58,483 bases of DNA, taken from contig DATCWB010000576.1 in NCBI GenBank assembly GCA_036566625.1, positions 1-58,483 on the forward strand. The letters are read 5' to 3'. The first letter of the stretch is position 1. Every line of letters begins with the position of its first letter. This document shows, in pieces, positions 1-58,483 of this stretch. The notes under the pieces are model-generated. The model searched no databases and had not been told where the DNA came from. It saw only the letters and a list, made by a program, of their open reading frames with translations. Both the position numbers and the translations under genes were made by a program. This DNA comes from Pyrinomonadaceae bacterium (GTDB lineage: Bacteria > Acidobacteriota > Blastocatellia > Pyrinomonadales > Pyrinomonadaceae).

Positions 1-150
1 GCAGATTCAGAATGACGACCCGTTCCGAGGTGGAGCGGAATAGCCCGGCCGCCATTAGCAAATGAGCGAGGATGGGGAAGCCGCGCGTTCTCTCACCCGA
101 AGCCCGCGGCAATACGGCGTTTCGCTCTCCCGCCGGCACAGTTATTTATC

Positions 151-162
151 ATCACATGTGAT
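151..162. promoter_or_regulatory. perfect 12-bp palindrome ATCACATGTGAT, candidate operator
   Basis: Read directly: nt 151-162 equals its own reverse complement. It ends 18 nt upstream of the TTGACA at 181-186. Function is not established. Confidence 0.25.
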
Positions 163-180
163 TTCCCCACCATTAAAATC

Positions 181-210
181 TTGACACCTCTGTGCGATGC
201 AAGCTAACTT
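181..210 (+). promoter_or_regulatory. candidate sigma70-type promoter for ORF 315-1070
   Basis: Consensus -35 TTGACA at 181-186. A weak -10 follows: CTAACT at 204-209 (17-nt spacer) or TAACTT at 205-210 (18-nt spacer). It lies about 105 nt upstream of the ATG at 315. Confidence 0.35.
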
Positions 211-303
211 ACCTCCGTTTTTGACCACCGGGTACGCTCGTCCTTTTCCTCGCTAACCATTAACTCGTTACCGGCAATTCTATCCCGAACGTTATTCCAT
301 TTT

Positions 304-308
304 GGAGG
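304..308 (+). promoter_or_regulatory. Shine-Dalgarno GGAGG for ORF 315-1070
   Basis: GGAGG at 304-308, 6 nt before the ATG at 315. Confidence 0.6.
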
Positions 309-314
309 TACAAA

Positions 315-1070
315 ATGCTCCCCGTAATTCTTGGTTTGCTTGGTGCAGCGTCCCCTTTTATTCTCAACCACATAAACGCCGAGAGCGCCAGGCTTGCCGC
401 AGAGGCAGCCCACCGGGAGTCCGAGATTAATAAAGCCAGGGAAATCTTCGATGACGTGAATGGCACGATGGACAAACTGGCTTATCTCAGTAAGGCCGTG
501 ATGTTCAGTATCATTTTTCGTGATCTCAATGAGGCGACTGTGGGTGAACCGCCGGCCATTGCCCCGAATGGCATGATCCAGCCAGGAGCGAGACCTAAAC
601 CGACCAGCAAAGGGCCGACCGGTGAGGATGTGGCGACCTATTGGAGCTACAAAAGCGAATTGATGAAGTGGGAAAGCTCTTCTGCAACTAACTATGCGCA
701 CGTCGAGAGTTACTTCGGAGAGGAGTGCGCCGAGACTTTCAAAACAATTCGAGATGACTTTGAGACGTTAGTCAGACAACTCGACGCGGCTTTTTACAAA
801 AGGAAAACCAGTCTCGACTTTATTGAGGATTTAGAAGTTAAGGGCAAAGTTCCACCTAATGCCACAAACGATTTCCGAACAAAGTATTTCGATATATGGA
901 ATGATTTGCATGCGAATATGATCGCACTCTCCCAGGATATGATCAAGGCAATCCAGCACGGAACAGTTGGCTCGCTTGGATTGCCGGAGACCAATGAAGC
1001 TCAAGCAGAACTAAAACGTCTAAGTCCGCCAAAGAAGAATAAACCCGTCAAACTCGCCGCAACGCGGTAG
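315..1070 (+). CDS. hypothetical protein, 251 aa, N-terminal hydrophobic segment; no family recognised
   Basis: ATG preceded by a strong SD. The N-terminus MLPVILGLLGAASPFIL looks like a signal or TM segment. The rest is charged and helical-looking with a basic tail (PPKKNKPVKLAATR). It is convergent with the cluster, and its 3' half has a noticeably lower GC (about 40% in stretches) than the cluster. Confidence 0.6.
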   Translation: MLPVILGLLGAASPFILNHINAESARLAAEAAHRESEINKAREIFDDVNGTMDKLAYLSKAVMFSIIFRDLNEATVGEPPAIAPNGMIQPGARPKPTSKGPTGEDVATYWSYKSELMKWESSSATNYAHVESYFGEECAETFKTIRDDFETLVRQLDAAFYKRKTSLDFIEDLEVKGKVPPNATNDFRTKYFDIWNDLHANMIALSQDMIKAIQHGTVGSLGLPETNEAQAELKRLSPPKKNKPVKLAATR

Positions 1071-1129
1071 ATCATCCTCATCCACTCAAGTGCGTGTCCT
1101 GCGCGACTGACCGTGGAGTGTCTCTCATT

Positions 1130-2161
1130 CTATGTTCCGGCAGACGCGTTTGTCTCTGCTACTGCCAGATGCAACTGTCTGATCCGTGCAATCACCTCAG
1201 CGATGTGGCTATCATCCGGCTTTTTCGTCCAATGTGAAGATATGTGCGGATCAACGCCGTCCACGGATTCGAAGACCGGCATGAAATGATCGATGATCGA
1301 TTGCGGAAGCTCGCGCATGTGTAGGATCAATAGCCGGATTTCCTTTTTTCCAAACCCCGCCTGTAATGCATGACGCTCGGGCGGGGTCAGGTCTGGATTC
1401 CAAAAGTCGGTAATGAACACAAGCCGGGGCCGGTCGCTGTTGTTAACAGCCTCGTGGTAGAAGGAATCGTCGAACAATAACGCTTTGCCCGCCTGCCATG
1501 TTCGAGATTCCCCTGCGACGCGCAGGAAACAGTCGTCCGGAATATCGAGCGCCAGTTGGCAGCGGACGCGAAAATTATCCGCGCTGTGATGCGCGCGCAC
1601 GATGTATCCGGGGTCGAGCCACGAATAGAAAGCGTCGGCAAAAGGGTAATGACTGAAACCGGCGTAATCATCCACCGGAAGAGTTGACAGCGTGGCGATG
1701 GCTTGTTCGGGAATCGTGCCGGCGGCGTAATAGTCCTGCGGAATCCTGGTTCCAAACGCCGACACGAATCCCTGCCTCCATTTGGATTCCTGAGATTCAT
1801 CGGAACCGGCATAGCTCATGATCATGAACGACGCTCGAAGTTGTATGGCCTCTTCGCGCATACGAGCGTATCCCTGTTCGATCAGCGGAACCCATTCGAA
1901 ATCCGTCGCCTCGGGAAACGGCACGTTGCGAATGCCCGGAAAAAGCGGCAGCACCCAGGGGTCAGGATCGAGGTCGCCGGGCTGATTAACGTCGCGCGAG
2001 TCGGGCTCGTTGCCGCGCAGGATTTCCAGAAAATGTTTGACCCGATCCAACTCCGGCCCGCCGTCAAATATCGACCGCAGGTATCCCCCGGTTTCCATGA
2101 TGCGGGTCATGGCATCCCAAACCATCTTTCGGGAGCGCAGGTCTTCCGAGGTACGCTTCAT
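1130..2161 (-). CDS. aspartyl/asparaginyl beta-hydroxylase (AspH/LpxO, PF05118-like) Fe(II)/2-oxoglutarate oxygenase, 343 aa
   Basis: The C-terminal core YIVRAHHSADNFRVRCQLALDIPDDCFLRVAGESRTWQAGKALLFDDSFYHEAVNNSDRPRLVFITDFWNP matches the family pattern (H..., R.xLxL, W.xGKxLxFDDSxxHEAxN...R..L..D). There is a strong SD (AAGGAG) 6 nt upstream. The gene starts 24 nt downstream of the TE-containing gene on the same strand. Confidence 0.8.
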   Translation of the reverse strand: MKRTSEDLRSRKMVWDAMTRIMETGGYLRSIFDGGPELDRVKHFLEILRGNEPDSRDVNQPGDLDPDPWVLPLFPGIRNVPFPEATDFEWVPLIEQGYARMREEAIQLRASFMIMSYAGSDESQESKWRQGFVSAFGTRIPQDYYAAGTIPEQAIATLSTLPVDDYAGFSHYPFADAFYSWLDPGYIVRAHHSADNFRVRCQLALDIPDDCFLRVAGESRTWQAGKALLFDDSFYHEAVNNSDRPRLVFITDFWNPDLTPPERHALQAGFGKKEIRLLILHMRELPQSIIDHFMPVFESVDGVDPHISSHWTKKPDDSHIAEVIARIRQLHLAVAETNASAGT

Positions 2162-2167
2162 TGGAGG

Positions 2168-2173
2168 CTCCTT
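2168..2173 (-). promoter_or_regulatory. Shine-Dalgarno AAGGAG for the hydroxylase gene
   Basis: Minus-strand AAGGAG (plus-strand ctcctt at 2168-2173), 6 nt before the ATG at 2161. Confidence 0.6.
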
Positions 2174-2185
2174 GGTTTTAAATAG

Positions 2186-5100
2186 CTATTCTGTAGCTTT
2201 CAATTGCTCGGCGAACGTCTGGTTCTCGCGCCTTGCGAGAAGCTTGTTCAGGCCGTCGGCAAGTGCGTTGCAATGGGGTTTGGTCATCATCGTCAAATGG
2301 TCGCCGGGAATGGTTTCGACGTGAACAGCGCCTTGCCCATAGTCGCTCCAACCCCACGTTTCGTCTTTTTTCATTGTCTCAGGGATACCGTCCACGAAGT
2401 CGGCCATCGGTTCCGCCGCACGCAGCAAGACCAGATCGAGAAGCGGATAAGGCGCTTTCGGCCTGTAAAGCATTTGCGCCTGGGTCTTGTAAACGTCCAC
2501 CAGGCCGCGGACTTCGCTTCGGTCTGCATCCGCGGAAATTATCTTTGCGTCAACCAGAGACTGCGCGAACCTTTCGAGCCGGGCAGGCCAGTCAAGACCT
2601 TCCAACGATTCGAGGTTCAGGACAACGGCCTTGCCGAACAAGTGCTGCAGCATATTCGCAACCGCCACAAGCCACTGCATGTCATTTCTCACGGCCAGCG
2701 CGGAGGTGTCTCGCTCTGCGGGCGCGGCGGTATCCAGTATCGCCAACAAAGCGACTTCACGACCCTGCTTCTTCAACTGGTGCGCCATCTCCAACGCCAC
2801 CCAACTGCCGAACGAATGTCCGCCCAGGAAATAAGGCCCCTCTTTCTGCACCTCTAACAGGGCGGTGATGTTCGCGGCGGCCAGTTGCTCAACACTGTCG
2901 AGCGGGCTGGTTCGGCCGTCGAGCCCCGCCGACTGAAAGCCATAAAAGGGGCGGTCATATTTCCCCAATGCCCGCGCCACATCGCGCAAGTAGACCACGC
3001 TGCCACCCGTGCCCGGAACACAGAAAAACGGCCGCTTGCTCCCGTCCGGCTGGATCGGCACCAGCGGCGACCACGCAACGGGCGCAGCATCCTTCCGGTC
3101 GAGCGCGGCGGCGAGCGCACGTATCGTCGGTTCTTTGAGCAAGAGATTGAGAGACGCCCTCTTTCCCAGCGCGTCTTTGATCATCGACATCAAGCGGATG
3201 CCCGTCAGCGAATCACCACCCAGTTCGAAAAAGTCGTCGTCAATACTGATGGACGAAAAGCCGAACAGCTCCTTCCAGAGGTCAACCAGCAAGCGCTCGG
3301 TTGCGCTGCCGGGAACAACAATGCGGCCAGCCCCTTTGGGTCGCGCATGCGAAGTCTTAACGCTCGCCTCACCGGCCGTCCGCCAACCCTGCCGTCGAAC
3401 CCATTGATCATATCGGGAACTCAAATCGCCGGTGGCGATCACAAGTTGACCGGGGGGGGTTCTGGAGAGAACCCTGCGCAGCGCCTCGCGGCTTTCGGCC
3501 GGCGACATCGATAATTCCGTCGCGGAGGTATTATCAAATGACCAGGCGTCCCAGTTAGTCGAACTCCACGGAGCCGCGCCACTTCTGTTTCGCACTGCGG
3601 CAAAGGCGTCCATAAAACGATTGGCCGCACTGTATGCCGTAAAGCCCAGCCCTCCCAACACGGCGGCATTTGAAGAAATCAACAGGCAAAAGTCGAGCGG
3701 CACATCTCGAACAACACGTTCCAGCACACGCAAGCCCTCGACCTTGGGGCGGAACTGCGCCTGCGAAGTCGCTGCGTCTATATCTTCGAGGGCGCAGGTA
3801 AATGACGGATCATCTAATGCGCCCGCCGCGTGTATCACACCGTGCAGGACTCCGAATCGTTGTTGAATCTCAGCCAAAGCAGTACGCATCTCCGCTTCAA
3901 GCGAAACGTCAGCCCGCAATACGAGTATCTCTGCGCCGCGATTTCGTAATGCTATCAGCCGACGAATCTTGACGCTCGTTGCGTCGCTCCCGTCATGCGT
4001 GTCCAGCCACAACTGCCAGTCAGCCGCGTCTGGAAACGACGTGCGACCGAGCAGGCAAAGCCGGGCGCCAACCGTATCAAAAAGCAGTTCGGCGATTTGC
4101 AGTCCTACCCTGCCGAGTCCTCCCGTGATCAGATAAACGCCTCCGTCGCGCAGCTTGCTGTCCGCGTCTTCATCAACCACGAGTTCGACGCGCTCGAAGC
4201 GCGGCACAAAACGGAGTTGCCCGCGATAGGCGACATGCGGGTCGGCCGGGTCGCCTTCGATTTCAGCAAGTAACGCGTCGGCAGAAAACGCCATCACATT
4301 TTCAGTTGACGGCCTCGGAACGTCGATAGTCCTGATTGTCAGGTGCGGGTGCTCCTGTGGAATAACCAGACACGGCCCCAGCAACGTCGCCGTGTCAGGA
4401 CACACATCGCCCTGGCCGAAAACATCGTGCAGCCAGTCGGAGACGACGGCGATTGTGATCGGGTTTTCGAGCGACCGTCTCGTCAGAGCCTGTGCCAGGC
4501 AAACCAGACTTTCGTATCCGCGTCGCCGCGTCTCTTGCGCGTCATCAGTGTCATGGTCGGATCGCAGATTCCAAAGATGCACTATCTTTCTGAAGCCGCT
4601 CGGAGCCGCTTCTGTGATCAGTCGCTCATAATCGCTAACGGCATCCGGCCGCAATGCGAATCGGCGTGCGTCGAAACAAGCGAACTCCGAACTCTCCTCG
4701 ACGCAAACCACACTCTGACCTTCACTATCCAGCCGCTCAATCAAGTCAAGACCCAGTTTGCACCCGTTCGTAAAGATCAACCATGGCGCGCCTGAGCGCT
4801 CGAACCTTCCGGTTGAAATCCGACCGGGCGGCAAGGAAGGACTCCACGTCGGCAGATGGAACCATTGATCCAGAGAAAGCTTTTTCGTCGTGCCGGTCAC
4901 CCGCACAGGAGAATTTTTCAGTGGGTCTACCCAGTGCCGCTGACGCTCGAAGGGGTAGAGCGGCATCGCCACCCGCCGTCGCTGCTGATCGCCGAAATAG
5001 CTGGTCCAGTCAACATCCGCACCCGCGCACCAGAGTTGAGCGAGGGCGTCGGCTATTTGGGTCGCCTCGCTTTGGAGGCCGCTGCTCACCTCTCCACCCG

Positions 5101-8100
5101 GATTGCGTTGTCCGGAAATGGAACTCACTACGACGCGGGACTTGTCGGCAAGCGGTTGCCGCCGGGTGAGCTTCGACAGCGTATCTCCCGGTCCAACCTC
5201 AAGGAACAGTCGATGTGGATCGGAGAGCAACTGACAAATACCGTCGGCGAAGCGAACCGTCTGCCGCAAGTGCTTCACCCAGTAGTCGGGGTCTGTGATG
5301 ACTTCGGATCGAATCCAGGTGCCGCTCACGTTCGAAATAAACGGAATCGCCGGCTGGCCGAACTTAACCTCCCGCAACAACTCGTAAAACCGCGCCGTCA
5401 CGGAATCCATCATCTCCGAATGAAACGCGTGCGAAGTCTTTAGCCGGCGGCAGGCAATGCCGGATTCACCGAGTTGAACTGCATATTCGTCAATGCCTGC
5501 TGGCGACCCTGCAACCACGAATGAATTTGGCGCATTGATCGCGGCGATGGACAAGCCCGTCGGCAGTCGATCCTCAAGTTGCCCTTGCGAGAGAGCGACT
5601 GCCAGCATCGCTCCCTCCGGCTGTTGCCAAATAAGTCTTCCCCGCGCCGCGACCAGCCGCAGCGCAGTAGTTAGATCGAAGACGTTTGCCAGGCAAGCGG
5701 CGACGTACTCCCCGATGCTGTGTCCGATCATCGCACCGGGGCGGATTCCCCAGGACATCCACAGACGGGCGAGCGCATATTCGGTTGCAAATAGCGCCGG
5801 TTGCGTCAGCCACGTCTCGTTCAGGCGTAATGATGCCGTCTCAAAGTCGTTGTTGGCGGGGTAGAGAGCTGCGCGCAAGTCGATACCCAAATCAATCTTA
5901 AGCAAGTCAGCGCAGCGGTCAATCGCCTCTCGATAGACGGGCTCGTCGCGATACAGCTCGCTTCCCATTCCCGCGTACTGTTCACCTTGTCCGGGAAACA
6001 TGAAAACAATGTCGGGCGCGGCCGGCGGAGTCGTTCCCCGACGGAGGCGTTGCGGATGCACCAGCGCGGCGGCAGCATCGGCCGAGTCGCGGCAAACAAA
6101 TGCCGCGCGATGCGGGAGTTGCGCACGGCCTATCGCCTGAGTGTAAGCGGCGTCGGCTATCGAAATATCCTGACCGGCGCGGAAGAACTCAGTCAGGTTT
6201 GAACGTATCTGATCGAGCGCTTCATCCGTGCGGGCGGAAAAGACGATCACTTGAGAGTCACGCGAAGCTGAAGGCGGTTCTTCCACAGGCGACTCTTCGA
6301 CAATCAAATGTGCGTTGGTGCCGCCGAGGCCGAAAGAGCTAACCCCGGCGCGGCGCGGATGCCCGTTGGAGTCCCAGTTGCGCAGACGGTCGTTCACGAA
6401 GAACGGGCTGTTTTGAAAATCGATCTGCGGGTTGGGAGTGTCGAAGTGGATGCTGGGCGGAATCTCACGGTGGCGCAGCGCCAGAATGGTTTTGATGAGG
6501 CCGGTGATACCCGCGGCCGTGTCGAGGTGTCCGATGTTGGACTTCACCGATCCGAGCGCGCAATGTGGCCGGCCGTTTCGGCTCACGCCGAAGGCACGGG
6601 TCAAGGCAGCCACTTCGGCCGGATCGCCCATCGGCGTACCGGTTCCGTGAGCCTCCACGTACGTAATACTCGCGGGATCGATGCCGGCGCACGCCAGCGC
6701 ATCAACGATCACCTGTGATTGACCGTCCACGCCGGGCGCGGTGAAGCCGACCTTCAACGAGCCGTCGTTGTTGATCGCCGAACCTTTGATAACAGCATAG
6801 ACAGTGTCGCCGTCGGCACGCGCCTGTTCGAGCCGCTTCAGGAGCACGACGCCGATCCCGCTGCCCCATGTCGTGCCGTTCGCGCGGGCATCGAATGCAC
6901 GGCAATGGCCGTCGGGCGAAACGATCATGCCTTCGGAATAGAGATATCCCGATTTTTGAGGAACCTTGATCGCCACGCCTCCCGCCATCGCCATATCCGA
7001 TTCACCGGCCAGCAGGCTTTGGCAGGCCATGTGCACCGCCACCAGCGACGATGAGCAGGCGGTTTGGACGTTGACACTGGGGCCTCGCAGATTAAGCAGA
7101 TACGAAGCTCGCGTTGCCAGATAATCACGGTCGTTGCCGAGCAGCACCTGGTAGATGGAATGGGGACTCTGTGCGTAAAGATGGGGCAGTAGATTGAAAA
7201 TCAAGTAGCGAGCGTGACTGCACGCCGCAAAGACGCCGACGGCCTGTTCCCCGACGCCTCCGCCGTATCCTGCATGTTCCAGCACGTGCCATGCGCTTTC
7301 CAGAAAAATCCGGTGCTGTGGATCCATCACCTCCGCTTCGGCAGGGGTAATGCCGAAAAAACCGGCATCAAAGTGTGTGACATCAGAGAGAATTCCATTG
7401 GCGGGAACGTAATTAGGATCGGCGACCAATTCGGGCTCGACACCCGCTTCGATAAGTTCGTCGGTACTGATGAAACTGATGGAATCGCGTCCCTCCCGAA
7501 GGTTTCGCCAGAACGCTCCGAGGTCGTCGGCATCGGGAAATCGCCCGACGACTCCGATCACGGCGATGTCTCTTTGTTGATCGGGCATTGCCGGTCGAGG
7601 ACGACTCTGCGTCACCGTCACCATTTCCCCGGGCGTAATCTTCGCGGCCAGCGCTCGCACAGTCGGGTATTGAAACAACTCGACCAGCGATAAATTCGAC
7701 GCGACAGCGGAGCGCAGCTGCGCGTGCACGCGGGTCATCAACAAGGAGTGCCCGCCGAGGTCAAAAAAGTTGTCGTCGATTCCCACCTGATCGATGTCCA
7801 GGGCTATTTTCCAGATCGCGGCTATTTCCTTCTCGGTCGGGGTGCGAGGCGGCTGATAGACCGCGCGCAGTTCAGGCCGGCTGCGATCCGGGGCGGGCAA
7901 CGCCTTGCGATCCACTTTACCGTTCGGCGTCCGGGGCAACGAATCGAGAAATACGACGGAACTGGGAATCATGAACTCGGGTAGCCTGAGCTTGAGAAAG
8001 GCGCGCAGTTCTTCCGTCGCGGGTGGCGACTTGGTCGTCGGAACTACATAGGCCACCAACTGCTTTTCACGGAGCGCGTCCTCCCGTGCCACGACGACGG

Positions 8101-10969
8101 CTTGACCGATGGCTTCGTGTCGCAACAAGGCCGATTCGATTTCGCCCAGTTCGATGCGAAAGCCTCGGACTTTGACCTGGTTGTCCAGCCGTCCCATGAA
8201 TTCGATCTCGCCGTTCGACAGCCTCCTCACCAAATCGCCGGTTCGATAGAGACGCGCGCCGGGCTGTCCCGAGAACGGATCGGGGCAATAGCGTTCGGCG
8301 GTCATGTCCGGCCGATTCAGATACCCGCGCGCCAATCCTTCGCCGCCGATATATAGCTCGCCGGGAATGCCGACCGGCTGCGGCGAAAAATGAGGATCAA
8401 GCACGTAAAGCTGAGTGTTGTCGATGGGTTTGCCGATGGGAGCGATACCATCTCGCGGTATCTGATCCGCTCCGGGTAAGCAGCGCACCGCCGACCAGAT
8501 GGTAGTTTCGGTTGGTCCATATAAATTCCAGACTTCCAGTCCCAAGTCGCGGAGTCTCCATGCGAGTTCGCCGGGCAGCGCTTCTCCGCCCGAAGCAATA
8601 CGCATTGGTCTGGGCGGTCGCCAGCCTACGTCCAGCAGCATGCGCCAGGTGGCGGGCGTCGCCTGCACGAAGGTCGCGCCCTCACGCTCGATTGCGTTTG
8701 CGATCTTTTGAGGGTCTAAAGCCGTCGCACGATCCGCCACAACAACCCCGCCACCGACGACCAAAGGGAGAAACAATTCGAGCGCCGCGATGTCAAACGA
8801 AATGGTCGTGACCGCAAGCAGTGTATCGTGCTCGTTGAGTCCCGGCTCGCGCCGCATCGAACATAGAAAATTCGCGAGCGAGCGGTGCGAGATTTGGACG
8901 CCTTTCGGCCGTCCCGTTGAACCGGACGTGTAGATTACGTAGGCCAGGTTGTCGGCAGCCGGTCTATCGAGCGGAGATTCCGTGGAGAGCCGATTTAGTT
9001 CACTCTCAACCCGATCCAAATAGACGACATACGCCGGGCTGTCGGGCAAATCCGCCGCCAGGCTTTCCCGCGTGAGGATTACTGCGGGACGGGCATCATC
9101 GAGCATATCGGCGAGCCGGTTTCTGGGATACGAAGGCTCAAGCGGCACGTAAGCGCCCCCTGCTTTCATGATCCCCAGCAGACTAATAATCAGATCGGGC
9201 GACCGTTCGACGAACACCGCCACGAGCGACTCGTGCGAGACGCCCAATCCGCGCAGATACCTTGCCAACCGGTTCGCGCGGCCAAGTAGGTCGGCGTAGC
9301 TCAGACTGTGGCCGTCGGCCTTAATGGCGATCCGCTCGGGCGTATGTTTCGCTTGCTCGTCGAATAACTCGATCAGGGTATGGTCGGCAGGCAAGTGCTG
9401 TTGCGTGTCGTTCCATTGATAGACGACCTGCTCTCGCTCGGCTTCACCCATCATTCGCAGTTGAGACAGCCGCGCGTCCGGCCTGACGGTCAAGTCGCGC
9501 AACAGAACAACAAAATGCGCTGCTAATCGCTCGATGGTTTCTGCGTCGAAGAGATCGGAGTTGTAGCACAGCACCGCCGACAGTCCGCGACGCGATTGTT
9601 CGACTGATAAGCCCAACTCGAATTTAGATGAGACGGCCTCCTGCTGGATGGGCATTAACGCAAACTCGTCCATCCGCACTTCACCCGCCGCGTCATCCTG
9701 CATATCAAATGACACCTGAAATAATGGCGAGTGGCTGAGGTCTCGCGCGGGTTTGAGGGCTTCCACCACCTGCTCGAACGGCACGTCCTGATGTTCGTAC
9801 GCCTTCAGGCACGTTTCACGAACGCGTGCTGCCAATTCGCGCCCCGTCGGGTCTCCGGAAAGATCGATTCGCAGCGCAAGCGTGTTAACGAACAGCCCGA
9901 TCAGCGCTTCCGTCTCCGGGCGCGCACGGTTTGCCACCGCCGTCCCCACGACGACTTCGTTCTGGCCGTTATACCGCGAAAGAACGAGCGCGAATGCCGT
10001 CAGCAACGCCATGAACCGGGTGGTGTCCGTAGCCTGGCAGAATTGCTGTAGACGCCGTGCAAGTTCCGCGTCGAGCGCAAACGAATGGCTGCATCCGCGA
10101 TATGTTTGCACTGCCGGGCGAGGCCGGTCGAGCGGAAGATTTATGAAATCCGGTGCGCCGCGAAGCTCGTTTCGCCAATAGTCGAGTTGTCTCTGTAGCA
10201 GGTCGGCCGACAGACGCCGCCGCTGCCAGTTTGCATAGTCGGTGTATTGAATCGGCAGTTCGACAAGCGTGGGTTCCCTGCCCGCGATAAACGCTTCGTA
10301 CAGTTCCGCAAGCTCGCGTGTGAAGATGCCCAGCGACCAACCATCCGAAACGATGTGATGCATCGTGACAAATAACAGGTGACTCGTTTCGCCGACGCGG
10401 TGCAAAGAGGCTCTGATGAGCACGTCGGTTTCCAGATCAAAGCAGCGTTCCGCTTCCTCCAGCATCAAACGCCGTTCAAGTGTCCGAGGATCGCATTCGC
10501 GGGAATCGGAGGTTGAATCGAAGTAGGCCAACGGACACTCCGCCCGCTCCCGAATGACGACGATTGGCTCGCCGTCACCCTCTGCAAAGTTGCTTCGCAG
10601 CACGCTGTGCCGGCGCATGATCTCGTTCAGTGCGCGCTGGAGGGCTTCCCGGTTCAGAGTGCCTTCCAGGCGCGCGGCCAGCGGCATGTTGTATGCCGGC
10701 GAGCGACCCTCCAACCGGTCGAGAAACCAGAGACGTAATTGCGAAAACGAAGGCCGGAGAGGTTCGCCGGGTGGCACGAGCGTGAGGGGGTCTGCATCCG
10801 CCAACCCCACCGCGCTTTCACCGGCGCGACGCAGATACTCCAGAATGTGCGCCTTTTGCTCTTTGAGTTCGGCCGTCAATTCGGGCGTCAAAATGTCTTT
10901 CGGCGCACGACACCGCAAGTGGTCACCATCCGCCCAGAGCATGATGCCCAGGCCGCGTAAATCCGACAT
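2186..10969 (-). CDS. terminal hybrid NRPS-PKS: docking-C-A-T-KS-AT-KR-T-TE (about 2927 aa)
   Basis: Motifs: MHHIVSDGWS (C), YTSGSTGRPKG/NLYGPTE/NGKVDR (A), FFDLGGHSL (T), QTACSSS/HGTGT/NIGH (KS), GHSIGE/HAFH (AT), TGGLGRVG/LDD/AYSAAN (KR), FFELGGDSL (T), GGHSFGS/LAILD/PGDH (TE). The ORF track starts at a TTG at 11056. I prefer the in-frame ATG at 10969 (MSDLRGL...), which begins a TubC_N-like docking domain and does not overlap the upstream gene. Confidence 0.9.
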   Translation of the reverse strand: MSDLRGLGIMLWADGDHLRCRAPKDILTPELTAELKEQKAHILEYLRRAGESAVGLADADPLTLVPPGEPLRPSFSQLRLWFLDRLEGRSPAYNMPLAARLEGTLNREALQRALNEIMRRHSVLRSNFAEGDGEPIVVIRERAECPLAYFDSTSDSRECDPRTLERRLMLEEAERCFDLETDVLIRASLHRVGETSHLLFVTMHHIVSDGWSLGIFTRELAELYEAFIAGREPTLVELPIQYTDYANWQRRRLSADLLQRQLDYWRNELRGAPDFINLPLDRPRPAVQTYRGCSHSFALDAELARRLQQFCQATDTTRFMALLTAFALVLSRYNGQNEVVVGTAVANRARPETEALIGLFVNTLALRIDLSGDPTGRELAARVRETCLKAYEHQDVPFEQVVEALKPARDLSHSPLFQVSFDMQDDAAGEVRMDEFALMPIQQEAVSSKFELGLSVEQSRRGLSAVLCYNSDLFDAETIERLAAHFVVLLRDLTVRPDARLSQLRMMGEAEREQVVYQWNDTQQHLPADHTLIELFDEQAKHTPERIAIKADGHSLSYADLLGRANRLARYLRGLGVSHESLVAVFVERSPDLIISLLGIMKAGGAYVPLEPSYPRNRLADMLDDARPAVILTRESLAADLPDSPAYVVYLDRVESELNRLSTESPLDRPAADNLAYVIYTSGSTGRPKGVQISHRSLANFLCSMRREPGLNEHDTLLAVTTISFDIAALELFLPLVVGGGVVVADRATALDPQKIANAIEREGATFVQATPATWRMLLDVGWRPPRPMRIASGGEALPGELAWRLRDLGLEVWNLYGPTETTIWSAVRCLPGADQIPRDGIAPIGKPIDNTQLYVLDPHFSPQPVGIPGELYIGGEGLARGYLNRPDMTAERYCPDPFSGQPGARLYRTGDLVRRLSNGEIEFMGRLDNQVKVRGFRIELGEIESALLRHEAIGQAVVVAREDALREKQLVAYVVPTTKSPPATEELRAFLKLRLPEFMIPSSVVFLDSLPRTPNGKVDRKALPAPDRSRPELRAVYQPPRTPTEKEIAAIWKIALDIDQVGIDDNFFDLGGHSLLMTRVHAQLRSAVASNLSLVELFQYPTVRALAAKITPGEMVTVTQSRPRPAMPDQQRDIAVIGVVGRFPDADDLGAFWRNLREGRDSISFISTDELIEAGVEPELVADPNYVPANGILSDVTHFDAGFFGITPAEAEVMDPQHRIFLESAWHVLEHAGYGGGVGEQAVGVFAACSHARYLIFNLLPHLYAQSPHSIYQVLLGNDRDYLATRASYLLNLRGPSVNVQTACSSSLVAVHMACQSLLAGESDMAMAGGVAIKVPQKSGYLYSEGMIVSPDGHCRAFDARANGTTWGSGIGVVLLKRLEQARADGDTVYAVIKGSAINNDGSLKVGFTAPGVDGQSQVIVDALACAGIDPASITYVEAHGTGTPMGDPAEVAALTRAFGVSRNGRPHCALGSVKSNIGHLDTAAGITGLIKTILALRHREIPPSIHFDTPNPQIDFQNSPFFVNDRLRNWDSNGHPRRAGVSSFGLGGTNAHLIVEESPVEEPPSASRDSQVIVFSARTDEALDQIRSNLTEFFRAGQDISIADAAYTQAIGRAQLPHRAAFVCRDSADAAAALVHPQRLRRGTTPPAAPDIVFMFPGQGEQYAGMGSELYRDEPVYREAIDRCADLLKIDLGIDLRAALYPANNDFETASLRLNETWLTQPALFATEYALARLWMSWGIRPGAMIGHSIGEYVAACLANVFDLTTALRLVAARGRLIWQQPEGAMLAVALSQGQLEDRLPTGLSIAAINAPNSFVVAGSPAGIDEYAVQLGESGIACRRLKTSHAFHSEMMDSVTARFYELLREVKFGQPAIPFISNVSGTWIRSEVITDPDYWVKHLRQTVRFADGICQLLSDPHRLFLEVGPGDTLSKLTRRQPLADKSRVVVSSISGQRNPGGEVSSGLQSEATQIADALAQLWCAGADVDWTSYFGDQQRRRVAMPLYPFERQRHWVDPLKNSPVRVTGTTKKLSLDQWFHLPTWSPSLPPGRISTGRFERSGAPWLIFTNGCKLGLDLIERLDSEGQSVVCVEESSEFACFDARRFALRPDAVSDYERLITEAAPSGFRKIVHLWNLRSDHDTDDAQETRRRGYESLVCLAQALTRRSLENPITIAVVSDWLHDVFGQGDVCPDTATLLGPCLVIPQEHPHLTIRTIDVPRPSTENVMAFSADALLAEIEGDPADPHVAYRGQLRFVPRFERVELVVDEDADSKLRDGGVYLITGGLGRVGLQIAELLFDTVGARLCLLGRTSFPDAADWQLWLDTHDGSDATSVKIRRLIALRNRGAEILVLRADVSLEAEMRTALAEIQQRFGVLHGVIHAAGALDDPSFTCALEDIDAATSQAQFRPKVEGLRVLERVVRDVPLDFCLLISSNAAVLGGLGFTAYSAANRFMDAFAAVRNRSGAAPWSSTNWDAWSFDNTSATELSMSPAESREALRRVLSRTPPGQLVIATGDLSSRYDQWVRRQGWRTAGEASVKTSHARPKGAGRIVVPGSATERLLVDLWKELFGFSSISIDDDFFELGGDSLTGIRLMSMIKDALGKRASLNLLLKEPTIRALAAALDRKDAAPVAWSPLVPIQPDGSKRPFFCVPGTGGSVVYLRDVARALGKYDRPFYGFQSAGLDGRTSPLDSVEQLAAANITALLEVQKEGPYFLGGHSFGSWVALEMAHQLKKQGREVALLAILDTAAPAERDTSALAVRNDMQWLVAVANMLQHLFGKAVVLNLESLEGLDWPARLERFAQSLVDAKIISADADRSEVRGLVDVYKTQAQMLYRPKAPYPLLDLVLLRAAEPMADFVDGIPETMKKDETWGWSDYGQGAVHVETIPGDHLTMMTKPHCNALADGLNKLLARRENQTFAEQLKATE
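2222..7573 (-). other. PKS module 11 and release: KS-AT-KR-T-TE
   Basis: KS 6293-7573 (Cys at nt 7055-7057). AT 4997-6010 (Ser at nt 5717-5719; HAFH). KR 3542-4789 (LDD, B-type). Carrier 3092-3313 (FFELGGDSL). TE 2222-3043 (GGHSFGS, Ser at nt 2813-2815; LAILD; PGDH). Confidence 0.85.
7637..10969 (-). other. NRPS module 10: TubC_N-like docking-C-A-T, Gly-like code
   Basis: Docking 10817-10969 (LWADGDHLRCRAPKDILTPELTAELKEQKAHILEYL). C 9437-10759. A 7907-9394, code DILQAGLIWK. T 7637-7849 (FFDLGGHSL). Confidence 0.8.
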
Positions 10970-10986
10970 GAGATTTTCGAGCGATC

Positions 10987-13900
10987 TCACAGAATAACTT
11001 CCTCGGTGTCCGTCTCCATTGCGGAAACTGGGTGATCTCCCTGGCTCGCAGCCCAAAGGTTGTTGTCAATAAACTCCGAAATTCGTCGTATCGTCGGCTG
11101 GCGGAATAACAACGGGATGGGCACGGCCACCTTAAGCGAAGCCCGGATACGGCCGACAACCTTGGCCGCCAGCAGCGAATGGCCGCCCAGATCAAAGAAA
11201 CTGTCGTCGATGCCGATGCACTCAAGTTGAAATGCGTCGGCCCAAATCGCCGCCAATCTTTCTTCCGTCATCGTGCGAGGAGCGATGTATGTCTCGCGTT
11301 TCGCCTGATCCGGAGCGGGCAGCGCGGCGCGATTCACCTTTCCGTTTGGCGTGAGAGGAAAATCGGAGAGGAATACGAAATGCACCGGGATCATATACTG
11401 CGGCAGAGTACGCCCGAGCGACTCGCGCAACGCTTCGAGGTCAATGTCTGCGCCATCGGCCGTGACGAGGTAGGCAATCAAATCGGTCTCACCATGACTG
11501 CCCGGTCGCGCCACGACGACGGATTGCCCGACCTCTGGACGGTCATTGAGCGCGGCTTCGATTTCGCCCAACTCGATACGAAAACCGCGAACTTTCACCT
11601 GTGCATCCAACCGTCCCAGAAAAACGAGACTGCCGTCAGCGCGGTAACGCGCCAGATCGCCAGTCCGATAGAGCCGCGCTCCGGGCGTGACGCCGAACGG
11701 ATCGGGTATGAATTTTTCGGCCGTCAGGTCGCCACGACCCACGTATCCCAGAGCCAGCCCCTCGCCGCCGATGTAGAGTTCGCCGGCCACACCGACGGGC
11801 ACTGGCCGCATTTGCCGGTCAACGACGTATAGTTGCGTGTTGTTGATCGGTCGCCCAATCGGTTCGGTTGCTTCAGTAACGCCGTCGTGCGCGACTTGAT
11901 GAACGGCCGACCAGATGGTCGTTTCCGTCGGCCCGTACATATTCCATAGCTCGACGCCGGTCGCCAGCAGGCGCGCGGCTAATTCGCGCGCTAACGCTTC
12001 GCCACCGCACAGCGCGCGGACTAGCGGCGTCCCGTGCCATTCGGCCTCCAACAGCAGACGCCAGGTGACCGGCGTCGCCTGCATGACGGTCACGCCGCTT
12101 CGCCGTATTTCATTGAGCAGGGCTGCGCCGTCATGCACCGTTTCCCGGTCGGCGATGACGAGTGTTGCGCCCGTTACCAATGGCAGAAACAGCTCTAAGG
12201 CAGCGATGTCGAACGAGATGGTCGTCACTGCCAGCAACACGTCGCGCTCCGCCAGCCCCGGCTTCTCGCGCATCGACAGCAATAGATTTGCGAGTGCAGC
12301 ACCCGAGACCGCGACACCTTTAGGTTTACCCGTCGAACCGGACGTATAGATGATATAAGCAGGGCTTGCGGCACAGGTCGGAACATCAGGATTTAGGTTA
12401 GCGAAAGCGGAGAGACGCCGGCAATCGCCCTCAAGGCAGAGAATCTCGGCCTTCGATTCGGGAACCAACTCAAGGAGATGCGGCTGCGTCAGCACCAGAG
12501 AAACCTGAGCGTCTTCCAGCATGTGACTGAGCCTGTCAACGGGAAATGCCGGGTCCATCGGAACGTAAGCTGCCCCGATTTTGTTGACTGCCAGCAGGCC
12601 AACCAACATCTCAAGCGAGCGTTCCATGAAAATCCCGACCCGGCACTCTAACCCAACACCCAATTCACCTAGCTGTCGTGCCAGTTGATTTGCGCGTTGG
12701 TTCAACTCCTCGTAGGTAAGTTTCCGTTCGCCGAAAACTACGGCGACGTTCGTCGGCGTTCTTTCAACCTGCATTTCGAATAAACTAGCGAGCGACGAGT
12801 CACCGACAGCCGCCGGGCTTCGCGTGTTGTTCCAATCGTTCAGTAACAGTCGCCGCTCCTGCTCCGGCATCATCGGCCAGCTAGCCACAGTCCGCTCCGG
12901 ATCATCAGCCAGACTTGCAAGCAAGTGCGCCAGATGTGCGAGCATGCGGCCGACCGACTCGTGATCGAAACGCTGACTGTCGTACGCGATCTTCAACGGC
13001 AGAGATTCAGCGGGCGCTGTCATTAGCGTAATCGGCAAGTTAGTCTGTTCGAACAATTCGAATTCACGCACCGTGAATGAACCGCCAACCTGCCCGAGCG
13101 ATTCATCCATGGGATAATTTTCAAAGACCACCACGCTTTCAAAGAGCGGGTCGGGCGCTGCCACCTGACTCCAGGTTTGTATCCGCGCCAGTGGGGCATG
13201 GGCGAATGGCTCGCGCGCGATCTGTTCGTTTTGCAGCCGGGTGAGAAATTCTACAACCGGCTCGTCGTCAAAGACCTTCACGCGAACGGGCAGTGTATTG
13301 ATGAACAGACCGATCATCGAATCGACATCGGCGATTTCGGGCGGCCGCCCGGAGACGGTTGCGCCATACACCACGTCGGTTGAATCGGAATACCGGCTAA
13401 GCAACACCGACCACGCGCCCTGAACCAATATGCTTAGCGTCAAACGGCGCGACTGGGCGAGCCGTTGCAACAACCGTGTAGTCTCCGCAGAGAGATTGAG
13501 CGAGCAGGTTGGGAACCGGCGCGCCTGTTCGGGTTCGGCCGAGACACGCTCGATACCGAGGGGCGTCGGGCTGGTAAAGCCTTCCAGATTATCGCGCCAG
13601 AATGAGGCGGCGGCGTCTTCATCCTGCCGTGCCAGCCATTCAATGTAATCACGGAATGGTCGCCGCTTGTCGAGTCGGGTGTGATGTCCGGCCGACAATC
13701 CTTCATAGATGTCCATGGCCTCTTTGAGCAGGATGGGCAGGCACCAGCCATCCGTGAGCAAATGATGATGGCTCCACACGAACTGGTACAGGTTGGCGTC
13801 GAGGCGAATCAGCGCACAGCGCATCAAGGGTGGTTCGTCAATCGTAAATCCACGCAGGCGATCCTCCTGTAGCAGGGTCGTCAGGCGGCGCTCGGCCTGC

Positions 13901-16900
13901 GACTCTGATAATTCGCGCCAATCGAATTCCTCCCACGGAAGTTCGACCCGGTCGAGCACGAGTTGCAAAGGATCGTTTCCGTTGCCGGCGAGAAAGGAGG
14001 TGCGCAACGCCGGGTGCCGGTCGAGGACTTGTTGCCAGCACTGCCGAAAAGCTTGTGGTTGCAGGTCGCCCTCGATGCGACACGACAACTGGATCAGATC
14101 GACGCCCGTGTTCTGCTCAAACAGAGAGTGGAACAGCATCCCCTGTTGCATTGGGGCTAACGGGTACACGTCGTCCACGCGCCGTCCCCAGCGGCGGAAC
14201 AGAGTCTCAAGCATCTCGTCGTCGGGTAGAGCCAAAGGAAAATCTGACGCCGTATACCCGCCGTTGCGCGCGTCGGTGCAATGTTCGATGAGCAGTTCGA
14301 GTTCTCGAATAAAGTCGGCGGCGACAGCCTCAATGGTTTTTCGCTCGTGTAGATTTGTACTGAAGTTCCAACTCAATTCCAATTGCGATTCATTCACAAT
14401 TCCATTGATCTCCAGCGTGTAGCGTCGCATGCCGGCCGGGCTTTGGGTCATACCGGCTGATTCCGTCGCCAGGCCGGTGAACACGGAGTTGCGCGATTCG
14501 CCGTCGAAACGCCCGAGGTAATTGAAGCTTATCTCGGCCGTCGGCTCACGCTTGAGCGGGTTCTCTTCCCCGACCGACGGGCTGAGGTATTTGAGCAGCC
14601 CGAAGCGAATTCCGCGTTGCGGCGCGGCGCGCAATTGTTCCTTGACTCGTTTGAGCGTGTCGCCGCGCCGGTCGCCGGGCGGGCGGGATAGTACGACCGG
14701 GAAGAACGACGTGAAGACGCCCACTGTCCGCGATAGATCGACATCGTCGAAAAGTTCCTCCCGCCCGTGGCCTTCCAGAACAATTCGCATGATGTCATCG
14801 CCGGTCCAGTTGGAAATGCAACGCATCAGTGCGGCCAGCAGGACATCGTTGATTTGCGTGTGATAGGCTTCCGGCACGCTGGTCAATAGCGCCTGCGTCA
14901 ACGGCTTCGACAGTTGCACGACCACCTCATCGGCCGACTCTCTTGTATTAGACGATATATCCCGCTCGTGATCGCGCGGCAGCGGCATGACCGGCACGCT
15001 CATCACCTCGCGCCAGTAGTCTAGTTCTGCGGCGGCTTCTGCGCCGGCGGCGTAACCTTGCAGACGCTCAGCCCAATGGCGAAACGAGGTTGTTTTCTCC
15101 GGCAGTCTTACGCTCTGCCGGCGACTCAGATGACCATAGACCGTGGCGAAGTCTTCGAGCAGGATGCGCCAGGAAACTCCGTCCACTACCAAATGATGAA
15201 TCACCAGCAAGAGCCGGTCGGGTTCGCCATGTCCCATGCGATAGAGCACGCTACGCAGCAGCGTGCCTTCGCTCAAATGCAGACTACGTTGTTGACGCTC
15301 CGCGTCTGCGGTCAGGGCGGCGCGTGCATCCGCCGATTCCAAATGAGAGAGGTCGCAAACGGCAAACGGGATTTGGAAGCCGCCCCCGTTGAATTCCATC
15401 CGCGGGTCATCCCTATTCAAATCGAAACGCGAACGCAGCGCATCGTGATGCAACAACAAATGATGAATTGATTCTTCGGTGAGTCGCGCATCGAGTTGTT
15501 TGGCGGCAAGGAGCAGGACGGCCTGGTTGCAATGGTGCGGATCGGGCGAGCGGCCTTCGAAGAACCAACGCTGAATCGGAGTCAGCGGTGCGCAGCCGGT
15601 GATGATGCCCTGTTCCGCGTGGATCGTTCGACGCTCGGGCGCTGCCTGAGCCAGTTCGGCGATGGTCTGCCACTCGAAAAGCTGCTTGACGGTTAGTCCC
15701 AATCCCGCGCGGTTCACTCGACTGATGATCTGAATGCTGAGTATCGAGTCGCCGCCGAGCTCAAAGAAGTTATCATAAATCCCGACGCGACCTGCGCCGA
15801 GAACCTCCTGCCAAATGTTAGCCAGCAGTTGCTCGGTTGGTGTCCGGGGCGCGGTGTAACCGGCGAATGAATTGCGAATCTCGGCGGCGGGTAAGGCGCG
15901 TCGATCAACTTTTCCATTTGCTGTCAGGGGCAGTTCATCCACAAACAAGTAGGCCGCCGGCATCATGTAATCGGGCAGCTTCGTTTTCAGGTACGACTGC
16001 AAGTCGGCAGTTTGCAATTCGCCGTGATCGGCGCGAACGCAGTATGCGCACAGCCTTTTGCTCCCCGTGGAATCGTCCACCTGGACGATAACCGCCACCT
16101 CGCGTATCTTGCCGTGCTGGCGTAGAGCGGATTCGATTTCACCCAACTCGATGCGGTAGCCGCGAATCTTGACCTGATTATCAGCGCGACCGAGGAATTC
16201 AAGTTCGCCATTGCTTCGAAATCTGACCAGGTCGCCGCTCCGATACAAACGTAAGCCCGGTTCATTTGCGAAAGGGTCTGGAACAAATCTCTCTGCTGTC
16301 AGGCGCGGTTGGCCGAGATACCCGCGTGCTACTTGTCGGCCGCCGATATACAGTTCGCCCGGCACGCCCGTGGGAACGGGTTGGAGGTGTTGATCGAGCA
16401 CGTACAGCCGACAGCCCGGAACGGCGTTGCCAATCGTCGGGGTTTCGTCGGAATCCAGCGCCACGCGTGAAACGGAACTCCACATGGTCGTTTCCGTCGG
16501 TCCGTATTCGTTATGCAGCGTCGCCTGCGGCGCAGTCGCCGCATGTCGCACTGCCAGCGACCGCGCGAGCGGCTCGCCGCCCAATACGACGGTGCGCAAG
16601 CTGGACAGTTGATCGGCGTCTGCCAAGTCCAGAATCGCACCGTAGAGCGCGGGACCGGTGATCAGGTGCGAACAACGACTTTCGCCGAGGAGTTTGACAA
16701 GCTTCTCCGGTTGCAAGGCGAGATCCTCAGACCCGACGATCAGGCGAGCGCCCCGGCACAGCGCCCAAAACACGGCGGCGTTCCCTGCATCGAAGGCGAA
16801 AGACAGAGTTGAGAACAGGCGGAGCATCGGCTCGTCGTAGTACTGCATTCGCGCCGTGACGGAACACAACAGGTTATCGTGTGTAACCATCACGCCTTTG

Positions 16901-19900
16901 GGTCGGCCGCTCGAACCCGATGTATAGATGATGTAAGCGACGTTATCCGGCGTGGCCGCCGATAGCGGATTTGCAAAAGTCGTCGCAGCCAGAGGCAGTT
17001 CGTCCACACAAATCATCTGCGCCGCCGTTTGCGGAAGCCGGACGCTGAGCGATTGACTCGTCAGGATCGCTTTCATCTGCGTCTCCTGCATTATGTTCAG
17101 CAGTCGCCCGGACGGAGCCGACAAGTCCAACGGTACGTAAGTGCCGCCGGACTTGAGAATCGCCAGCATGCTGGCAACGGCTTCCATGCCTCGATCCAGA
17201 TATATACCCACCGCCGCTTCCGGACTGACGACAAACTCTCGCAACTCGGCGGCCAACTGATTTGCCCGGTCATTTAGTTCCGCATAGCTGAACGATGCAT
17301 CGCCAACCTGTACGGCCGTCTCGTCGGGTGTGTGGCGCGCCTGCGCTTCAAAGAGACGCGTGATCGTCGGCTGCGCCGGGGCTGGCGGCCTCGCGGCGTG
17401 GGCGCTGACAATCAGGTGGCGGCGTTCTTCTTCGTCAAGCAAGTTCAATTCGCGCACACGAGCTTCCGGCTGCTCGACCATCGAACTCAGCACATTGCGG
17501 AAATGAGCGGCCTGACGCTCGATTGTCGTTTCGTCAAAGAGATCGGTGTCGTACTCGATCATGCAGGCCAGCCCGTCGGCGGTTTCTTCGATAGACAGCG
17601 TGCAGTCAAACTTTGCCGCAACTGCGCGGGGTTCGACCGGGGATATTTCCAGCGAAGTTTTCCCGAGGTCGGGAGCGGGCGCGTTTTGCAGGACGAGCAT
17701 GACCTGAAAGATCGGCGCGTGTCCGAGGTTGCGCTCGGGGCGCAATTCTTCGACCAACTGCTCAAAGGGAACATCCTGATGGCTGTATGCCTCAACCGCC
17801 GTGCGGCGCACGCGAGCCAGCAGTTCACGAACCGAGGGATCGCCTGATAGATCGATCCGCAGCGGCAACGTGTTGACGAAGAAACCTACCAGCGATACGA
17901 GTTCGGGTCGAACACGATTGGCAATCGGCGACCCGATAACCAGATCGTCGGCTTCGGTGTAACGATGAAGCAGAATCGAATAGGCGGTCAGCAGCGTCAT
18001 AAACAAGGTCGCATCCGACCCCCGGCCGAGTGATACCAGCCGCTCGGCCAGGTCGCCTTCGAGGTGAAACGACAGCACGCGGCCATGATGACGCTGAATC
18101 TTCGGGCGCGGCCGGTCGGTTGGCAATTCGAGTCGCGCCGGGGCTCCGGCCAGCCGGTTGATCCAGAATTCCAACTGCGCCTTGATTACGGAATCGGCCA
18201 GCCATGAGCGTTGCCAAACGGCGTAGTCGGCATATTGAATCGAGAGTTCGGGTAAAGGCGATGGCTGATTTTGTTCAAACGCGGCATATAAAGTGGACAA
18301 TTCATGAATCAACACGCCCAACGACCACTCATCGGAAACGATGTGATGCATCGACATCAGCAGCATGTGCGCGTGCGCGTTCCGGCGGAGCAGGATCGCG
18401 CGGAACAAACAATCGCGCGTCAGATCGAACGGCCGCCGTACTTCGGTTTCAATCCATCTGTCAACTTCCAATGCCTGACTGTCGTCGGCGAGATTTTCGA
18501 GATGGATAATGTCTATGGCAAACTCGCCCGGCGGCGACACGACGACCGCCGGGTCGCCATCTTGTTCGACAAAGTTCGTGCGCAGGACTTCATGCCGCCG
18601 GACAACTTCACGGAAGGCGCTTTCCAAAGCCCCCACATTCAGGTCGCCCTTAAGCTCGACCGCGCCGAACAGGTTGTAGGTCGTACCGGAGCCCTGTAGT
18701 TGATCCAGAAACCACAATCGTCTTTGCGCGAACGACAGAGGCAACGCCATTGCTGTCCGGCGCTCGACAGGACGAATCGGCGGCAGCACAGGCCGCTGGC
18801 CTGCTTCGCGCGAAACGAGCCGGGCTGCCAGTTCGCCGAGTTGAGGCGTGTCAAACAAGCATTGGATAGGCAGTTCGACGGAAAATTTCTCGCGGATTCT
18901 GGATGTCAACTGCGTGGCTAATAAGGAATGCCCGCCCAACTCGAAAAAGTTGTCCCCGACGCCGACGCGCGGCACATCCAGAATCTCCATCCAGATTTCG
19001 GCCAATTGCTGCTCGACTTCCGTCTGCGGCGCAACGTACCGTTCATCAGTTACGACGACATCAAGCGCGGGCAACGCAGCGCGATCGATCTTGCCGTTTG
19101 GCGTCAGCGGAAATCGATCCAGACACACGATGCGCGCCGGAATCATGTAAGCCGGCAACCGCGCGGCGAGCATCCGGCGGACTTCGGACAGCACGATTTT
19201 TTGGCCCGCGCTGCGCGCCGGGTCGTTGGCATACTGTGTCCAGGGACGCGCAACCGCATCCTCGCCGGCTACCACGTCGTGAACACTGGATGCGAGATCG
19301 CCGCTACCAGTGCGGTGGAAGAGAACATCGAAGCGGCGGTCCGGCTCAAACGCAGACCAGCGTACCGAGACGGAGTATCCCAGCGATTCCCCGAGTTGCC
19401 ACGCTTCGTCCGGATCGATGCCGCGCGGAGGCGCGGACGCGATCCGTGATCTCATTTCGCCGACCGAGCCGTTTGCCGAGGGGTCGCCCAGCCATTCCAA
19501 CATGGCTATGTCGGCTGCCAGCCGCCGGTTGAATACGTTCTGAACAAGAATCGTCTCCGGCTCTTTTCGTGTGAGAAGGAGGCGCAGTTCATGGCTGTTT
19601 AGTTCCGTGTTCGACGCGTCCTTTCGAATGATGGCCGGACACCGCACCTGCGCGCGCGGGGCGTTGCGCAGGACAACGTCGTAGCGAAACTTACTCATCT
19701 CGTTGGCGGCGCTGTGGCGTTTCAGTTGAATGTCCACCTGCCCGAGCCGGGGCAACCGCGAACGCAGGGCGCTAAAGAACGCGGGATCGATCAGCAACTC
19801 CTCTTCCCGCTCGGTGGTGGCGGCCACGCGCCGGACGAGTTCTTCGCGCGGGCATTCATCGGCGGCGCGTTGGCATTCTACCGATGCGCGAAAAAGCTCG

Positions 19901-22900
19901 GCCAACGGCAGCGAGCGCACGTCGCCAAGGAAGATCGCGCCGCCGTCCGCAACCGCTTCGAGTGCGGCCTCCAAAACCTTCAGGAGATATTCGACGCCGG
20001 GAAAGTACTGAATCACCGAGTTGAGGATCACGGTATCGAAGACCCGTTCATGGCCGACGACACAAGCAGCTGCGTCACCACGTCGGAGCGTGACGTTTTT
20101 CAGACCCTCGCGATCCACGCTCGCTTGCAGCCTTGCCAGCACCGAACTTGAAATATCGCACCCGGTAAGGGACTCGACGTGCGGCGCGAGGCGGTGCAAC
20201 AGCATCCCCGTACCGCAACCGATTTCCAGCACGCGACGAGGCTCAAGCGCGAGAATCCGCGCCACGGTCTCTTCCAACCACGCTCTCATCTCATCCTGCG
20301 GCACGGGTCGGCCGGTATAACTGCTGATCCAGCCCGAAGTGTCGAACAGTTCGTCGTGTTCCTCTACTCCCCTTTCGTAAATCTGATCCCAGACCGTCCG
20401 CCATTTGTCGATCTGTCCTTCGGCCAGAACGTCTTGATTGCCTTTGGGATGCCCTGTTTCAGGATCGTATTCGAGATAAGCCACCAGTTGCTGTCGCCCC
20501 GGTTGATCTTCTCGACACACGACGACGGAATTACGCACGGCCGGATGCTCGTCCAACACCGTTTCGATCTCGCCCAACTCGATGCGGAAGCCACGGAGTT
20601 TGATCTGATGATCGACGCGCCCGATGAACTCGATGTTTCCCTCCGGCCGGTATCGGCAAAGGTCGCCGGTTTTGTACATCCGCGTGCCGGGCTTGCCGAA
20701 TGGATTTGGCAGGAACACGGCCGCCGTCAGATCAGGCCGCCGGTTGTATCCGCGCGCGACACCCGCCCCTGCGATGAAGAGTTCACCGGGCACGCCAACC
20801 GGGACAGGTTGCAGCTTTTGGTCGAGAATGTAGATTTGCGTATTGGCTATCGGTCGTCCGATGGACTCCTTCGCGTCCCGGGCAGTGTTCGCGGCATCCA
20901 GTGATTCAATTCTTGAAGCGGACGACCAGATGGTCGTCTCTGTGGGGCCATAAAGGTTCCAAAGTTCCACCCGCTTGGCAATCAAACGGGAAGCCAGTTC
21001 ATGCGAAAGGGCTTCGCCGCCGCAGAAGACCCTTTTTAAAGGCAGCCCGTGCCAGTCGGCGGCGAGCAACATCTGCCAGGTGGCGGGGGTGGCCTGCATC
21101 ACGTTCGCGCCCGAGCGGCGGAGCGCTTCGCAGAGCCTAAAGCCGTCCGCGGCCGTTTCCTGAGAGACGATCTCCACGCGTGCGCCGACGATTAACGCCA
21201 GGAACAATTCCAGAGCCGCAATGTCGAACGAGATGGTGGTGACGGCGAGCAGAACATCGTCTCTGGTCAGCCCCGGCTGTTCGCGCATCGAGCACAAGAA
21301 ATTGACGAGCGCCCGGTGTGATATTTGAACTCCCTTTGGCGTGCCGGTCGATCCCGACGTGTAGATGATGTAAGCCAGATTCTCGGGATACGCGATTGCT
21401 CGTCGCGCGCTGGAGGGCGGCGCGGCGGCGATTCGACTCCAGTCCCTATCGAGGAACACCCGGATTGCCGGCGTGTCCGGCAAGACCGGCGACGCATCTT
21501 CCGTCGTGATAATGACCGACAGCCCTGCATTTTCAATCATCAATGCCAGTCGCTCACCGGGGAAGGCCGGGTCTAAGGGCACATAAGCACCACCGGCTTT
21601 CAGAATTCCCAACAGTCCGACGACCATCTCGACGGAACGCGGGACACATAGGCCGACCGGCGACTCCGGCGCAATGCCCAGCGATTTGAGGTACGCCGCC
21701 AATTGGCCTGCCCGCTCGTCGAGAGTCGCATAACTGAGTTGGGTGTTTCCGTAAACCAAGGCGACGCGTTCAGGGTCAAGGTCGGCCTGTTCTTCAAACA
21801 ACTGCACCACGGTTTCCGACTCCGGCACGCTTCGTTCCGTGTTGTTCCAGCGCACCAGCAGCGTTTCCCGCTCTGCCTCGGTCAATACGGCCAGCCGCGA
21901 AACCGCGCAGTCAGGATCATGACGCATCGCGTCAAGGATTAATTGATAGTGGCCGATGAGCCGTTCGATAGTGGCACGGTCGAACAGGTCTGTATTGAAC
22001 TCAAGCTCGCCTTCGAGCAGTCCGCCGCGCTCGCGCAGCTTGAGCGTCATGTCGAACATTGACGTACCGGCTTCGACTTCAATCTCCTCCAGCCTGACGC
22101 CGGGCAGCCGCAAGTCGTCCAACGGCGCGTTCTGCAAGATAAACATGACCTGAAAGATCGGCGAGAATCCCAGGTTTCTCGCGGGCTGGAGTTCCTCAAC
22201 CAAACGCTCGAAGGGCACGTCCTGATTGCGAAACGCGCCTATCGCGGTCTCCTTAACGCGTGCAATCAGTTCTCGGACATTCGGGTCGCCGGAGAAGTTC
22301 GTCCGCAGCGCCAACGTGTTGACGAAGAAGCCGATCAGTGGTTCCAGTTCCTTACGGCCGCGATTGGCGACGGGCGTGCCGACCACGAGCGAATCCTGAC
22401 GGCTGTATCGCCACAAGAGGGTGGCGAAACCTGCGAACAAAACCATGAACAGCGAAGCGTCGAATTGGCGGCTGAGCGCCTTCAAAGCGCTCAATCGCTC
22501 GCCATCGATCCTGAAGCGCAGCGTGCTGCCGCGAAACGTCTGCAAGGGCGGGCGTGGGCGGTCAGTCGGCAATGCCAGCAGGGACGGTGCGCCGGCCAAT
22601 TGCCCGCGCCAGTATTCAATCTGGCCTTCCAGTTGCGAACCGGCCAACCATCGTCTCTGCCACTCGGCGAAGTCCGCATACTGGATCGGCAATTCCGCCA
22701 ACGGGCTTGCTTCGCCGCGCGACAGCGCGCTATACAGCGTAACCATTTCCTTGACGATCACTCCCAGCGACCAGCCGTCGGCGACGATGTGATGCATGTT
22801 GATCAGCATCACATGGTACATGGGTTCGAAACGCAGGATTTGGATACGCAGCAATCGATCGTGTTCAAGGTCAAACGGCCGCCCGGCATCTTGTCGCGAC

Positions 22901-23313
22901 CGCCGACAGACCTCCTCTTCCCTCTGTGCATCGTCCAGACCCGGCAACTCGACGAGCGAAAGATAGCCTCGTAGCTCGTCGTGAATTACTTGTACGGGTT
23001 TGCCGTCCACCTGTGTGAAGTTTGTGCGCAGCGCTTCATGGCGGCGGATAATCTCGGCCAGCGCCGATTCCAAAACGCCGATATTTAGCTCTCCGAACAG
23101 GCGGAAGGCATTCGGCATGTTGTAGGTGGCGTTAGGCCCTTCCAACTGGTCAAGGAACCACAACCGCTGTTGCGCAGAGGACAGCGCGGGTGGTTCGTCG
23201 GCAGACCGGCGGGGAATGACATCCGCCGCCGCCTCTCCCTTTTCCAGCATCTTCTGCAACAGGGCGCGCTTGGCCGGTGACAGCGACGACAATCGTTTGG
23301 CTAAGTCACTCAT
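10987..23313 (-). CDS. trimodular NRPS: C-A(N-MT)-T-C-A-T-E-C-A-T (4108 aa)
   Basis: Three C domains (MHHIVADGWS, MHHIVSDEWS, SHHHLLTDGW) and three A domains (YTSGSTGTPKG, YTSGSSGRPKG, YTSGSTGKPKG). A SAM-MT is inserted between A8 and A9 of the first A domain. Three carriers (GGHSL, GGDSI, GGHSL) and one E domain (HHLVVDGVSW). ATG start at 23313. Confidence 0.95.
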   Translation of the reverse strand: MSDLAKRLSSLSPAKRALLQKMLEKGEAAADVIPRRSADEPPALSSAQQRLWFLDQLEGPNATYNMPNAFRLFGELNIGVLESALAEIIRRHEALRTNFTQVDGKPVQVIHDELRGYLSLVELPGLDDAQREEEVCRRSRQDAGRPFDLEHDRLLRIQILRFEPMYHVMLINMHHIVADGWSLGVIVKEMVTLYSALSRGEASPLAELPIQYADFAEWQRRWLAGSQLEGQIEYWRGQLAGAPSLLALPTDRPRPPLQTFRGSTLRFRIDGERLSALKALSRQFDASLFMVLFAGFATLLWRYSRQDSLVVGTPVANRGRKELEPLIGFFVNTLALRTNFSGDPNVRELIARVKETAIGAFRNQDVPFERLVEELQPARNLGFSPIFQVMFILQNAPLDDLRLPGVRLEEIEVEAGTSMFDMTLKLRERGGLLEGELEFNTDLFDRATIERLIGHYQLILDAMRHDPDCAVSRLAVLTEAERETLLVRWNNTERSVPESETVVQLFEEQADLDPERVALVYGNTQLSYATLDERAGQLAAYLKSLGIAPESPVGLCVPRSVEMVVGLLGILKAGGAYVPLDPAFPGERLALMIENAGLSVIITTEDASPVLPDTPAIRVFLDRDWSRIAAAPPSSARRAIAYPENLAYIIYTSGSTGTPKGVQISHRALVNFLCSMREQPGLTRDDVLLAVTTISFDIAALELFLALIVGARVEIVSQETAADGFRLCEALRRSGANVMQATPATWQMLLAADWHGLPLKRVFCGGEALSHELASRLIAKRVELWNLYGPTETTIWSSASRIESLDAANTARDAKESIGRPIANTQIYILDQKLQPVPVGVPGELFIAGAGVARGYNRRPDLTAAVFLPNPFGKPGTRMYKTGDLCRYRPEGNIEFIGRVDHQIKLRGFRIELGEIETVLDEHPAVRNSVVVCREDQPGRQQLVAYLEYDPETGHPKGNQDVLAEGQIDKWRTVWDQIYERGVEEHDELFDTSGWISSYTGRPVPQDEMRAWLEETVARILALEPRRVLEIGCGTGMLLHRLAPHVESLTGCDISSSVLARLQASVDREGLKNVTLRRGDAAACVVGHERVFDTVILNSVIQYFPGVEYLLKVLEAALEAVADGGAIFLGDVRSLPLAELFRASVECQRAADECPREELVRRVAATTEREEELLIDPAFFSALRSRLPRLGQVDIQLKRHSAANEMSKFRYDVVLRNAPRAQVRCPAIIRKDASNTELNSHELRLLLTRKEPETILVQNVFNRRLAADIAMLEWLGDPSANGSVGEMRSRIASAPPRGIDPDEAWQLGESLGYSVSVRWSAFEPDRRFDVLFHRTGSGDLASSVHDVVAGEDAVARPWTQYANDPARSAGQKIVLSEVRRMLAARLPAYMIPARIVCLDRFPLTPNGKIDRAALPALDVVVTDERYVAPQTEVEQQLAEIWMEILDVPRVGVGDNFFELGGHSLLATQLTSRIREKFSVELPIQCLFDTPQLGELAARLVSREAGQRPVLPPIRPVERRTAMALPLSFAQRRLWFLDQLQGSGTTYNLFGAVELKGDLNVGALESAFREVVRRHEVLRTNFVEQDGDPAVVVSPPGEFAIDIIHLENLADDSQALEVDRWIETEVRRPFDLTRDCLFRAILLRRNAHAHMLLMSMHHIVSDEWSLGVLIHELSTLYAAFEQNQPSPLPELSIQYADYAVWQRSWLADSVIKAQLEFWINRLAGAPARLELPTDRPRPKIQRHHGRVLSFHLEGDLAERLVSLGRGSDATLFMTLLTAYSILLHRYTEADDLVIGSPIANRVRPELVSLVGFFVNTLPLRIDLSGDPSVRELLARVRRTAVEAYSHQDVPFEQLVEELRPERNLGHAPIFQVMLVLQNAPAPDLGKTSLEISPVEPRAVAAKFDCTLSIEETADGLACMIEYDTDLFDETTIERQAAHFRNVLSSMVEQPEARVRELNLLDEEERRHLIVSAHAARPPAPAQPTITRLFEAQARHTPDETAVQVGDASFSYAELNDRANQLAAELREFVVSPEAAVGIYLDRGMEAVASMLAILKSGGTYVPLDLSAPSGRLLNIMQETQMKAILTSQSLSVRLPQTAAQMICVDELPLAATTFANPLSAATPDNVAYIIYTSGSSGRPKGVMVTHDNLLCSVTARMQYYDEPMLRLFSTLSFAFDAGNAAVFWALCRGARLIVGSEDLALQPEKLVKLLGESRCSHLITGPALYGAILDLADADQLSSLRTVVLGGEPLARSLAVRHAATAPQATLHNEYGPTETTMWSSVSRVALDSDETPTIGNAVPGCRLYVLDQHLQPVPTGVPGELYIGGRQVARGYLGQPRLTAERFVPDPFANEPGLRLYRSGDLVRFRSNGELEFLGRADNQVKIRGYRIELGEIESALRQHGKIREVAVIVQVDDSTGSKRLCAYCVRADHGELQTADLQSYLKTKLPDYMMPAAYLFVDELPLTANGKVDRRALPAAEIRNSFAGYTAPRTPTEQLLANIWQEVLGAGRVGIYDNFFELGGDSILSIQIISRVNRAGLGLTVKQLFEWQTIAELAQAAPERRTIHAEQGIITGCAPLTPIQRWFFEGRSPDPHHCNQAVLLLAAKQLDARLTEESIHHLLLHHDALRSRFDLNRDDPRMEFNGGGFQIPFAVCDLSHLESADARAALTADAERQQRSLHLSEGTLLRSVLYRMGHGEPDRLLLVIHHLVVDGVSWRILLEDFATVYGHLSRRQSVRLPEKTTSFRHWAERLQGYAAGAEAAAELDYWREVMSVPVMPLPRDHERDISSNTRESADEVVVQLSKPLTQALLTSVPEAYHTQINDVLLAALMRCISNWTGDDIMRIVLEGHGREELFDDVDLSRTVGVFTSFFPVVLSRPPGDRRGDTLKRVKEQLRAAPQRGIRFGLLKYLSPSVGEENPLKREPTAEISFNYLGRFDGESRNSVFTGLATESAGMTQSPAGMRRYTLEINGIVNESQLELSWNFSTNLHERKTIEAVAADFIRELELLIEHCTDARNGGYTASDFPLALPDDEMLETLFRRWGRRVDDVYPLAPMQQGMLFHSLFEQNTGVDLIQLSCRIEGDLQPQAFRQCWQQVLDRHPALRTSFLAGNGNDPLQLVLDRVELPWEEFDWRELSESQAERRLTTLLQEDRLRGFTIDEPPLMRCALIRLDANLYQFVWSHHHLLTDGWCLPILLKEAMDIYEGLSAGHHTRLDKRRPFRDYIEWLARQDEDAAASFWRDNLEGFTSPTPLGIERVSAEPEQARRFPTCSLNLSAETTRLLQRLAQSRRLTLSILVQGAWSVLLSRYSDSTDVVYGATVSGRPPEIADVDSMIGLFINTLPVRVKVFDDEPVVEFLTRLQNEQIAREPFAHAPLARIQTWSQVAAPDPLFESVVVFENYPMDESLGQVGGSFTVREFELFEQTNLPITLMTAPAESLPLKIAYDSQRFDHESVGRMLAHLAHLLASLADDPERTVASWPMMPEQERRLLLNDWNNTRSPAAVGDSSLASLFEMQVERTPTNVAVVFGERKLTYEELNQRANQLARQLGELGVGLECRVGIFMERSLEMLVGLLAVNKIGAAYVPMDPAFPVDRLSHMLEDAQVSLVLTQPHLLELVPESKAEILCLEGDCRRLSAFANLNPDVPTCAASPAYIIYTSGSTGKPKGVAVSGAALANLLLSMREKPGLAERDVLLAVTTISFDIAALELFLPLVTGATLVIADRETVHDGAALLNEIRRSGVTVMQATPVTWRLLLEAEWHGTPLVRALCGGEALARELAARLLATGVELWNMYGPTETTIWSAVHQVAHDGVTEATEPIGRPINNTQLYVVDRQMRPVPVGVAGELYIGGEGLALGYVGRGDLTAEKFIPDPFGVTPGARLYRTGDLARYRADGSLVFLGRLDAQVKVRGFRIELGEIEAALNDRPEVGQSVVVARPGSHGETDLIAYLVTADGADIDLEALRESLGRTLPQYMIPVHFVFLSDFPLTPNGKVNRAALPAPDQAKRETYIAPRTMTEERLAAIWADAFQLECIGIDDSFFDLGGHSLLAAKVVGRIRASLKVAVPIPLLFRQPTIRRISEFIDNNLWAASQGDHPVSAMETDTEEVIL
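11068..14181 (-). other. NRPS module 9: C(post-E)-A-T, Gly code
   Basis: C 12859-14181 (SHHHLLTDGW; it follows an E domain, so a DCL type is expected). A 11314-12801, code DILQLGMIWK (Gly-type). T 11068-11286 (Ser4046). The acidic C-terminal tail is SAMETDTEEVIL. Confidence 0.8.
14254..18750 (-). other. NRPS module 8: C-A-T-E
   Basis: C 17419-18750 (HHIVSDE variant). A 15880-17361, code DAAIVGEMWK (no match I recognise). T 15634-15852 (GGDSI form typical of carriers that feed E domains; Ser2523). E 14254-15606 (HHLVVDGVSW). Confidence 0.8.
18814..23190 (-). other. NRPS module 7: C-A(N-MT)-T, Gly-like code
   Basis: C 21874-23190. A 19069-21831 is interrupted by an N-MT at 19219-20421 (VLEIGCGTG at nt 20206-20235; VILNSVIQYFP; NEMSKFRYDVV). 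The insertion lies between A8 (GRVDHQIKLRGFRIELGEIE) and A9/A10 (LPAYMIP, PLTPNGKIDR). Code DILQFGLIWK versus Gly DILQLGLIWK. T 18814-19035 (Ser1463). Confidence 0.8.
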
Positions 23314-23373
23314 GCTCGATGACAGTTCATTCAGAGGGCGATTTCGTTAATCCACTATCGTTGACACGGGGAT

Positions 23374-26300
23374 TTACAATGTCCCCGCTGAAGGCGGAAG
23401 CTCGGAGAGCTTAGATTCAGCCTGTTCGTCAGTCATGTTCTCCAAGCCTTCAAGTAGTTGTGCGAGTTCGTCGTAGTCGTGGCCTTCAAGTGTCTGTTCG
23501 AGCCACACCGCGGACAGTTCGGCGATCGTTTGATTCTGGAATAAATCGTTCAACTCCAGCCTGGCTCCATACCCCTGTCTCAAACGCGCAAGGATTTGCG
23601 TCGCCAGCAGCGAGTGACCGCCCAGATCGAAAAAATTGTCGTGGATGCCGATCCTGGATACTCCCAGTAACTCCTGCCAGATTTCGGCCAACACCGTTTC
23701 CTGCTCGTTGCTCGGCGCAACATATTCGCAACCGAGATCGGGGCGTTCATGACGCGGCAGTGTGTCATCACCGATGGGCATATCGTTTAGCTCAGGGCTG
23801 TCTTGTGGAGCAGCCAGCAAAACCGCTGAGCGCGTGGCGACGGTTTGCTCAGGTTTGCGTGGTTCGATCCAATATCGCTGTCGCTGAAACGGATACGTCG
23901 GCAAAGGAATTCGTCGGCGACGCTCGTCTCGGTAGTAGCTCGGCCAATCAACCGGCGCGCCCGACAACCAGAGTTGCCCCAGGGTCGCCAGTAGGAACTG
24001 CTGATCGTCTACTGTCTCAGTGGCGTGGGGCAAAGTCGTGTGACATTGAGGCTGGGGCACTGCGCCGATCTGCCTAGCTAGCCCAGTTAAGACCCGACCC
24101 GGCCCGACTTCCAACAGGATGTAAGGCAACTCGGCCAGCAGGGTTTTGAGTCCCGCCGAGAAGCGCACGGTGTTTCGCAAGTGATCAGACCAATAGGCCG
24201 GCCGAACCGCATCTTGCGCGTTGATCCAATCCCCGGTGAGATTTGAAATAAAAGGAATCTGCGGCGGGCTTAGGCGAATGCTCTCCATTGCCTGCTGAAA
24301 CGGCTTGAGCATCGGTTCCATCATCGAAGAGTGAAAAGCATGCGAGGTGTAGAGCCGCTTGCAGATCAAATTCCGTTCGTTAAGCCGCGCCTCAAACTCT
24401 TCCGCGGCGGCGACGGAGCCTGAAACAATGCACATTGATTGGCTGTTGACCGCGGCGATCTCAAGCAGCCCTGCAACCAGCGGCCGAACCTCATCTTCGG
24501 GGAGCGACACGGCCAACATCACGCCCGGTTGCATGGACTGCATCAAACGCCCGCGCGCCGCGACGATCTTCAGCGCATCCGGCAACGAGAAAACACCCGC
24601 GAGACAGGCCGCTACGTATTCACCGATACTGTGCCCGATCATCGCCGCCGGCCGGATGCCCCAACTGTGCCACAGCTTAGCCAGAGAATACTCGACCGCG
24701 AACAGCGACGGCTGGGCAACGGCGGTCTGTTGCAGTTCGGCGTCGTCCGCCTCTGCCGGTTCCGCAAACAGGATTCTTCTCAAGTCGCGCCCCAGTTCCG
24801 GCTCCAATAGTTCGGCACAGCGATCAATTTCTTCGCGGAATGTCTGTTCTCGTTCGTAGAGATCACGCGCCATTCCCGGATACTGGCTGCCCTGTCCGGG
24901 GAACATGAAGGCGATGCTTTGGGCGTTGTCCGCCACACCCGTCCGGATGCGCTTCGACTCTTCGAGCGCGGCGATTGCCTCGGGAACGCTAGTGGCGGAT
25001 AAAACCGCTCGCCGATTAAACGTTCGCCGGCCGAGTTGAAGCGTGTAGGCCACGTCGGGCAGGTTGGCGTGAGGGTGCGACCTGAGATGATTCGCCAGCC
25101 GCCGGATGGAATCCTCAAGAGCCGAGGGTGTTCTGGCCGACAACATCAAAAGCTGATGGGGACGTGAAGGAGCAACTGCCTGCTCGGTCGGCGCTTCTTC
25201 GATGATCGCGTGTGCGTTCGTTCCGCCGACGCCAAACGAACTGATTCCTGCGCGGCGCGGATGATGCTCGCCGCGCGGCCATTCTTTTAGCTGACTGACG
25301 ACATAAAACGGACTCTCTTCCAGACGGAGCTTGGGATTTGGCAGTTGGAAATGAAGGCTCGGCGCAAGTTGACCGTGTCTCATCCCCAGCACGATTTTCA
25401 TTAGACCCGCCAGGCCGGCCGCGGTATCGGCGTGGCCGATGTTCGATTTTACCGAACCCAATCCGCAATAGCCCATTCGCTGCGTGCTTTTGCGAAACGC
25501 ATGTGTCAGCCCTTCAACTTCAATCGGATCGCCCAGCGGTGTGGCCGTTCCGTGTGCTTCGACGTAGGAAATCGTATCGGGGTCTACCCCGGCTATTTCC
25601 AGCGCTTCGCAGATGACTGCGGTCTGGCCTTCGATACTTGGCGCCGTATAACCAACTTTCTCACGGCCATCATTATTGACGGCCGTTCCCTTCACCACCG
25701 CGTAGATGGTGTCGCCGGCGGCGCGTGCGTCATCCAAACGTTTAAGCACTACGGTCGCCACTCCGTTGCCGTCAATCAATCCACTGGGCGTGGCATCGAA
25801 CGGGCGACAACGCCCGTCAGGTGAATAGGCCGCGCCGGCTTCATAGATGTGACCCACCTTTTGCGGGAAGTGCACGGTGACCGCGCCAACCAGAGCCATG
25901 TCGGATTGGTGAGTCAGCAGATTCTGGCAGGCGAAATGGAGTGAGACCAGAGACGAAGAACACGCGGTACTAATGTTGACGCCGACGCCTTTCAGGTTCA
26001 TGGCATAGGCGATACGAGTGGCGACAAAATCCTTGTCGTTGCAGATAGACAGGTGAAAGCCGCCGACCTTAAGCGCGAGACCGGGGTGCGAGCAAATATT
26101 AAACGGCAGATAAGTGTTCAGCCCGGTGCTCGTAAATACTGAAATCCGGCCGTCGTATTTCTCGGAATCGTAACCCGCGTCTTCCAGCGCTTCCCAGGCG
26201 CATTCCATCAGTAAGCGATGTTGCGGGTCCATCAGCTCGGCTTCGCGGGGAGAGATTCCAAAAAACGCGGCGTCAAACATATCCGCATCATCCAGAACTC

Positions 26301-26508
26301 CCTTTGCGCCGACGAAATCGGGATGGCGGATCACTTCCAGGGGGAACCCCGAATCGAGCAACTCCTCTTCCGTAAAGTGTCCGATAGAGTCCACGCCGCT
26401 CCGGAGGTTCCGCCAGAACTTATCCAAATCGGACGCGCCCGGAAATCGTCCCGCCATTCCTATGATCGCGATGTCGTAACTTTCTTCGTGTGAGTTTTCA
26501 GTGCTCAT
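23374..26508 (-). CDS. single-module PKS: KS-AT-T, no reductive domains (1044 aa)
   Basis: Motifs: STACSSS, HGTAT, NIGH (KS); GHSIGE, HAFH (AT); FFDLGGHSL (PCP-type carrier). It starts 11 nt after the upstream stop. Confidence 0.95.
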   Translation of the reverse strand: MSTENSHEESYDIAIIGMAGRFPGASDLDKFWRNLRSGVDSIGHFTEEELLDSGFPLEVIRHPDFVGAKGVLDDADMFDAAFFGISPREAELMDPQHRLLMECAWEALEDAGYDSEKYDGRISVFTSTGLNTYLPFNICSHPGLALKVGGFHLSICNDKDFVATRIAYAMNLKGVGVNISTACSSSLVSLHFACQNLLTHQSDMALVGAVTVHFPQKVGHIYEAGAAYSPDGRCRPFDATPSGLIDGNGVATVVLKRLDDARAAGDTIYAVVKGTAVNNDGREKVGYTAPSIEGQTAVICEALEIAGVDPDTISYVEAHGTATPLGDPIEVEGLTHAFRKSTQRMGYCGLGSVKSNIGHADTAAGLAGLMKIVLGMRHGQLAPSLHFQLPNPKLRLEESPFYVVSQLKEWPRGEHHPRRAGISSFGVGGTNAHAIIEEAPTEQAVAPSRPHQLLMLSARTPSALEDSIRRLANHLRSHPHANLPDVAYTLQLGRRTFNRRAVLSATSVPEAIAALEESKRIRTGVADNAQSIAFMFPGQGSQYPGMARDLYEREQTFREEIDRCAELLEPELGRDLRRILFAEPAEADDAELQQTAVAQPSLFAVEYSLAKLWHSWGIRPAAMIGHSIGEYVAACLAGVFSLPDALKIVAARGRLMQSMQPGVMLAVSLPEDEVRPLVAGLLEIAAVNSQSMCIVSGSVAAAEEFEARLNERNLICKRLYTSHAFHSSMMEPMLKPFQQAMESIRLSPPQIPFISNLTGDWINAQDAVRPAYWSDHLRNTVRFSAGLKTLLAELPYILLEVGPGRVLTGLARQIGAVPQPQCHTTLPHATETVDDQQFLLATLGQLWLSGAPVDWPSYYRDERRRRIPLPTYPFQRQRYWIEPRKPEQTVATRSAVLLAAPQDSPELNDMPIGDDTLPRHERPDLGCEYVAPSNEQETVLAEIWQELLGVSRIGIHDNFFDLGGHSLLATQILARLRQGYGARLELNDLFQNQTIAELSAVWLEQTLEGHDYDELAQLLEGLENMTDEQAESKLSELPPSAGTL
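23500..26478 (-). other. PKS module 6: KS-AT-T (no reduction)
   Basis: KS 25195-26478 (Cys183). AT 23929-24915 (Ser627; HAFH). PCP-type carrier 23500-23715 (Ser966). Confidence 0.85.
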
Positions 26509-26519
26509 GATGAGTTTTG

Positions 26520-29500
26520 TCAGGTGTTGATGCGTTTGCGTTTATTCGCCAGTTTTCGCCAGGACTCTTTTTGCTGTACCACTCGCCGGTGCATTTCAGC
26601 GTCGCCGTTTGGCGGCGGCTCTTCGGAGTGGCCGAGGAACTCTGCGAGTGATCGGATGGTCGGATACTTGAAGAGGTCTAAGACCTGGAATTTGCCGTTG
26701 TTGAGGCTCTCCATGCGACGATACGCTTCGACTGCCAGCAGCGAATTACCGCCCAAGTCAAAGAAGTTGTCATGAACGCCAACCCGGTCGAGGTTGAGAA
26801 CGTTGCGGTGAATTTCGGCTAGAGCCCGTTCCAAGTCGTTTCGCGGCGCAGCGAATTCCGCCGACTGTTCGGGACGTTGGCGATCCGGCGGGGGAAGCGA
26901 CGCACGGTCAACCTTACCGTTCGTCGTCAAGGGCATCCTATCCAGCCTGACGAACGCCGATGGGATCATGTAATCGGGCAGCAGTCGCTTTAATTCATCG
27001 CGGAGCTTGCCAACCGACATCGCATCGCCATCGGCCGGACGAACATAAGCGACGAGGCGCGGGTTGCCGGGTTCATCTTCGCGGAGCACCACGACCGCTT
27101 CGACAATTTCCGGGCGCTGGAGCAATACGGACTCGATCTCCCCCAACTCAATGCGGAAGCCGCGCAACTTGATTTGTCCGTCGGTGCGGCCAAGATATTC
27201 CAGATTACCGTCCGCCAGATAACAAGCGCGGTCACCCGTCTTGTAGAGCCGCTCGCCCGGTAGCCCAAAACCACCCCGGCCTGCAAATGGATCGGGGACG
27301 AAAGATGTCGCGGTCAAGTCAGGCCGCCCCAAATAGCCACGCGCCAGGCCGGCGCCGCCGATGTAGAGTTCGCCCGCAACACCCACGGGCGTGAGTTGCA
27401 AGTGGTCATCGAGCACATAGAGCCGAGTGCCACTGATCGGTCGTCCAATCGGCACCGTATGTTCCGGCGGCTCGCTGAAGTCATGCGCGCAGCAACCCAC
27501 CACCGTTTCCGTGGGGCCATATTCATTAACAATGTGGAGCCGCCCATTTCGCGTCCAGCGATCAAGCGCGCGAGGCGAGATCGCTTCGCCCCCCAGGATG
27601 AGCCGCTGTGTGCCGTAGGCATCGGGTGCGTCGGTGAGGAGACGATTGAGCACGTCCAGGTGGGCGGGCGTGATCTTGATAAACCGGTAATTGGAACCAC
27701 GGCGGAGCGCATCGGCCAGCGCGGTCAACTCTTCGCCTTCGGGCAACAAGTCCACCTGCCCGCCGGCCATCAGAGGCACAAAGAGACTTGTGATCGTGGC
27801 GTCGAACCCGATTGAGCCGACCACAGGTGCAGTACCACCGTCGGGCATGTAGGCGTGCTCTGCCCAAAGCAGGTAGTTGGTCAGGCCGCGATGCGGAATG
27901 ACGACGCCTTTCGGCCGGCCGGTCGAGCCGGATGTGTACATGACATAGGCCGGATGGTCGAGATCGGCCGGGACGTTGGGATTGACTTTCGACTCACGGG
28001 CAAGAGGATCGCCTTCCTGATCGAGACAGAAAACTGCGCCGGGAGTTTTCGGCAGTTCCGCCAACAACTCACGTTGCGTAAGGAGCATCGCGATTTGGGC
28101 GTCGTCTCGTATCTGTTCGAGACGCGACGCTGGATATGCCGGGTCCATGGGGACATAGGCTGCGCCCGTTTTTAGCGTCCCAAGCAAAGCGACAAAAAGA
28201 TCGACTGATCGCCTGACACAGATGCCCACACGCTGTTCCGCACCGACTCCCGACCGGCGCAGGAAATGCGCCAACCGGTTTGCCCGCTCATTCAATTCGC
28301 GATATGAGATTTGAACCCCGTGCGGCGATTTGTCGCTAACCGCGATGGCGTCGGGTCGGCGTTCCGCCTGCGACTCGAAAAGTTGGTGGACGCATTGATC
28401 CACTCTTTGAGATTCCGTGTCGTTCCAGGCACGCAGCCGTTCTTGTCGCATCGCCGCGTCCAGCAACGGAAGCGTATGCAGATCGGCATCGGGATTCTCA
28501 ACGACACTCTCCAGCAGCGTTTTGTAATGAATCAAAAAGCGGTCAATCGTCGCCGCATTGAAGAGATCGGTATTGTAGTCGCATTCCAGAGTGATGCCCT
28601 CGTTGACGAGATTTGCCGTGAGGGTCAAGTCCATGCGGGCAAAGTTGACGTGCCTCTCGTATCGCGCGATCTGCAAGCCTCCCTCTGAAGATTCGCCCGT
28701 CGGCCGCTCAAGGTTGAAGATCGTCGAAATCAACGGGCTGCGGCTAATGTCGCGTTTCAGATTCAGTTTGTTAAGCAGACGCGCAAACGGGTAGTCCTGA
28801 TGTTGATAGGCGTCGAGGAGCGTGCTGCGCACGCGACGCAGGTGCTCGCTAAAAGGCATGCCCGCAGGCGACCCGGTAATGGTACTGACGATGGGAAGCA
28901 GGTGCGCGCAATAGCCGACGAGACTATCACCACCCTCCATTGCCCGGCCGGCGTAAGGGCAGCCGACGACGACCGTTTCCCGGCCGGTGAGTCGGTGAAG
29001 CAGCACCGTGTACACCGCCAGCAGCAGCATGAACGGTGTGTAGCCGCGCGAGCCGGCGAGTTTCGTCAACCGAGTGGTCAGTGTCTTGTCGATTGCCAAC
29101 TGCCGGATCGCGCCGTCGAACGTCTTGACGGCAGGCCGTGGACGGTCTGTTGGCAAATCGGCTGCGGCGGGCAGCTTCTCGAATTGTCGCAGCCAGTAGT
29201 TTTCATGCTCCTTCATCGCGGGCGACGATCTCTGTCCCTCGTGCCACCGAACAAACTCGCGGTACTGGAGCGGAGGTTCCAAGGCCGCCGCCGTGCCGCG
29301 CCGCCGTGCGACGTAACACGCGTCGATCTCATTGATCACGTTCATCATCGACATGCCGTCGGTGAGCAAGTGATGTGATCCCAAAATCAGTACGTGCCGT
29401 TCGGCCGCCACCTTGAGCAGCGTGGCCGTGAAAATTGGACCGTTCACAAAATCGATCAACGTCCGATTGAATTGATCCAGATGCTTACGCACCTCATCCT

Positions 29501-32500
29501 CCGAATCCTCGGCAGCGGAGACATCGAAAATTTGCAACGCCACGGGCGCGGGAGGATGGATGATGAGGCGGTCGCCAATTGGATCGACCGTGGTGCGGAG
29601 TGATTCGTGGCGGGCGACAACCTGATTCAGAGAGGCGGTCAAAGCGTCCGGGTCTATCTCGCCCTCGATAATCAGCACGGCAGGATCGTTGTAAGCTCTG
29701 GCTCCGTCGTCGGACACCTTCGTCAACAGCCAAAGCTGTTGCTGCGCTTCGCTCATCGGAAACGACACCGTACCGGATTGGCCGGAAGGAGCCGCCCAGC
29801 ACTTCCGCAATTCGTTAAGCGGCGGTAGACCACGCAACGCCGATTCGGTGGGAACGCCGAAGTCTACGAAGCACGCAATTTCGTCCACGCCCGCCGCAAT
29901 CAGATTTTCCAAGAGGGGGCGACAAGTGTCGGGCGAACCGATCAGCGCGCTGAACGCGACATATTTGTCGTACGCCTTCTGCACGATGTACTCACGATCT
30001 TCGGCCGACAACCCATCCAGGTCGATTGCCAAACTCTGGCTTTGCGCTAGGCGTTTGAAAAGCGTCATGGACGACAGCAAATAATCACACAGCGGCCGGC
30101 GAGCTTCACGGATGGCCTGCTCGGCATCTTCGCGGACGTACGTATGCAGTAAGACGGTTACATTACCCGCCTGCGGGTCGTGCCCGAATTCGGCGCGCGC
30201 CGCACGGTAGATTGCGATGTTGGCGGTCAACTCCTCAAGGGTTTGTCCCATCAGGTTTGTCAGTACGCCGACGCCCAACTCGCCCGCTTTGCGGTAAGTC
30301 TCCTGGTTGTTTACGATAGTGAGCCAACAGGGTAGTTCTGTCTGCCTGGGCAACGGGTGGAGCTTTAGATCGACATCTTTACCGGTGCCGTCGCGCAGCG
30401 ACAACGGTTCGCCCCTCCAGGCTCGGCGCACGGCCTCCATACCCTCAAACGTGAGTTCGCGCTGCCTGCCATAGCTCTGGGGGGCGAACACAAAATCATT
30501 CGGGTGCCAACCCGAAGCAAATGCGACGCCGACTCGACCGCCGGCCAGATTATCAACCAGCGACCATTCCTCGGCCACGCGCATCGGGTGATGCAGCGGC
30601 ATCACAACGCTACCGGCACGTAGTTGGACGCGTTTCGTTTCCCGGGACAGGGCGGCAGCCAGCACCGAGGGATTAGGCGAGAGGCCGCCGAATTCATGGA
30701 AATGCCGCTCGGGAACCCAGACGGCCTGAAATCCTTCGGCGTCGGCAAAGCGTGCTCCTCCGATCAACAACTCGTATTTGCTTGGAGAATAGGCGGCCTC
30801 GTACGTTCCGAAATATGAGAGGCTAAAAGCGAGCGGCTTGTTAGTACTGCGACGCGCCGTATCGCCGGCTACGGCGACCGCTTCTCCGCGTTGTCCCAGC
30901 TTGGACTTGCCGCGGTTCCAGAATCCCCTCCCGTTTCCGTTGTCTGCCGGGTGACCATTCGAGCCGCCCGTTTGTTTGTCGCTTCGAACCGGCATCCTGC
31001 ACTCGGCGGACACGGGCGTGGTGGGGCGGCCAGTCGGTTCGCGCGGAGGCAGAAATCCCCCTGCGCGCAAGTCCGCGACGCTCTCCTTAACGGCCTGAAC
31101 AACGCGTTCGAGTTCCTCATCTGTGTGCGCGGTTGAAAGAAAACAATTGCGCCACTCCCAGATGTAAATTCCCTTTGCCAGCATGTGGTAAAAAAAGAGT
31201 TCCAGGTTGCCGGAGAACTCGAAACGAAAGAAAGACGAGAAATGCGAGACGCGAATCGGCAATTCTTCACCGGCAAAAAATGTGTTCAGAGTCTCGGCGA
31301 ATTTGTCCGTGCGCTGATTCAGAGTTGTTTGCAGTGACGCCCCCCGGGCTACGAGGTGTCGGAGCACGGCCAGCGACGCAGCCATGGTGATGGGGTGTTG
31401 GCAAAATGTGCCGCCGAAGTAAGTTCGCGCCGCGCCCGGATATGAATTGTCGCCGAATCGCCACATGCCGCCGTCGATTCCGTTCAGAAAACGGGCGCTG
31501 CCGGCGACCGCGCCGATTGGCATGCCGCCGCCCAGGATTTTTCCGTAGGTGGCGATGTCGGCATCAATGCCGAACAGTCCCTGACAACCCGCCGGATGCG
31601 CCCGGAATCCGGTAATCATTTCGTCGAAAATCAACGCCGTTCCGGCTGCTTCGGTAAGCGCGCGCAATTCACGCAGGAAGGAGACGGGTTGAAAGTCAGG
31701 CCGGCGACTCTGCACCGGCTCGACCAACACGGCCGCCAACTCCTGCGCATGATCGCGGAGTATCTCTAACGACTGCGGCGAACCGTATTCCAGCACGAGT
31801 ACGTCACGCGCCACGTTAGCGGGAATACCGGGCGCTACCGGTTCGGAACTCAGATGATCACGTCCCCGCTGCGCCAGCGTGCCGTCCGAGTGACCGTGAT
31901 AGGAGCCCTCGAACAAAGCGATTTTAGAGCGGCCGGTGGCTGCTCGCGCCAAACGCAACGCGGTCATCACGGCCTCGGTTCCCGAGTTGGTAAACACGAC
32001 GCGCTCCGTGCCGGTCAGCTTGAGGAACAGACCGGTGACTTCCTCCATCAGGTCTGACCGCATACCCAGTTGAATTCCGCGCTGAAGCTCGTCGGCGATT
32101 GCCTGACAAACAAAATCGGGACGGCTGCCAAACAGCAATGCCCCGAAACCCATCGTCAAATCGATGTAGGTGTTTCCGTCCACATCCTTGAGCGAGGAAC
32201 CGAGCGCTTCCGCACCGGTGATCGGGTAAAGAATCTCCTTGGTCGAAAAACGAAATCCCACCGTGGCGCGGCTGTCGGCCAGACCGGCGCGGCAAGATTG
32301 AGCGAGCGCTTTAGACCGCTCTGTCCTGCTCGTAAACCGGCGAATGAAATCGTCGAGACTGCTCTGTTGTTGTTCGGTCATCCCGGTCGATTTAGCAGTG
32401 ACCGGATACCTGATGTCCTTGAGCGGTGAAGAGCGAGCCGTGGACACACTCGACGCAACGGTGTCGCCGGCATCATTCGCGCGCGGCGCAAACGGAGTCT

Positions 32501-35500
32501 CCACCGGCGTTGTGACTTCACCGGCAGCCTGGGAGGTTCGGGATGTAATAGCCGGTTGGGATGTAACGGATGCGCGCTGCAACAAATCCAGTTGGCGCGA
32601 CATCAACTCCATCTGAGCTTGAATGATGCGGGGGAGTTCCGAACCGAAGGCGTTGCCGATTGGTTCGGGCGACGCAACCGGCCGAGCGGCCTCCGGCAAA
32701 CTGATGCTTCCCACACTCGGCGCGGGGGGCATGGTTGCCACAGGTGTCGCGGACGCAGAGTTCGACACGGACGGTGTTTGAACGTCGGCCGGGGGCGGCA
32801 CGCGGTCGGCAATAAATTCGGCCAACGACGCGACCGTCGTGATCTCTTCGAAGAACTGCCGGATTTCCAGTTTCACCCGAAACCGTTCATCGATCTGTTT
32901 GACGGCATAGACAAGGATCAGCGAGTCTGCACCCATTTCCAGGAACGGAACGTCAAGGGGCACATTGGCCGGCTGTTCGCGAAGCATTTCGGCAACGAGT
33001 CGGATGATGTCCGTCTTGACGGATTCGCGATGGCCTCGCAGTCTGTCGGCTTCAGATACTATCGGTTCGGTTGACGCTGGCGTCATGATCTCATCTCGCT
33101 CTTTGATCCAATAACGCTTCCGTTGAAAGCGGTAGGTTGGTAAGTGAAGGCGTTGACGAGGAATGGACTCGTCGAGCTTTGCCCAGTTAACCTCAATTCC
33201 ATTGACGTAGGCCACAGCCAGACTCGCCAGCGGCAACTGCCACTCGTCGCCCTTTCCGCTCATCGAAGGCAACCACAGCGAACATGGCTTTATCTGTCCG
33301 GCGAGTTTCGATAACTCCCGGCTCAAGCCGATCTCAATAAACGGCCCATCGCGATCTTCCGTCAGCGAGTTGATGGTTTCGCGCGGATCGGGAACTGCCG
33401 CCTGAAACCGCCGTTGCCAGTAGGCCGCGTCGAACGCGATGCCTTCCGCAAGCGGCCGTCCATCAGGCCAGATCGCAATTTGCGGCGCTCTAAACCTCAC
33501 TCCATGCGCATGTGTCGCGATGTCATCGCGAGAAGACAGCCGCGCACGTTCCCACACCAACCGGAGACCATCCTCCAAATCAAACACGCCTGCGATACAA
33601 GCGGCGCAAAGCTCGCCCAGCCCGCGACCCGAAACGGCGAGCGGGCGAATTCCGAATGATTGCCACAAGGCGGCCAGGGCATACAGCAATGCGAACTGCG
33701 CGGAGAGCCGGTAAGTCGGTTGCCGCAAACGTTCGTCGTCTTCTGCGAACAAGACGGCCGAGATCGTGGCATCCATATCGGAGTGGCGCGCTGCGTCGCA
33801 AGAATCTATGGCCGAGCGGAACACGGCGCTGGTCTCGTACAGTTCGCGCCCGGTTCCCGGGTTCAACTCCTCGGCATCGGAAAATACGAACACTGGACTG
33901 GCGAGATTCGAGGAAGTCTCGCCGGCAAGAAACAATCCCGGCGTCTGTTGGCCGTTGCGAATTCCGGCAAGGCCGACGTGGAGGTCTTCGATACGGGAGG
34001 CACGGATGGCCGCTCGATGTTTGAAATGACTGCGACCGCAATTTGCGGTGTAACAGATATCGGCGATGGCATCGTCCGTCTGCTCCGCTAGGAACTCTTC
34101 ATACCTCGCGGCCAGTTCCGCCAACGCAGTTGGGGTCTTGGCCGAGAGCGTCAGCACATGCGCCCGCCGGTCCCGCTCCGGCGGCGCGACGGATACGGAC
34201 GGCGATTCCTCAAGGATCAAGTGTGCGTTCGAGCCGCTGACGCCGAAAGAACTCAGCGCGGCAAAACGGCGTTTGACGCCCCGCGGCCAATCAACGGGTT
34301 CACGCACCGGCCGTAGATTCATGCCGTCCCAATCGATCTTGGGATTCGGTTGATTGATGTGCAGGGTCGGTGGAATCCGGTCGTTACACATCGCCAGCAC
34401 CAGCTTGATCAGGCCGGTCACTCCGGCCGCCGACTCCAGGTGGCCGATATTCGATTTAACGGAACCGATCCACAGCGGCCGCTCGCGCGCGGCGTCGCGT
34501 CCCAGCACCGCGCCCAACGCGCCGGCCTCAATAGGATCGCCGAGCGCGGTTCCGGTTCCATGCGATTCGACATAATCGATCTCGGCGGGCGCGACGCCGG
34601 CCACCTCCAATGTACGCCGGATCAGAGCCTGCTGAGCAATGCCGTTGGGCACGGAAAATCCGCTGCTCGCGCCGTCCTGATTGATGGCTGTTCCGCGAAT
34701 GAGAGCCAGTATGCGGTCGCCGGCTTGCAACGCATCCGACAGCCTTCTCAGCACGACTATGCCGCAGCCCTCACCGCGTACGTATCCATCGGCTGAGGCG
34801 TCAAACGTCTTGCAGCGTCCGTCCGGAGCGACCATTTGCGCCGCGGCCAATGTGACGTTAGGCCAACTGGCGAGGATCAGGTTGACGCCGCCGGCCAACG
34901 CCATGTCGCATTCACGGTTTCGTAGTGACGAACATGCAAGGTGGATTGTGGTCAGCGACGATGAACAGGCCGTATCAATTGCCATGGACGGTCCCTGCAA
35001 ACCCAGCACGTAGGATACTCGTCCGGCGCAGGCGTTCAGCGCGGCGCCCGTGTTGAAATAGGGATCGTCGGGCAGCTTGTTCTGCTCCAGTTGCAGGCAG
35101 GCGTAGTCGCTCGCAGTGACCCCGACGAACACGCCCGTTAGCGTAGCTTTAAGCGACGACGGCGCAATTCCGGCGTGTTCGAGCGCTTCCCACGCAACTT
35201 CGAGCAGCAATCGCTGCTGCGGATCGACGGTCGCCGCCTCCCGCGCAGAGATGCCGAAGAACGCCGCGTCGAATGATTCCACGTTGTCCAGAAAGCCGCC
35301 GCGGCGGCTGTAAACTTTGCCCGGCATACCCGGCCGTGGATCGTAAAGCGCGTCTACATTCCAACGTTCGCGAGGCACTTCCGTGATCGCATCACGTCCC
35401 TGAGACAGCAATTCCCAAAAGGCGGCGGGGCTATCAGCCGCAGGCAAACGGCAACCCAGCCCAACGACGGCGATTGGCTCGGAGCGGGTAGCCCGTGCAG

Positions 35501-35597
35501 CGTCGAGTTGTTCTCGCAATTTGCGGATTGTGAGAAACGCTTTTTGGAGGGCGGTCAGTTCGCTGGTATTGGGGGTTTCCTGCTTCACATTCTTCAT
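26520..35597 (-). CDS. hybrid PKS-NRPS: KS-AT0-ACP-aminotransferase-LLM monooxygenase-C-A-T (3025 aa)
   Basis: Motifs: DTACSSS/HGTGT/NIGH (KS); degenerate AT (GRGLG); GADSL (ACP); class-III PLP aminotransferase (GSYHGHSDG, YGKILGGG); luciferase-like monooxygenase (WVPERHFHEFGG, VAEEWSLVDNLAGGRV); SHHLLTDGMS (C); YTSGSTGRPKG (A); GGNSL (T). Its ATG overlaps the upstream stop (ATGA). Confidence 0.95.
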   Translation of the reverse strand: MKNVKQETPNTSELTALQKAFLTIRKLREQLDAARATRSEPIAVVGLGCRLPAADSPAAFWELLSQGRDAITEVPRERWNVDALYDPRPGMPGKVYSRRGGFLDNVESFDAAFFGISAREAATVDPQQRLLLEVAWEALEHAGIAPSSLKATLTGVFVGVTASDYACLQLEQNKLPDDPYFNTGAALNACAGRVSYVLGLQGPSMAIDTACSSSLTTIHLACSSLRNRECDMALAGGVNLILASWPNVTLAAAQMVAPDGRCKTFDASADGYVRGEGCGIVVLRRLSDALQAGDRILALIRGTAINQDGASSGFSVPNGIAQQALIRRTLEVAGVAPAEIDYVESHGTGTALGDPIEAGALGAVLGRDAARERPLWIGSVKSNIGHLESAAGVTGLIKLVLAMCNDRIPPTLHINQPNPKIDWDGMNLRPVREPVDWPRGVKRRFAALSSFGVSGSNAHLILEESPSVSVAPPERDRRAHVLTLSAKTPTALAELAARYEEFLAEQTDDAIADICYTANCGRSHFKHRAAIRASRIEDLHVGLAGIRNGQQTPGLFLAGETSSNLASPVFVFSDAEELNPGTGRELYETSAVFRSAIDSCDAARHSDMDATISAVLFAEDDERLRQPTYRLSAQFALLYALAALWQSFGIRPLAVSGRGLGELCAACIAGVFDLEDGLRLVWERARLSSRDDIATHAHGVRFRAPQIAIWPDGRPLAEGIAFDAAYWQRRFQAAVPDPRETINSLTEDRDGPFIEIGLSRELSKLAGQIKPCSLWLPSMSGKGDEWQLPLASLAVAYVNGIEVNWAKLDESIPRQRLHLPTYRFQRKRYWIKERDEIMTPASTEPIVSEADRLRGHRESVKTDIIRLVAEMLREQPANVPLDVPFLEMGADSLILVYAVKQIDERFRVKLEIRQFFEEITTVASLAEFIADRVPPPADVQTPSVSNSASATPVATMPPAPSVGSISLPEAARPVASPEPIGNAFGSELPRIIQAQMELMSRQLDLLQRASVTSQPAITSRTSQAAGEVTTPVETPFAPRANDAGDTVASSVSTARSSPLKDIRYPVTAKSTGMTEQQQSSLDDFIRRFTSRTERSKALAQSCRAGLADSRATVGFRFSTKEILYPITGAEALGSSLKDVDGNTYIDLTMGFGALLFGSRPDFVCQAIADELQRGIQLGMRSDLMEEVTGLFLKLTGTERVVFTNSGTEAVMTALRLARAATGRSKIALFEGSYHGHSDGTLAQRGRDHLSSEPVAPGIPANVARDVLVLEYGSPQSLEILRDHAQELAAVLVEPVQSRRPDFQPVSFLRELRALTEAAGTALIFDEMITGFRAHPAGCQGLFGIDADIATYGKILGGGMPIGAVAGSARFLNGIDGGMWRFGDNSYPGAARTYFGGTFCQHPITMAASLAVLRHLVARGASLQTTLNQRTDKFAETLNTFFAGEELPIRVSHFSSFFRFEFSGNLELFFYHMLAKGIYIWEWRNCFLSTAHTDEELERVVQAVKESVADLRAGGFLPPREPTGRPTTPVSAECRMPVRSDKQTGGSNGHPADNGNGRGFWNRGKSKLGQRGEAVAVAGDTARRSTNKPLAFSLSYFGTYEAAYSPSKYELLIGGARFADAEGFQAVWVPERHFHEFGGLSPNPSVLAAALSRETKRVQLRAGSVVMPLHHPMRVAEEWSLVDNLAGGRVGVAFASGWHPNDFVFAPQSYGRQRELTFEGMEAVRRAWRGEPLSLRDGTGKDVDLKLHPLPRQTELPCWLTIVNNQETYRKAGELGVGVLTNLMGQTLEELTANIAIYRAARAEFGHDPQAGNVTVLLHTYVREDAEQAIREARRPLCDYLLSSMTLFKRLAQSQSLAIDLDGLSAEDREYIVQKAYDKYVAFSALIGSPDTCRPLLENLIAAGVDEIACFVDFGVPTESALRGLPPLNELRKCWAAPSGQSGTVSFPMSEAQQQLWLLTKVSDDGARAYNDPAVLIIEGEIDPDALTASLNQVVARHESLRTTVDPIGDRLIIHPPAPVALQIFDVSAAEDSEDEVRKHLDQFNRTLIDFVNGPIFTATLLKVAAERHVLILGSHHLLTDGMSMMNVINEIDACYVARRRGTAAALEPPLQYREFVRWHEGQRSSPAMKEHENYWLRQFEKLPAAADLPTDRPRPAVKTFDGAIRQLAIDKTLTTRLTKLAGSRGYTPFMLLLAVYTVLLHRLTGRETVVVGCPYAGRAMEGGDSLVGYCAHLLPIVSTITGSPAGMPFSEHLRRVRSTLLDAYQHQDYPFARLLNKLNLKRDISRSPLISTIFNLERPTGESSEGGLQIARYERHVNFARMDLTLTANLVNEGITLECDYNTDLFNAATIDRFLIHYKTLLESVVENPDADLHTLPLLDAAMRQERLRAWNDTESQRVDQCVHQLFESQAERRPDAIAVSDKSPHGVQISYRELNERANRLAHFLRRSGVGAEQRVGICVRRSVDLFVALLGTLKTGAAYVPMDPAYPASRLEQIRDDAQIAMLLTQRELLAELPKTPGAVFCLDQEGDPLARESKVNPNVPADLDHPAYVMYTSGSTGRPKGVVIPHRGLTNYLLWAEHAYMPDGGTAPVVGSIGFDATITSLFVPLMAGGQVDLLPEGEELTALADALRRGSNYRFIKITPAHLDVLNRLLTDAPDAYGTQRLILGGEAISPRALDRWTRNGRLHIVNEYGPTETVVGCCAHDFSEPPEHTVPIGRPISGTRLYVLDDHLQLTPVGVAGELYIGGAGLARGYLGRPDLTATSFVPDPFAGRGGFGLPGERLYKTGDRACYLADGNLEYLGRTDGQIKLRGFRIELGEIESVLLQRPEIVEAVVVLREDEPGNPRLVAYVRPADGDAMSVGKLRDELKRLLPDYMIPSAFVRLDRMPLTTNGKVDRASLPPPDRQRPEQSAEFAAPRNDLERALAEIHRNVLNLDRVGVHDNFFDLGGNSLLAVEAYRRMESLNNGKFQVLDLFKYPTIRSLAEFLGHSEEPPPNGDAEMHRRVVQQKESWRKLANKRKRINT
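26628..29765 (-). other. NRPS module 5: C-A-T, Asn-like specificity code
   Basis: C 28443-29765 (SHHLLTDGMS). A 26883-28400; the 10-residue code read by alignment to GrsA-PheA is DATKIGEVGK, close to remembered Asn codes DATKVGEVGK and DLTKLGEVGK. T 26628-26846 (GGNSL, Ser2952). Confidence 0.8.
29793..35480 (-). other. PKS module 4 with amination/oxygenation: KS-AT0-ACP-AMT-LLM
   Basis: KS 34203-35480 (Cys211 at nt 34965-34967). Degenerate AT 33153-33902 (GRGLG at nt 33615-33629). ACP 32808-33035 (Ser892). Aminotransferase 31053-32375 (PLP Lys1353 at nt 31539-31541). Luciferase-like monooxygenase 29793-30836. Confidence 0.85.
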
Positions 35598-38500
35598 TCC
35601 AAATTGAGCGCTTTCATTTCCTCATCGATCAATGCGGCGATCTGTTCATCGAGCAAGTCTTCGACCCGGCATTCATCAAGCAGGGCTTGGGGGGCCGGGC
35701 GGATGTTCGTCAGTGTGTGCGAGTCGGTTTCGTCCGTTTCGCTTTCCGGGAACAGTTGTTGGAGCAGATGTTCGACGAGGGCTGCGACCGTCGGGTAATC
35801 AAAACAGAGCGAGGACGGGAACTCGCGCCCCACCAGCTGTTGAATCCGATCCTTGATCTGGACGGCCATCAACGAATCCACACCGAGGTCAAAGAACCCC
35901 ACTTCGCGCTCGACAACCTGATCTCCGTCGAGACGCAACACATCCGAGACCAGCGATTGCACCTGACGAGCCAACCGTTCAAATCGTTCGCTCCGCGCCA
36001 TCGCCCGCAAATCGTTCACCAGCGGCGACTGGCCGGTTCCCGCGACAGGCGTTGTTTGCCCGCCAAAGTTATCGAATAAAGGCCGCCGTCCGTGCACCTC
36101 GTAAAGGTTCTTCAAACGCGTCCAATCCACATCGACAACCGCGACGCGACTTTCTCGCGAAGCCAAAAGTTGACCCAACGTGGAAAGCGCCTGTTCAGGC
36201 CGAAGCAAACGAAGTCCTCCGTCCGCGACCCGGCTCCCCCCATCAAGCGTTGACATGCCATCGCCGGCCCATGGCCCCCAGTTGATGGACAGCCCCGGCA
36301 GCCCTCGCCCTCGCCGATACTCGACGAAGCCATCGAGAAAAGCATTGGCCGCCGCATAATGCGCCTGGCTCGCGCTGCCCCACACCGCCGAGATGGACGA
36401 GAAGCAAATGAAAAAGTCGAGGTGCAAAGTCTCGGTGAGTTGATGCAGATTCAAAGCGCCCACGATCTTAGGAGCAAGCGTGCCCATCAACTGTGGCTGT
36501 TTCAATTCCTCGATGGAACACTGCTCGTTGACTCCGGCGGCGTGTACAACTCCCTTGAGTTGGAAAGAATTCGCGGCGAGCGTATCCCGCAGGGCTGCCA
36601 CGTCGGCTTTGTTCGTCACGTCGCCCCGCACAGACAACACACGACATCCTCTTTCTTTCAGGGAACGCAGTGCATTCAACGACCCGTCGGAAGGTTCGCT
36701 GCGGCTCATCAAGACCAGGCAGCCCGCGCCCAGTTCGGCCAGGAACCGAGCCACCTGTAGACCCAGCGCCCCGCAGCCGCCGGTGATCAAATAAGCACCA
36801 TCATCGGATAATCTGACCGTCGGCGATTCAGCCGGGCGATAAGACTCCAAACGGCTCACGTAGCGTTGATTATCGCGCCAGACCACGCAGTCTTCGCCTC
36901 TCGGATTGAGAAGTTCGTCTCTTACGCTGTTCGCCAGGTCTTCACCCTTGAAATCATCCAGGTCAATCAAACCACCTTTACATTTAGGGTGTTCGAGGAA
37001 TAGGCAACGTCCCAGGCCGAGGAGCGCGGTGGCGAACGGCGAGTTCAATTCTGCTGACCCGGCGGATGTTGCCCCTCGCGTCGCCAGCCACAATTTGGGC
37101 GTGCTATCGAGCGCCGCAACAGCCCGCGACAAGTGCACCACTCTGGAGAGTCCGAAATCGCCGACTCCTGAACTTGCGGCTTCCATGTCGGCAGTTGGCT
37201 CCCACAGATACACGATGCCTTCCAACTTACCGACCGTTTCCAACAATCTGCGATGGCCGTCCGACGAGTCGGATTCGATTGACCAACGGGTGTCGCTCAG
37301 GCGTTGAAACCCTGAACCGGGCGACGCGAAAATCACGCGGCGTCCGGTTGCCTCCAATGAGCGGGAGAGTTCCGGCCATTCGTGATCCGCGAGTATCAAC
37401 CATTGTCCTGTACCGTCGGCGATCACCGCGCGCTCAAGAGGTTTCTCCTGCCACACTGCCCGGTAACACAACTCTGCGGAATTAAACCAGTGGCGTTGAC
37501 GCTGGAACGGGTAGGTCGGCAATTTCGTTTGCCGCTCGAAACGACCTCGATAATAGGCAGACCAATCCACCGCTGCGCCGTGAACGAACAACTGTCCGAG
37601 AGTTTCCAGGCATTGACGGTGGTCTGAGACCTTTGGCCGCAGGCTGGGCAAAAAGATGGCTTTCGTGCCCGGCCGAGTTTCGGTCTCACTTTCGGTCTCG
37701 GCCAGCGACGATAAAACGGGTTGAGGACCAACTTCGACAAACAAACGTCCGTCTGCGTTGCGAAGTGTCTTGAGGGCGAGGTCAAACCGAACCGGCATTC
37801 GGACATGACTCACCCAATACTCCGGATTCGTAACTTCGTCCTGAACCAAATTGCCGGACACGCAGGAAACGAATCCAATTTCCGGTCGCCGGTATGAAAT
37901 CGAGCTTGCCACCGGGCGGAATAGTTCGAGGACAGGATCGGTAAGCGGTGAATGGAAGGCGTGTGAGACGTTAAGCTCTCTGGCCGTAATACCCCGAGCT
38001 TGCAGCGACGCAACGATCAGGGCGACAGCCTGCCTTTCGCCGGAGACGACGACGTGCCTGGCTCCGTTGACGGCGGCGATTGAAACTCGGGCGCGATGGG
38101 AGTCGATGGCTGCTGCGACGATTTGCTCAGGTGCGAAGATCGCGAACATGGCTCCGTCACGAGGCAGTTCTGAAAGAAGTCGGCCACGCTCGGCAATTAA
38201 GCGTAAGCCGTCCTCCGGACTGAATACGCCTGCCACTGCTGCGGCGACGTATTCGCCCACACTGTGTCCCGCAACAACGTCCGGCGTCACGCCCCATGAT
38301 CTCCACAATTCGGCGAGTGCATACTCCAGAACAAACAGCGCGGGCTGCGTGTAAGCCGTGTCATTCAGGAGATTCGGTTCCGCCGGTGACGAGCCGGCTT
38401 CCGGAAACAGAACCCTCAGCAGCGGGACTTTCAACTTCCGGTCGAGCGACATCGCTAGCCGGTCAACGATTTCGCGAAAAACAGGTTCGTCATCGTAAAG

Positions 38501-41500
38501 TTGCCGCCCCATGCCGGGATACTGACAACCTTGTCCGGTAAAGAGAAAGCCCACCCCGGTCTTATTCTGGCGGGCGATAACCCGCCCGGATGCTCCCGGT
38601 GCGATGCACGACTGACCGGCTGCGAACGACTCCAACGCGGTTCGCAGGGCGTCAGTTGAATCGCCGATGAGGAACAGGCGGTAATCGAAGCGGTCTTTGA
38701 AAATCGCAGCCGTTGCACAGGCATCGCCGAGGCGTTCATCTGGAAGTTCCAACAGCCGTGCGGCATAGCGGCGAGCAAGTTCTCGCAGCGCCGTCTCGTT
38801 GTGCGCGGAAAGCGCAAGACCATAGTGGTTGCGAGAAGCAGGCGGTGGCGGCGAATCCGTCGAGGCCGCCTGCGGTTGTGGAGCTTCTTCCACAATCAAG
38901 TGTGCGTTTGTGCCACTAAAGCTGAATGAACTGACGCCCGCGATCCGCTTGTTGGTCGCGTGCCAAAACATTCTTTGGGCGGCGACTTTGATTGGAAGTT
39001 TGTCCCAGTCAATATGCGGGTTCGGGGTTTCGAAATGCAGGCTGGGCACGAATTCGTTGCCCTGCATGCAGAGGATCGTCTTGATCAAACTAGCCACACC
39101 GGCCGCCGACTCCAAATGCCCAATGTTACTCTTGACCGTGCCGATCCAGAGTGGGTTATCAACGGCGCGGTCGCCGAAAACGCCGTGCAACGCCTCGACC
39201 TCGATAGGGTCGCCCAGCGAGGTGCCTGTCCCATGCGCTTCGACGTAACTTACCTGCTCGGGCGCAACGCCGGCCACACTCAGGGCGCGGCGGATGACGG
39301 TTGATTGCGACGGACCATTCGGGACGGTCAAACCGCCCGAGCGACCATCCTGGTTAACGGCCGATCCGCGAATCACGGCGAGGACGGGATCGCCGGCCGC
39401 AAGGGCGCTGGAAAGTCGTTTCAGCACCACGATCCCACAACCCTCCGAACGAACATATCCGTCCGCACGGGCATCGAACGCCTTGCATCGTCCGTCAGGC
39501 GCGAGCATGTGAGCTTTGGAGAAATTGATGGACATCTCGGGGCGCAGCAAATAATTGACGCCGCCGGCCAGCGCCATTTCGCATTCTCCCGTTCGGATAC
39601 TCTGGCAGGCAGTGTGGACGGCGACCAGCGCCGACGAGCAGGCTGTGTCCAACGAAATACTGGGACCCTTAAAACCTAAGAAATAAGAGAGACGCCCTGA
39701 TGCTGAACTGTGCGCGTTACCCGTTCCCAGATAGGCGTCGATGCGTTCAACGTCGCCGCCGCTCACGAGGCTAAAGTAGTCGTTGCCCGTTATCCCGATA
39801 AAGACACCTGTATTAGTGCCGGCGTGTTCGCTCGGCACCAGCCCCGAGTTTTCGAGCGCCTCCCAACTGACCTCAAGCAACATGCGATGTTGTGGGTCGA
39901 GGCTCTTTGCCTCGCGGGGCGTGATCTCGAAAAACGCCGTATCGAAGCCCTCGCAGCCGTGGACGAATCCACCATGCCGGCAATTGATTTTTCCCGGCGT
40001 GTCGGGGTTCGGGTCATACCAGGCATTCACGTCCCAGCGGTCGGGGGGAACTTCGGTAATCGCATCGCGCCCTGCACGCAGCAATTCCCAGAAGGCTTCC
40101 GGGCTGTCCGCGCCGCCGGGAAATCGGCAACCCATACCGATCACCGCTATCGGATCATTTGATAAACCCGCCACGCCCGCCGACGAAGCGACTGAATTGC
40201 GCGACGCCCGCAAAGCGCGAAGAGCGCGTTTTGCCGGCGAGAGACTGGGTGCTGTGGCGTCGAGCGATTCGCTGCCGTTTGAGTGAGTGGCGATGGCTTC
40301 GAGTTCGCGCACGAGTAGCGTGGTCGCTTGCTCGTCGGAGAGTTCGTCCAGATCGGAAGCGTCGCTTGCAGCCTCCTCGGAAGCATCCGGTCGCAGACGA
40401 TCACCCACCCTCGTCGCCAGATATTCGGCCAACGGCGCGACGCTCGGGTAGTCAAAGGCGATAGTGGCGGGCAAGGTTTGTCCGAGTCCCTTCTGCAACC
40501 TGTTCTTTAATTCAATGGACGTTAACGAATCCATGCCCATTTGGATAAAAGTTCGACTGTCCGATACTTCATCGGCCGACTCCAATCCGAGCACCGCAGC
40601 GACTTGTTGCGCTACATGCTGTCGCAGCCAGGCGTTAACTTCTTTGGGGCTCTTGCTCTCCAGCGAGTCGAGGATGCCGGGGGTGTCGTCGATGGTCGGC
40701 GCGCCGTTCGATTGCCCGCGACTCTGCGCTAAGACTGCGAACAGAGGCGAAACAGAATGCTGAGCCTCGAAGAACCTTCCCCAATCGACGGGCACGACAC
40801 CGAGTTGACTATGGCCGCAGCTCAAAGCGCGCTCAAGGGCAGCGGCTCCTTGCGCGGGCGTCAGCAAGCCGATTCCCCTGTTGTGCAGGAAGCTACGCGC
40901 GCCGATACGCGCCGCATGGCCGATCTCGGCCCAGCCTCCCCAGTTGATACTGACGGCCGGCAATTGCTCGGCTCGTCGTGCGGCGGCCAGCGCGTCAAGA
41001 AACGCGTTGGCGCTCACATAGTTTGCCTGACCGGCCGAACCGAAGAGGGAGGCCGCGGATGAATAGGCGACGAAAAAGTCGAGCGGGAGATCGCGCGATT
41101 GTTCGTGCAGATGCCATGCGCCCGCGACCTTCGGCGACAGCACGGTGGCAAACCTTGCGGCCGTTAGTTCCTGTAAACTGCCGTCGTCAAAAATCCCGGC
41201 CGCGTGAATGATTCCCCGCAACGGAGGAAGCGTCTTCGAGAACTCCGCAAAAAGCTCTGCCACCTGCTTCCGGTCTGAAACGTCGGCCTGCCGGATCGTA
41301 ACTTGAGCGCCCGCGTCTTGCAGTCGCGCAAGTCGCTCGGAAGTCTCAGGCCGCGCGCTATGCCTTGATACCAGCATCAAATTCCGCGCCCCATGGTTGA
41401 CCAGCCACTCGGCCGCGTGCAGGCCGAGGTCGCCCAGACCACCCGTGATCAAATAGCACGCATCGCCGTGGCATTCGAATTCGACCTGCGGTGCTGTAGC

Positions 41501-44500
41501 GTCGCCGTCTCGGATGATTCGTGCGACATGCCGTTCGTTGCCGCGAGAGGCTACTTGATCCTCGGTCGGGCGTCGGAGTTCGTCGAATATCACGCGGGCA
41601 TCGTCCGCTCCGACATGGGCATCAAGATCGATGCAAAGGCAACGAAGTTCAGGGTGCTCCAGCGCAATGCTCTTGCCCAATCCCCACAACGGCGAAGCGG
41701 CGAGTCCCGGCAACGCCTCGCCGGAAACCGAGGCGGCCCCTCGCGAAACTATCGCCAGACGCGGCGGCTCGGCCAGGCTCGCGCCGGCCAGCACCCGGGT
41801 CAAATAGAGAGTCGATTCGCAGAGCCGGAGCGAGGCAATCGGCAGAGCGTCGCCCCGCGCTCCTAACGCGGATTCGTCCGCCGCCCACAGATAGACACAA
41901 TGGCTGATTTCGGCGTTGACCAAAGTCTCGACGAGTTGATGATAGTCGTCGCTCCGGCCGGGATTGATCTTGAACGTCTTCTCATCGAGGCGGGAAAAAT
42001 CGCTCCCTGGCGTCACTAACGTACACGCGGTTCCGTCCGACGCCAGTAGGTCGGACAACTCTTTTCCCAGCCCCTGTTCATCGCCGAAGAGAAGCCAATG
42101 CTCACCCTTCCCTTCCGTCCGGTTCAAATCCCCCGTCGCGCTGGCGAGCATGAGCGCCTGGTGCGCAGGCTCGCACACGAAACTCTGCACGTCGCCGAAG
42201 CCGTCGGCCAACAGAAGTTTGGCCCACCGATCCGGCGCGATCAACGGGTGATGAGTGCGAACGTCCGTATCGCTGAAACTCCACCACGGCGCGGTCATGC
42301 CATAAACCAGATCGACCCACGGCTGCGCGGCGGTTCCCTCCACCACGAGTAACAGTCCACCCGGCGCTAACAGTCGACGCAGGTGTTTGACGCTGCGGCG
42401 CAGGTTCATGGTCGCGTGCAGAATGTTCGGCGCGATCACAATGTCGTAGCCGGGGATTTCGAAACCCTGTTCCTCCGGGTCATTCTCAATATCCAAACGC
42501 AGGAAGTTAATAAAGGTGTACCCGGCGAGGTTCTGCCGGATCGCCTGCGTCCCCGCGGCGGCAATGTCGGTGAATGTTGCCCGGGAAACGTCGGCCAGGT
42601 GGTACTCAATCCTCGATCCGTCGAGCTGAGGTACTAAACCGGATATAGTGCCGTCCATCCCGGCCCCGACCTCTAATATCCGCAGGCCGCGCCGGCCGGG
42701 AACGCGCCGGCAGACTTCTTCGAGAGCGGCCAGCATCACCCGATTGAAGACCTGTGACCCTCTCGCATCGCGGAACAGAGACGCGGCTGTGATCGCCTCC
42801 TGCTGCGGAAACAACAACTCGTTGAGCGGTTCGCAACTGCCCGACAAAACATCGGCCAGCGCTGTGCCGCACCGATCCGTGAGCGTCAACTCGGTGGCGA
42901 TTTCCGGATACTGTTCCCGCAAAACTCGATTGGCATCATTTGGATTGACATCGTCGGCTGTGCGGGTCACCGTCCATCCGTCGCCGTCGCGCCGCAGCAC
43001 GCCGGCCTCTTCCAGAATGCCGAGCAGCCTTTTCAGAAACGCCTGTTGGCGTCCGACCACGCGAAGATCACCTGCGGCAAATCTATCGCCCTTTCGTAAT
43101 GCGCAGCCCAACCTGCGAAACGCTGTCGTAATGTAGCTGACTGAAAGTCGGTTGAGTTCCGCGAGCCCGTTGCCACAGCGGTCGAGCTTCAGCAAGGCCG
43201 CGCTTTCGTGCAACTGATAATTAAGAGCATCCGCGATTTCGGCGGGCGCAGGCAGATACGCCGAGCTGGAAGCAGGATCGATAAGTCCACGCCGCTCCCA
43301 CGTCTGGCGATAGAGAAATTCGTCAAGGTCAAAGTCGTCCGACGTTAACTCTTTTCTTGAAGCCAATCGTGCTTCGAGACCTTCGATGACCGCAATCGTT
43401 TGCCCGCTATCGTCAAAGAGCCGAATGTTTGCACGGAGTTCGGTTGAGGCGGACGACTCCAATTCGGCATGACACCACAGGGCAGCCTGTGGCGAGCGGA
43501 ACACCGACAGACGCTTCAAACCCACCGGCAACCAGGTCTCCCTCAAATCTTCCGCGTCGGGTAGTAACGACATCAACACTTGAAAGCAGGCATCGAGCGT
43601 ACACGTATCCAGCGTTCGCTCGTGGCGCATCGTCGCCGCCCGTTCGGAAAGTTGAATCCGAGCCAAAGCCTGACGGTCACGCTTCAATAGTTGTCTGATC
43701 AACTGAAAATCGGCGTCGTACTCAAGACCGCGTCTCCGGCACTGCGCATAAAACTCTCGAACCGGAATCTCGTCAACGATCCGGGTTCGCAGGTCATCAA
43801 GCGGCTCGACCGGCAATAGGTCTTCTGCGCTGTCAAGGACGATGCGCACCTCCGCGTAGGTCGTCCACGCGCCGGCCGGATCATTCTCTTCGCGGCCACG
43901 GAATGTATAACCATCACCGTTCCCTTCGTCCGCCGCCGCTACGAGTTTGACCCGCTTCGCTCCATCCGCGTTGATCGGCATCGCCTGATGAATGCGAAAG
44001 TCTCTCAGCGCGCTCCTCTCGGCTTGAGCGCCTTGATGCGCCGCCGTGAGAGCCATTTCGAGAAACGCAGCGGCGGGCAGGATTACCTGTCCAAACACAC
44101 GGTGTCCGCCAACAAAGTCGTCTAACCGGAACAGCCGTTCACACGATCCGGCAGCCGTATCGTCGCCGATGGGTGTGACGCCAGACCCCGCCCGGCGCGT
44201 CGCAGAAGGTTTGAACCAGTGCCGTTTCCGATTGAAAGGATAGGTTGGTAGATCAAACCGCCGGCCGGAATGTTCCCGGTAGTAGCGCGCCCAATTGACG
44301 TGTGCGCCGTTGACGTAAAGCTGTCCCAGGCTCTCAAAGCACTGGCGGCGATCATTGCCATTGCGCCGCAGGCTGGGCAGGCACAGGCGACGGGAATCAC
44401 TCACGTTCGACGCCGCGAGGCCAGACAACACCGGATGAGGCCCGATTTCGAGGAGCAGACGGCAGTTCAACTCATCGAGCGTGTTGAGCGCGCTGTGAAA

Positions 44501-46945
44501 CAAAACAGGCTGACGGATGTGACGAGTCCAATATGCCGGATCAGACGTTTCGCTCGACACAAGTTGTCCCGTCAATGCGGAAACGAAATCCAGGTTAGGC
44601 TCACGAAAGTCTATCGCTCCGGCCGCCGTTTGAAATGCGTCGAGGATGGGGTCGGTCAGCGGTGAGTGAAAAGCATGTGAAACCCGAAGTGGATTGGTGC
44701 GTACCCCCTGCCCGTGCAGCGATTCGGTCACCTTCGCCAGAGCCTGCATCGCGCCGGCGATCACGACGTGCTCCGCGCCGTTGACGGCCGCTATGGAAAT
44801 GCTTTCGGGGTAGTTGGTGATTGCGCTTTCGACCGTCGTCCGGTTCGCAAATACCGACACCATCCCGCCTCCCGCCGGAAGTTGTGAAAGGAGGCGCGCC
44901 CTCTGGGCGATTAAACGCAGGCCGTCTTCCGCGCTGAAGATACCGGCCACCGCCGCAGCCACGTACTCGCCGACACTGTGTCCGGCAACCGCGTCCGGTT
45001 CGATGCCCCATGATCGCCAGAGTTCGGCCAGGGCGTATTCCACAATGAACAGCGCCGGCTGCGTGTATGCCGTGTCGTCCAGCACACTCGCGTGGCCGTG
45101 GTCGGTTTCGGTGTCGGGATACAGGAGCCTCAGCAGCGGGATGTCGAATTCCGCTTGCAGCAGCCCGGCCAGCTTCTGCACGCGCTTACGGAAGACGGGT
45201 TCTGTATCGTAGAGTCCGCGACCCATGTTCGGGTACTGCGACCCCTGCCCCGTAAACAGAAAGCCTATCTTCGAGCTTCCCGTCCGGAGCGGTTCACCAC
45301 TGTCACCGGCCGCAAATTCTCGTAGCGATTTCTTCAACGACGCGGCGGTTCGTTGGCTAAAGAAAAGCCGACGCTCAAAGTGATTTCTGGAGACGGCGGC
45401 CGTCGCGCAGAAATCAGATAACTCGGCGTCGCCGATGTTCTCTAAACGCTCGGCGTATTGCCCGGCCAGTTCGCGCAAGGCTTTGTCGTTACGAGCCGAT
45501 AACGCCAGGCCGTGCCAGGATGAGACGGATTGCACAGGCTCAGGTTCGGCCTTCGTCGCGGGAGGGACAAACTCCTCGACCAGGACGTGGGCGTTGGTGC
45601 CGCTGAAACTGAACGAACTGACGCCGGCAATACGGGTTGACCGGCGTGTGTCCCAGGACATGTGCGCGGCAATTACTCGAATTGGCAACCTCTGCCAGTC
45701 GATGTTGGGGTTGGGACTGTCGAAATGGAGGCTTCGTGGCAGTTCCTTATTTTGCAGGCAGAGTATGGCCTTGATCAGGCCGGCGATTCCGGCGGCCGAT
45801 TCAAGGTGTCCCATGTTGCTCTTGACCGAGCCGATCCATAGAGGATTGTCCTCTGCACGATTGCCGAAGACAGCTCCCAGTGCGTCTACTTCGATTGGAT
45901 CGCCGAGGGATGTTCCCGTCCCGTGCGCCTCGATATAGCTAACCTGAGACGCTTGCAACCCCGCGTTTTTCAACGCGTCGCGAATAACCAACTGCTGGGC
46001 AGGCCCGTTGGGAACAGTCAGGCCGCTCGAACGTCCATCCTGATTGATTGCCGATCCGCGGATCAGTGCAAGGACGGGGTCGCCGGCCGACAAAGCATCG
46101 GAGAGCCGTTTAAGCACGACGATCCCGCAACCTTCCGCGCGGACGTAGCCGTTGGCGCGCGCGTCGAAACTCTTGCAACGGCCATCGGGCGAAAGCATTT
46201 GCGCCTGGGAAAAATTGATCGACATATCCGGCATCAACAGGTGGTTGACACCGCCGGCCAGCGCCATTTCGCTTTCGCCGGAACGCAGACTCTGGCACGC
46301 GGAATGGACGGCCACCAGAGACGAGGAGCAGGCGGTGTCCAGCGAAACGCACGGCCCTTTGAATCCGAAAAAATAGGAGAGTCGCCCCGAAGCGGAACTA
46401 TGGGCGTTGCCGGTTCCCATGTAGGCGTTGATGCGCTGTGGGTCGTCCTGACTGATGAACCGCAGGTAATCCGATCCCGAAATGCCGATAAAGACGCCCG
46501 TCCTGCTCTCGAAATGATCCAAAGGAGCCAGACGGGCGCGCTCCATGGCCTCCCAACTTACTTCGAGCAGCATCCGCTGCTGCGGATCGAGGCTCTCGGC
46601 TTCACGCGGCGAGATTTCGAAAAACGCTGCGTCAAAATTCTCACAACCTGCGATGAAGCCACCGTAACGGCTATGAATCTTTCCCGGCGTATCAGCCTTC
46701 GGATCGTACCAGGCTTCCACATCAAAGCGGTCGGCAGGCACCGTACAGATCGCGTCGCGCCCTTCACGCAGAAGTGCGAGAAACGATTCCGGGTCTTTCA
46801 CGCCCCCCGGAAACCGACATGCCATGCCGATGACCGCGATCGGCTCGGATCGTTCGCGTTCAAGCGCCTTGATCTTTTCATCTGCCCGTTCAAGCAACGA
46901 CAGGGCGTCTTGAAGCAGTTGATTGTCGTTTTGCGAATCGCTCAT
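35594..46945 (-). CDS. bimodular PKS: KS-AT-DH-cMT-KR-ACP-KS-AT-KR-ACP (3783 aa)
   Basis: Two complete KS (DTACSSS, DTACSSA) and two ATs (GHSVGE, HAFH). Also a DH (HRVFGQVILP), a C-MT (ILEVGAGMDGT), two KRs and two ACPs (GMDSL, GVDSL). The ATG lies 2 nt after the upstream stop. Confidence 0.95.
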   Translation of the reverse strand: MSDSQNDNQLLQDALSLLERADEKIKALERERSEPIAVIGMACRFPGGVKDPESFLALLREGRDAICTVPADRFDVEAWYDPKADTPGKIHSRYGGFIAGCENFDAAFFEISPREAESLDPQQRMLLEVSWEAMERARLAPLDHFESRTGVFIGISGSDYLRFISQDDPQRINAYMGTGNAHSSASGRLSYFFGFKGPCVSLDTACSSSLVAVHSACQSLRSGESEMALAGGVNHLLMPDMSINFSQAQMLSPDGRCKSFDARANGYVRAEGCGIVVLKRLSDALSAGDPVLALIRGSAINQDGRSSGLTVPNGPAQQLVIRDALKNAGLQASQVSYIEAHGTGTSLGDPIEVDALGAVFGNRAEDNPLWIGSVKSNMGHLESAAGIAGLIKAILCLQNKELPRSLHFDSPNPNIDWQRLPIRVIAAHMSWDTRRSTRIAGVSSFSFSGTNAHVLVEEFVPPATKAEPEPVQSVSSWHGLALSARNDKALRELAGQYAERLENIGDAELSDFCATAAVSRNHFERRLFFSQRTAASLKKSLREFAAGDSGEPLRTGSSKIGFLFTGQGSQYPNMGRGLYDTEPVFRKRVQKLAGLLQAEFDIPLLRLLYPDTETDHGHASVLDDTAYTQPALFIVEYALAELWRSWGIEPDAVAGHSVGEYVAAAVAGIFSAEDGLRLIAQRARLLSQLPAGGGMVSVFANRTTVESAITNYPESISIAAVNGAEHVVIAGAMQALAKVTESLHGQGVRTNPLRVSHAFHSPLTDPILDAFQTAAGAIDFREPNLDFVSALTGQLVSSETSDPAYWTRHIRQPVLFHSALNTLDELNCRLLLEIGPHPVLSGLAASNVSDSRRLCLPSLRRNGNDRRQCFESLGQLYVNGAHVNWARYYREHSGRRFDLPTYPFNRKRHWFKPSATRRAGSGVTPIGDDTAAGSCERLFRLDDFVGGHRVFGQVILPAAAFLEMALTAAHQGAQAERSALRDFRIHQAMPINADGAKRVKLVAAADEGNGDGYTFRGREENDPAGAWTTYAEVRIVLDSAEDLLPVEPLDDLRTRIVDEIPVREFYAQCRRRGLEYDADFQLIRQLLKRDRQALARIQLSERAATMRHERTLDTCTLDACFQVLMSLLPDAEDLRETWLPVGLKRLSVFRSPQAALWCHAELESSASTELRANIRLFDDSGQTIAVIEGLEARLASRKELTSDDFDLDEFLYRQTWERRGLIDPASSSAYLPAPAEIADALNYQLHESAALLKLDRCGNGLAELNRLSVSYITTAFRRLGCALRKGDRFAAGDLRVVGRQQAFLKRLLGILEEAGVLRRDGDGWTVTRTADDVNPNDANRVLREQYPEIATELTLTDRCGTALADVLSGSCEPLNELLFPQQEAITAASLFRDARGSQVFNRVMLAALEEVCRRVPGRRGLRILEVGAGMDGTISGLVPQLDGSRIEYHLADVSRATFTDIAAAGTQAIRQNLAGYTFINFLRLDIENDPEEQGFEIPGYDIVIAPNILHATMNLRRSVKHLRRLLAPGGLLLVVEGTAAQPWVDLVYGMTAPWWSFSDTDVRTHHPLIAPDRWAKLLLADGFGDVQSFVCEPAHQALMLASATGDLNRTEGKGEHWLLFGDEQGLGKELSDLLASDGTACTLVTPGSDFSRLDEKTFKINPGRSDDYHQLVETLVNAEISHCVYLWAADESALGARGDALPIASLRLCESTLYLTRVLAGASLAEPPRLAIVSRGAASVSGEALPGLAASPLWGLGKSIALEHPELRCLCIDLDAHVGADDARVIFDELRRPTEDQVASRGNERHVARIIRDGDATAPQVEFECHGDACYLITGGLGDLGLHAAEWLVNHGARNLMLVSRHSARPETSERLARLQDAGAQVTIRQADVSDRKQVAELFAEFSKTLPPLRGIIHAAGIFDDGSLQELTAARFATVLSPKVAGAWHLHEQSRDLPLDFFVAYSSAASLFGSAGQANYVSANAFLDALAAARRAEQLPAVSINWGGWAEIGHAARIGARSFLHNRGIGLLTPAQGAAALERALSCGHSQLGVVPVDWGRFFEAQHSVSPLFAVLAQSRGQSNGAPTIDDTPGILDSLESKSPKEVNAWLRQHVAQQVAAVLGLESADEVSDSRTFIQMGMDSLTSIELKNRLQKGLGQTLPATIAFDYPSVAPLAEYLATRVGDRLRPDASEEAASDASDLDELSDEQATTLLVRELEAIATHSNGSESLDATAPSLSPAKRALRALRASRNSVASSAGVAGLSNDPIAVIGMGCRFPGGADSPEAFWELLRAGRDAITEVPPDRWDVNAWYDPNPDTPGKINCRHGGFVHGCEGFDTAFFEITPREAKSLDPQHRMLLEVSWEALENSGLVPSEHAGTNTGVFIGITGNDYFSLVSGGDVERIDAYLGTGNAHSSASGRLSYFLGFKGPSISLDTACSSALVAVHTACQSIRTGECEMALAGGVNYLLRPEMSINFSKAHMLAPDGRCKAFDARADGYVRSEGCGIVVLKRLSSALAAGDPVLAVIRGSAVNQDGRSGGLTVPNGPSQSTVIRRALSVAGVAPEQVSYVEAHGTGTSLGDPIEVEALHGVFGDRAVDNPLWIGTVKSNIGHLESAAGVASLIKTILCMQGNEFVPSLHFETPNPHIDWDKLPIKVAAQRMFWHATNKRIAGVSSFSFSGTNAHLIVEEAPQPQAASTDSPPPPASRNHYGLALSAHNETALRELARRYAARLLELPDERLGDACATAAIFKDRFDYRLFLIGDSTDALRTALESFAAGQSCIAPGASGRVIARQNKTGVGFLFTGQGCQYPGMGRQLYDDEPVFREIVDRLAMSLDRKLKVPLLRVLFPEAGSSPAEPNLLNDTAYTQPALFVLEYALAELWRSWGVTPDVVAGHSVGEYVAAAVAGVFSPEDGLRLIAERGRLLSELPRDGAMFAIFAPEQIVAAAIDSHRARVSIAAVNGARHVVVSGERQAVALIVASLQARGITARELNVSHAFHSPLTDPVLELFRPVASSISYRRPEIGFVSCVSGNLVQDEVTNPEYWVSHVRMPVRFDLALKTLRNADGRLFVEVGPQPVLSSLAETESETETRPGTKAIFLPSLRPKVSDHRQCLETLGQLFVHGAAVDWSAYYRGRFERQTKLPTYPFQRQRHWFNSAELCYRAVWQEKPLERAVIADGTGQWLILADHEWPELSRSLEATGRRVIFASPGSGFQRLSDTRWSIESDSSDGHRRLLETVGKLEGIVYLWEPTADMEAASSGVGDFGLSRVVHLSRAVAALDSTPKLWLATRGATSAGSAELNSPFATALLGLGRCLFLEHPKCKGGLIDLDDFKGEDLANSVRDELLNPRGEDCVVWRDNQRYVSRLESYRPAESPTVRLSDDGAYLITGGCGALGLQVARFLAELGAGCLVLMSRSEPSDGSLNALRSLKERGCRVLSVRGDVTNKADVAALRDTLAANSFQLKGVVHAAGVNEQCSIEELKQPQLMGTLAPKIVGALNLHQLTETLHLDFFICFSSISAVWGSASQAHYAAANAFLDGFVEYRRGRGLPGLSINWGPWAGDGMSTLDGGSRVADGGLRLLRPEQALSTLGQLLASRESRVAVVDVDWTRLKNLYEVHGRRPLFDNFGGQTTPVAGTGQSPLVNDLRAMARSERFERLARQVQSLVSDVLRLDGDQVVEREVGFFDLGVDSLMAVQIKDRIQQLVGREFPSSLCFDYPTVAALVEHLLQQLFPESETDETDSHTLTNIRPAPQALLDECRVEDLLDEQIAALIDEEMKALNLE
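35762..40156 (-). other. PKS module 3: KS-AT-KR-ACP
   Basis: KS 38885-40156 (Cys2436 at nt 39638-39640). AT 37556-38554 (Ser2895; HAFH). No DH. KR 36266-37423 has no LDD motif, and Trp3522 lies eight residues before Tyr3530, which indicates an A-type KR. ACP 35762-35983 (Ser3691). Confidence 0.85.
40412..46846 (-). other. PKS module 2: KS-AT-DH-cMT-KR-ACP
   Basis: KS 45572-46846 (Cys206 at nt 46328-46330). AT 44291-45268 (Ser657; HAFH). DH 43346-44173 (HRVFGQVILP; LDACFQ). C-MT 42146-42808 (ILEVGAGMDGT; IVIAPNILHAT; LLAPGG). KR 40916-42103 (FDD, B-type-like; Tyr1976). ACP 40412-40648 (Ser2140). Confidence 0.85.
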
Positions 46946-46947
46946 TT

Positions 46948-49900
46948 TTAACCGTCATTCGGTCGATCCAAAGTATCTTTCAACGCGGCCATCCGCTCGG
47001 CCAGCAATTGGGTCAGGTCTGAACGCGAGTGGCTCTGTACCGACGGTCGCTCGGGTGCGACTCCGGCCGGTTCATCATTCGTCGCATCGTCATCTTTAAT
47101 CAGTCCCGTTGCCAGGAAATTCACCAACGTTTCCACGTTTGGGTAGTGAAAGGCCAGGGCTGCGGGCAGAGACTCACACAACCCCGCCTGGAGACGATTG
47201 CGAAGCTCCAGCGTGGCGAGCGAGTCCATGCCGAGCGACGAAAATCCGGCGCGCCTGTCAGTTAGTTCACGAGCCTCGACCCCCAGAACGGCGGCGACGT
47301 TTTCCTGCACGAATTTATCTAACAGGGCGCGGCGCCGTCCCGCCGGCGCGGCGTCAAGCCGGTCGCGGAACAATCGGTTTCCCTGTTGTGATTCTGTTTT
47401 CGGCCGGGCGAAAGCGCGTAACAGCGGCAAGCGTTGAAACAGGTCGGGTAGTTTTGAGAATTCGATTGTCGATACGCCCACTTGAACCGCCGTAGAGCGG
47501 ATCAGATCGTTCAGGTGTGACAGCGCCTGTTCGACGCTCAGTTTGCCGAACCCCTCCAACTGCCAGCGGTTCCCGGCATCTCCCCGAGAGGTGAGGCCGA
47601 CGGCGTCCCACTGTCCCCAGTTAATGCTGAGCGCGGGCAAGCCCCGTTGGCGGCGATACCAGGCCAGACCGTCGAGAAACGCGTTGGCCGCAGAATAGTT
47701 GGATTGGCCGGGCGATCCCGTGATTGAGGCCATCGAACTGCAAAGCAGGAAAAAGTCGAGAGCCAGATGTTGCGTCTGAACATGAAGGTTCCATGCGCCG
47801 CTCGTCTTCGGCTGTAGCACGCGAAGGAATTGCTCGGCGCGCTGGCGCATGATGATGGCGTCGTCCAGCAAGCCGGCGGCATGAATCACGCCCCTGAGCG
47901 GTGCGACCTCGGAATTGATGCGGGCGACCAGCGCGGCCACTTGCCCCGCGTCGGTCACGTCGAGTTGTTCAATAATGATCCGCGCGCGGCTTTGTCTCAG
48001 TTTTTGTAATTCCGGCTCTGCCGATTCCCGCACCGGGCGTCGGCCGGCCAGGATGATCGTCCCCGCCCCTTGTTCCGCAAGCCACTGCGCGAGCTTGAGT
48101 CCCACGCCGCCGAGTCCGCCGGTGATCAAATAGCAAGCGTCGCCACGAATCATGAACTGATCGTGACGCGCGGCAAACACACTCGGAAGTAGTCGGGCGA
48201 CGTGTCGGCGGCCGGCGCGATAAGCCACGCGATCCTCGCCTTCATTGGTCGATGCACCCGAGCGGGACAGAACTTCGTCAACCACGAACTTGAGGTCTTG
48301 TTCCGAACTGTCGAGAGCCAAGTCAACGAGTAACGTCCGCCATTCGGAATGCTCCAAAGATATGACGTTCGCCATTCCCCAGAGGGCGGACTTTGCCGGA
48401 TCGACCGGCTCGGTCGGATTACCTACCGGCTGGGCGTCGCGTGTGACCACGCAAAAAGAAGGGCCATTCACGGCTTCCAGTCGCGCGGCAGCCTGGACGA
48501 AGTTCAGCAGTCGGCCGCAATCACGCTCGGTCAATTCCGGCGGCGTGTCTGTTGCCGTGTCTGTGCCGGTCGTGCCTGCGGCGAGAGATAGGAACAGCAC
48601 CGCATCCAGTCGCTCCCCTTTTGTGACGGCGTCCAGCATTTTTCGGATGTCGTCAGGCCGGTCGAGATTCAAATAGAACTCGTCAGCGGCGGGATGTGCG
48701 AAGGATGTCGCTTGCAAACCCACGGTGCAAAACGCACCCGCGTGATGAAATCGTTCGACGACGCTCTCGGCCGACGCTTTGCAATCCGAAATGATGAGAT
48801 AGCGGCGGGCTTTCCCGGTCGAGGCCGTGGCGGGCGGCTTCAAATCTGCGGGTTTCCAGACAACCTGATAACGCTCGACCGCCGTCGGCGGAGCGGCGCC
48901 GATTGCTTCGCGGCTCGCTCGTCTCAACGTCAGTCCAACGATTCGCGCCAGCAACTCGCCCTGTTCGTCAAGCAACTCAACGTCTACTTGCGGGGTCGCC
49001 GAACCTCGTAGCTCGCGCTGTTGCACCTTGCAGAACGCGCGCCGGGTCGGCGTCGAACGGATTTCAAGCCGCTCGAATGAAAGCGGTAAATGCACGCCAC
49101 CCTCCGGCAGCGAGGCAACGGCTGTTTGCAACGCGCCGTCCAGCAAGATCGGATGAAGGCAATACCCGTCGTAGTCCGCCAGATGTTCCGGAACGGAGAT
49201 GGAGGAGTGTGTGGTGTCGTTGCCATGTTGGAACCACTCAATCGAGAAGAAAGCGGCTCCGAAATCCGCGCCCCACTCTCGACACTGCCGGTACCACTGT
49301 TGTCCCGGCACCGCGCCTGATGGTTGGCGCAAGTAATGTCCGTTCTGCGACGGAACGTGCGGCTGCCGGTGGTATGCCGACACGTTGCCGGACATGTGAA
49401 GCTTCCACTCGTCTTCGCCGCTCGATTCGTCAAGCGCGAGTATGCGAAATGCGGCCGTCTCGCCTTCGCCCGGATCGAGAATAAGCTGCACCGTACATCG
49501 CCCTGCCGGGGGCATAATCAATGGCCGGTGAATGGCGGCATCCTCGATCTTGACCGCGCTTGTTTTGAAATGCGCCGTCGCTGCGGCCAAAACCATTTCC
49601 AGCGTGGCCGCGGCGGGCGTGACGACAGCTTCGAAAACGCGATGATCCTTGAGCCACACGGGCGCATCGACACTTAGTTCGGATTCGTAAAGCGTAACCG
49701 CCGAACGAATCCGGCGGCCAAGTAACGGATGGCCGTTCGTCTTCGTCGAACGTAGTAACACGCTTTGCGATGTTGCTTCGGAGCTTGCCTCGCGAGTCGG
49801 CGCTTCCAGCCAGCACTGCCGTCGCTGGAATGCGTAGGTTGGGAGTCGCACCCGCCGCCGCCGGTAATCCCGGTCGAAGCCCTGCCAATCGACCGTGCAA

Positions 49901-52900
49901 CCCAGCAGATGGAGTTCCGAGACGCTTGCCAACAGGGAGTCCCAGTCGGAACGATTACGACGGCAACTGGGAAGCCATTTCGCATCGGGGCCGCTCCAGG
50001 TTTCGCGAGCCACGCTCAGCAAGGCCGGATGCGGGCCGAGTTCGACAAACAACGAATATCCCTGCCGCTCCAGATGCTTGATGCCGTCCATGAACCGGAC
50101 AGGTTCGCGTGCGTGTTCGCGCCAGAAGGCGGGCATCGTGATTTCGTCTCCGGCGGGCATCCCGTCGTGGTTGGAAATAACCGGAATTCTCGCGGGCGAA
50201 AACGAAATGGTCGCCGCCCGCTTTTCGAATTCGTCGAGCATCGGCTCTACGAGTCGTGAGTGGAAGGCGTGAGAGGTTGCCAGCATCTGCCACTTGACCC
50301 CCGCCGCATCCAGCCCCGACAGGACTTGTTCGAGCGCGCCCTGCGATCCGGAAATGACCGTGTTGCTCGGCGAATTGACAGCCGCAACGCTCACCAGCCC
50401 CTGACCACAAGCGAGCAGCGTGGCGATTTCATTTCGGTGCGCGTGAACCATTGCCATCGCGCCGCGCTCGGGCAACTCCTGCATGAGTCGTGCCCGCTCC
50501 GCCACTAGTGTCAGTCCGTCTTCCGCGCTGAAGACGCCCGCCACGCAAGCGGCGACATACTGGCCGACGCTGTGTCCGAGGCAGGCGGCCGGTTCTATCC
50601 CCCACGAACGCCACAGTTCGGCAAGCGCGTACTCGACGGCAAACAGGGCGGGCTGCGTGTAAGCCGTCTGGTTGATCAAGTCACCGCGTCCGTTGGTCGC
50701 CCCGTACCGCTCGGGATAGAGCAAGTGCAGCAACGGCACGTCGAGGATTTTGCTGAGAATCTCCTGGCAGCGTTCGATGGTGCGTCTAAACGTCGGTTGC
50801 GTCTCGAAGAGTTCGCGGCACATGCCCGCGTATTGCGCGCCCTGTCCCGTGAAGAGGAACACGACTCGCGGTTCCGCGCCTGCCACCGGCACGACCGGCG
50901 CACTGCCCTCCTGATGTTGCCGCAGTTTTTCGGCGAGCGCATTGCGCAGATCGGCCGTCGTCCTGCCACTTACCGCGAGCCGATAATCAAAATGATGACG
51001 GCCGGCATTTGCCGTGAAGCACACATCGCCGGCCTCCAACGCAGGATGCCTTCCCAGGTAGTCCACATAGCGCGACGCCTGTTGCCACAACGCCGCCTCG
51101 GTTTTCCCGGACAGCGTCAACAGATGACCCGAGCGTTCGAGTTCGTTCCCGCCGGCAGTTGGCCGTGGCGACTCTTCGAGGATCACATGAGCGTTGGTTC
51201 CGCCAATGCCCAGGGAGTTAACAGCGGCCAACCTTTTGCCGTTCGGAACCTGCCAGTCGATAAGTTCCGTGTTGATATAAAAAGGCGTGCTGTCGAAATC
51301 AATCGCGGGATTAGGCTTTTGGAAATGGAGGGTGGGCGGAATCTGCGCGTGATGCAACGCCAGCGCCGTCTTGATAAACCCTGCGACACCGGAAGCGATT
51401 TGCAGATGACCGACGTTGGTCTTGACCGAGCCGACGACGCAGGTTCCCGGCCGCGGTCGCTCGCCGCGGAATGCCTGATTGAGTCCTGCGATTTCAATCG
51501 GGTCGCCCAATTCCGTGCCCGTTCCGTGTGCTTCGACGTAAGAAATTGATTCGGGCGAGACGTTGCTCACGGCCAGGGCTTCGGCCGCGACCGACGCCTG
51601 GCCATCTCCGCTCGGAGACATGTAGCCGACCTTTGTGCCCCCATCATTGTTAATCGCCGTACCCTTGATGACGGCGTAAATGTGGTCGCCGTCGGCCACT
51701 GCGTCCCGCAGGCGTTTTAAGGCGACGACACCGACGCCGCTGCCAAAGATGGTTCCTTGCGCGCGAGCGTCGAAGGCTCGGCAATGCCCGTCGGGCGAGA
51801 CGATCATGCCGTCCTGAAAGAGGTGGCCTGCCTTTTGCGGAACCTTCACCGATGCACCGCCCGCGAGACAGATGTCGCATTCGCCGTCGAGCAGGCTGCG
51901 GCTGGCGAGATGAATCGTGACCAGGGTCGTCGAACAGGCCGTCTGGACGTTGACGGCCGGGCCCCGCAGGTTCAAACGATACGCGACCTGGGTCGGCAAA
52001 TAATCCTTGTCACTGCCGATCATCAATTGAAACCCGCCCAGCGAATCGAGAGTTGTGACGCCCAGATCGTCTCGCGTGTCGAGCGTGCCGCGATTGGGAT
52101 ACACCTGGTTCAATAAATAGGTGTTCATGCTGGCGCCGGCATAAATCCCGATCAGGCCGGGATAGCGCAAGGGGTCGTAACCGGCATCCTCCAGCACCTC
52201 CCAGGCGCATTCGAGGAACAGGCGCTGTTGCGGGTCCATCAGGACGGCTTCGCGCGTACTGAGACCGAAGAAGTCCGGATCGAAACCCGCGACATCCGCA
52301 AGCACGGAACTGGCTTTGACGTAGTTAGGGTCGCGGGCGGTGCGGGCGTCGATACCTGACCGCACAATCTCCTCATCGCTGAAAAACGTGATCGATTCCA
52401 CGCCGCGAGCTAGGTTGTTCCAGAAAGTTTCCACGTCGTCTGCGCCGGGAAACCGGCAGGACATTCCGATCACGGCGATGTCGGTTTCGTCCTCCGCCGA
52501 CGAACGCCTTGAGCGCCGCCGCTCGGCCTGAACGCGCCCGAGCGTTGCGGCGGTCGCGCACACCTCTTTGCCGCTGTCGAGGAACTGCGCGAGGCTCGAA
52601 ACCGTCGGATACTTAAACAAGTCAACCAGGGTGACGGGGCTGTCAAACTCATCTCTCAGCCTTCCATGCATCTGTACGAGCAGCAGCGAATGTCCGCCAA
52701 GCTCAAAGAAATTCCCATGCAGACTGACCTGGCCGACATCCAGAATCTCCTGCCAGATTCCAGCGATCTTCCGCTCCGTCTCCGTCGCCGGCGCGACGTA
52801 AGCTTCCCTGCCGCCCCCCGCTCTCTCAGCCACGGGCAGCATGTCGCGGTCGATCGCGCCCTCGGCCGTCAGGGGCAGTTCACCCAGATTCCGGTACAAC

Positions 52901-58483: not shown

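Follow-up and report, generated by a model that had tools for sequence, protein, structure and literature searches.

The pedeins of Chondromyces and the microsclerodermins form one compound family, and the latter are known as potent antifungal and cytotoxic sponge peptides. A p-methoxyphenyl group is the typical terminus of the side chain in this family, while the unit AMMTD bears a 6-methyl group; both features are on record for congeners from sponges, microsclerodermin A among them. The microsclerodermin ring is 23-membered and composed of a Trp derivative, sarcosine, a pyrrolidinone derived from Asn, a polyhydroxylated β-amino acid, GABOB and Gly, with an aminal carbon described in the natural product (PMC5132153). 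The corresponding msc cluster is known from Sorangium cellulosum So ce38 and Jahnella sp. MSr9139 (Hoffmann et al. 2013, via PMC6163206). As far as its published outline goes, it starts with an acyl-ligase, PKS modules, and aminotransferase (AMT) and MOX domains on the Asn module, and continues with NRPS genes that flank a PKS gene, NMT and E domains, an NRPS/PKS hybrid with a TE, and an Fe/2OG oxygenase (PMC6163206). The same outline lists no in-line domain for either the p-methoxyphenyl or the 6-methyl group. Some of the accessory genes of msc represent Jahnella-specific tailoring.

The window analysed here, a stretch of 58,483 nucleotides, contains seven co-directional minus-strand genes at positions 1130–57801 (56.7 kb; Table 1) according to its ORF listing. 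Based on Pfam and self-phmmer searches, these encode a loading module and 11 further modules, besides one TE and an oxygenase of the AspH type, with domain E-values from 1e-20 down to <1e-200, so that chance is no issue. By its architecture and predicted chemistry, rather than by alignment with Msc proteins, the locus very probably represents a functional, colinear microsclerodermin/pedein-type hybrid PKS-NRPS line. The gaps measure 2, -4, 11 and 60 nt in order from g1 to g5 and 24 nt between g6 and g7; that between g5 and g6 is 17 nt if g6 begins at ATG 10969 (MSDLRGLG...) and not at the mechanical TTG 11056. The operon-like layout proposed in the initial annotation was thereby reproduced, as was its domain inventory of three reducing PKS modules, an aminotransferase/oxygenase module, two intercalated PKS modules, and N-MT, E and AspH-type functions. 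All six KS domains carry Cys-His-His in the alignment, all 12 carriers have their Ser, and the single TE (motif GHSFG) stands at the end of the line. The only further ORF of the window (315–1070) had no family match in Pfam or NCBIfam. Upstream of g1, a promoter scan found no sigma-70-like match, and neither promoter nor terminator scans scored above shuffled sequences. In two relatives, L090 and L091, the genes upstream of g1 are non-biosynthetic and unlike each other, indicating that g1 marks the edge of the cluster.

Table 1. Position, strand and characteristics of the genes, modules and domains of the locus.
Feature	Position	Strand	Remarks
Upstream non-coding region	57802-58483		presumed promoter region; without convincing ORF
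g1	46948-57801	minus	3617 aa; loading module (aa 1-1745) and PKS module 1
Pseudo-Asub	57352-57801	minus	g1 aa 1-150; relic of A-domain C-terminal subdomain (alignment)
Loading adenylation domain	55564-57195	minus	FAAL/acyl-CoA-ligase-like; Pfam AMP-binding
Pseudo-ketoreductase KR0	53992-55524	minus	KR and Beta-ketacyl_N matches
PRMT-fold methyltransferase	52942-53949	minus	PF05185; type III M-domain-like; predicted phenol O-MT
A10-like remnant and PCP-type carrier	52579-52884	minus	LPLTAEGAIDR; GGHSL
Module 1, KS-AT-DH-KR-ACP	47116-52479	minus	self-phmmer domain map
g2	35594-46945	minus	3783 aa; PKS modules 2 and 3
Module 2, KS-AT-DH-cMT-KR-ACP	40418-46846	minus	C-MT at 42185-43162
Module 3, KS-AT-KR-ACP	35765-40156	minus	KR without LDD motif
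g3	26520-35597	minus	3025 aa; fusion of PKS module 4 (including AMT and Ox) and NRPS module 5 (Asn)
Module 4 AT, degenerate relic	33018-33920	minus	g3 aa ~560-860
Class III PLP aminotransferase domain	31152-32222	minus	PF00202; dN/dS 0.09
FMN luciferase-like monooxygenase domain	29883-30776	minus	MupA/Atu3671 family; PF00296; dN/dS 0.06
Module 5, C-A(Asn)-PCP	26637-29759	minus	code DATKIGEVG(K)
g4	23374-26508	minus	1044 aa; module 6, KS-AT-ACP
g5	10987-23313	minus	4108 aa; NRPS modules 7-9
Module 7, C-A(Gly)-nMT-PCP	18817-23184	minus	predicted sarcosine; code DILQFGLIW
Module 8, C-A(Xaa)-PCP-E	14164-18744	minus	predicted D-residue; A domain at 15910-17352, code DAAIVGEMW
Module 9, C-A(Gly)-PCP	11074-14085	minus	code DILQLGMIW
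g6	2186-10969	minus	probable start ATG 10969 (mechanical ORF 2186-11056); TubC-type docking domain, modules 10 and 11, TE
Module 10, C-A(Gly)-PCP; module 11, KS-AT-KR-ACP; TE		minus	code DILQAGLIW
g7	1130-2161	minus	343 aa; AspH-family Fe(II)/2-oxoglutarate oxygenase, PF05118

The colinear product that had initially been read from these genes was recovered from the A-domain codes and the domain map. It would begin with an enoyl/α-methyl-enoyl/β-hydroxy tail and a β-amino-α-hydroxy unit, followed by Asn-CH2CO with its keto group kept, N-Me-Gly, D-Xaa, Gly and 4-amino-3-hydroxybutyrate (GABOB, from Gly, malonate and a KR), and its ring atoms add up to 4+5+3+3+3+5 = 23. The Asn code of module 5 reads DATKVGEVG in two relatives with ~70% identity (L084, L086). 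Module 6, encoded by g4, has no KR, which would preserve the keto group for a pyrrolidinone hemiaminal. The N-MT of module 7 is embedded within the A domain (19888–20277), the E domain of module 8 displays the motifs HHxxxDG, EGHGR and FNYLG, and the KR of module 11 has its LDD. For the A-domain code of module 8, no match was found in the literature and no assignment to Trp was obtained. In an alignment of g7 with human AspH, both Fe-binding His residues are retained, matches of g7 to OlsC and LpxO are weak, and the exact g7 protein is present in two Logan assemblies, SRR3452784 and SRR3452787.

To the extent of the published msc description, the domain strings of g3–g6 fit it. Both systems share an acyl-ligase loading step ahead of reducing PKS modules (three here, after a FAAL-like start), aminotransferase and monooxygenase domains attached to the Asn module (g3), a stand-alone non-reducing PKS after Asn (g4, KS-AT-ACP only), an NRPS of three modules that includes N-MT and E (here with the order and both Gly codes present, and DAAIVGEMW as the Xaa code), an NRPS/PKS hybrid ending in KR-ACP-TE, and an Fe(II)/2OG oxygenase. 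They also agree in the ring units predicted and in a ring size of 23, with cyclisation being presumed for our locus. Set against the msc cluster as outlined in print, the locus is fused differently, having six megasynthase genes instead of eight, and the amidohydrolase MscE, type II TE, MFS transporter, (Trp) halogenase and discrete MT listed there are absent from the window; in relatives, the ~6 kb upstream of g1 likewise contain no msc accessory genes, although such genes may lie beyond the ends of the window. A further difference is the AT-less module 4, and neither the C-MT nor the loading pseudo-KR/O-MT appears in the published msc domain legend, as far as this goes. The G+C content is ~59%, compared to ~70% in the msc myxobacteria, and relatives of the locus are found in Acidobacteriota MAGs.

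The initial annotation had regarded the locus as an orphan that maps to no characterised pathway. For a truly orphan line, with a product outside any characterised family, one could cite the loading module and C-MT that the published msc domain list, within its scope, lacks, and the outcome of our protein searches, which returned no characterised homologue by name. The word-indexed searches among them, however, listed only proteins of up to ~1900 aa and missed even g1 and g3 of the window itself, so that nothing can be concluded from the lack of Msc names, and we discarded the argument that a missing Msc match means an unrelated system. Moreover, the six predicted ring units, their order and the ring size are those of microsclerodermin, and so are the absence of a KR in the module that follows Asn, the N-MT and E domains and the terminal Gly+KR module. 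Because the predicted product string thus equals the microsclerodermin macrocycle and the domain set that of the published msc cluster, the orphan reading falls, and we regard it as most improbable. The locus is very probably a new member of a known family, rather than a new kind of system.

Within the polyketide part, module 1 is equipped with the KS triad Cys/His/His, the AT motifs GHSVG and HAFH, LDD in its KR, and HxxxExxxxP and DxxxQ in its DH, while module 2 has HxxxGxxxxP and DxxxQ in its DH, LEVGAGMDG and NILHA in its C-MT, and FDD in its KR. All five working ATs of the line share GHS[VI]G and HAFH, a combination that we take to indicate the malonyl type, so that the methyl branch is expected to stem from the C-MT. 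The domain map includes no ER anywhere in the assembly line; the saturated C7–C10 segment of AMMTD could thus not be made, which would make the product a congener of a new kind. In g3, with the domain string KS-ATrelic-ACP-AMT-LLM-C-A-PCP, the AT of module 4 has GRGLG where GHSxG is expected, has lost ~70 aa internally and lacks HAFH. It is wholly deleted in L084 and L086, and the relic retained here has a dN/dS of 0.27; from these features, it is evidently a dead relic. The monooxygenase domain of the same module matches TIGR04020 at 494 bits, which is over the cut-off.

A protein of this layout, KS-(AT)-ACP-AMT-Ox fused to C-A-PCP, is also found in the cyanobacterial puwainaphycin (PuwE) and fma/tychonamide pathways, where a 3-amino-2-hydroxy acyl unit has been proposed as the product of PuwE-type proteins; among the matches listed, cyanobacterial loci are 51–58% identical in the AMT-Ox region, and the fma loading module, A-KR-carrier, resembles the start of our locus. 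Similarly, MycA and ItuA of the mycosubtilin and iturin systems combine an acyl-AMP ligase, a KS, an aminotransferase and C-A(Asn)-PCP, and their KS module is AT-less and malonylated in trans by FenF. As module 4 has no working AT either, it must likewise be malonylated in trans, for which the AT3 or AT5 didomains or FabD are candidates; no discrete AT gene is present in the window. One might thus envisage an iturin/puwainaphycin-type β-amino fatty-acid synthetase, with a FAAL start and a KS-AMT unit leading to a cyclic lipopeptide, and homologues indeed carry the JGI label 'iturin family lipopeptide synthetase A'. The PuwE and fma pathways, however, run on as pure NRPSs to lipopeptides, have an active loading KR and make neither pyrrolidinone nor GABOB, while MycA and ItuA have no reducing PKS modules, Ox domain or intercalated PKS modules. 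In our locus, the AMT module is the last of four PKS modules before the peptide, the other three being reducing ones that include a C-MT, the NRPS line is interrupted by two further PKS modules, the loading module has a predicted Tyr-type O-MT instead of being a plain FAAL-ACP, and the peptide part comprises only five amino acids in the pattern Asn/Sar/D-Xaa/Gly/Gly. A lipopeptide synthetase of this kind is therefore very unlikely.

The acyl-AMP-ligase start noted initially stood up insofar as a FAAL-like A domain is present; it is not bare, though, but part of a loading module with the order pseudo-Asub relic, FAAL-like A, KR, MT, A10-like remnant and PCP. Cyanobacterial loading proteins of the A-KR-PCP type (P0139, P0125) align through their N-termini with the pseudo-Asub, which has a dN/dS of 0.35 (versus L090), compared to 0.10 for the adenylation domain. 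For the latter, the best NCBIfam matches, none of which reaches its cut-off, are long-chain fatty-acid-CoA ligase and fatty acyl-AMP ligase. In the loading KR, the catalytic residues are replaced (Lys by Asp, Tyr by Ile and Asn by Ala), with identical losses in every FAAL-KR0-MT-PCP-KS orthologue (55–58% identity), while cyanobacterial homologues without the MT retain Lys and Tyr. A KR that is dead in the same way at this level of divergence points to an old, stable state, and its dN/dS amounts to 0.21–0.26; we propose that it has been conserved to act only as a scaffold. This also eliminated an α-keto-acid starter that is reduced and O-methylated by an A-KR-OMT logic, since the KR has lost Lys, Tyr and Asn in all orthologues of this architecture. 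We further considered P0365, encoded in a 10.5-Mb genome, as an msc-like cluster and rejected it, as it shares the g1 architecture but in an unrelated NRPS context.

The loading MT is strongly constrained (dN/dS 0.04–0.07). Among PDB entries, it matches PRMT6 and CARM1 at an E-value of 2e-16, with both double-E-loop glutamates aligned; the alignment with PRMT1-type chains covers query residues 27–298, the post-I acidic residue is conserved, and the position of the THW loop is occupied by YCW. The match to PRMT6 and CARM1 comprises their Rossmann part, but PRMTs act on guanidino groups, whereas the presumed substrate of the megasynthase-embedded loading MT is a phenol. Its family counts 616 representative homologues at E<1e-30, mostly in C-A-[MT]-Asub-PCP context; those at 44–58% identity lie between Acore and Asub, some with an N-MT immediately behind them (the DidJ and VatN arrangement), and in one relative (P0121) the MT is positioned ahead of the A domain. 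The host A domains have DAST[IV]AAVC, the classic Tyr code, in 30 of 102 aligned segments, and several others deviate from it at 1–2 positions. The SAM motif VGTGKEA (g1 aa ~1330) fits the GxGxxA consensus of type III M domains such as ThxA2, DidJ and VatN, in which a GxG lacks the third Gly and is followed by a conserved Ala (PMC8341866). Type III M domains are located inside a Tyr-activating A domain, at a8/a9, whereas the loading MT lies between the dead KR and the A10-like remnant, and the likeness is one of motif and family context. On these grounds, the loading MT appears to be a relative of the tyrosine O-methyltransferases found in interrupted A domains. A guanidino starter, as suggested by the PRMT fold and the intact double-E glutamates, was rejected in view of the Tyr-type host codes and the type III motif. 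As the loading MT is found outside an A domain, it is by analogy that we extend the Tyr O-MT role to a PCP-bound aryl acid; it is this Tyr-type O-MT, and this feature only, that suggests a starter of aryl nature. Together with the C-MT of module 2, the loading MT predicts a side chain with a p-methoxyphenyl terminus and a 6-methyl group.

The dead module 4 AT, the dead loading KR and the embedded loading MT had gone unremarked in the initial annotation, and one can ask whether we are dealing with a relic that decays or is no longer expressed. The AT relic, the KR0 without catalytic residues, the N-terminal pseudo-Asub relic and the missing promoter-like match upstream might all be taken this way. 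However, all seven ORFs are intact across 56.7 kb, with gene lengths identical to those in the 94% relative L087, and both reading frames and lengths are retained in orthologues at 85–94% and ~70% identity. Whole-gene dN/dS values are 0.16 for g1, 0.18 for g3 (versus L087) and 0.12 for g4; values of 0.04–0.10 apply to catalytic domains and of 0.04–0.27 to the domains tested in general, the AT relic and the KR0 included, with the pseudo-Asub at 0.35. With the KR being dead identically in orthologues at 55–58% identity, a decaying locus is extremely improbable, and the view of a functional system expressed at the outset gains from the identical gene lengths and the dN/dS of 0.12–0.18. Orthologues of g4 form 12 clusters at 85–94% and 15 at 68–74% identity (~27 in all); those at 68–70% occur in NCBI MAGs labelled Acidobacteriota and Vicinamibacterales with the same g2–g5 synteny. 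We take the host to belong to an uncultured lineage of soil or freshwater type, probably in Acidobacteriota, and not to be a myxobacterium. A contig scan yielded relatives of up to 62% identity among the matches listed, with Methylumidiphilus and Proteobacteria MAGs as top labels, which do not indicate the taxon of the locus.

From the observed domain content, we infer the following chemistry. The FAAL-like domain would supply the PCP-type carrier with an aryl acid, for which p-hydroxyphenyl acids such as 4-hydroxyphenylacetate are the likeliest choice, where the embedded PRMT-fold MT could O-methylate the phenol, with the dead KR serving as a scaffold only. Modules 1–3 would then use three malonates to build a stretch with two double bonds, a C-methyl that becomes the 6-methyl, and a hydroxyl group at C5. 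Module 4 is expected to add the last C2 unit, the aminotransferase to turn the β-keto into a 3-amino group, and the flavin monooxygenase to introduce the 2-hydroxyl. After incorporation of Asn and extension by the KR-less module 6, the Asn side-chain amide may attack the ketone, which would yield the hemiaminal of the pyrrolidinone. Next in line would be sarcosine, a D-residue (in known members of the family, Trp) and Gly, then GABOB from Gly, malonate and a KR, before the TE closes the 23-membered lactam onto the 3-amino group. The polyketide-derived unit of this macrolactam is predicted as a 3-amino-10-(p-methoxyphenyl)-6-methyl-2,(4),5-hydroxylated deca-7,9-dienoic acid. The AspH-type oxygenase g7 might perform a further hydroxylation, possibly yielding the C4-OH.

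The question of the true microsclerodermin producer in sponges has been raised ever since the myxobacterial clusters were found. Here, the same assembly logic is intact and under purifying selection in uncultured bacteria, some of them represented by Acidobacteriota MAGs, and the side-chain programming differs from that of the myxobacterial clusters, as far as these have been described. Domain decay seems frozen in place, with an AT relic that is deleted in its cousins and a dead KR retained as a putative scaffold. The locus offers a route to new congeners, and sponge metagenomes can be probed with its loading O-MT and with the AMT module that lacks a working AT. Going further, one may tentatively imagine, although we consider it rather unlikely, that an uncultured non-myxobacterial lineage, probably within Acidobacteriota, has a microsclerodermin pathway that hard-wires the p-methoxyphenyl and 6-methyl groups. 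If true, this would reveal a new loading design, in which a PRMT-fold, Tyr-type O-MT scaffolded by a dead KR methylates an aryl starter on its carrier ahead of chain extension, and sponge-associated Acidobacteria, rather than myxobacteria, would become candidates for the true producers of the sponge compounds.

Seven long minus-strand ORFs (g1-g7) occupy positions 1130-57801 of the window, along which G+C content stays at about 59%. They are separated by gaps of 2, -4, 11, 60 and 24 nt, and by a sixth of 17 nt if g6 starts at ATG 10969; the alternative mechanical start of g6 is TTG 11056. The loading module and 11 modules described in the initial annotation are borne out by these ORFs, by the domain strings from our Pfam and self-phmmer map, and by the presence of Cys/His/His in 6/6 KS domains and of the Ser in 12/12 carriers of g1-g6. 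The motifs of the E domain and of the TE are both present as well. A convergent 251-aa ORF adjoining g7 on its downstream side had no match in Pfam or NCBIfam searches; its 5' part also lies beside g7 in Logan contig L083. Two antisense ORFs within g1/g2 are, in our judgement, by-products of high-G+C coding sequence and not genes.

Assembly-line features, adenylation codes and dN/dS values (AMT, aminotransferase; Ox, FMN luciferase-like monooxygenase; AT*, degenerate AT)
Feature	Coordinates	Strand	Content	Source	dN/dS
g1		-	pseudo-Asub, FAAL-like A, KR, MT, PCP, KS-AT-DH-KR-ACP	Pfam + self-phmmer	0.16 (overall)
pseudo-Asub	57352-57801 (g1 aa 1-150)
loading MT	52942-53949 (g1 aa 1285-1620)	-	PF05185, PRMT fold		0.04 and 0.07 (vs two relatives)
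g2		-	KS-AT-DH-cMT-KR-ACP-KS-AT-KR-ACP	Pfam + self-phmmer
g3		-	KS-AT*-ACP-AMT-Ox-C-A-PCP	Pfam + self-phmmer	0.18 (overall)
KS4					0.08
AT relic					0.27
AMT					0.09
Ox					0.06
g3 A			DATKIGEVG, Asn
g4		-	KS-AT-ACP	Pfam + self-phmmer	0.12
g5		-	C-A-nMT-PCP-C-A-PCP-E-C-A-PCP	Pfam + self-phmmer
g5-A1			DILQFGLIW, Gly
g5-A2			DAAIVGEMW, D-Xaa
g5-A3			DILQLGMIW, Gly
g6		-	dock-C-A-PCP-KS-AT-KR-ACP-TE	Pfam + self-phmmer
g6 A			DILQAGLIW, Gly
g7		-	AspH-type oxygenase	Pfam
convergent ORF	315-1070	+	251 aa
antisense ORF	45923-46951	+	342 aa
antisense ORF	50572-51549	+	325 aa

Stachelhaus positions were taken by alignment to GrsA, with a check that reproduced DAWTIAAICK, and were then refined by motif; we take the resulting assignments for g3, g5 and g6 to follow the canonical codes. 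At the g3 position, the canonical DATKVGEVG is found in two relatives of about 70% identity (L084 and L086). Since g4 lacks a KR, the ketone derived from Asn should be retained, while the N-MT acting with the Gly-coding g5-A1 points to sarcosine (Sar), the E domain following g5-A2 to a D-residue, and the terminal KS-AT-KR-ACP-TE of g6 would yield 4-amino-3-hydroxybutyrate (GABOB). The Ox domain scores above the TIGR04020 cut-off, and AMT+Ox pairing has been proposed as the source of 3-amino-2-hydroxy acyl units in the PuwE and fma/tychonamide pathways. Together, these features predict a colinear product composed of a beta-amino-alpha-hydroxy polyketide acid, Asn-CH2CO, Sar, D-Xaa, Gly and GABOB, in agreement with the product originally proposed. 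The g7 protein keeps both Fe-binding His of AspH and shows weak similarity to OlsC and LpxO, which hydroxylate acyl chains; its hydroxylation target, perhaps C4, is a guess.

The predicted string is the microsclerodermin macrocycle. Microsclerodermins consist of six residues, a Trp derivative, Sar, a pyrrolidinone with an acid-labile aminal carbon, a polyhydroxylated beta-amino acid, GABOB and Gly, in a 23-membered ring (PMC5132153); the ring atoms of the colinear product likewise add up to 4+5+3+3+3+5 = 23. In the published synthesis, Sar-Trp-Gly is coupled to the Pyrr acid, and N3 of the beta-amino acid is acylated with the carboxyl of GABOB (PMC5132153), an order identical to that of the modules in the window. 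In Jahnella and Sorangium, the msc cluster starts with an acyl-CoA ligase, carries AMT and MOX domains on its first, Asn-adding NRPS module, and contains NMT, E and TE domains plus an Fe/2OG oxygenase (PMC6163206). With this published description, rather than with the Msc sequences, g3-g6 agree domain for domain, and the earlier label of an orphan system is wrong. However, the genes are fused differently, and the amidohydrolase, type II TE, MFS transporter, halogenase and discrete MT of msc are all missing from the window; in two relatives, the roughly 6 kb upstream of g1 contains none of these accessory genes either. The window also differs from msc in its in-line C-MT, its pseudo-KR/O-MT loading module and its AT-less module 4.

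The last two of these features involve domains whose state the initial annotation had overlooked. The AT of module 4 in g3 reads GRGLG at the GHSxG position and has lost about 70 residues, the HAFH region among them, and is dead; the relic is still under some constraint. In L084 and L086 the AT has been cleanly deleted, leaving KS-linker-ACP. With its AT dead, module 4 must depend on malonylation in trans; the window holds no discrete AT gene. The loading KR is dead too: its catalytic Lys, Tyr and Asn are replaced by Asp, Ile and Ala, respectively. Identical losses occur in every orthologue of FAAL-KR-MT-PCP-KS architecture, including those whose neighbouring MT region is only 55-58% identical, and Lys and Tyr are kept in the MT-less cyanobacterial homologues P0139 (Nostoc) and P0125 (Scytonema). 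The domain is a long-standing pseudo-KR. The N-terminus of g1 forms a relic of an A-domain C-terminal subdomain with an A10-like '...IPVSALALDDEGYVDSKVL'; conserved also in cyanobacterial A-KR-PCP loading proteins, this pseudo-Asub seems to be a fixed element of the loading-module type.

The loading MT, likewise overlooked, shows no decay and is not of the conventional PKS type; no part of g1 is under stronger constraint, KS1 being its equal. Its best PDB matches are PRMT6 and CARM1 (E 2e-16), with both double-E loop glutamates aligned and a THW loop that reads YCW. An exhaustive HMMER search returned 616 representative homologues at E<1e-30; the best 150 usually occur in interrupted A domains (C-A-[MT]-Asub-PCP), sometimes directly followed by an N-MT. 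DAST[IV]AAVC, which we take to be the classic tyrosine code, is present in 30 of 102 alignable host A-domain segments, and several more are 1-2 positions off. The SAM motif GTGKEA matches GxGxxA, the signature of type III M domains, Tyr O-methyltransferases of ThxA2, DidJ and VatN (PMC8341866). From this match and the Tyr-coding hosts we infer that the loading MT methylates the phenol oxygen of a p-hydroxyphenyl acid bound to the carrier. For O-methylating M domains of types II and III, a 2020 review noted that no structure was then known. Our homologues P0361-P0510 belong to the type III Tyr O-MT family embedded in NRPSs, which appears to have a protein-arginine-methyltransferase fold. In P0121, a stand-alone loading-module homologue from ENA (1770 aa, against g1 aa 1-1760) whose KR keeps Lys and Tyr, a closely similar MT precedes the A domain instead of following the KR, so that the MT resembles a mobile cassette of the loading-module family. 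Moreover, a g1-like protein of 3632 aa (FAAL-MT-PCP-KS-AT-DH-KR-ACP) ends a different NRPS cluster, after a beta-lactamase-family gene, on a 10.5-Mb contig (L128, ERZ25074506); use of the O-MT loading module is thus not confined to msc-like clusters.

The p-methoxyphenyl group that typically terminates the side chain of the microsclerodermin family would be installed by the loading O-MT, and the 6-methyl borne by AMMTD of microsclerodermin A by the module-2 C-MT. Given an arylacetate starter and the shift of double bonds into conjugation that is needed to match known structures, the acid reached after four extensions would be 3-amino-10-(p-methoxyphenyl)-6-methyl-2,5-dihydroxy-deca-7,9-dienoic acid, to which a tailoring enzyme might add a 4-hydroxyl. 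The ER needed for AMMTD is absent from the assembly line, and this product would be a new congener.

Orthologues of g4 form 12 clusters at 85-94% identity (eleven given as 1044 aa, like g4; 1045 and 1031 aa are also given) and 15 more at 68-74%. Genes of the 94% relative, L087, encode 3782, 3025, 1044 and 4107 aa, and a protein identical to g7 is present in the Logan assemblies of SRR3452787 and SRR3452784. Synteny of g2-g5 is kept at about 70% identity in the NCBI MAGs GCA_030697165.1, labelled Acidobacteriota, and GCA_964628295.1, whose g1 orthologue includes an MT 74% identical to the window MT region; a third match at about 70% is labelled Vicinamibacterales. Going by these ~70% relatives, the host of the window is probably acidobacterial. 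MAGs labelled Proteobacteria/Alcaligenaceae, one of them Bordetella, carry AMT-Ox-C-A followed by KS-AT-ACP at 52-62% identity. A further 80-kb relative (L081, ENA ERZ25039489 contig_200071) has the same gene order and shares 83% identity over the AMT-Ox region; its genes are fragmented into numerous short ORFs, a pattern that resembles indel errors from long-read assembly more than it does decay. Judged from its sequence, the window carries a functional microsclerodermin-type assembly line whose starter module and side-chain programming are variant, and its host lineage is uncultured and not myxobacterial. While the microsclerodermin-type system itself is already known, the locus is a good genome-mining lead, and phenol O-methylation by a PRMT-like active site would be worth structural attention.

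What the first reader, a model, noticed from the sequence alone, without database searches (positions are those of the whole stretch)
29793..32375. Aminotransferase-luciferase-like-monooxygenase didomain between ACP and C: predicted alpha-hydroxy-beta-amino acyl unit
aa 1075-1515 is a class-III PLP aminotransferase (NSGTEAVMTALRLAR, GSYHGHSDG, FDEMITGFR, PLP Lys1353 in ATYGKILGGG). aa 1588-1935 is a luciferase-like monooxygenase of the kind embedded in natural-product synthetases (FSLSYFG, WVPERHFHEFGGLSPNPSVLAAAL, AGSVVMPLHHPMRVAEEWSLVDNLAGGRVGVAFASGWHPNDF). Established knowledge: AMT domains in MycA/ItuA turn beta-ketoacyl-ACP into beta-aminoacyl-ACP. The LLM-type MOX domain of MtaG/MelG hydroxylates a carrier-bound alpha carbon. 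Having both on one ACP suggests a 3-amino-2-hydroxyacyl unit, the bestatin/microginin-type metalloprotease-binding motif. I recall oxygenase plus AMT combinations being proposed for cyanobacterial beta-amino lipopeptides but cannot verify that here. In those cases the chain is a plain fatty acid, not a tri-ketide-extended starter.
Basis: partly seen in the sequence, partly recalled or inferred. Interest (0 to 1): 0.7.

Follow-up and report, generated by a model that had tools for sequence, protein, structure and literature searches.

The report
PuwE-type aminotransferase-monooxygenase PKS/NRPS module
This is a real but already well-known type of assembly-line module, in which an aminotransferase and a flavin monooxygenase turn a carrier-bound beta-keto acid into a 3-amino-2-hydroxy acid; here it sits in an uncharacterised, probably acidobacterial, gene cluster and has lost its own acyltransferase.

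Summary
Residues 1075-1515 and 1588-1935 of a 3025-aa protein (window 26520-35597, minus strand) are an intact aminotransferase (AMT) domain and an intact luciferase-like monooxygenase (LLM) domain. They lie between one ACP and a condensation domain.

- **Structural matches:** the AMT matches the solved MycA AMT domain (PDB 6KFM, E 4e-145). The LLM matches the solved PuwE domain (PDB 6KET, E 8e-143, 58% identity).
- **Architecture:** KS-AT-ACP-AMT-Ox-C-A-PCP is the published PuwE arrangement.
- **Known products:** this domain pair is linked to 3-amino-2-hydroxy acids in puwainaphycins, microginins, ralstonins, tychonamides and floridanemamides. It recurs in at least nine bacterial groups.

The predicted 3-amino-2-hydroxyacyl unit is therefore well supported by homology, though not shown experimentally.

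Two things are specific to this window. The module's own AT is dead and truncated (GRGLG in place of GHSxG), so malonate must be loaded in trans. The closest relatives are Pyrinomonadaceae-like sequences with no known product.

Verdict: a new member of a known kind, of low to moderate interest.

The parts
34356..35480 (-). KS of the module (ORF C aa 40-414), with the Cys-His-His triad intact
   Evidence: Pfam ketoacyl-synt and Ketoacyl-synt_C. Motifs DTACSSS, SHGTGT and NIGHLE align with the other five KS domains of the window.
33033..33902 (-). Degenerate AT remnant (aa 566-855). It has GRGLGE in place of GHSxGE and SDAEEL in place of GQGSQ. The C-terminal two thirds are unrecognisable and there is no HAFH/YASH motif.
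   Evidence: Pfam Acyl_transf_1 covers only profile positions 3-125 of 319. Alignment to the ORF D AT stops after 125 residues. All 24 related AMT-LLM loci whose sequence reaches the upstream AT, and nearly all the AMT-only ones, have an intact serine motif (GHSxG, or SHSxG in Pseudoalteromonas) in the AT before the AMT; only the close relative L081 shares the loss. Motif scan.
32811..33008 (-). ACP (aa 864-929), with the phosphopantetheine Ser in GADSL (aa 892). It is the only carrier between the KS and the C domain.
   Evidence: Pfam PP-binding; motif position.
32376..32810 (-). Low-complexity Pro/Ala/Ser/Thr-rich linker between ACP and AMT (aa 930-1074)
   Evidence: No Pfam hit. It is nevertheless alignable with P0093 from a Pyrinomonadaceae MAG.
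31053..32375 (-). MycA-type PLP aminotransferase domain (aa 1075-1515); PLP Lys1353 is encoded at nt 31539-31541
   Evidence: Pfam Aminotran_3. PDB 6KFM/6KFU MycA AMT at E 4e-145 with TYGKI(L/I)GGG aligned. It keeps all 32 columns that are invariant in 80 homologues.
30837..31052 (-). Low-complexity AMT-LLM linker (aa 1516-1587)
   Evidence: No Pfam hit.
29793..30836 (-). PuwE-type FMN-dependent luciferase-like monooxygenase domain (aa 1588-1935)
   Evidence: TIGR04020 at 494 bits, full length. PDB 6KET PuwE at E 8e-143 and 58% identity. It keeps all 42 columns that are invariant in 26 AMT-linked LLM domains.
28443..29759 (-). Condensation domain (aa 1947-2385) with an intact HHLLTDG motif. 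It takes the modified acyl-ACP as donor.
   Evidence: Pfam Condensation at E 1.8e-89; motif.
26913..28379 (-). Adenylation domain (aa 2407-2895) with specificity code DATKIGEVGK, which I recall as an Asn code
   Evidence: Pfam AMP-binding and AMP-binding_C. Code extracted. The same or a near-identical code follows the AMT-LLM in L001-L005.
26643..26855 (-). PCP (about aa 2915-2985), with Ser in GGNSL
   Evidence: Second PP-binding stretch; motif at aa 2949-2955.
23959..24909 (-). Intact malonyl-type AT of the next gene (ORF D, KS-AT-CP, 23374-26508). It is the nearest candidate for loading the ORF C ACP in trans; this role is inferred.
   Evidence: Pfam Acyl_transf_1 covers 2-316 of 319. GHSIGE and HAFH are present.
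35594..57801 (-). Upstream assembly line that supplies the chain. ORF A is CAL-KR-MT-ACP-KS-AT-DH-KR-ACP. ORF B is KS-AT-DH-cMT-KR-ACP-KS-AT-KR-ACP.
   Evidence: Pfam. The loader code SIWWLAASGK lacks Asp235. All ATs are GHSxG plus HAFH.

Best explanation
ORF C is the fourth extension module of a hybrid PKS/NRPS. It is a PuwE-type module, KS-AT(dead)-ACP-AMT-Ox-C-A(Asn)-PCP.

Proposed steps, each marked as shown or inferred:
1. The KS receives the triketide-extended chain from ORF B, whose last module (KS-AT-KR-ACP) leaves a hydroxyl that becomes C5. The domain content is shown; the chain structure is inferred.
2. The ACP is loaded with malonate by an AT acting in trans, because its own AT lacks the catalytic Ser and His and most of its fold. 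The loss is shown. The identity of the helper is inferred. The nearest candidate is the intact AT of ORF D; a discrete AT encoded outside the window, of the FabD/FenF kind, is another possibility.
3. Decarboxylative condensation gives a beta-ketoacyl-S-ACP.
4. The FMN-dependent LLM domain hydroxylates C2, and the PLP-dependent AMT converts the C3 ketone to an amine. The result is a 3-amino-2-hydroxyacyl-S-ACP, here a 3-amino-2,5-dihydroxy polyketide acid. This function is inferred from homology and from the match between architecture and product in related pathways.
5. I think hydroxylation of the acidic C2 of the beta-keto thioester most likely comes before transamination. This is chemical inference only and was not tested.
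6. Reduced FMN must come from a flavin reductase encoded elsewhere, since the window has none.
7. The C domain joins the acyl group to Asn-S-PCP, and the chain passes to ORF D.
For: **Domain identity and integrity**
- Pfam and NCBIfam hits.
- MycA AMT structure at E 4e-145, with the PLP lysine aligned.
- PuwE LLM structure at E 8e-143 and 58% identity.
- No deviation at any family-invariant column in either domain.
- The KS triad, ACP Ser, C-domain HHxxxDG and PCP Ser are all intact.

**Same architecture as PuwE**
- The authors assign formation of the 3-amino-2-hydroxy-4-methylacyl unit to PuwE's AmT and Ox domains (PMC4219810).

**Match between architecture and product**
- AMT plus LLM goes with a 2-OH-3-NH2 unit in puwainaphycin, in tychonamide and floridanemamide, and in the microginin micD gene, whose cluster was expressed heterologously. 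It also holds for RmyA and ralstonin, which contains 3-amino-2-hydroxyoctadecanoic acid and is lost in an rmyA mutant.
- AMT alone goes with a 3-amino acid lacking the 2-OH in iturin/mycosubtilin and in laxaphycin Aoc.

**Conservation**
- The same KS-AT-ACP-AMT-LLM-C-A-PCP order occurs in about 25 loci from at least nine bacterial groups.
- Against the syntenic relative L081, the stretch from mid-AMT through the LLM into the C domain (aa 1221-2101) is 83% identical, while the AT remnant is 67%. The didomain is therefore under the stronger constraint.
Against: - No product is known and no experiment exists for this cluster.
- In the papers I could read, even the PuwE, MicD and RmyA Ox domains are assigned their function from the match between architecture and product. 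None reports a domain-level assay, and I found no paper describing the 6KET structure.
- The module's own AT is dead. Extension therefore depends on a trans-loading step that has not been demonstrated.
- No flavin reductase gene is in the window.
- The order of the two tailoring reactions and the stereochemistry are unknown.
Confidence: 0.77

Rival explanations
1. The module is no longer functional as an extension module. With its AT dead, the ACP is never malonylated. The KS-ACP-AMT-LLM part is then skipped or decaying, and the product lacks the 3-amino-2-hydroxy unit.
For: - The AT has lost its catalytic Ser and His, the GQGSQ motif and about two thirds of the recognisable fold.
- All 24 related AMT-LLM loci whose sequence reaches the upstream AT, and nearly all the AMT-only ones, keep an intact serine motif (GHSxG, or SHSxG in Pseudoalteromonas) at this position.
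Against: - The 3025-codon ORF is uninterrupted.
- The KS triad and ACP Ser are intact.
- The AMT and LLM keep every family-invariant residue. Against L081, which carries the same dead AT, the stretch from mid-AMT through the LLM into the C domain (aa 1221-2101) is 83% identical while the AT remnant is only 67%. The state is therefore old and the tailoring domains are still constrained.
- From my own knowledge, there is a precedent for an AMT module without a cis-AT: MycA is loaded by FenF.
- An intact malonyl-type AT lies in the next gene.
Confidence: 0.1
2. The LLM goes beyond hydroxylation, or its product is oxidised further. The result would be an alpha-keto-beta-amino acid, a protease-reactive warhead, rather than the alpha-hydroxy acid.
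For: This rests only on my recollection, which I could not verify here. Alpha-keto-beta-amino units such as the 2-oxo-beta-leucine of myxoprincomide have been ascribed to PKS modules with AMT and oxygenase domains. A myxobacterial locus, L011 from Hyalangium, carries the same didomain.
Against: - Every pathway with this didomain and a known product that I could check gives the 2-hydroxy form.
- No extra dehydrogenase or oxidase gene lies in the window.
- My literature search for this chemistry returned nothing usable.
Confidence: 0.07
3. The LLM acts on another carrier-bound substrate. One option is the alpha-carbon of the Asn or Gly residues, as proposed for MtaG/MelG. Another is the unreduced beta-ketoacyl intermediate on the KR-less ORF D module.
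For: - LLM domains of the TIGR04020 family perform different oxidations in different pathways; the family is named for MupA and Atu3671.
- ORF D lacks the KR that the equivalent module has in L001 and L003. A second beta-keto thioester therefore exists nearby.
Against: - The domain is 58% identical to the PuwE Ox domain over its full length and sits in the same position, between the AMT and the C domain.
- In the homologue search, the great majority of the best-scoring proteins (roughly the first 90 of the 120 listed) carry the LLM fused to an AMT.
- From memory, the MtaG/MelG MOX lies inside the NRPS module. This one lies upstream of the C domain.
Confidence: 0.05

Closest known systems
PuwE of the puwainaphycin synthetase (Cylindrospermum alatosporum); its LLM domain structure is PDB 6KET
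   Same: - Identical domain order, KS-AT-ACP-AmT-Ox-C-A-PCP.
- The LLM is 58% identical over 343 residues without a gap.
- Proposed chemistry: a 3-amino-2-hydroxyacyl unit is made on the ACP and then condensed to the first amino acid.
   Different: - PuwE has a working AT; here it is dead.
- PuwE modifies a FAAL-loaded fatty acid extended by one PKS module. Here the chain comes from a CAL-KR-MT-ACP loader and three PKS modules.
- The first amino acid is predicted to be Val in PuwE; here the specificity code reads as Asn.
- The host here is not a cyanobacterium. It has 59% GC and its relatives are Pyrinomonadaceae-like.
AM-OX modules of the tychonamide, floridanemamide, pahayokolide, portoamide and nostophycin-class pathways (Athmu, Atpoa and Ahoa units)
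   Same: - The aminotransferase plus monooxygenase pair acts on a polyketide-extended, hydroxylated chain that starts from an A/CAL(-KR) loader.
- L007, from the Floridaenema aerugineum genome (strain BLCC-F46), has the same module order, including the preceding KS-AT module.
   Different: - Those pathways are cyanobacterial and their products are known.
- Their ATs are intact.
- Their peptide parts are different.
RmyA (ralsolamycin/ralstonin synthetase, Ralstonia solanacearum)
   Same: - It is a non-cyanobacterial PKS/NRPS with aminotransferase and luciferase-like monooxygenase domains after a KS.
- Its product contains 3-amino-2-hydroxyoctadecanoic acid.
   Different: - It uses a FAAL-loaded fatty acid with no multi-module polyketide extension.
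- I did not compare its sequence with the window directly.
MicD of the microginin (mic) cluster
   Same: - KS-AT-ACP-AMT-LLM-C-A is seen in the Microcystis loci L009 and L010.
- An LLM domain is annotated in micD, and the cluster was shown to make microginins in E. coli.
   Different: - The starter is a fatty acid.
- The products are linear peptides with a free 3-amino group.
- The AT is intact.
MycA (mycosubtilin/iturin synthetase A, Bacillus); its AMT structure is PDB 6KFM
   Same: - The AMT domain is a very close sequence match at E 4e-145.
- From my own knowledge, an AMT-C-A(Asn) cassette follows in both cases; the window's code is.
- Also from my own knowledge, the MycA module has no cis-AT and is loaded in trans by FenF. 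This parallels the dead AT here.
   Different: MycA has no LLM domain, and iturinic acid has no 2-hydroxyl.

Membership tests
PuwE-type AMT-Ox tailoring module (KS-AT-ACP-AMT-LLM-C-A-PCP) | MycA-type class-III PLP aminotransferase domain with the catalytic lysine | tested here: met
   Pfam Aminotran_3. 6KFM at E 4e-145 with Lys1353 aligned to the TYGK lysine. All 32 invariant columns are kept.
PuwE-type AMT-Ox tailoring module (KS-AT-ACP-AMT-LLM-C-A-PCP) | Natural-product LLM domain fused directly to the AMT | tested here: met
   TIGR04020 at 494 bits against a cut-off of 244. 6KET PuwE at E 8e-143 and 58% identity. A 72-aa linker separates it from the AMT.
PuwE-type AMT-Ox tailoring module (KS-AT-ACP-AMT-LLM-C-A-PCP) | The didomain lies between a single ACP and the C domain of an NRPS module on one polypeptide | tested here: met
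   Domain order from Pfam. The same order is seen in about 25 related loci.
PuwE-type AMT-Ox tailoring module (KS-AT-ACP-AMT-LLM-C-A-PCP) | Elongating KS upstream, with no KR, DH or ER, so that a beta-keto thioester is presented | tested here: met
   The C-H-H triad is intact. There are no reductive domains between the KS and the ACP.
PuwE-type AMT-Ox tailoring module (KS-AT-ACP-AMT-LLM-C-A-PCP) | Functional cis-AT in the module | tested here: not met
   GRGLGE replaces GHSxGE, the GQGSQ motif is lost, and only positions 3-125 of 319 of the profile are matched. Relatives have an intact motif. This is a departure in how the module is supplied with malonate, not in the tailoring didomain.
PuwE-type AMT-Ox tailoring module (KS-AT-ACP-AMT-LLM-C-A-PCP) | Product carries a 3-amino-2-hydroxyacyl unit | not testable with these tools
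   This needs isolation of the product or in vitro reconstitution.
TIGR04020 MupA/Atu3671 FMN-dependent LLM | Full-length match above the curated cut-off | tested here: met
   Positions 1-341 of 341 at 494-497 bits, against a cut-off of 244.45.
TIGR04020 MupA/Atu3671 FMN-dependent LLM | Binds FMN and uses O2 | not testable with these tools
   The evidence is indirect only: no deviation at the 42 invariant columns, and the ERHFH and FASGW segments are identical to those of PuwE.
MtaG/MelG-type MOX (oxidation of a PCP-bound amino acid alpha-carbon) | LLM embedded inside the NRPS module whose PCP-bound amino acid it oxidises (as I recall the MtaG/MelG architecture) | tested here: not met
   The LLM lies upstream of the C domain and is fused to the AMT. 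I had no MtaG or MelG sequence for a direct comparison.

The most novel reading that the evidence does not exclude
The most novel reading not excluded is as follows. An uncultured, Pyrinomonadaceae-like acidobacterium makes an undescribed glycine-rich polyketide-peptide carrying a 3-amino-2,5-dihydroxy, methyl-branched dienoic acid, which would bear a bestatin/microginin-type metal-binding motif. It does so with a PuwE-type module that has lost its own acyltransferase and depends on the AT of the neighbouring KR-less module, ORF D. One AT would then serve two carriers, and the AMT-Ox pair might also see the second beta-keto intermediate.
Probability: 0.3. Interest if true: 0.45.

Novelty: new member of a known kind. 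Interest (0 to 1): 0.25.

Why it matters
The 3-amino-2-hydroxy acid motif is the zinc-binding pharmacophore of aminopeptidase inhibitors such as bestatin and the microginins. A cluster predicted to make one on a new polyketide scaffold, in a barely explored phylum, is a reasonable target for genome mining.

Mechanistically it adds little. The domain pair, its position in the protein and its proposed chemistry have been described since 2014.

The one point a specialist might follow up is the dead AT, which is conserved between two related clusters. It offers a natural test of how AMT-Ox modules are loaded in trans.

Tried and rejected
- **Papers on the 6KET/6KFM structures.** None is held, so no active-site residues from a structural paper could be checked. 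I used family-invariant columns instead.
- **LuxA alignment.** LuxA His44 and Arg107 align to Arg and Ser in the window, and to the same residues in PuwE. LuxA numbering is therefore not a valid activity test for this subfamily, and I dropped it.
- **Literature searches that gave nothing usable.** These were a search on 'PuwE' alone (only unrelated hits), myxoprincomide (badly framed), alpha-keto-beta-amino acids, bestatin and the nostophycin paper PMC3208980 (not held). The bestatin search did lead by chance to the RmyA precedent. The alpha-keto rival therefore rests on memory alone.
- **Source genome.** I looked for it in genome contigs. The best match is only 63% identical, so it is not among the species representatives. 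The taxonomy is inferred from P0093 and L081 only.
- **MtaG/MelG-type role for the LLM.** Considered and rejected as the main reading, on grounds of position and of PuwE identity.
- **Opposite-strand ORFs inside the region** (for example 28800-29378 and 32556-33074 on the plus strand). I took these to be by-products of a 59% GC coding strand.
- **Not run.** No structure prediction or fold search, because both domains have solved close homologues.
Full report
**1. The observation**

The finding lies inside one ORF, window 26520..35597 on the minus strand (3025 aa).

Pfam gives the following domain order:
- KS at 40-414
- KS-AT linker
- a partial AT at 571-693
- ACP at 864-929
- Aminotran_3 at 1126-1482 (E 8.8e-47)
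- Bac_luciferase at 1608-1905 (E 8.6e-47)
- Condensation at 1947-2385
- AMP-binding at 2407-2895
- PCP

NCBIfam places the oxygenase in TIGR04020, the MupA/Atu3671 family of FMN-dependent LLMs from natural-product pathways. The match is full length at 494 bits, against a cut-off of 244.

**2. What the two domains are**

Both have close homologues with solved structures.
- The AMT matches the aminotransferase domain of mycosubtilin synthase MycA (6KFM, 6KFR, and the ACP-AMT construct 6KFU) at E 4e-145 over its whole length. The PLP lysine motif is aligned.
- The LLM matches PDB 6KET, deposited as 'PuwE', at E 8e-143. It is 58% identical over 343 residues without a single gap.

I aligned the window's domains with those recovered from related loci.
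- The LLM keeps all 42 columns that are invariant in 26 AMT-linked LLM domains.
- The AMT keeps all 32 columns that are invariant in 80 homologues.
- Each deviates at only three near-invariant columns.

The rest of the module also looks intact. The KS has its Cys-His-His triad, and the ACP (GADSL), C domain (HHLLTDG) and PCP (GGNSL) motifs are present. Nothing in the sequence suggests that either tailoring domain is inactive.

**3. Context**

The window from 1130 to 57801 is one minus-strand assembly line.

| ORF | Domains |
|---|---|
| A | CAL/FAAL-like ligase (no Asp235; code SIWWLAASGK), KR, MT, ACP, then KS-AT-DH-KR-ACP |
| B | KS-AT-DH-cMT-KR-ACP, then KS-AT-KR-ACP |
| C | the module in question |
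| D | KS-AT-carrier, with no KR |
| E | C-A(Gly code)-nMT-PCP, then two more NRPS modules; extra C-type domains between the second and third (probably an E domain, not checked) |
| F | docking domain, C-A(Gly code)-PCP-KS-AT-KR-ACP-TE |
| G | Asp/Asn beta-hydroxylase |

The A domain of ORF C has the code DATKIGEVGK, which I recall as an Asn code. All ATs other than the one in ORF C are GHSxG plus HAFH, the malonyl type.

**4. How it compares with what is known**

The order KS-AT-ACP-AmT-Ox-C-A-PCP is the published architecture of PuwE. [quoted passage not shown]

The same pair is reported in several other pathways:
- the microginin gene micD, whose cluster was shown by expression in E. coli to make microginins (PMC9594780);
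- the tychonamide and floridanemamide pathways (PMC13252402);
- outside cyanobacteria, RmyA of Ralstonia solanacearum (PMC4989320), whose products, the ralstonins, contain 3-amino-2-hydroxyoctadecanoic acid (PMC9659194).

Pathways with the AMT alone give 3-amino acids without the 2-hydroxyl. Examples are iturin/mycosubtilin and laxaphycin, which contains 3-aminooctanoic acid (PMC8471579). This pattern of presence and absence is the main functional evidence for the Ox domain. I found no domain-level assay and no paper describing 6KET.

That is outdated. The 2026 preprint describes three starter strategies: an A-KR alpha-keto acid, a CAL-loaded aromatic acid, and a CAL/FAAL-loaded fatty acid. 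These feed polyketide-extended 3-amino-2-hydroxy units (Athmu, Atpoa, Ahoa, Ahda) made by the same AM-OX pair.

**5. Distribution**

In a protein search with the didomain, roughly the first 90 of the 120 best protein clusters carry PF00202 and PF00296 together. They come from Streptomyces, Acidobacteriota, cyanobacteria, Burkholderiales and Verrucomicrobia.

A scan of species-representative genomes, followed by tblastn domain mapping, showed KS-AT-ACP-AMT-LLM-C-A-PCP in these groups:
- Proteobacteria MAGs (L001, L003-L005)
- Cylindrospermum, Floridaenema, Nostoc and Microcystis (L006-L010)
- Hyalangium (L011)
- Acidobacteriota/Pyrinomonadaceae (L012, L018, L021)
- Burkholderia (L013, L014, L016)
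- Streptomyces (L017, L019)
- a PVC-group bacterium (L023)
- Chloroflexota (L025)

The closest set, L001-L005, shares more than the didomain. It has a KS-AT-KR-ACP module before it, an Asn-code A domain after it, and then a further KS-AT-(KR)-ACP module.

The window's nearest relatives are two sequences.
- L081 is a frameshift-ridden ENA metagenome contig. It is syntenic and 67-85% identical at the protein level.
- P0093 is a fragment from a Pyrinomonadaceae MAG. It is 83% identical across the ACP, the low-complexity linker and the AMT.

Together with the 59% GC content, this points to a Pyrinomonadaceae-like acidobacterium. That assignment is an inference.

**6. What is unusual here**

The AT of this module is not functional.
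- Pfam recognises only the first 125 of 319 profile positions.
- The active-site GHSxG reads GRGLG, and the GQGSQ motif reads SDAEE.
- Alignment with the intact AT of ORF D ends after 125 residues.
- No HAFH or YASH motif is present.

All 24 related AMT-LLM loci whose sequence reaches the upstream AT, and nearly all the AMT-only ones, carry an intact serine motif in the AT in front of the AMT (GHSxG, or SHSxG in Pseudoalteromonas). Only L081 shares the Ser-to-Gly loss, reading SHGLG.

Between the window and L081 the remnant is 67% identical. The KS is 81% identical, and the aligned stretch from mid-AMT through the LLM into the C domain (aa 1221-2101) is 83% identical. The AT has therefore been dead for some time while the rest stays constrained.

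The KS is clearly an elongating one, so the ACP must be malonylated in trans. The nearest candidate is the AT of ORF D. From my own knowledge, MycA itself lacks a cis-AT and is served by FenF, so this is a variation with a precedent.

**7. Mechanism**

The sequence shows the following:
- the identity, order and integrity of the domains;
- the loss of the AT.

The following are inferred from homology and from the match between architecture and product:
- the KS makes a beta-ketoacyl-ACP;
- the LLM adds the C2 hydroxyl;
- the AMT converts the C3 ketone to an amine;
- the C domain couples the acyl group to Asn-PCP.

The following are inferred from chemistry only:
- hydroxylation probably comes before transamination, because C2 of a beta-keto thioester is the better nucleophile for a flavin hydroperoxide;
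- reduced FMN must come from a reductase encoded elsewhere, since the window has none.

I put 0.77 on this explanation. The rivals are:
- the module is inactive because of the dead AT (0.10);
- further oxidation gives an alpha-keto-beta-amino acid (0.07; this rests on memory alone);
- the LLM acts on another carrier (0.05).

**8. Verdict**

It is, however, a textbook-grade known module type rather than a new combination. It is best filed as a new member of the PuwE/MicD/RmyA kind, in an uncharacterised and probably acidobacterial cluster, with a conserved dead AT as its only unusual trait. Interest: 0.25.

Noticed in passing
window 33033-33902 (-), ORF C aa 566-855: The AT of the AMT-Ox module is a degenerate, truncated remnant, with GRGLGE for GHSxGE, SDAEEL for GQGSQ, and no HAFH. 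All 24 related AMT-LLM loci whose sequence reaches the upstream AT, and nearly all the AMT-only ones, keep an intact serine motif there. Only the close relative L081 shares the loss (SHGLGE).
   Followed up: yes
window 23374-26508 (-), ORF D: This stand-alone KS-AT-carrier module follows the Asn module and has no KR. The equivalent module in L001 and L003 has a KR between the AT and the carrier. The window and L081 both lack that KR and both have the dead AT in ORF C. The unreduced beta-keto group would sit next to the Asn-derived carbon.
   Followed up: partly
window 52492-57801 (-), ORF A aa 1-1770: The loading region is unusual. About 200 residues at the N-terminus have no family hit. They are followed by a FAAL/CAL-like ligase (code SIWWLAASGK, no Asp235, FGMAETG in place of YGPTE), a KR, a methyltransferase (about aa 1320-1430) and an ACP. 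The starter acid and the roles of the KR and MT are unknown.
   Followed up: partly
L029 (Calothrix sp. HK-06, MRCD01000078.1) 10028-12862: The two tailoring domains occur in the reverse order, ACP-LLM-AMT-C. Domain order is therefore not fixed in this family and says nothing about the order of the reactions.
   Followed up: no
window 26913-28379 (-); L001-L005, L035, L037, L038, L060, L062, L077: The A domain immediately after the AMT, or after the AMT-LLM pair, carries an Asn-type code (DATK[IV]GEVGK or DLTK[IV]GEVGK) in many unrelated hosts, with or without the LLM. This suggests an old AMT-C-A(Asn) cassette of the MycA kind, into which the LLM has been inserted or from which it has been lost.
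   Followed up: partly
window 1130-2161 (-), ORF G: An Asp/Asn beta-hydroxylase family gene (PF05118, E 1.8e-29) lies directly after the TE-containing gene. It may hydroxylate the Asn residue, which would add a second oxygen unrelated to the LLM and matters when interpreting product masses.
   Followed up: no
L024 6382-7260; L031 and L032 about 4070-4681; L037 1593-2135: Other loci contain AT-like remnants in which the active-site Ser is replaced by Gly (GNGVGE, GHGIGE, GCGVGE). In L024 and L037 a second, complete AT follows the remnant. Degenerate ATs may therefore be a recurrent feature of these assembly lines.
   Followed up: no
window 1-1130 and 57802-58483: The cluster's edges fall within the window. 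GC drops to 0.53 in the first 2 kb. The only sizeable ORF there (315-1070 on the plus strand, 251 aa) has no Pfam hit. There is no flavin reductase, PPTase, MbtH-like or transporter gene in the window.
   Followed up: partly
window 10987-11056: The longest ORF F starts at a TTG that overlaps the end of ORF E by 70 nt. The TubC-type docking domain begins at about residue 27, so the true start is probably further downstream.
   Followed up: no
L081 (ENA ERZ25039489 contig_200071): The closest syntenic relative is broken into many short called genes by frameshifts. This looks like assembly or sequencing error rather than decay, but I did not test it.
   Followed up: no

Follow-up and report, generated by a model that had tools for sequence, protein, structure and literature searches.

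In Bacillus, the second ACP of the hybrid synthetases MycA and ItuA is loaded before the aminotransferase (AMT) step by a malonyl-CoA transacylase, FenF or ItuD (PMC11751314), encoded directly upstream of the synthetase. Similarly, in trans-AT PKS modules, as well as in an engineered AT-null DEBS module 6, the ACP is served by a separate acyltransferase (AT) (PMC11907408, PMC6164871). In canonical trans-AT PKSs, (nearly) all modules are AT-less, and the cluster encodes a stand-alone AT, often together with an acyl hydrolase. A further point of comparison is the microsclerodermin (msc) line of the myxobacteria Jahnella sp. MSr9139 as well as Sorangium cellulosum So ce38 (PMC6163206), which is arranged as a PKS part, ACP-AMT-MOX-C-A-PCP, KS-AT-ACP, an NRPS part and a terminal C-A-PCP-KS-AT-KR-ACP-TE.

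Here we analyzed a stretch of 58,483 nt (hereafter, the window; contig DATCWB010000576.1 of assembly GCA_036566625.1) from a Pyrinomonadaceae bacterium, i.e., an acidobacterium from soil or biocrust rather than a myxobacterium. The window follows the same overall module logic and order as the msc line: PKS modules are followed by gene C, which opens with a docking helix and then a KS; next come a stand-alone KS-AT-ACP, NRPS modules that include an N-methyltransferase, and lastly the terminal C-A-PCP-KS-AT-KR-ACP-TE (Table 1). Across 76% of the query length, gene C shares 52% identity with P0123, the ACP-AMT-MOX-C-A-PCP protein of Jahnella. Since this protein starts at the ACP, its KS resides on another protein, unlike that of gene C. 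For the MOX domain, the orthologue P0122 carries the NCBI name MupA/Atu3671-family LLM. The two lines differ in their loading regions (A-KR-MT-ACP in the window) and in their accessory genes, as the window lacks mscE (amidohydrolase), mscL (halogenase), TEII and the transporter; besides the synthetases, it has just an Asp/Asn beta-hydroxylase-like gene and an ORF that no Pfam model matches. A TEII and an ABC transporter are present downstream in a related contig. Judging by domain order and homology, the window probably encodes a microsclerodermin-like assembly line, a description that refers to the line and not to its product.

Table 1. Coordinates of gene C, its domains and relics, and other features in the window
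Feature	Position (nt)	Strand	Residues	Motifs, evidence and remarks
Gene C, KS-AT0-ACP-AMT-MOX-C-A-PCP hybrid PKS/NRPS	26520..35597	minus	3025 aa	ORF list, translation, Pfam
KS domain	34356..35480	minus	aa 40-414	Cys211 in DTACSSS (208-214), HGTGT (346-350), NIGH (383-386)
KS-AT linker subdomain	33909..34355	minus	aa 415-563	Pfam KAsynt_C_assoc, CurL-like_PKS_C, RhiE-like_linker; dN/dS 0.20 (versus L005)
AT0, large subdomain, N-terminal part	33531..33908	minus	aa 564-689	AT HMM positions 10-142
SDAEE, relic of GQGSQ	33867..33881	minus	aa 573-577	MAFFT alignments
GRGLG, relic of GHSxG	33615..33629	minus	aa 657-661	His to Arg, Ser to Gly; alignments
Deletion junction SSRDDIATHAHGV	33498..33536	minus	aa 688-700	About 80-84 residues gone
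AT0, large subdomain, C-terminal part, with post-AT linker	33120..33518	minus	aa 694-826	AT HMM positions 227-362; linker ends near PTYRFQRKRYW (aa 826)
ACP	32811..33008	minus	aa 864-929	Ser892 (phosphopantetheine) in GADSL, codon 32922-32924; dN/dS 0.07
AMT, class-III aminotransferase	31152..32222	minus	aa 1126-1482	Lys1353 in TYGK
MOX, luciferase-like FMN monooxygenase	29883..30776	minus	aa 1608-1905	Pfam
NRPS C and A, then PCP	26913..29759	minus	aa 1947-2895	Pfam
Upstream module B2 AT, intact	37499..38587	minus	gene B aa 2787-3149	GHSVGE, SHAFHS; candidate in-line donor
Upstream module B2 KR	36266..36808	minus		GGCGALG, YAAAN; NADPH and Tyr motifs intact
Gene D AT (KS-AT-ACP), intact	23881..24948	minus	aa 521-876	Candidate in-line donor
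ORF without Pfam match	315..1070			
ORF, Asp/Asn beta-hydroxylase-like	1130..2161			Pfam

The original prediction placed a dead, truncated AT at 33153-33902, an interval that corresponds to aa 566-815 of gene C, and the sequence bears out its reading of the motifs. The N-terminal AT motif is degenerate (FVFSDAEEL at aa 570-578, with SDAEE in place of GQGxQ), as is the active site (AVSGRGLGE at aa 654-662). Of the 319 positions in Pfam Acyl_transf_1, the match takes in 3-125 alone, over aa 571-693 (E 4.8e-16). With an AT HMM made from the five ATs that are intact in the window, AT0 was recovered in two pieces (E 8.7e-31 and 2.2e-15) separated by ~84 missing positions (143-226), in agreement with the predicted absence of the HAFH/YASH region. 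Alignment to an AT structure, which had been proposed as a check, gave the same picture: against CurL (PDB 4mz0), AT0 skips residues 711-800, and its C-terminal part aligns to residues 801-936. What was lost at the junction is the ferredoxin-like small subdomain, the HAFH motif and the start of the next helix. The predicted shortening is thus real, but the ~250 aa ascribed to the AT-like region take in most of the post-AT linker; AT0 and this linker together span about 263 aa, compared with 353-369 aa in the intact ATs of the window. As had been claimed, the other five ATs are intact, all carrying GQGxQ, GHSxG, the Arg and SHAFHS in a MAFFT alignment, and SDAEE, GRGLG and the deletion are found in AT0 alone among the six.

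AT0 is therefore a catalytically dead remnant, reduced to the large subdomain plus the post-AT linker. It cannot transfer malonate, since neither the nucleophile Ser nor the His of GHS is present, the oxyanion motif GQG is gone, and so are the small subdomain and the His of HAFH. A residual THAH in AT0 is not conserved, reading AQAR in the orthologue of a Pyrinomonadaceae MAG (L005). The reading frame through AT0 is free of frameshifts. An assembly artefact was ruled out, as Logan contigs from three different runs span 32800-34200 without a single difference or joint. Displacement of the small subdomain to another place or another frame was likewise rejected, given that the junction holds no spare DNA and that HMM positions 143-226 are unmatched in the window.

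Although dead, the remnant is predicted to fold still. The AlphaFold2 model of AT0 (pLDDT 86.1, pTM 0.85) comprises the AT large subdomain only, and the structures that Foldseek ranks highest against it are those of AT domains (CurL 4mz0 and ZmaA 4qbu, query-normalised TM 0.78-0.80), with alignments of ~344 columns for a 276-aa query, which indicates that the small subdomain is absent. Comparing the window with L005 (dS about 0.5), we obtained a dN/dS of 0.18 for AT0 and 0.15 for the whole of gene C, whereas the catalytic domains and the ACP are more constrained (KS 0.06, MOX 0.06, ACP 0.07, AMT 0.08) and the flexible linkers far less so (0.42-0.50). The remnant may accordingly be held by purifying selection as a piece of the KS-linker scaffold, and this selection may require only that the embedded domain can fold. 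The stub is dispensable in some relatives (L041 and the L010 branch), where the AT has been excised.

Half-ATs with GxGxGE for GHSxGE and without the small subdomain were also observed in unrelated PKSs. In a neighbour-joining tree of such truncated ATs, long branches dominate, such that common origin and convergence are not separated. Half-ATs may represent a domain state that is widespread but has gone unrecognised, and they possibly still serve as a docking surface.

We next turn to the relatives of gene C. A homology query with the whole KS-AT0-ACP region was dominated by generic KS matches. The same stub is present in two relatives, 92% (P0530/P0531) and about 87% identical, such that the stub carriers comprise three lineages (the window, L005 and P0530/P0531). 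All three have the same deletion junction, and the GHSxG relic reads GRGFG in L005 and GRGLG in P0530/P0531. An intact AT with GQG, GHSxGE and THAFHS occupies the equivalent position in ~20 related KS-AT-ACP-AMT loci, and the KS of gene C clusters with the KSs of these cis-AT orthologues. Four orthologues (L010, L012, L041 and P0010) are fully AT-less, with exactly the architecture of AT-less trans-AT modules; gene C resembles such modules in having a KS, a KS-AT linker and a post-AT linker without a working AT, yet it keeps a folded half-AT where they keep none. Two further candidates for AT-less orthologues, P0017 and P0005, were rejected, as they belong to unrelated clusters. In the KS tree, stub carriers and AT-less orthologues form one clade (100/100 bootstraps), and the AMT tree agrees. 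Within this clade, the gene C AT and the B2 AT have each been excised twice with different breakpoints, once in L041, whose KS is 91.5% identical to that of the window, and once in the branch of L010, L012 and P0010. At the place of the stub, the L041 breakpoints read ETSxS|SMSG. The B1 and D ATs are kept in every AT-less relative examined. In the long contigs of AT-less relatives, Ga0126376_10000001 (131 kb) and CAZVLS010000002.1 (764 kb), 6-10 kb around gene C were covered.

Despite its broken AT, the module bears the marks of one in use. The KS is complete, as originally predicted, with its Cys, HGTGT and NIGH all in place, and the KR of the upstream module B2 is intact. In the AT-less orthologues L010 and L012, the Cys-His-His residues are kept, and dN/dS between the two is 0.054 for the KS, 0.041 for the ACP and 0.11 for the whole gene. 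It is very improbable, in our estimate, that we are looking at a cluster in decay, already non-functional, with the broken AT as its first visible lesion. A search for transcript data found none and the cluster has no known product, which would suit such a relic, but about 55 kb of its reading frames are uninterrupted, the catalytic motifs of all other domains are present, the whole-gene dN/dS values (versus L005 and between the AT-less orthologues) are low, and the stub itself, free of frameshifts, is common to three diverged lineages.

Whether a maintained module also extends the chain is a separate matter. The original prediction reasoned that beta-amination demands a fresh beta-keto group, and hence an extension, because the upstream module carries a KR. 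The KR is there, but the argument loses some of its force, as passages of a review on the Jahnella msc pathway have MOX re-oxidising the beta-hydroxyl before amination and describe modules as being used iteratively (PMC6163206), which weakens the case that elongation is strictly required. By this logic, the KS of gene C would only transfer the chain, the two carbons would come from stuttering upstream, and MOX would restore the beta-keto group for the AMT; for irumamycin, an inactive AT has indeed been taken to signal that an upstream module iterates (PMC11672594). We nevertheless regard a non-elongating module as improbable. The decarboxylation histidines, which a transfer-only KS does not need, are kept in the window, L005, P0010, L010 and L012, the dN/dS of the KS is about 0.05-0.06, and the ~20 intact-AT loci share the domain order, implying an ancestral module that normally extends. 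Gene C thus appears to encode a condensing, chain-extending module.

If AT0 is dead while the module is maintained as a condensing one, Ser892 would have to be loaded by an AT other than AT0. The original prediction that the ACP depends on an outside enzyme is in this respect supported by the dead AT0 and the constrained KS and ACP. An acyltransferase would place malonyl on the ACP in trans, and the KS would join it to the beta-hydroxyacyl chain delivered by B2, yielding a Ser892-bound beta-keto intermediate, which the AMT would then aminate and MOX oxidise before the chain passes to the C-A-PCP module.

As to the source of this activity, no discrete AT is encoded in the window, a point of the original prediction that Pfam scans and a six-frame AT HMM scan, both empty, corroborate. 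The flanks of related clusters yielded none either. A 76-kb contig with the same stub has BNR, ferritin-like, tyrosinase and SCO1 genes in the 10 kb on the upstream side of gene A, and no AT; a 138-kb relative contig has APH, TEII, an ABC transporter and hydrolases in the 10 kb on the downstream side of the hydroxylase, again without an AT; and the 2 kb that lie upstream in the case of a Vicinamibacterales MAG are likewise free of one. With no AT linked to the cluster, and with the AT of the neighbouring module also gone from close relatives, the most likely donor is a free-standing malonyl-CoA:ACP transacylase whose gene lies at another place in the genome, be it a housekeeping enzyme of the FabD type or a distal dedicated AT.

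Counting against a free-standing donor, the same assembly line holds five intact cis-ATs, all of the malonyl type with HAFH, that could load the ACP. The obvious candidates among them are the AT of gene D and that of module B2, the module docking onto gene C. It is experimentally established that modules with an inactivated AT can be cross-complemented by other ATs (PMC6164871), the lack of a discrete AT in the window and in the relatives' flanks would be accounted for, and the D AT, like that of B1, has been retained in all AT-less relatives examined. However, among the closest AT-less relatives the B2 AT was lost by two independent excisions and so cannot be a general donor; in L041, for example, its excision leaves no B2 AT to act as one. 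Moreover, repeated, directional loss of cis-ATs fits better with a soluble activity that renders these cis-ATs redundant, and a literature search gave no natural case of a cis-AT serving a neighbouring module. We therefore consider loading by an in-line AT somewhat unlikely, albeit a serious alternative.

Some ACPs of type II PKSs have been reported to self-malonylate, although this is debated. That the ACP of gene C loads itself from malonyl-CoA without any AT seems extremely improbable to us, self-malonylation having no known precedent among type I modular ACPs. In its favour, helix II of the ACP differs between the clades, reading DSLILVY in gene C and DSLVLVE in the intact-AT clade. This change, however, is a single phylogenetic event, and it fits a new AT partner at least as well as self-loading.

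Returning to the free-standing donor, MycA and FenF were put forward in the original prediction as the precedent, and they remain apt as a functional analogy, though not as a case of homology, and no AT gene lies next to the synthetase here. Like gene C, MycA and ItuA combine a KS, an ACP without a working cis-AT, a class-III AMT and a C-A-PCP module. The N-terminus of MycA, however, is an acyl ligase-ACP through which a fatty acid is loaded, whereas gene C receives a polyketide from cis-AT modules and has an additional MOX domain, and fenF and ituD adjoin their synthetase, unlike any AT in the window or in the 10-kb cluster flanks of its relatives. Since the loss of the AT in gene C is recent and can be traced to orthologues with an intact AT, the resemblance is convergent. 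We give the account as a whole, namely a folded but dead remnant in an elongating module that would be loaded in trans by a free-standing transacylase, an even chance of being correct.

The window also differs from canonical trans-AT PKSs in that five of its six modules have intact cis-ATs, and neither a stand-alone AT nor an acyl hydrolase accompanies the cluster. Tentatively, and with rather less confidence than an even chance, we propose that the acidobacterial msc-like clusters record a stepwise conversion from cis-AT to partly trans-AT operation, without any cluster-linked AT gene. According to this proposal, the AT of the amination module may have been inactivated once, leaving a folded stub in one branch, and the gene C and B2 ATs may later have been excised at least twice independently each.

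These findings bear on annotation and engineering alike. AT0 passes the Pfam acyltransferase threshold, such that automated tools may annotate a normal, self-loading module, and a heterologous host would have to supply the loading activity, as the gene C module would depend on an outside enzyme. The orthologue series, running from an intact AT through a dead half-AT to clean excision, constitutes a natural experiment on cis-AT loss, and its repeated excisions reveal at which linker boundaries an AT can be taken out, a useful guide when modules are to be engineered without an AT or with a swapped one. Should the donor be the housekeeping FabD, primary metabolism would natively sustain type I modules, for which support has so far come mainly from engineered systems. 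If the stepwise conversion holds true, a FabD-type enzyme or a distant cis-AT would natively serve type I modules in these bacteria, rendering their cis-ATs expendable.

The whole window is taken up by one hybrid PKS/NRPS gene cluster with all of its synthetase genes on the minus strand (see table), and its architecture matches that described for the microsclerodermin (msc) pathway (PMC6163206). Across AMT-MOX-C-A, gene C shares 52% identity with its counterpart protein in Jahnella sp. MSr9139, and by architecture and homology we regard the window as an msc-type assembly line, albeit one lacking several msc accessory genes within the window. Its DNA is present in biocrust and soil metagenomes, the nearest genome being a Pyrinomonadaceae (Acidobacteriota) MAG, L005. 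Where Jahnella is described with an acyl-CoA-ligase/phenylacetate starter, gene A opens with a different loading region, which outside the family most resembles cyanobacterial A-KR-ACP(-TE) proteins, suggesting that the starter unit is probably different. Gene F, as listed, starts at a TTG codon and overlaps gene E; with a TubC_N docking domain at aa 27-76, its real start may lie further downstream. The ORF adjoining the hydroxylase gene recurs at this edge of the cluster, with at least 90% identity, in three more contigs from soil (P0522-P0524; L072-L074), and a 138-kb relative carries APH, TEII and ABC-transporter genes in its place.

Features of the cluster, with positions in the window
Feature	Position (nt)	Strand	Content
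Gene A	46948-57801	minus	adenylation-type loader, KR-like and methyltransferase regions, ACP, then KS-AT-DH-KR-ACP
Gene A loading region (aa 1-1750)	52552-57801		adenylation domain, KR-like, PRMT5/Methyltransf_25-like methyltransferase, ACP
Gene B	35594-46945	minus	KS-AT-DH-cMT-KR-ACP-KS-AT-KR-ACP
AT of second gene B module (B2)	37499-38587
Gene C	26520-35597	minus	KS-AT0-ACP-AMT-MOX-C-A-PCP
AT0 active-site position	33615-33629		GRGLG
ACP helix II of gene C (aa 893-906)	32880-32921		directly after the phosphopantetheine Ser
Gene D	23374-26508	minus	KS-AT-ACP
Gene E	10987-23313	minus	three NRPS modules, one with N-methyltransferase
Gene E/F overlap	10987-11056		70 nt
Gene F	2186-11056	minus	C-A-PCP-KS-AT-KR-ACP-TE
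Asp/Asn beta-hydroxylase-like gene	1130-2161	minus
ORF, 251 aa	315-1070	plus	no Pfam match

The original prediction was that the AT-like region of gene C, AT0, is truncated and lacks its motifs, and four comparisons agreed with it. The Pfam acyltransferase model matched AT0 at profile positions 3-125 of 319 only; an HMM built from the five intact ATs of the window matched it as two separate segments (positions 10-142 and 227-362), with ~84 positions absent; and residues 711-800 of the CurL KS-AT crystal-structure sequence had no counterpart in it. When the six window ATs were aligned, GQGxQ, GHSxG, Arg and SHAFHS were kept in all five of the others, SDAEE and GRGLG were found in AT0 only, and AT0 alone had no ferredoxin-like small subdomain, no HAFH motif and no beginning of the helix that follows. 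The predicted residues were likewise all correctly placed (Cys211, HGTGT 346-350, NIGH 383-386, FVFSDAEEL 570-578, GRGLG, ACP Ser892). We rejected the possibility that the missing part is encoded elsewhere or out of frame, as no other AT-like sequence was found in six frames of the window. Contigs independently assembled from three sequencing runs covered positions 32800-34200 with zero differences and zero joints.

The stub recurs, its junction unchanged, in two diverged relatives: L005, where it reads GRGFGE and aligns without gaps across the region, and P0530/P0531, a gene with 92% identity on a 76-kb contig from soil. For the window and L005 (synonymous divergence ~0.5), dN/dS was 0.18 for the stub and 0.20 for the structured KS-AT linker, compared with 0.42-0.50 for flexible interdomain linkers and 0.06, 0.07, 0.08 and 0.06 for KS, ACP, AMT and MOX, respectively. 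The would-be catalytic relic THAH reads AQAR in L005, and is thus not conserved. A confident AlphaFold2 model of aa 560-835 (pLDDT 86.1, pTM 0.85) best matched AT domains of KS-AT didomains (query-normalised TM 0.78-0.80), with alignments of ~344 columns against a 276-residue query, indicating that AT0 has the large alpha/beta subdomain and the post-AT linker but no small subdomain. Judged by these comparisons, AT0 is dead yet not freely decaying.

Searching the stub against 1.84 billion representative proteins revealed half-ATs of this kind in at least six unrelated PKSs (P0252, aa ~741-1008; P0253, 1412-1672; P0266, 878-1131; P0285, 196-446; P0344, 565-832; P0348, 541-826), each without the small subdomain and with GHSxGE replaced by GCGLGE, GHDVGE, GSGAGQ, GDGIGE, GNGLGE or GQGIGE. 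Three more (P0001, P0002, P0008) had come from the first homology search, and replacements in this nine-protein set also include GDGPGE, FDGNDGE and GHGVGV. Deletion boundaries are nearly the same across these type I PKSs, and module contexts vary (KS-AT0-DH-cMT-KR-ACP; KS-AT0-ACP-KS; in P0348 another KS directly follows, with no ACP between). The half-AT seems to be a recurrent domain state.

The remainder of the module looks functional. As predicted, the KS is complete, keeping its full Cys-His-His set, and it is the most constrained part of gene C; the KR predicted upstream, in B2, has intact NADPH-binding and Tyr motifs, implying that gene C receives a beta-hydroxyacyl rather than a beta-keto chain; and the AMT retains the PLP lysine motif. 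By its motifs, the gene C module still appears to be a working, condensing one. A non-elongating pass-through module, a decaying cluster or a self-loading ACP are all poorly supported, given the conserved decarboxylation histidines, 55 kb of intact reading frames and low dN/dS throughout.

In ~20 related KS-AT-ACP-AMT loci, including Methylobacter tundripaludum SV96, a Terriglobia MAG and many metagenome contigs, the AT is full-length with GQG, GHSxGE and (T/S)HAFHS. The SV96 locus (L006, NZ_JH109153.1, 771260-793095) and L007 carry a related cluster whose KS-AT-ACP-AMT modules have intact ATs, and this cultured methanotroph could be an experimentally tractable reference for the module family. 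At the gene C position of five further loci (P0010/L003, L010, L012, L041, L051) the AT is wholly absent, leaving only the KS-AT and post-AT linkers, the same as in trans-AT PKS modules. Stub carriers and AT-less orthologues form one clade in KS and AMT trees (100/100 bootstraps on KS), sister to the intact-AT clade, suggesting that the AT was probably inactivated once. Within the clade of stub carriers and AT-less orthologues, L041 groups with the stub carriers (its KS is 91.5% identical to the window's), and its excision breakpoint, ...GETSPS|SMSGNGDEWQ..., has window-like flanks and differs from those of the L010/L012/P0010 branch. The B2 AT, intact in the window and L005, is cleanly excised in L041 and the L010 branch, again with differing breakpoints, pointing to independent events. 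With two sites each showing differing breakpoints, the sequences indicate that at least four independent clean excisions followed the single inactivation. Between L010 and L012 (dS ~0.9), dN/dS was 0.054 for KS and 0.041 for ACP and the catalytic triad was intact, suggesting that AT-less forms have long been maintained by selection. The B2 AT is cleanly excised across all five AT-less loci, which keep the B1 (first gene B module) and D ATs. A metagenome relative (L052, 995-4343) displays the reverse order of loss: its AMT module's own AT is intact, and no AT match was found in the module upstream.

ACP helix II also varies by clade, reading DSLVLVE with intact ATs, DSLILVY in stub carriers, DSLILVH in the L010 branch and, in the six residues that the L041 alignment shows, DSLVLV. 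Five positions beyond the phosphopantetheine Ser, every intact-AT orthologue has Glu, stub carriers have Tyr and the L010 branch has His. This change, which coincides with AT loss, could be an adjustment to a new AT partner, a weak indication to which we give no weight, as it represents one or two evolutionary events only and in view of the L041 reading.

With the AT dead and the module constrained and apparently condensing, we infer, as originally predicted, that the ACP is malonylated in trans. Pfam and six-frame AT scans bore out that the window encodes no discrete AT. Likewise, no AT was found in the 10 kb upstream of gene A on the 76-kb contig (BNR, ferritin-like, tyrosinase and SCO1-like proteins) or in the 10 kb downstream of the hydroxylase on the 138-kb contig (phosphotransferase, type II thioesterase, ABC transporter, hydrolases), indicating that a fenF/ituD-like cluster-linked transacylase is absent. 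On the 76-kb contig, L075 1-9037 holds ferritin-like, tyrosinase and SCO1/SenC-like genes, which ~960 bp of intergenic DNA separate from gene A. In contrast, iturin/mycosubtilin operons carry a linked transacylase, ItuD/FenF, which loads the second ACP of ItuA/MycA ahead of the KS and AMT steps (PMC11751314). Two donors are plausible. Loading by one of the line's intact cis-ATs is the less likely one: the neighbouring B2 AT was lost repeatedly in the closest relatives, which argues against B2 as a general donor and suggests a soluble activity that renders cis-ATs dispensable. For this reason we favour, with about even confidence, loading of the gene C ACP by a discrete malonyl-CoA:ACP transacylase whose gene lies elsewhere, either housekeeping FabD or a distal AT; in an AT-null DEBS module 6, function was restored by the fatty-acid transacylase of S. 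coelicolor and by several trans-ATs (PMC6164871).

Like MycA/ItuA, the gene C module combines KS, ACP and AMT with no working cis-AT. However, it has no adjacent transacylase gene or acyl-ligase loader, has an extra MOX and derives from cis-AT orthologues, and is not a member of that family. Unlike canonical trans-AT PKSs, the window keeps cis-ATs in 5/6 modules. Inactive or absent ATs have precedents, as has trans-complementation. The novelty lies in three points: a natural half-AT that selection has retained, an orthologous module whose AT can be followed from intact through dead to excised, and the lack of a linked AT. The significance would be greater if the line does prove to be converting stepwise from cis to trans, with a housekeeping AT as its native donor.
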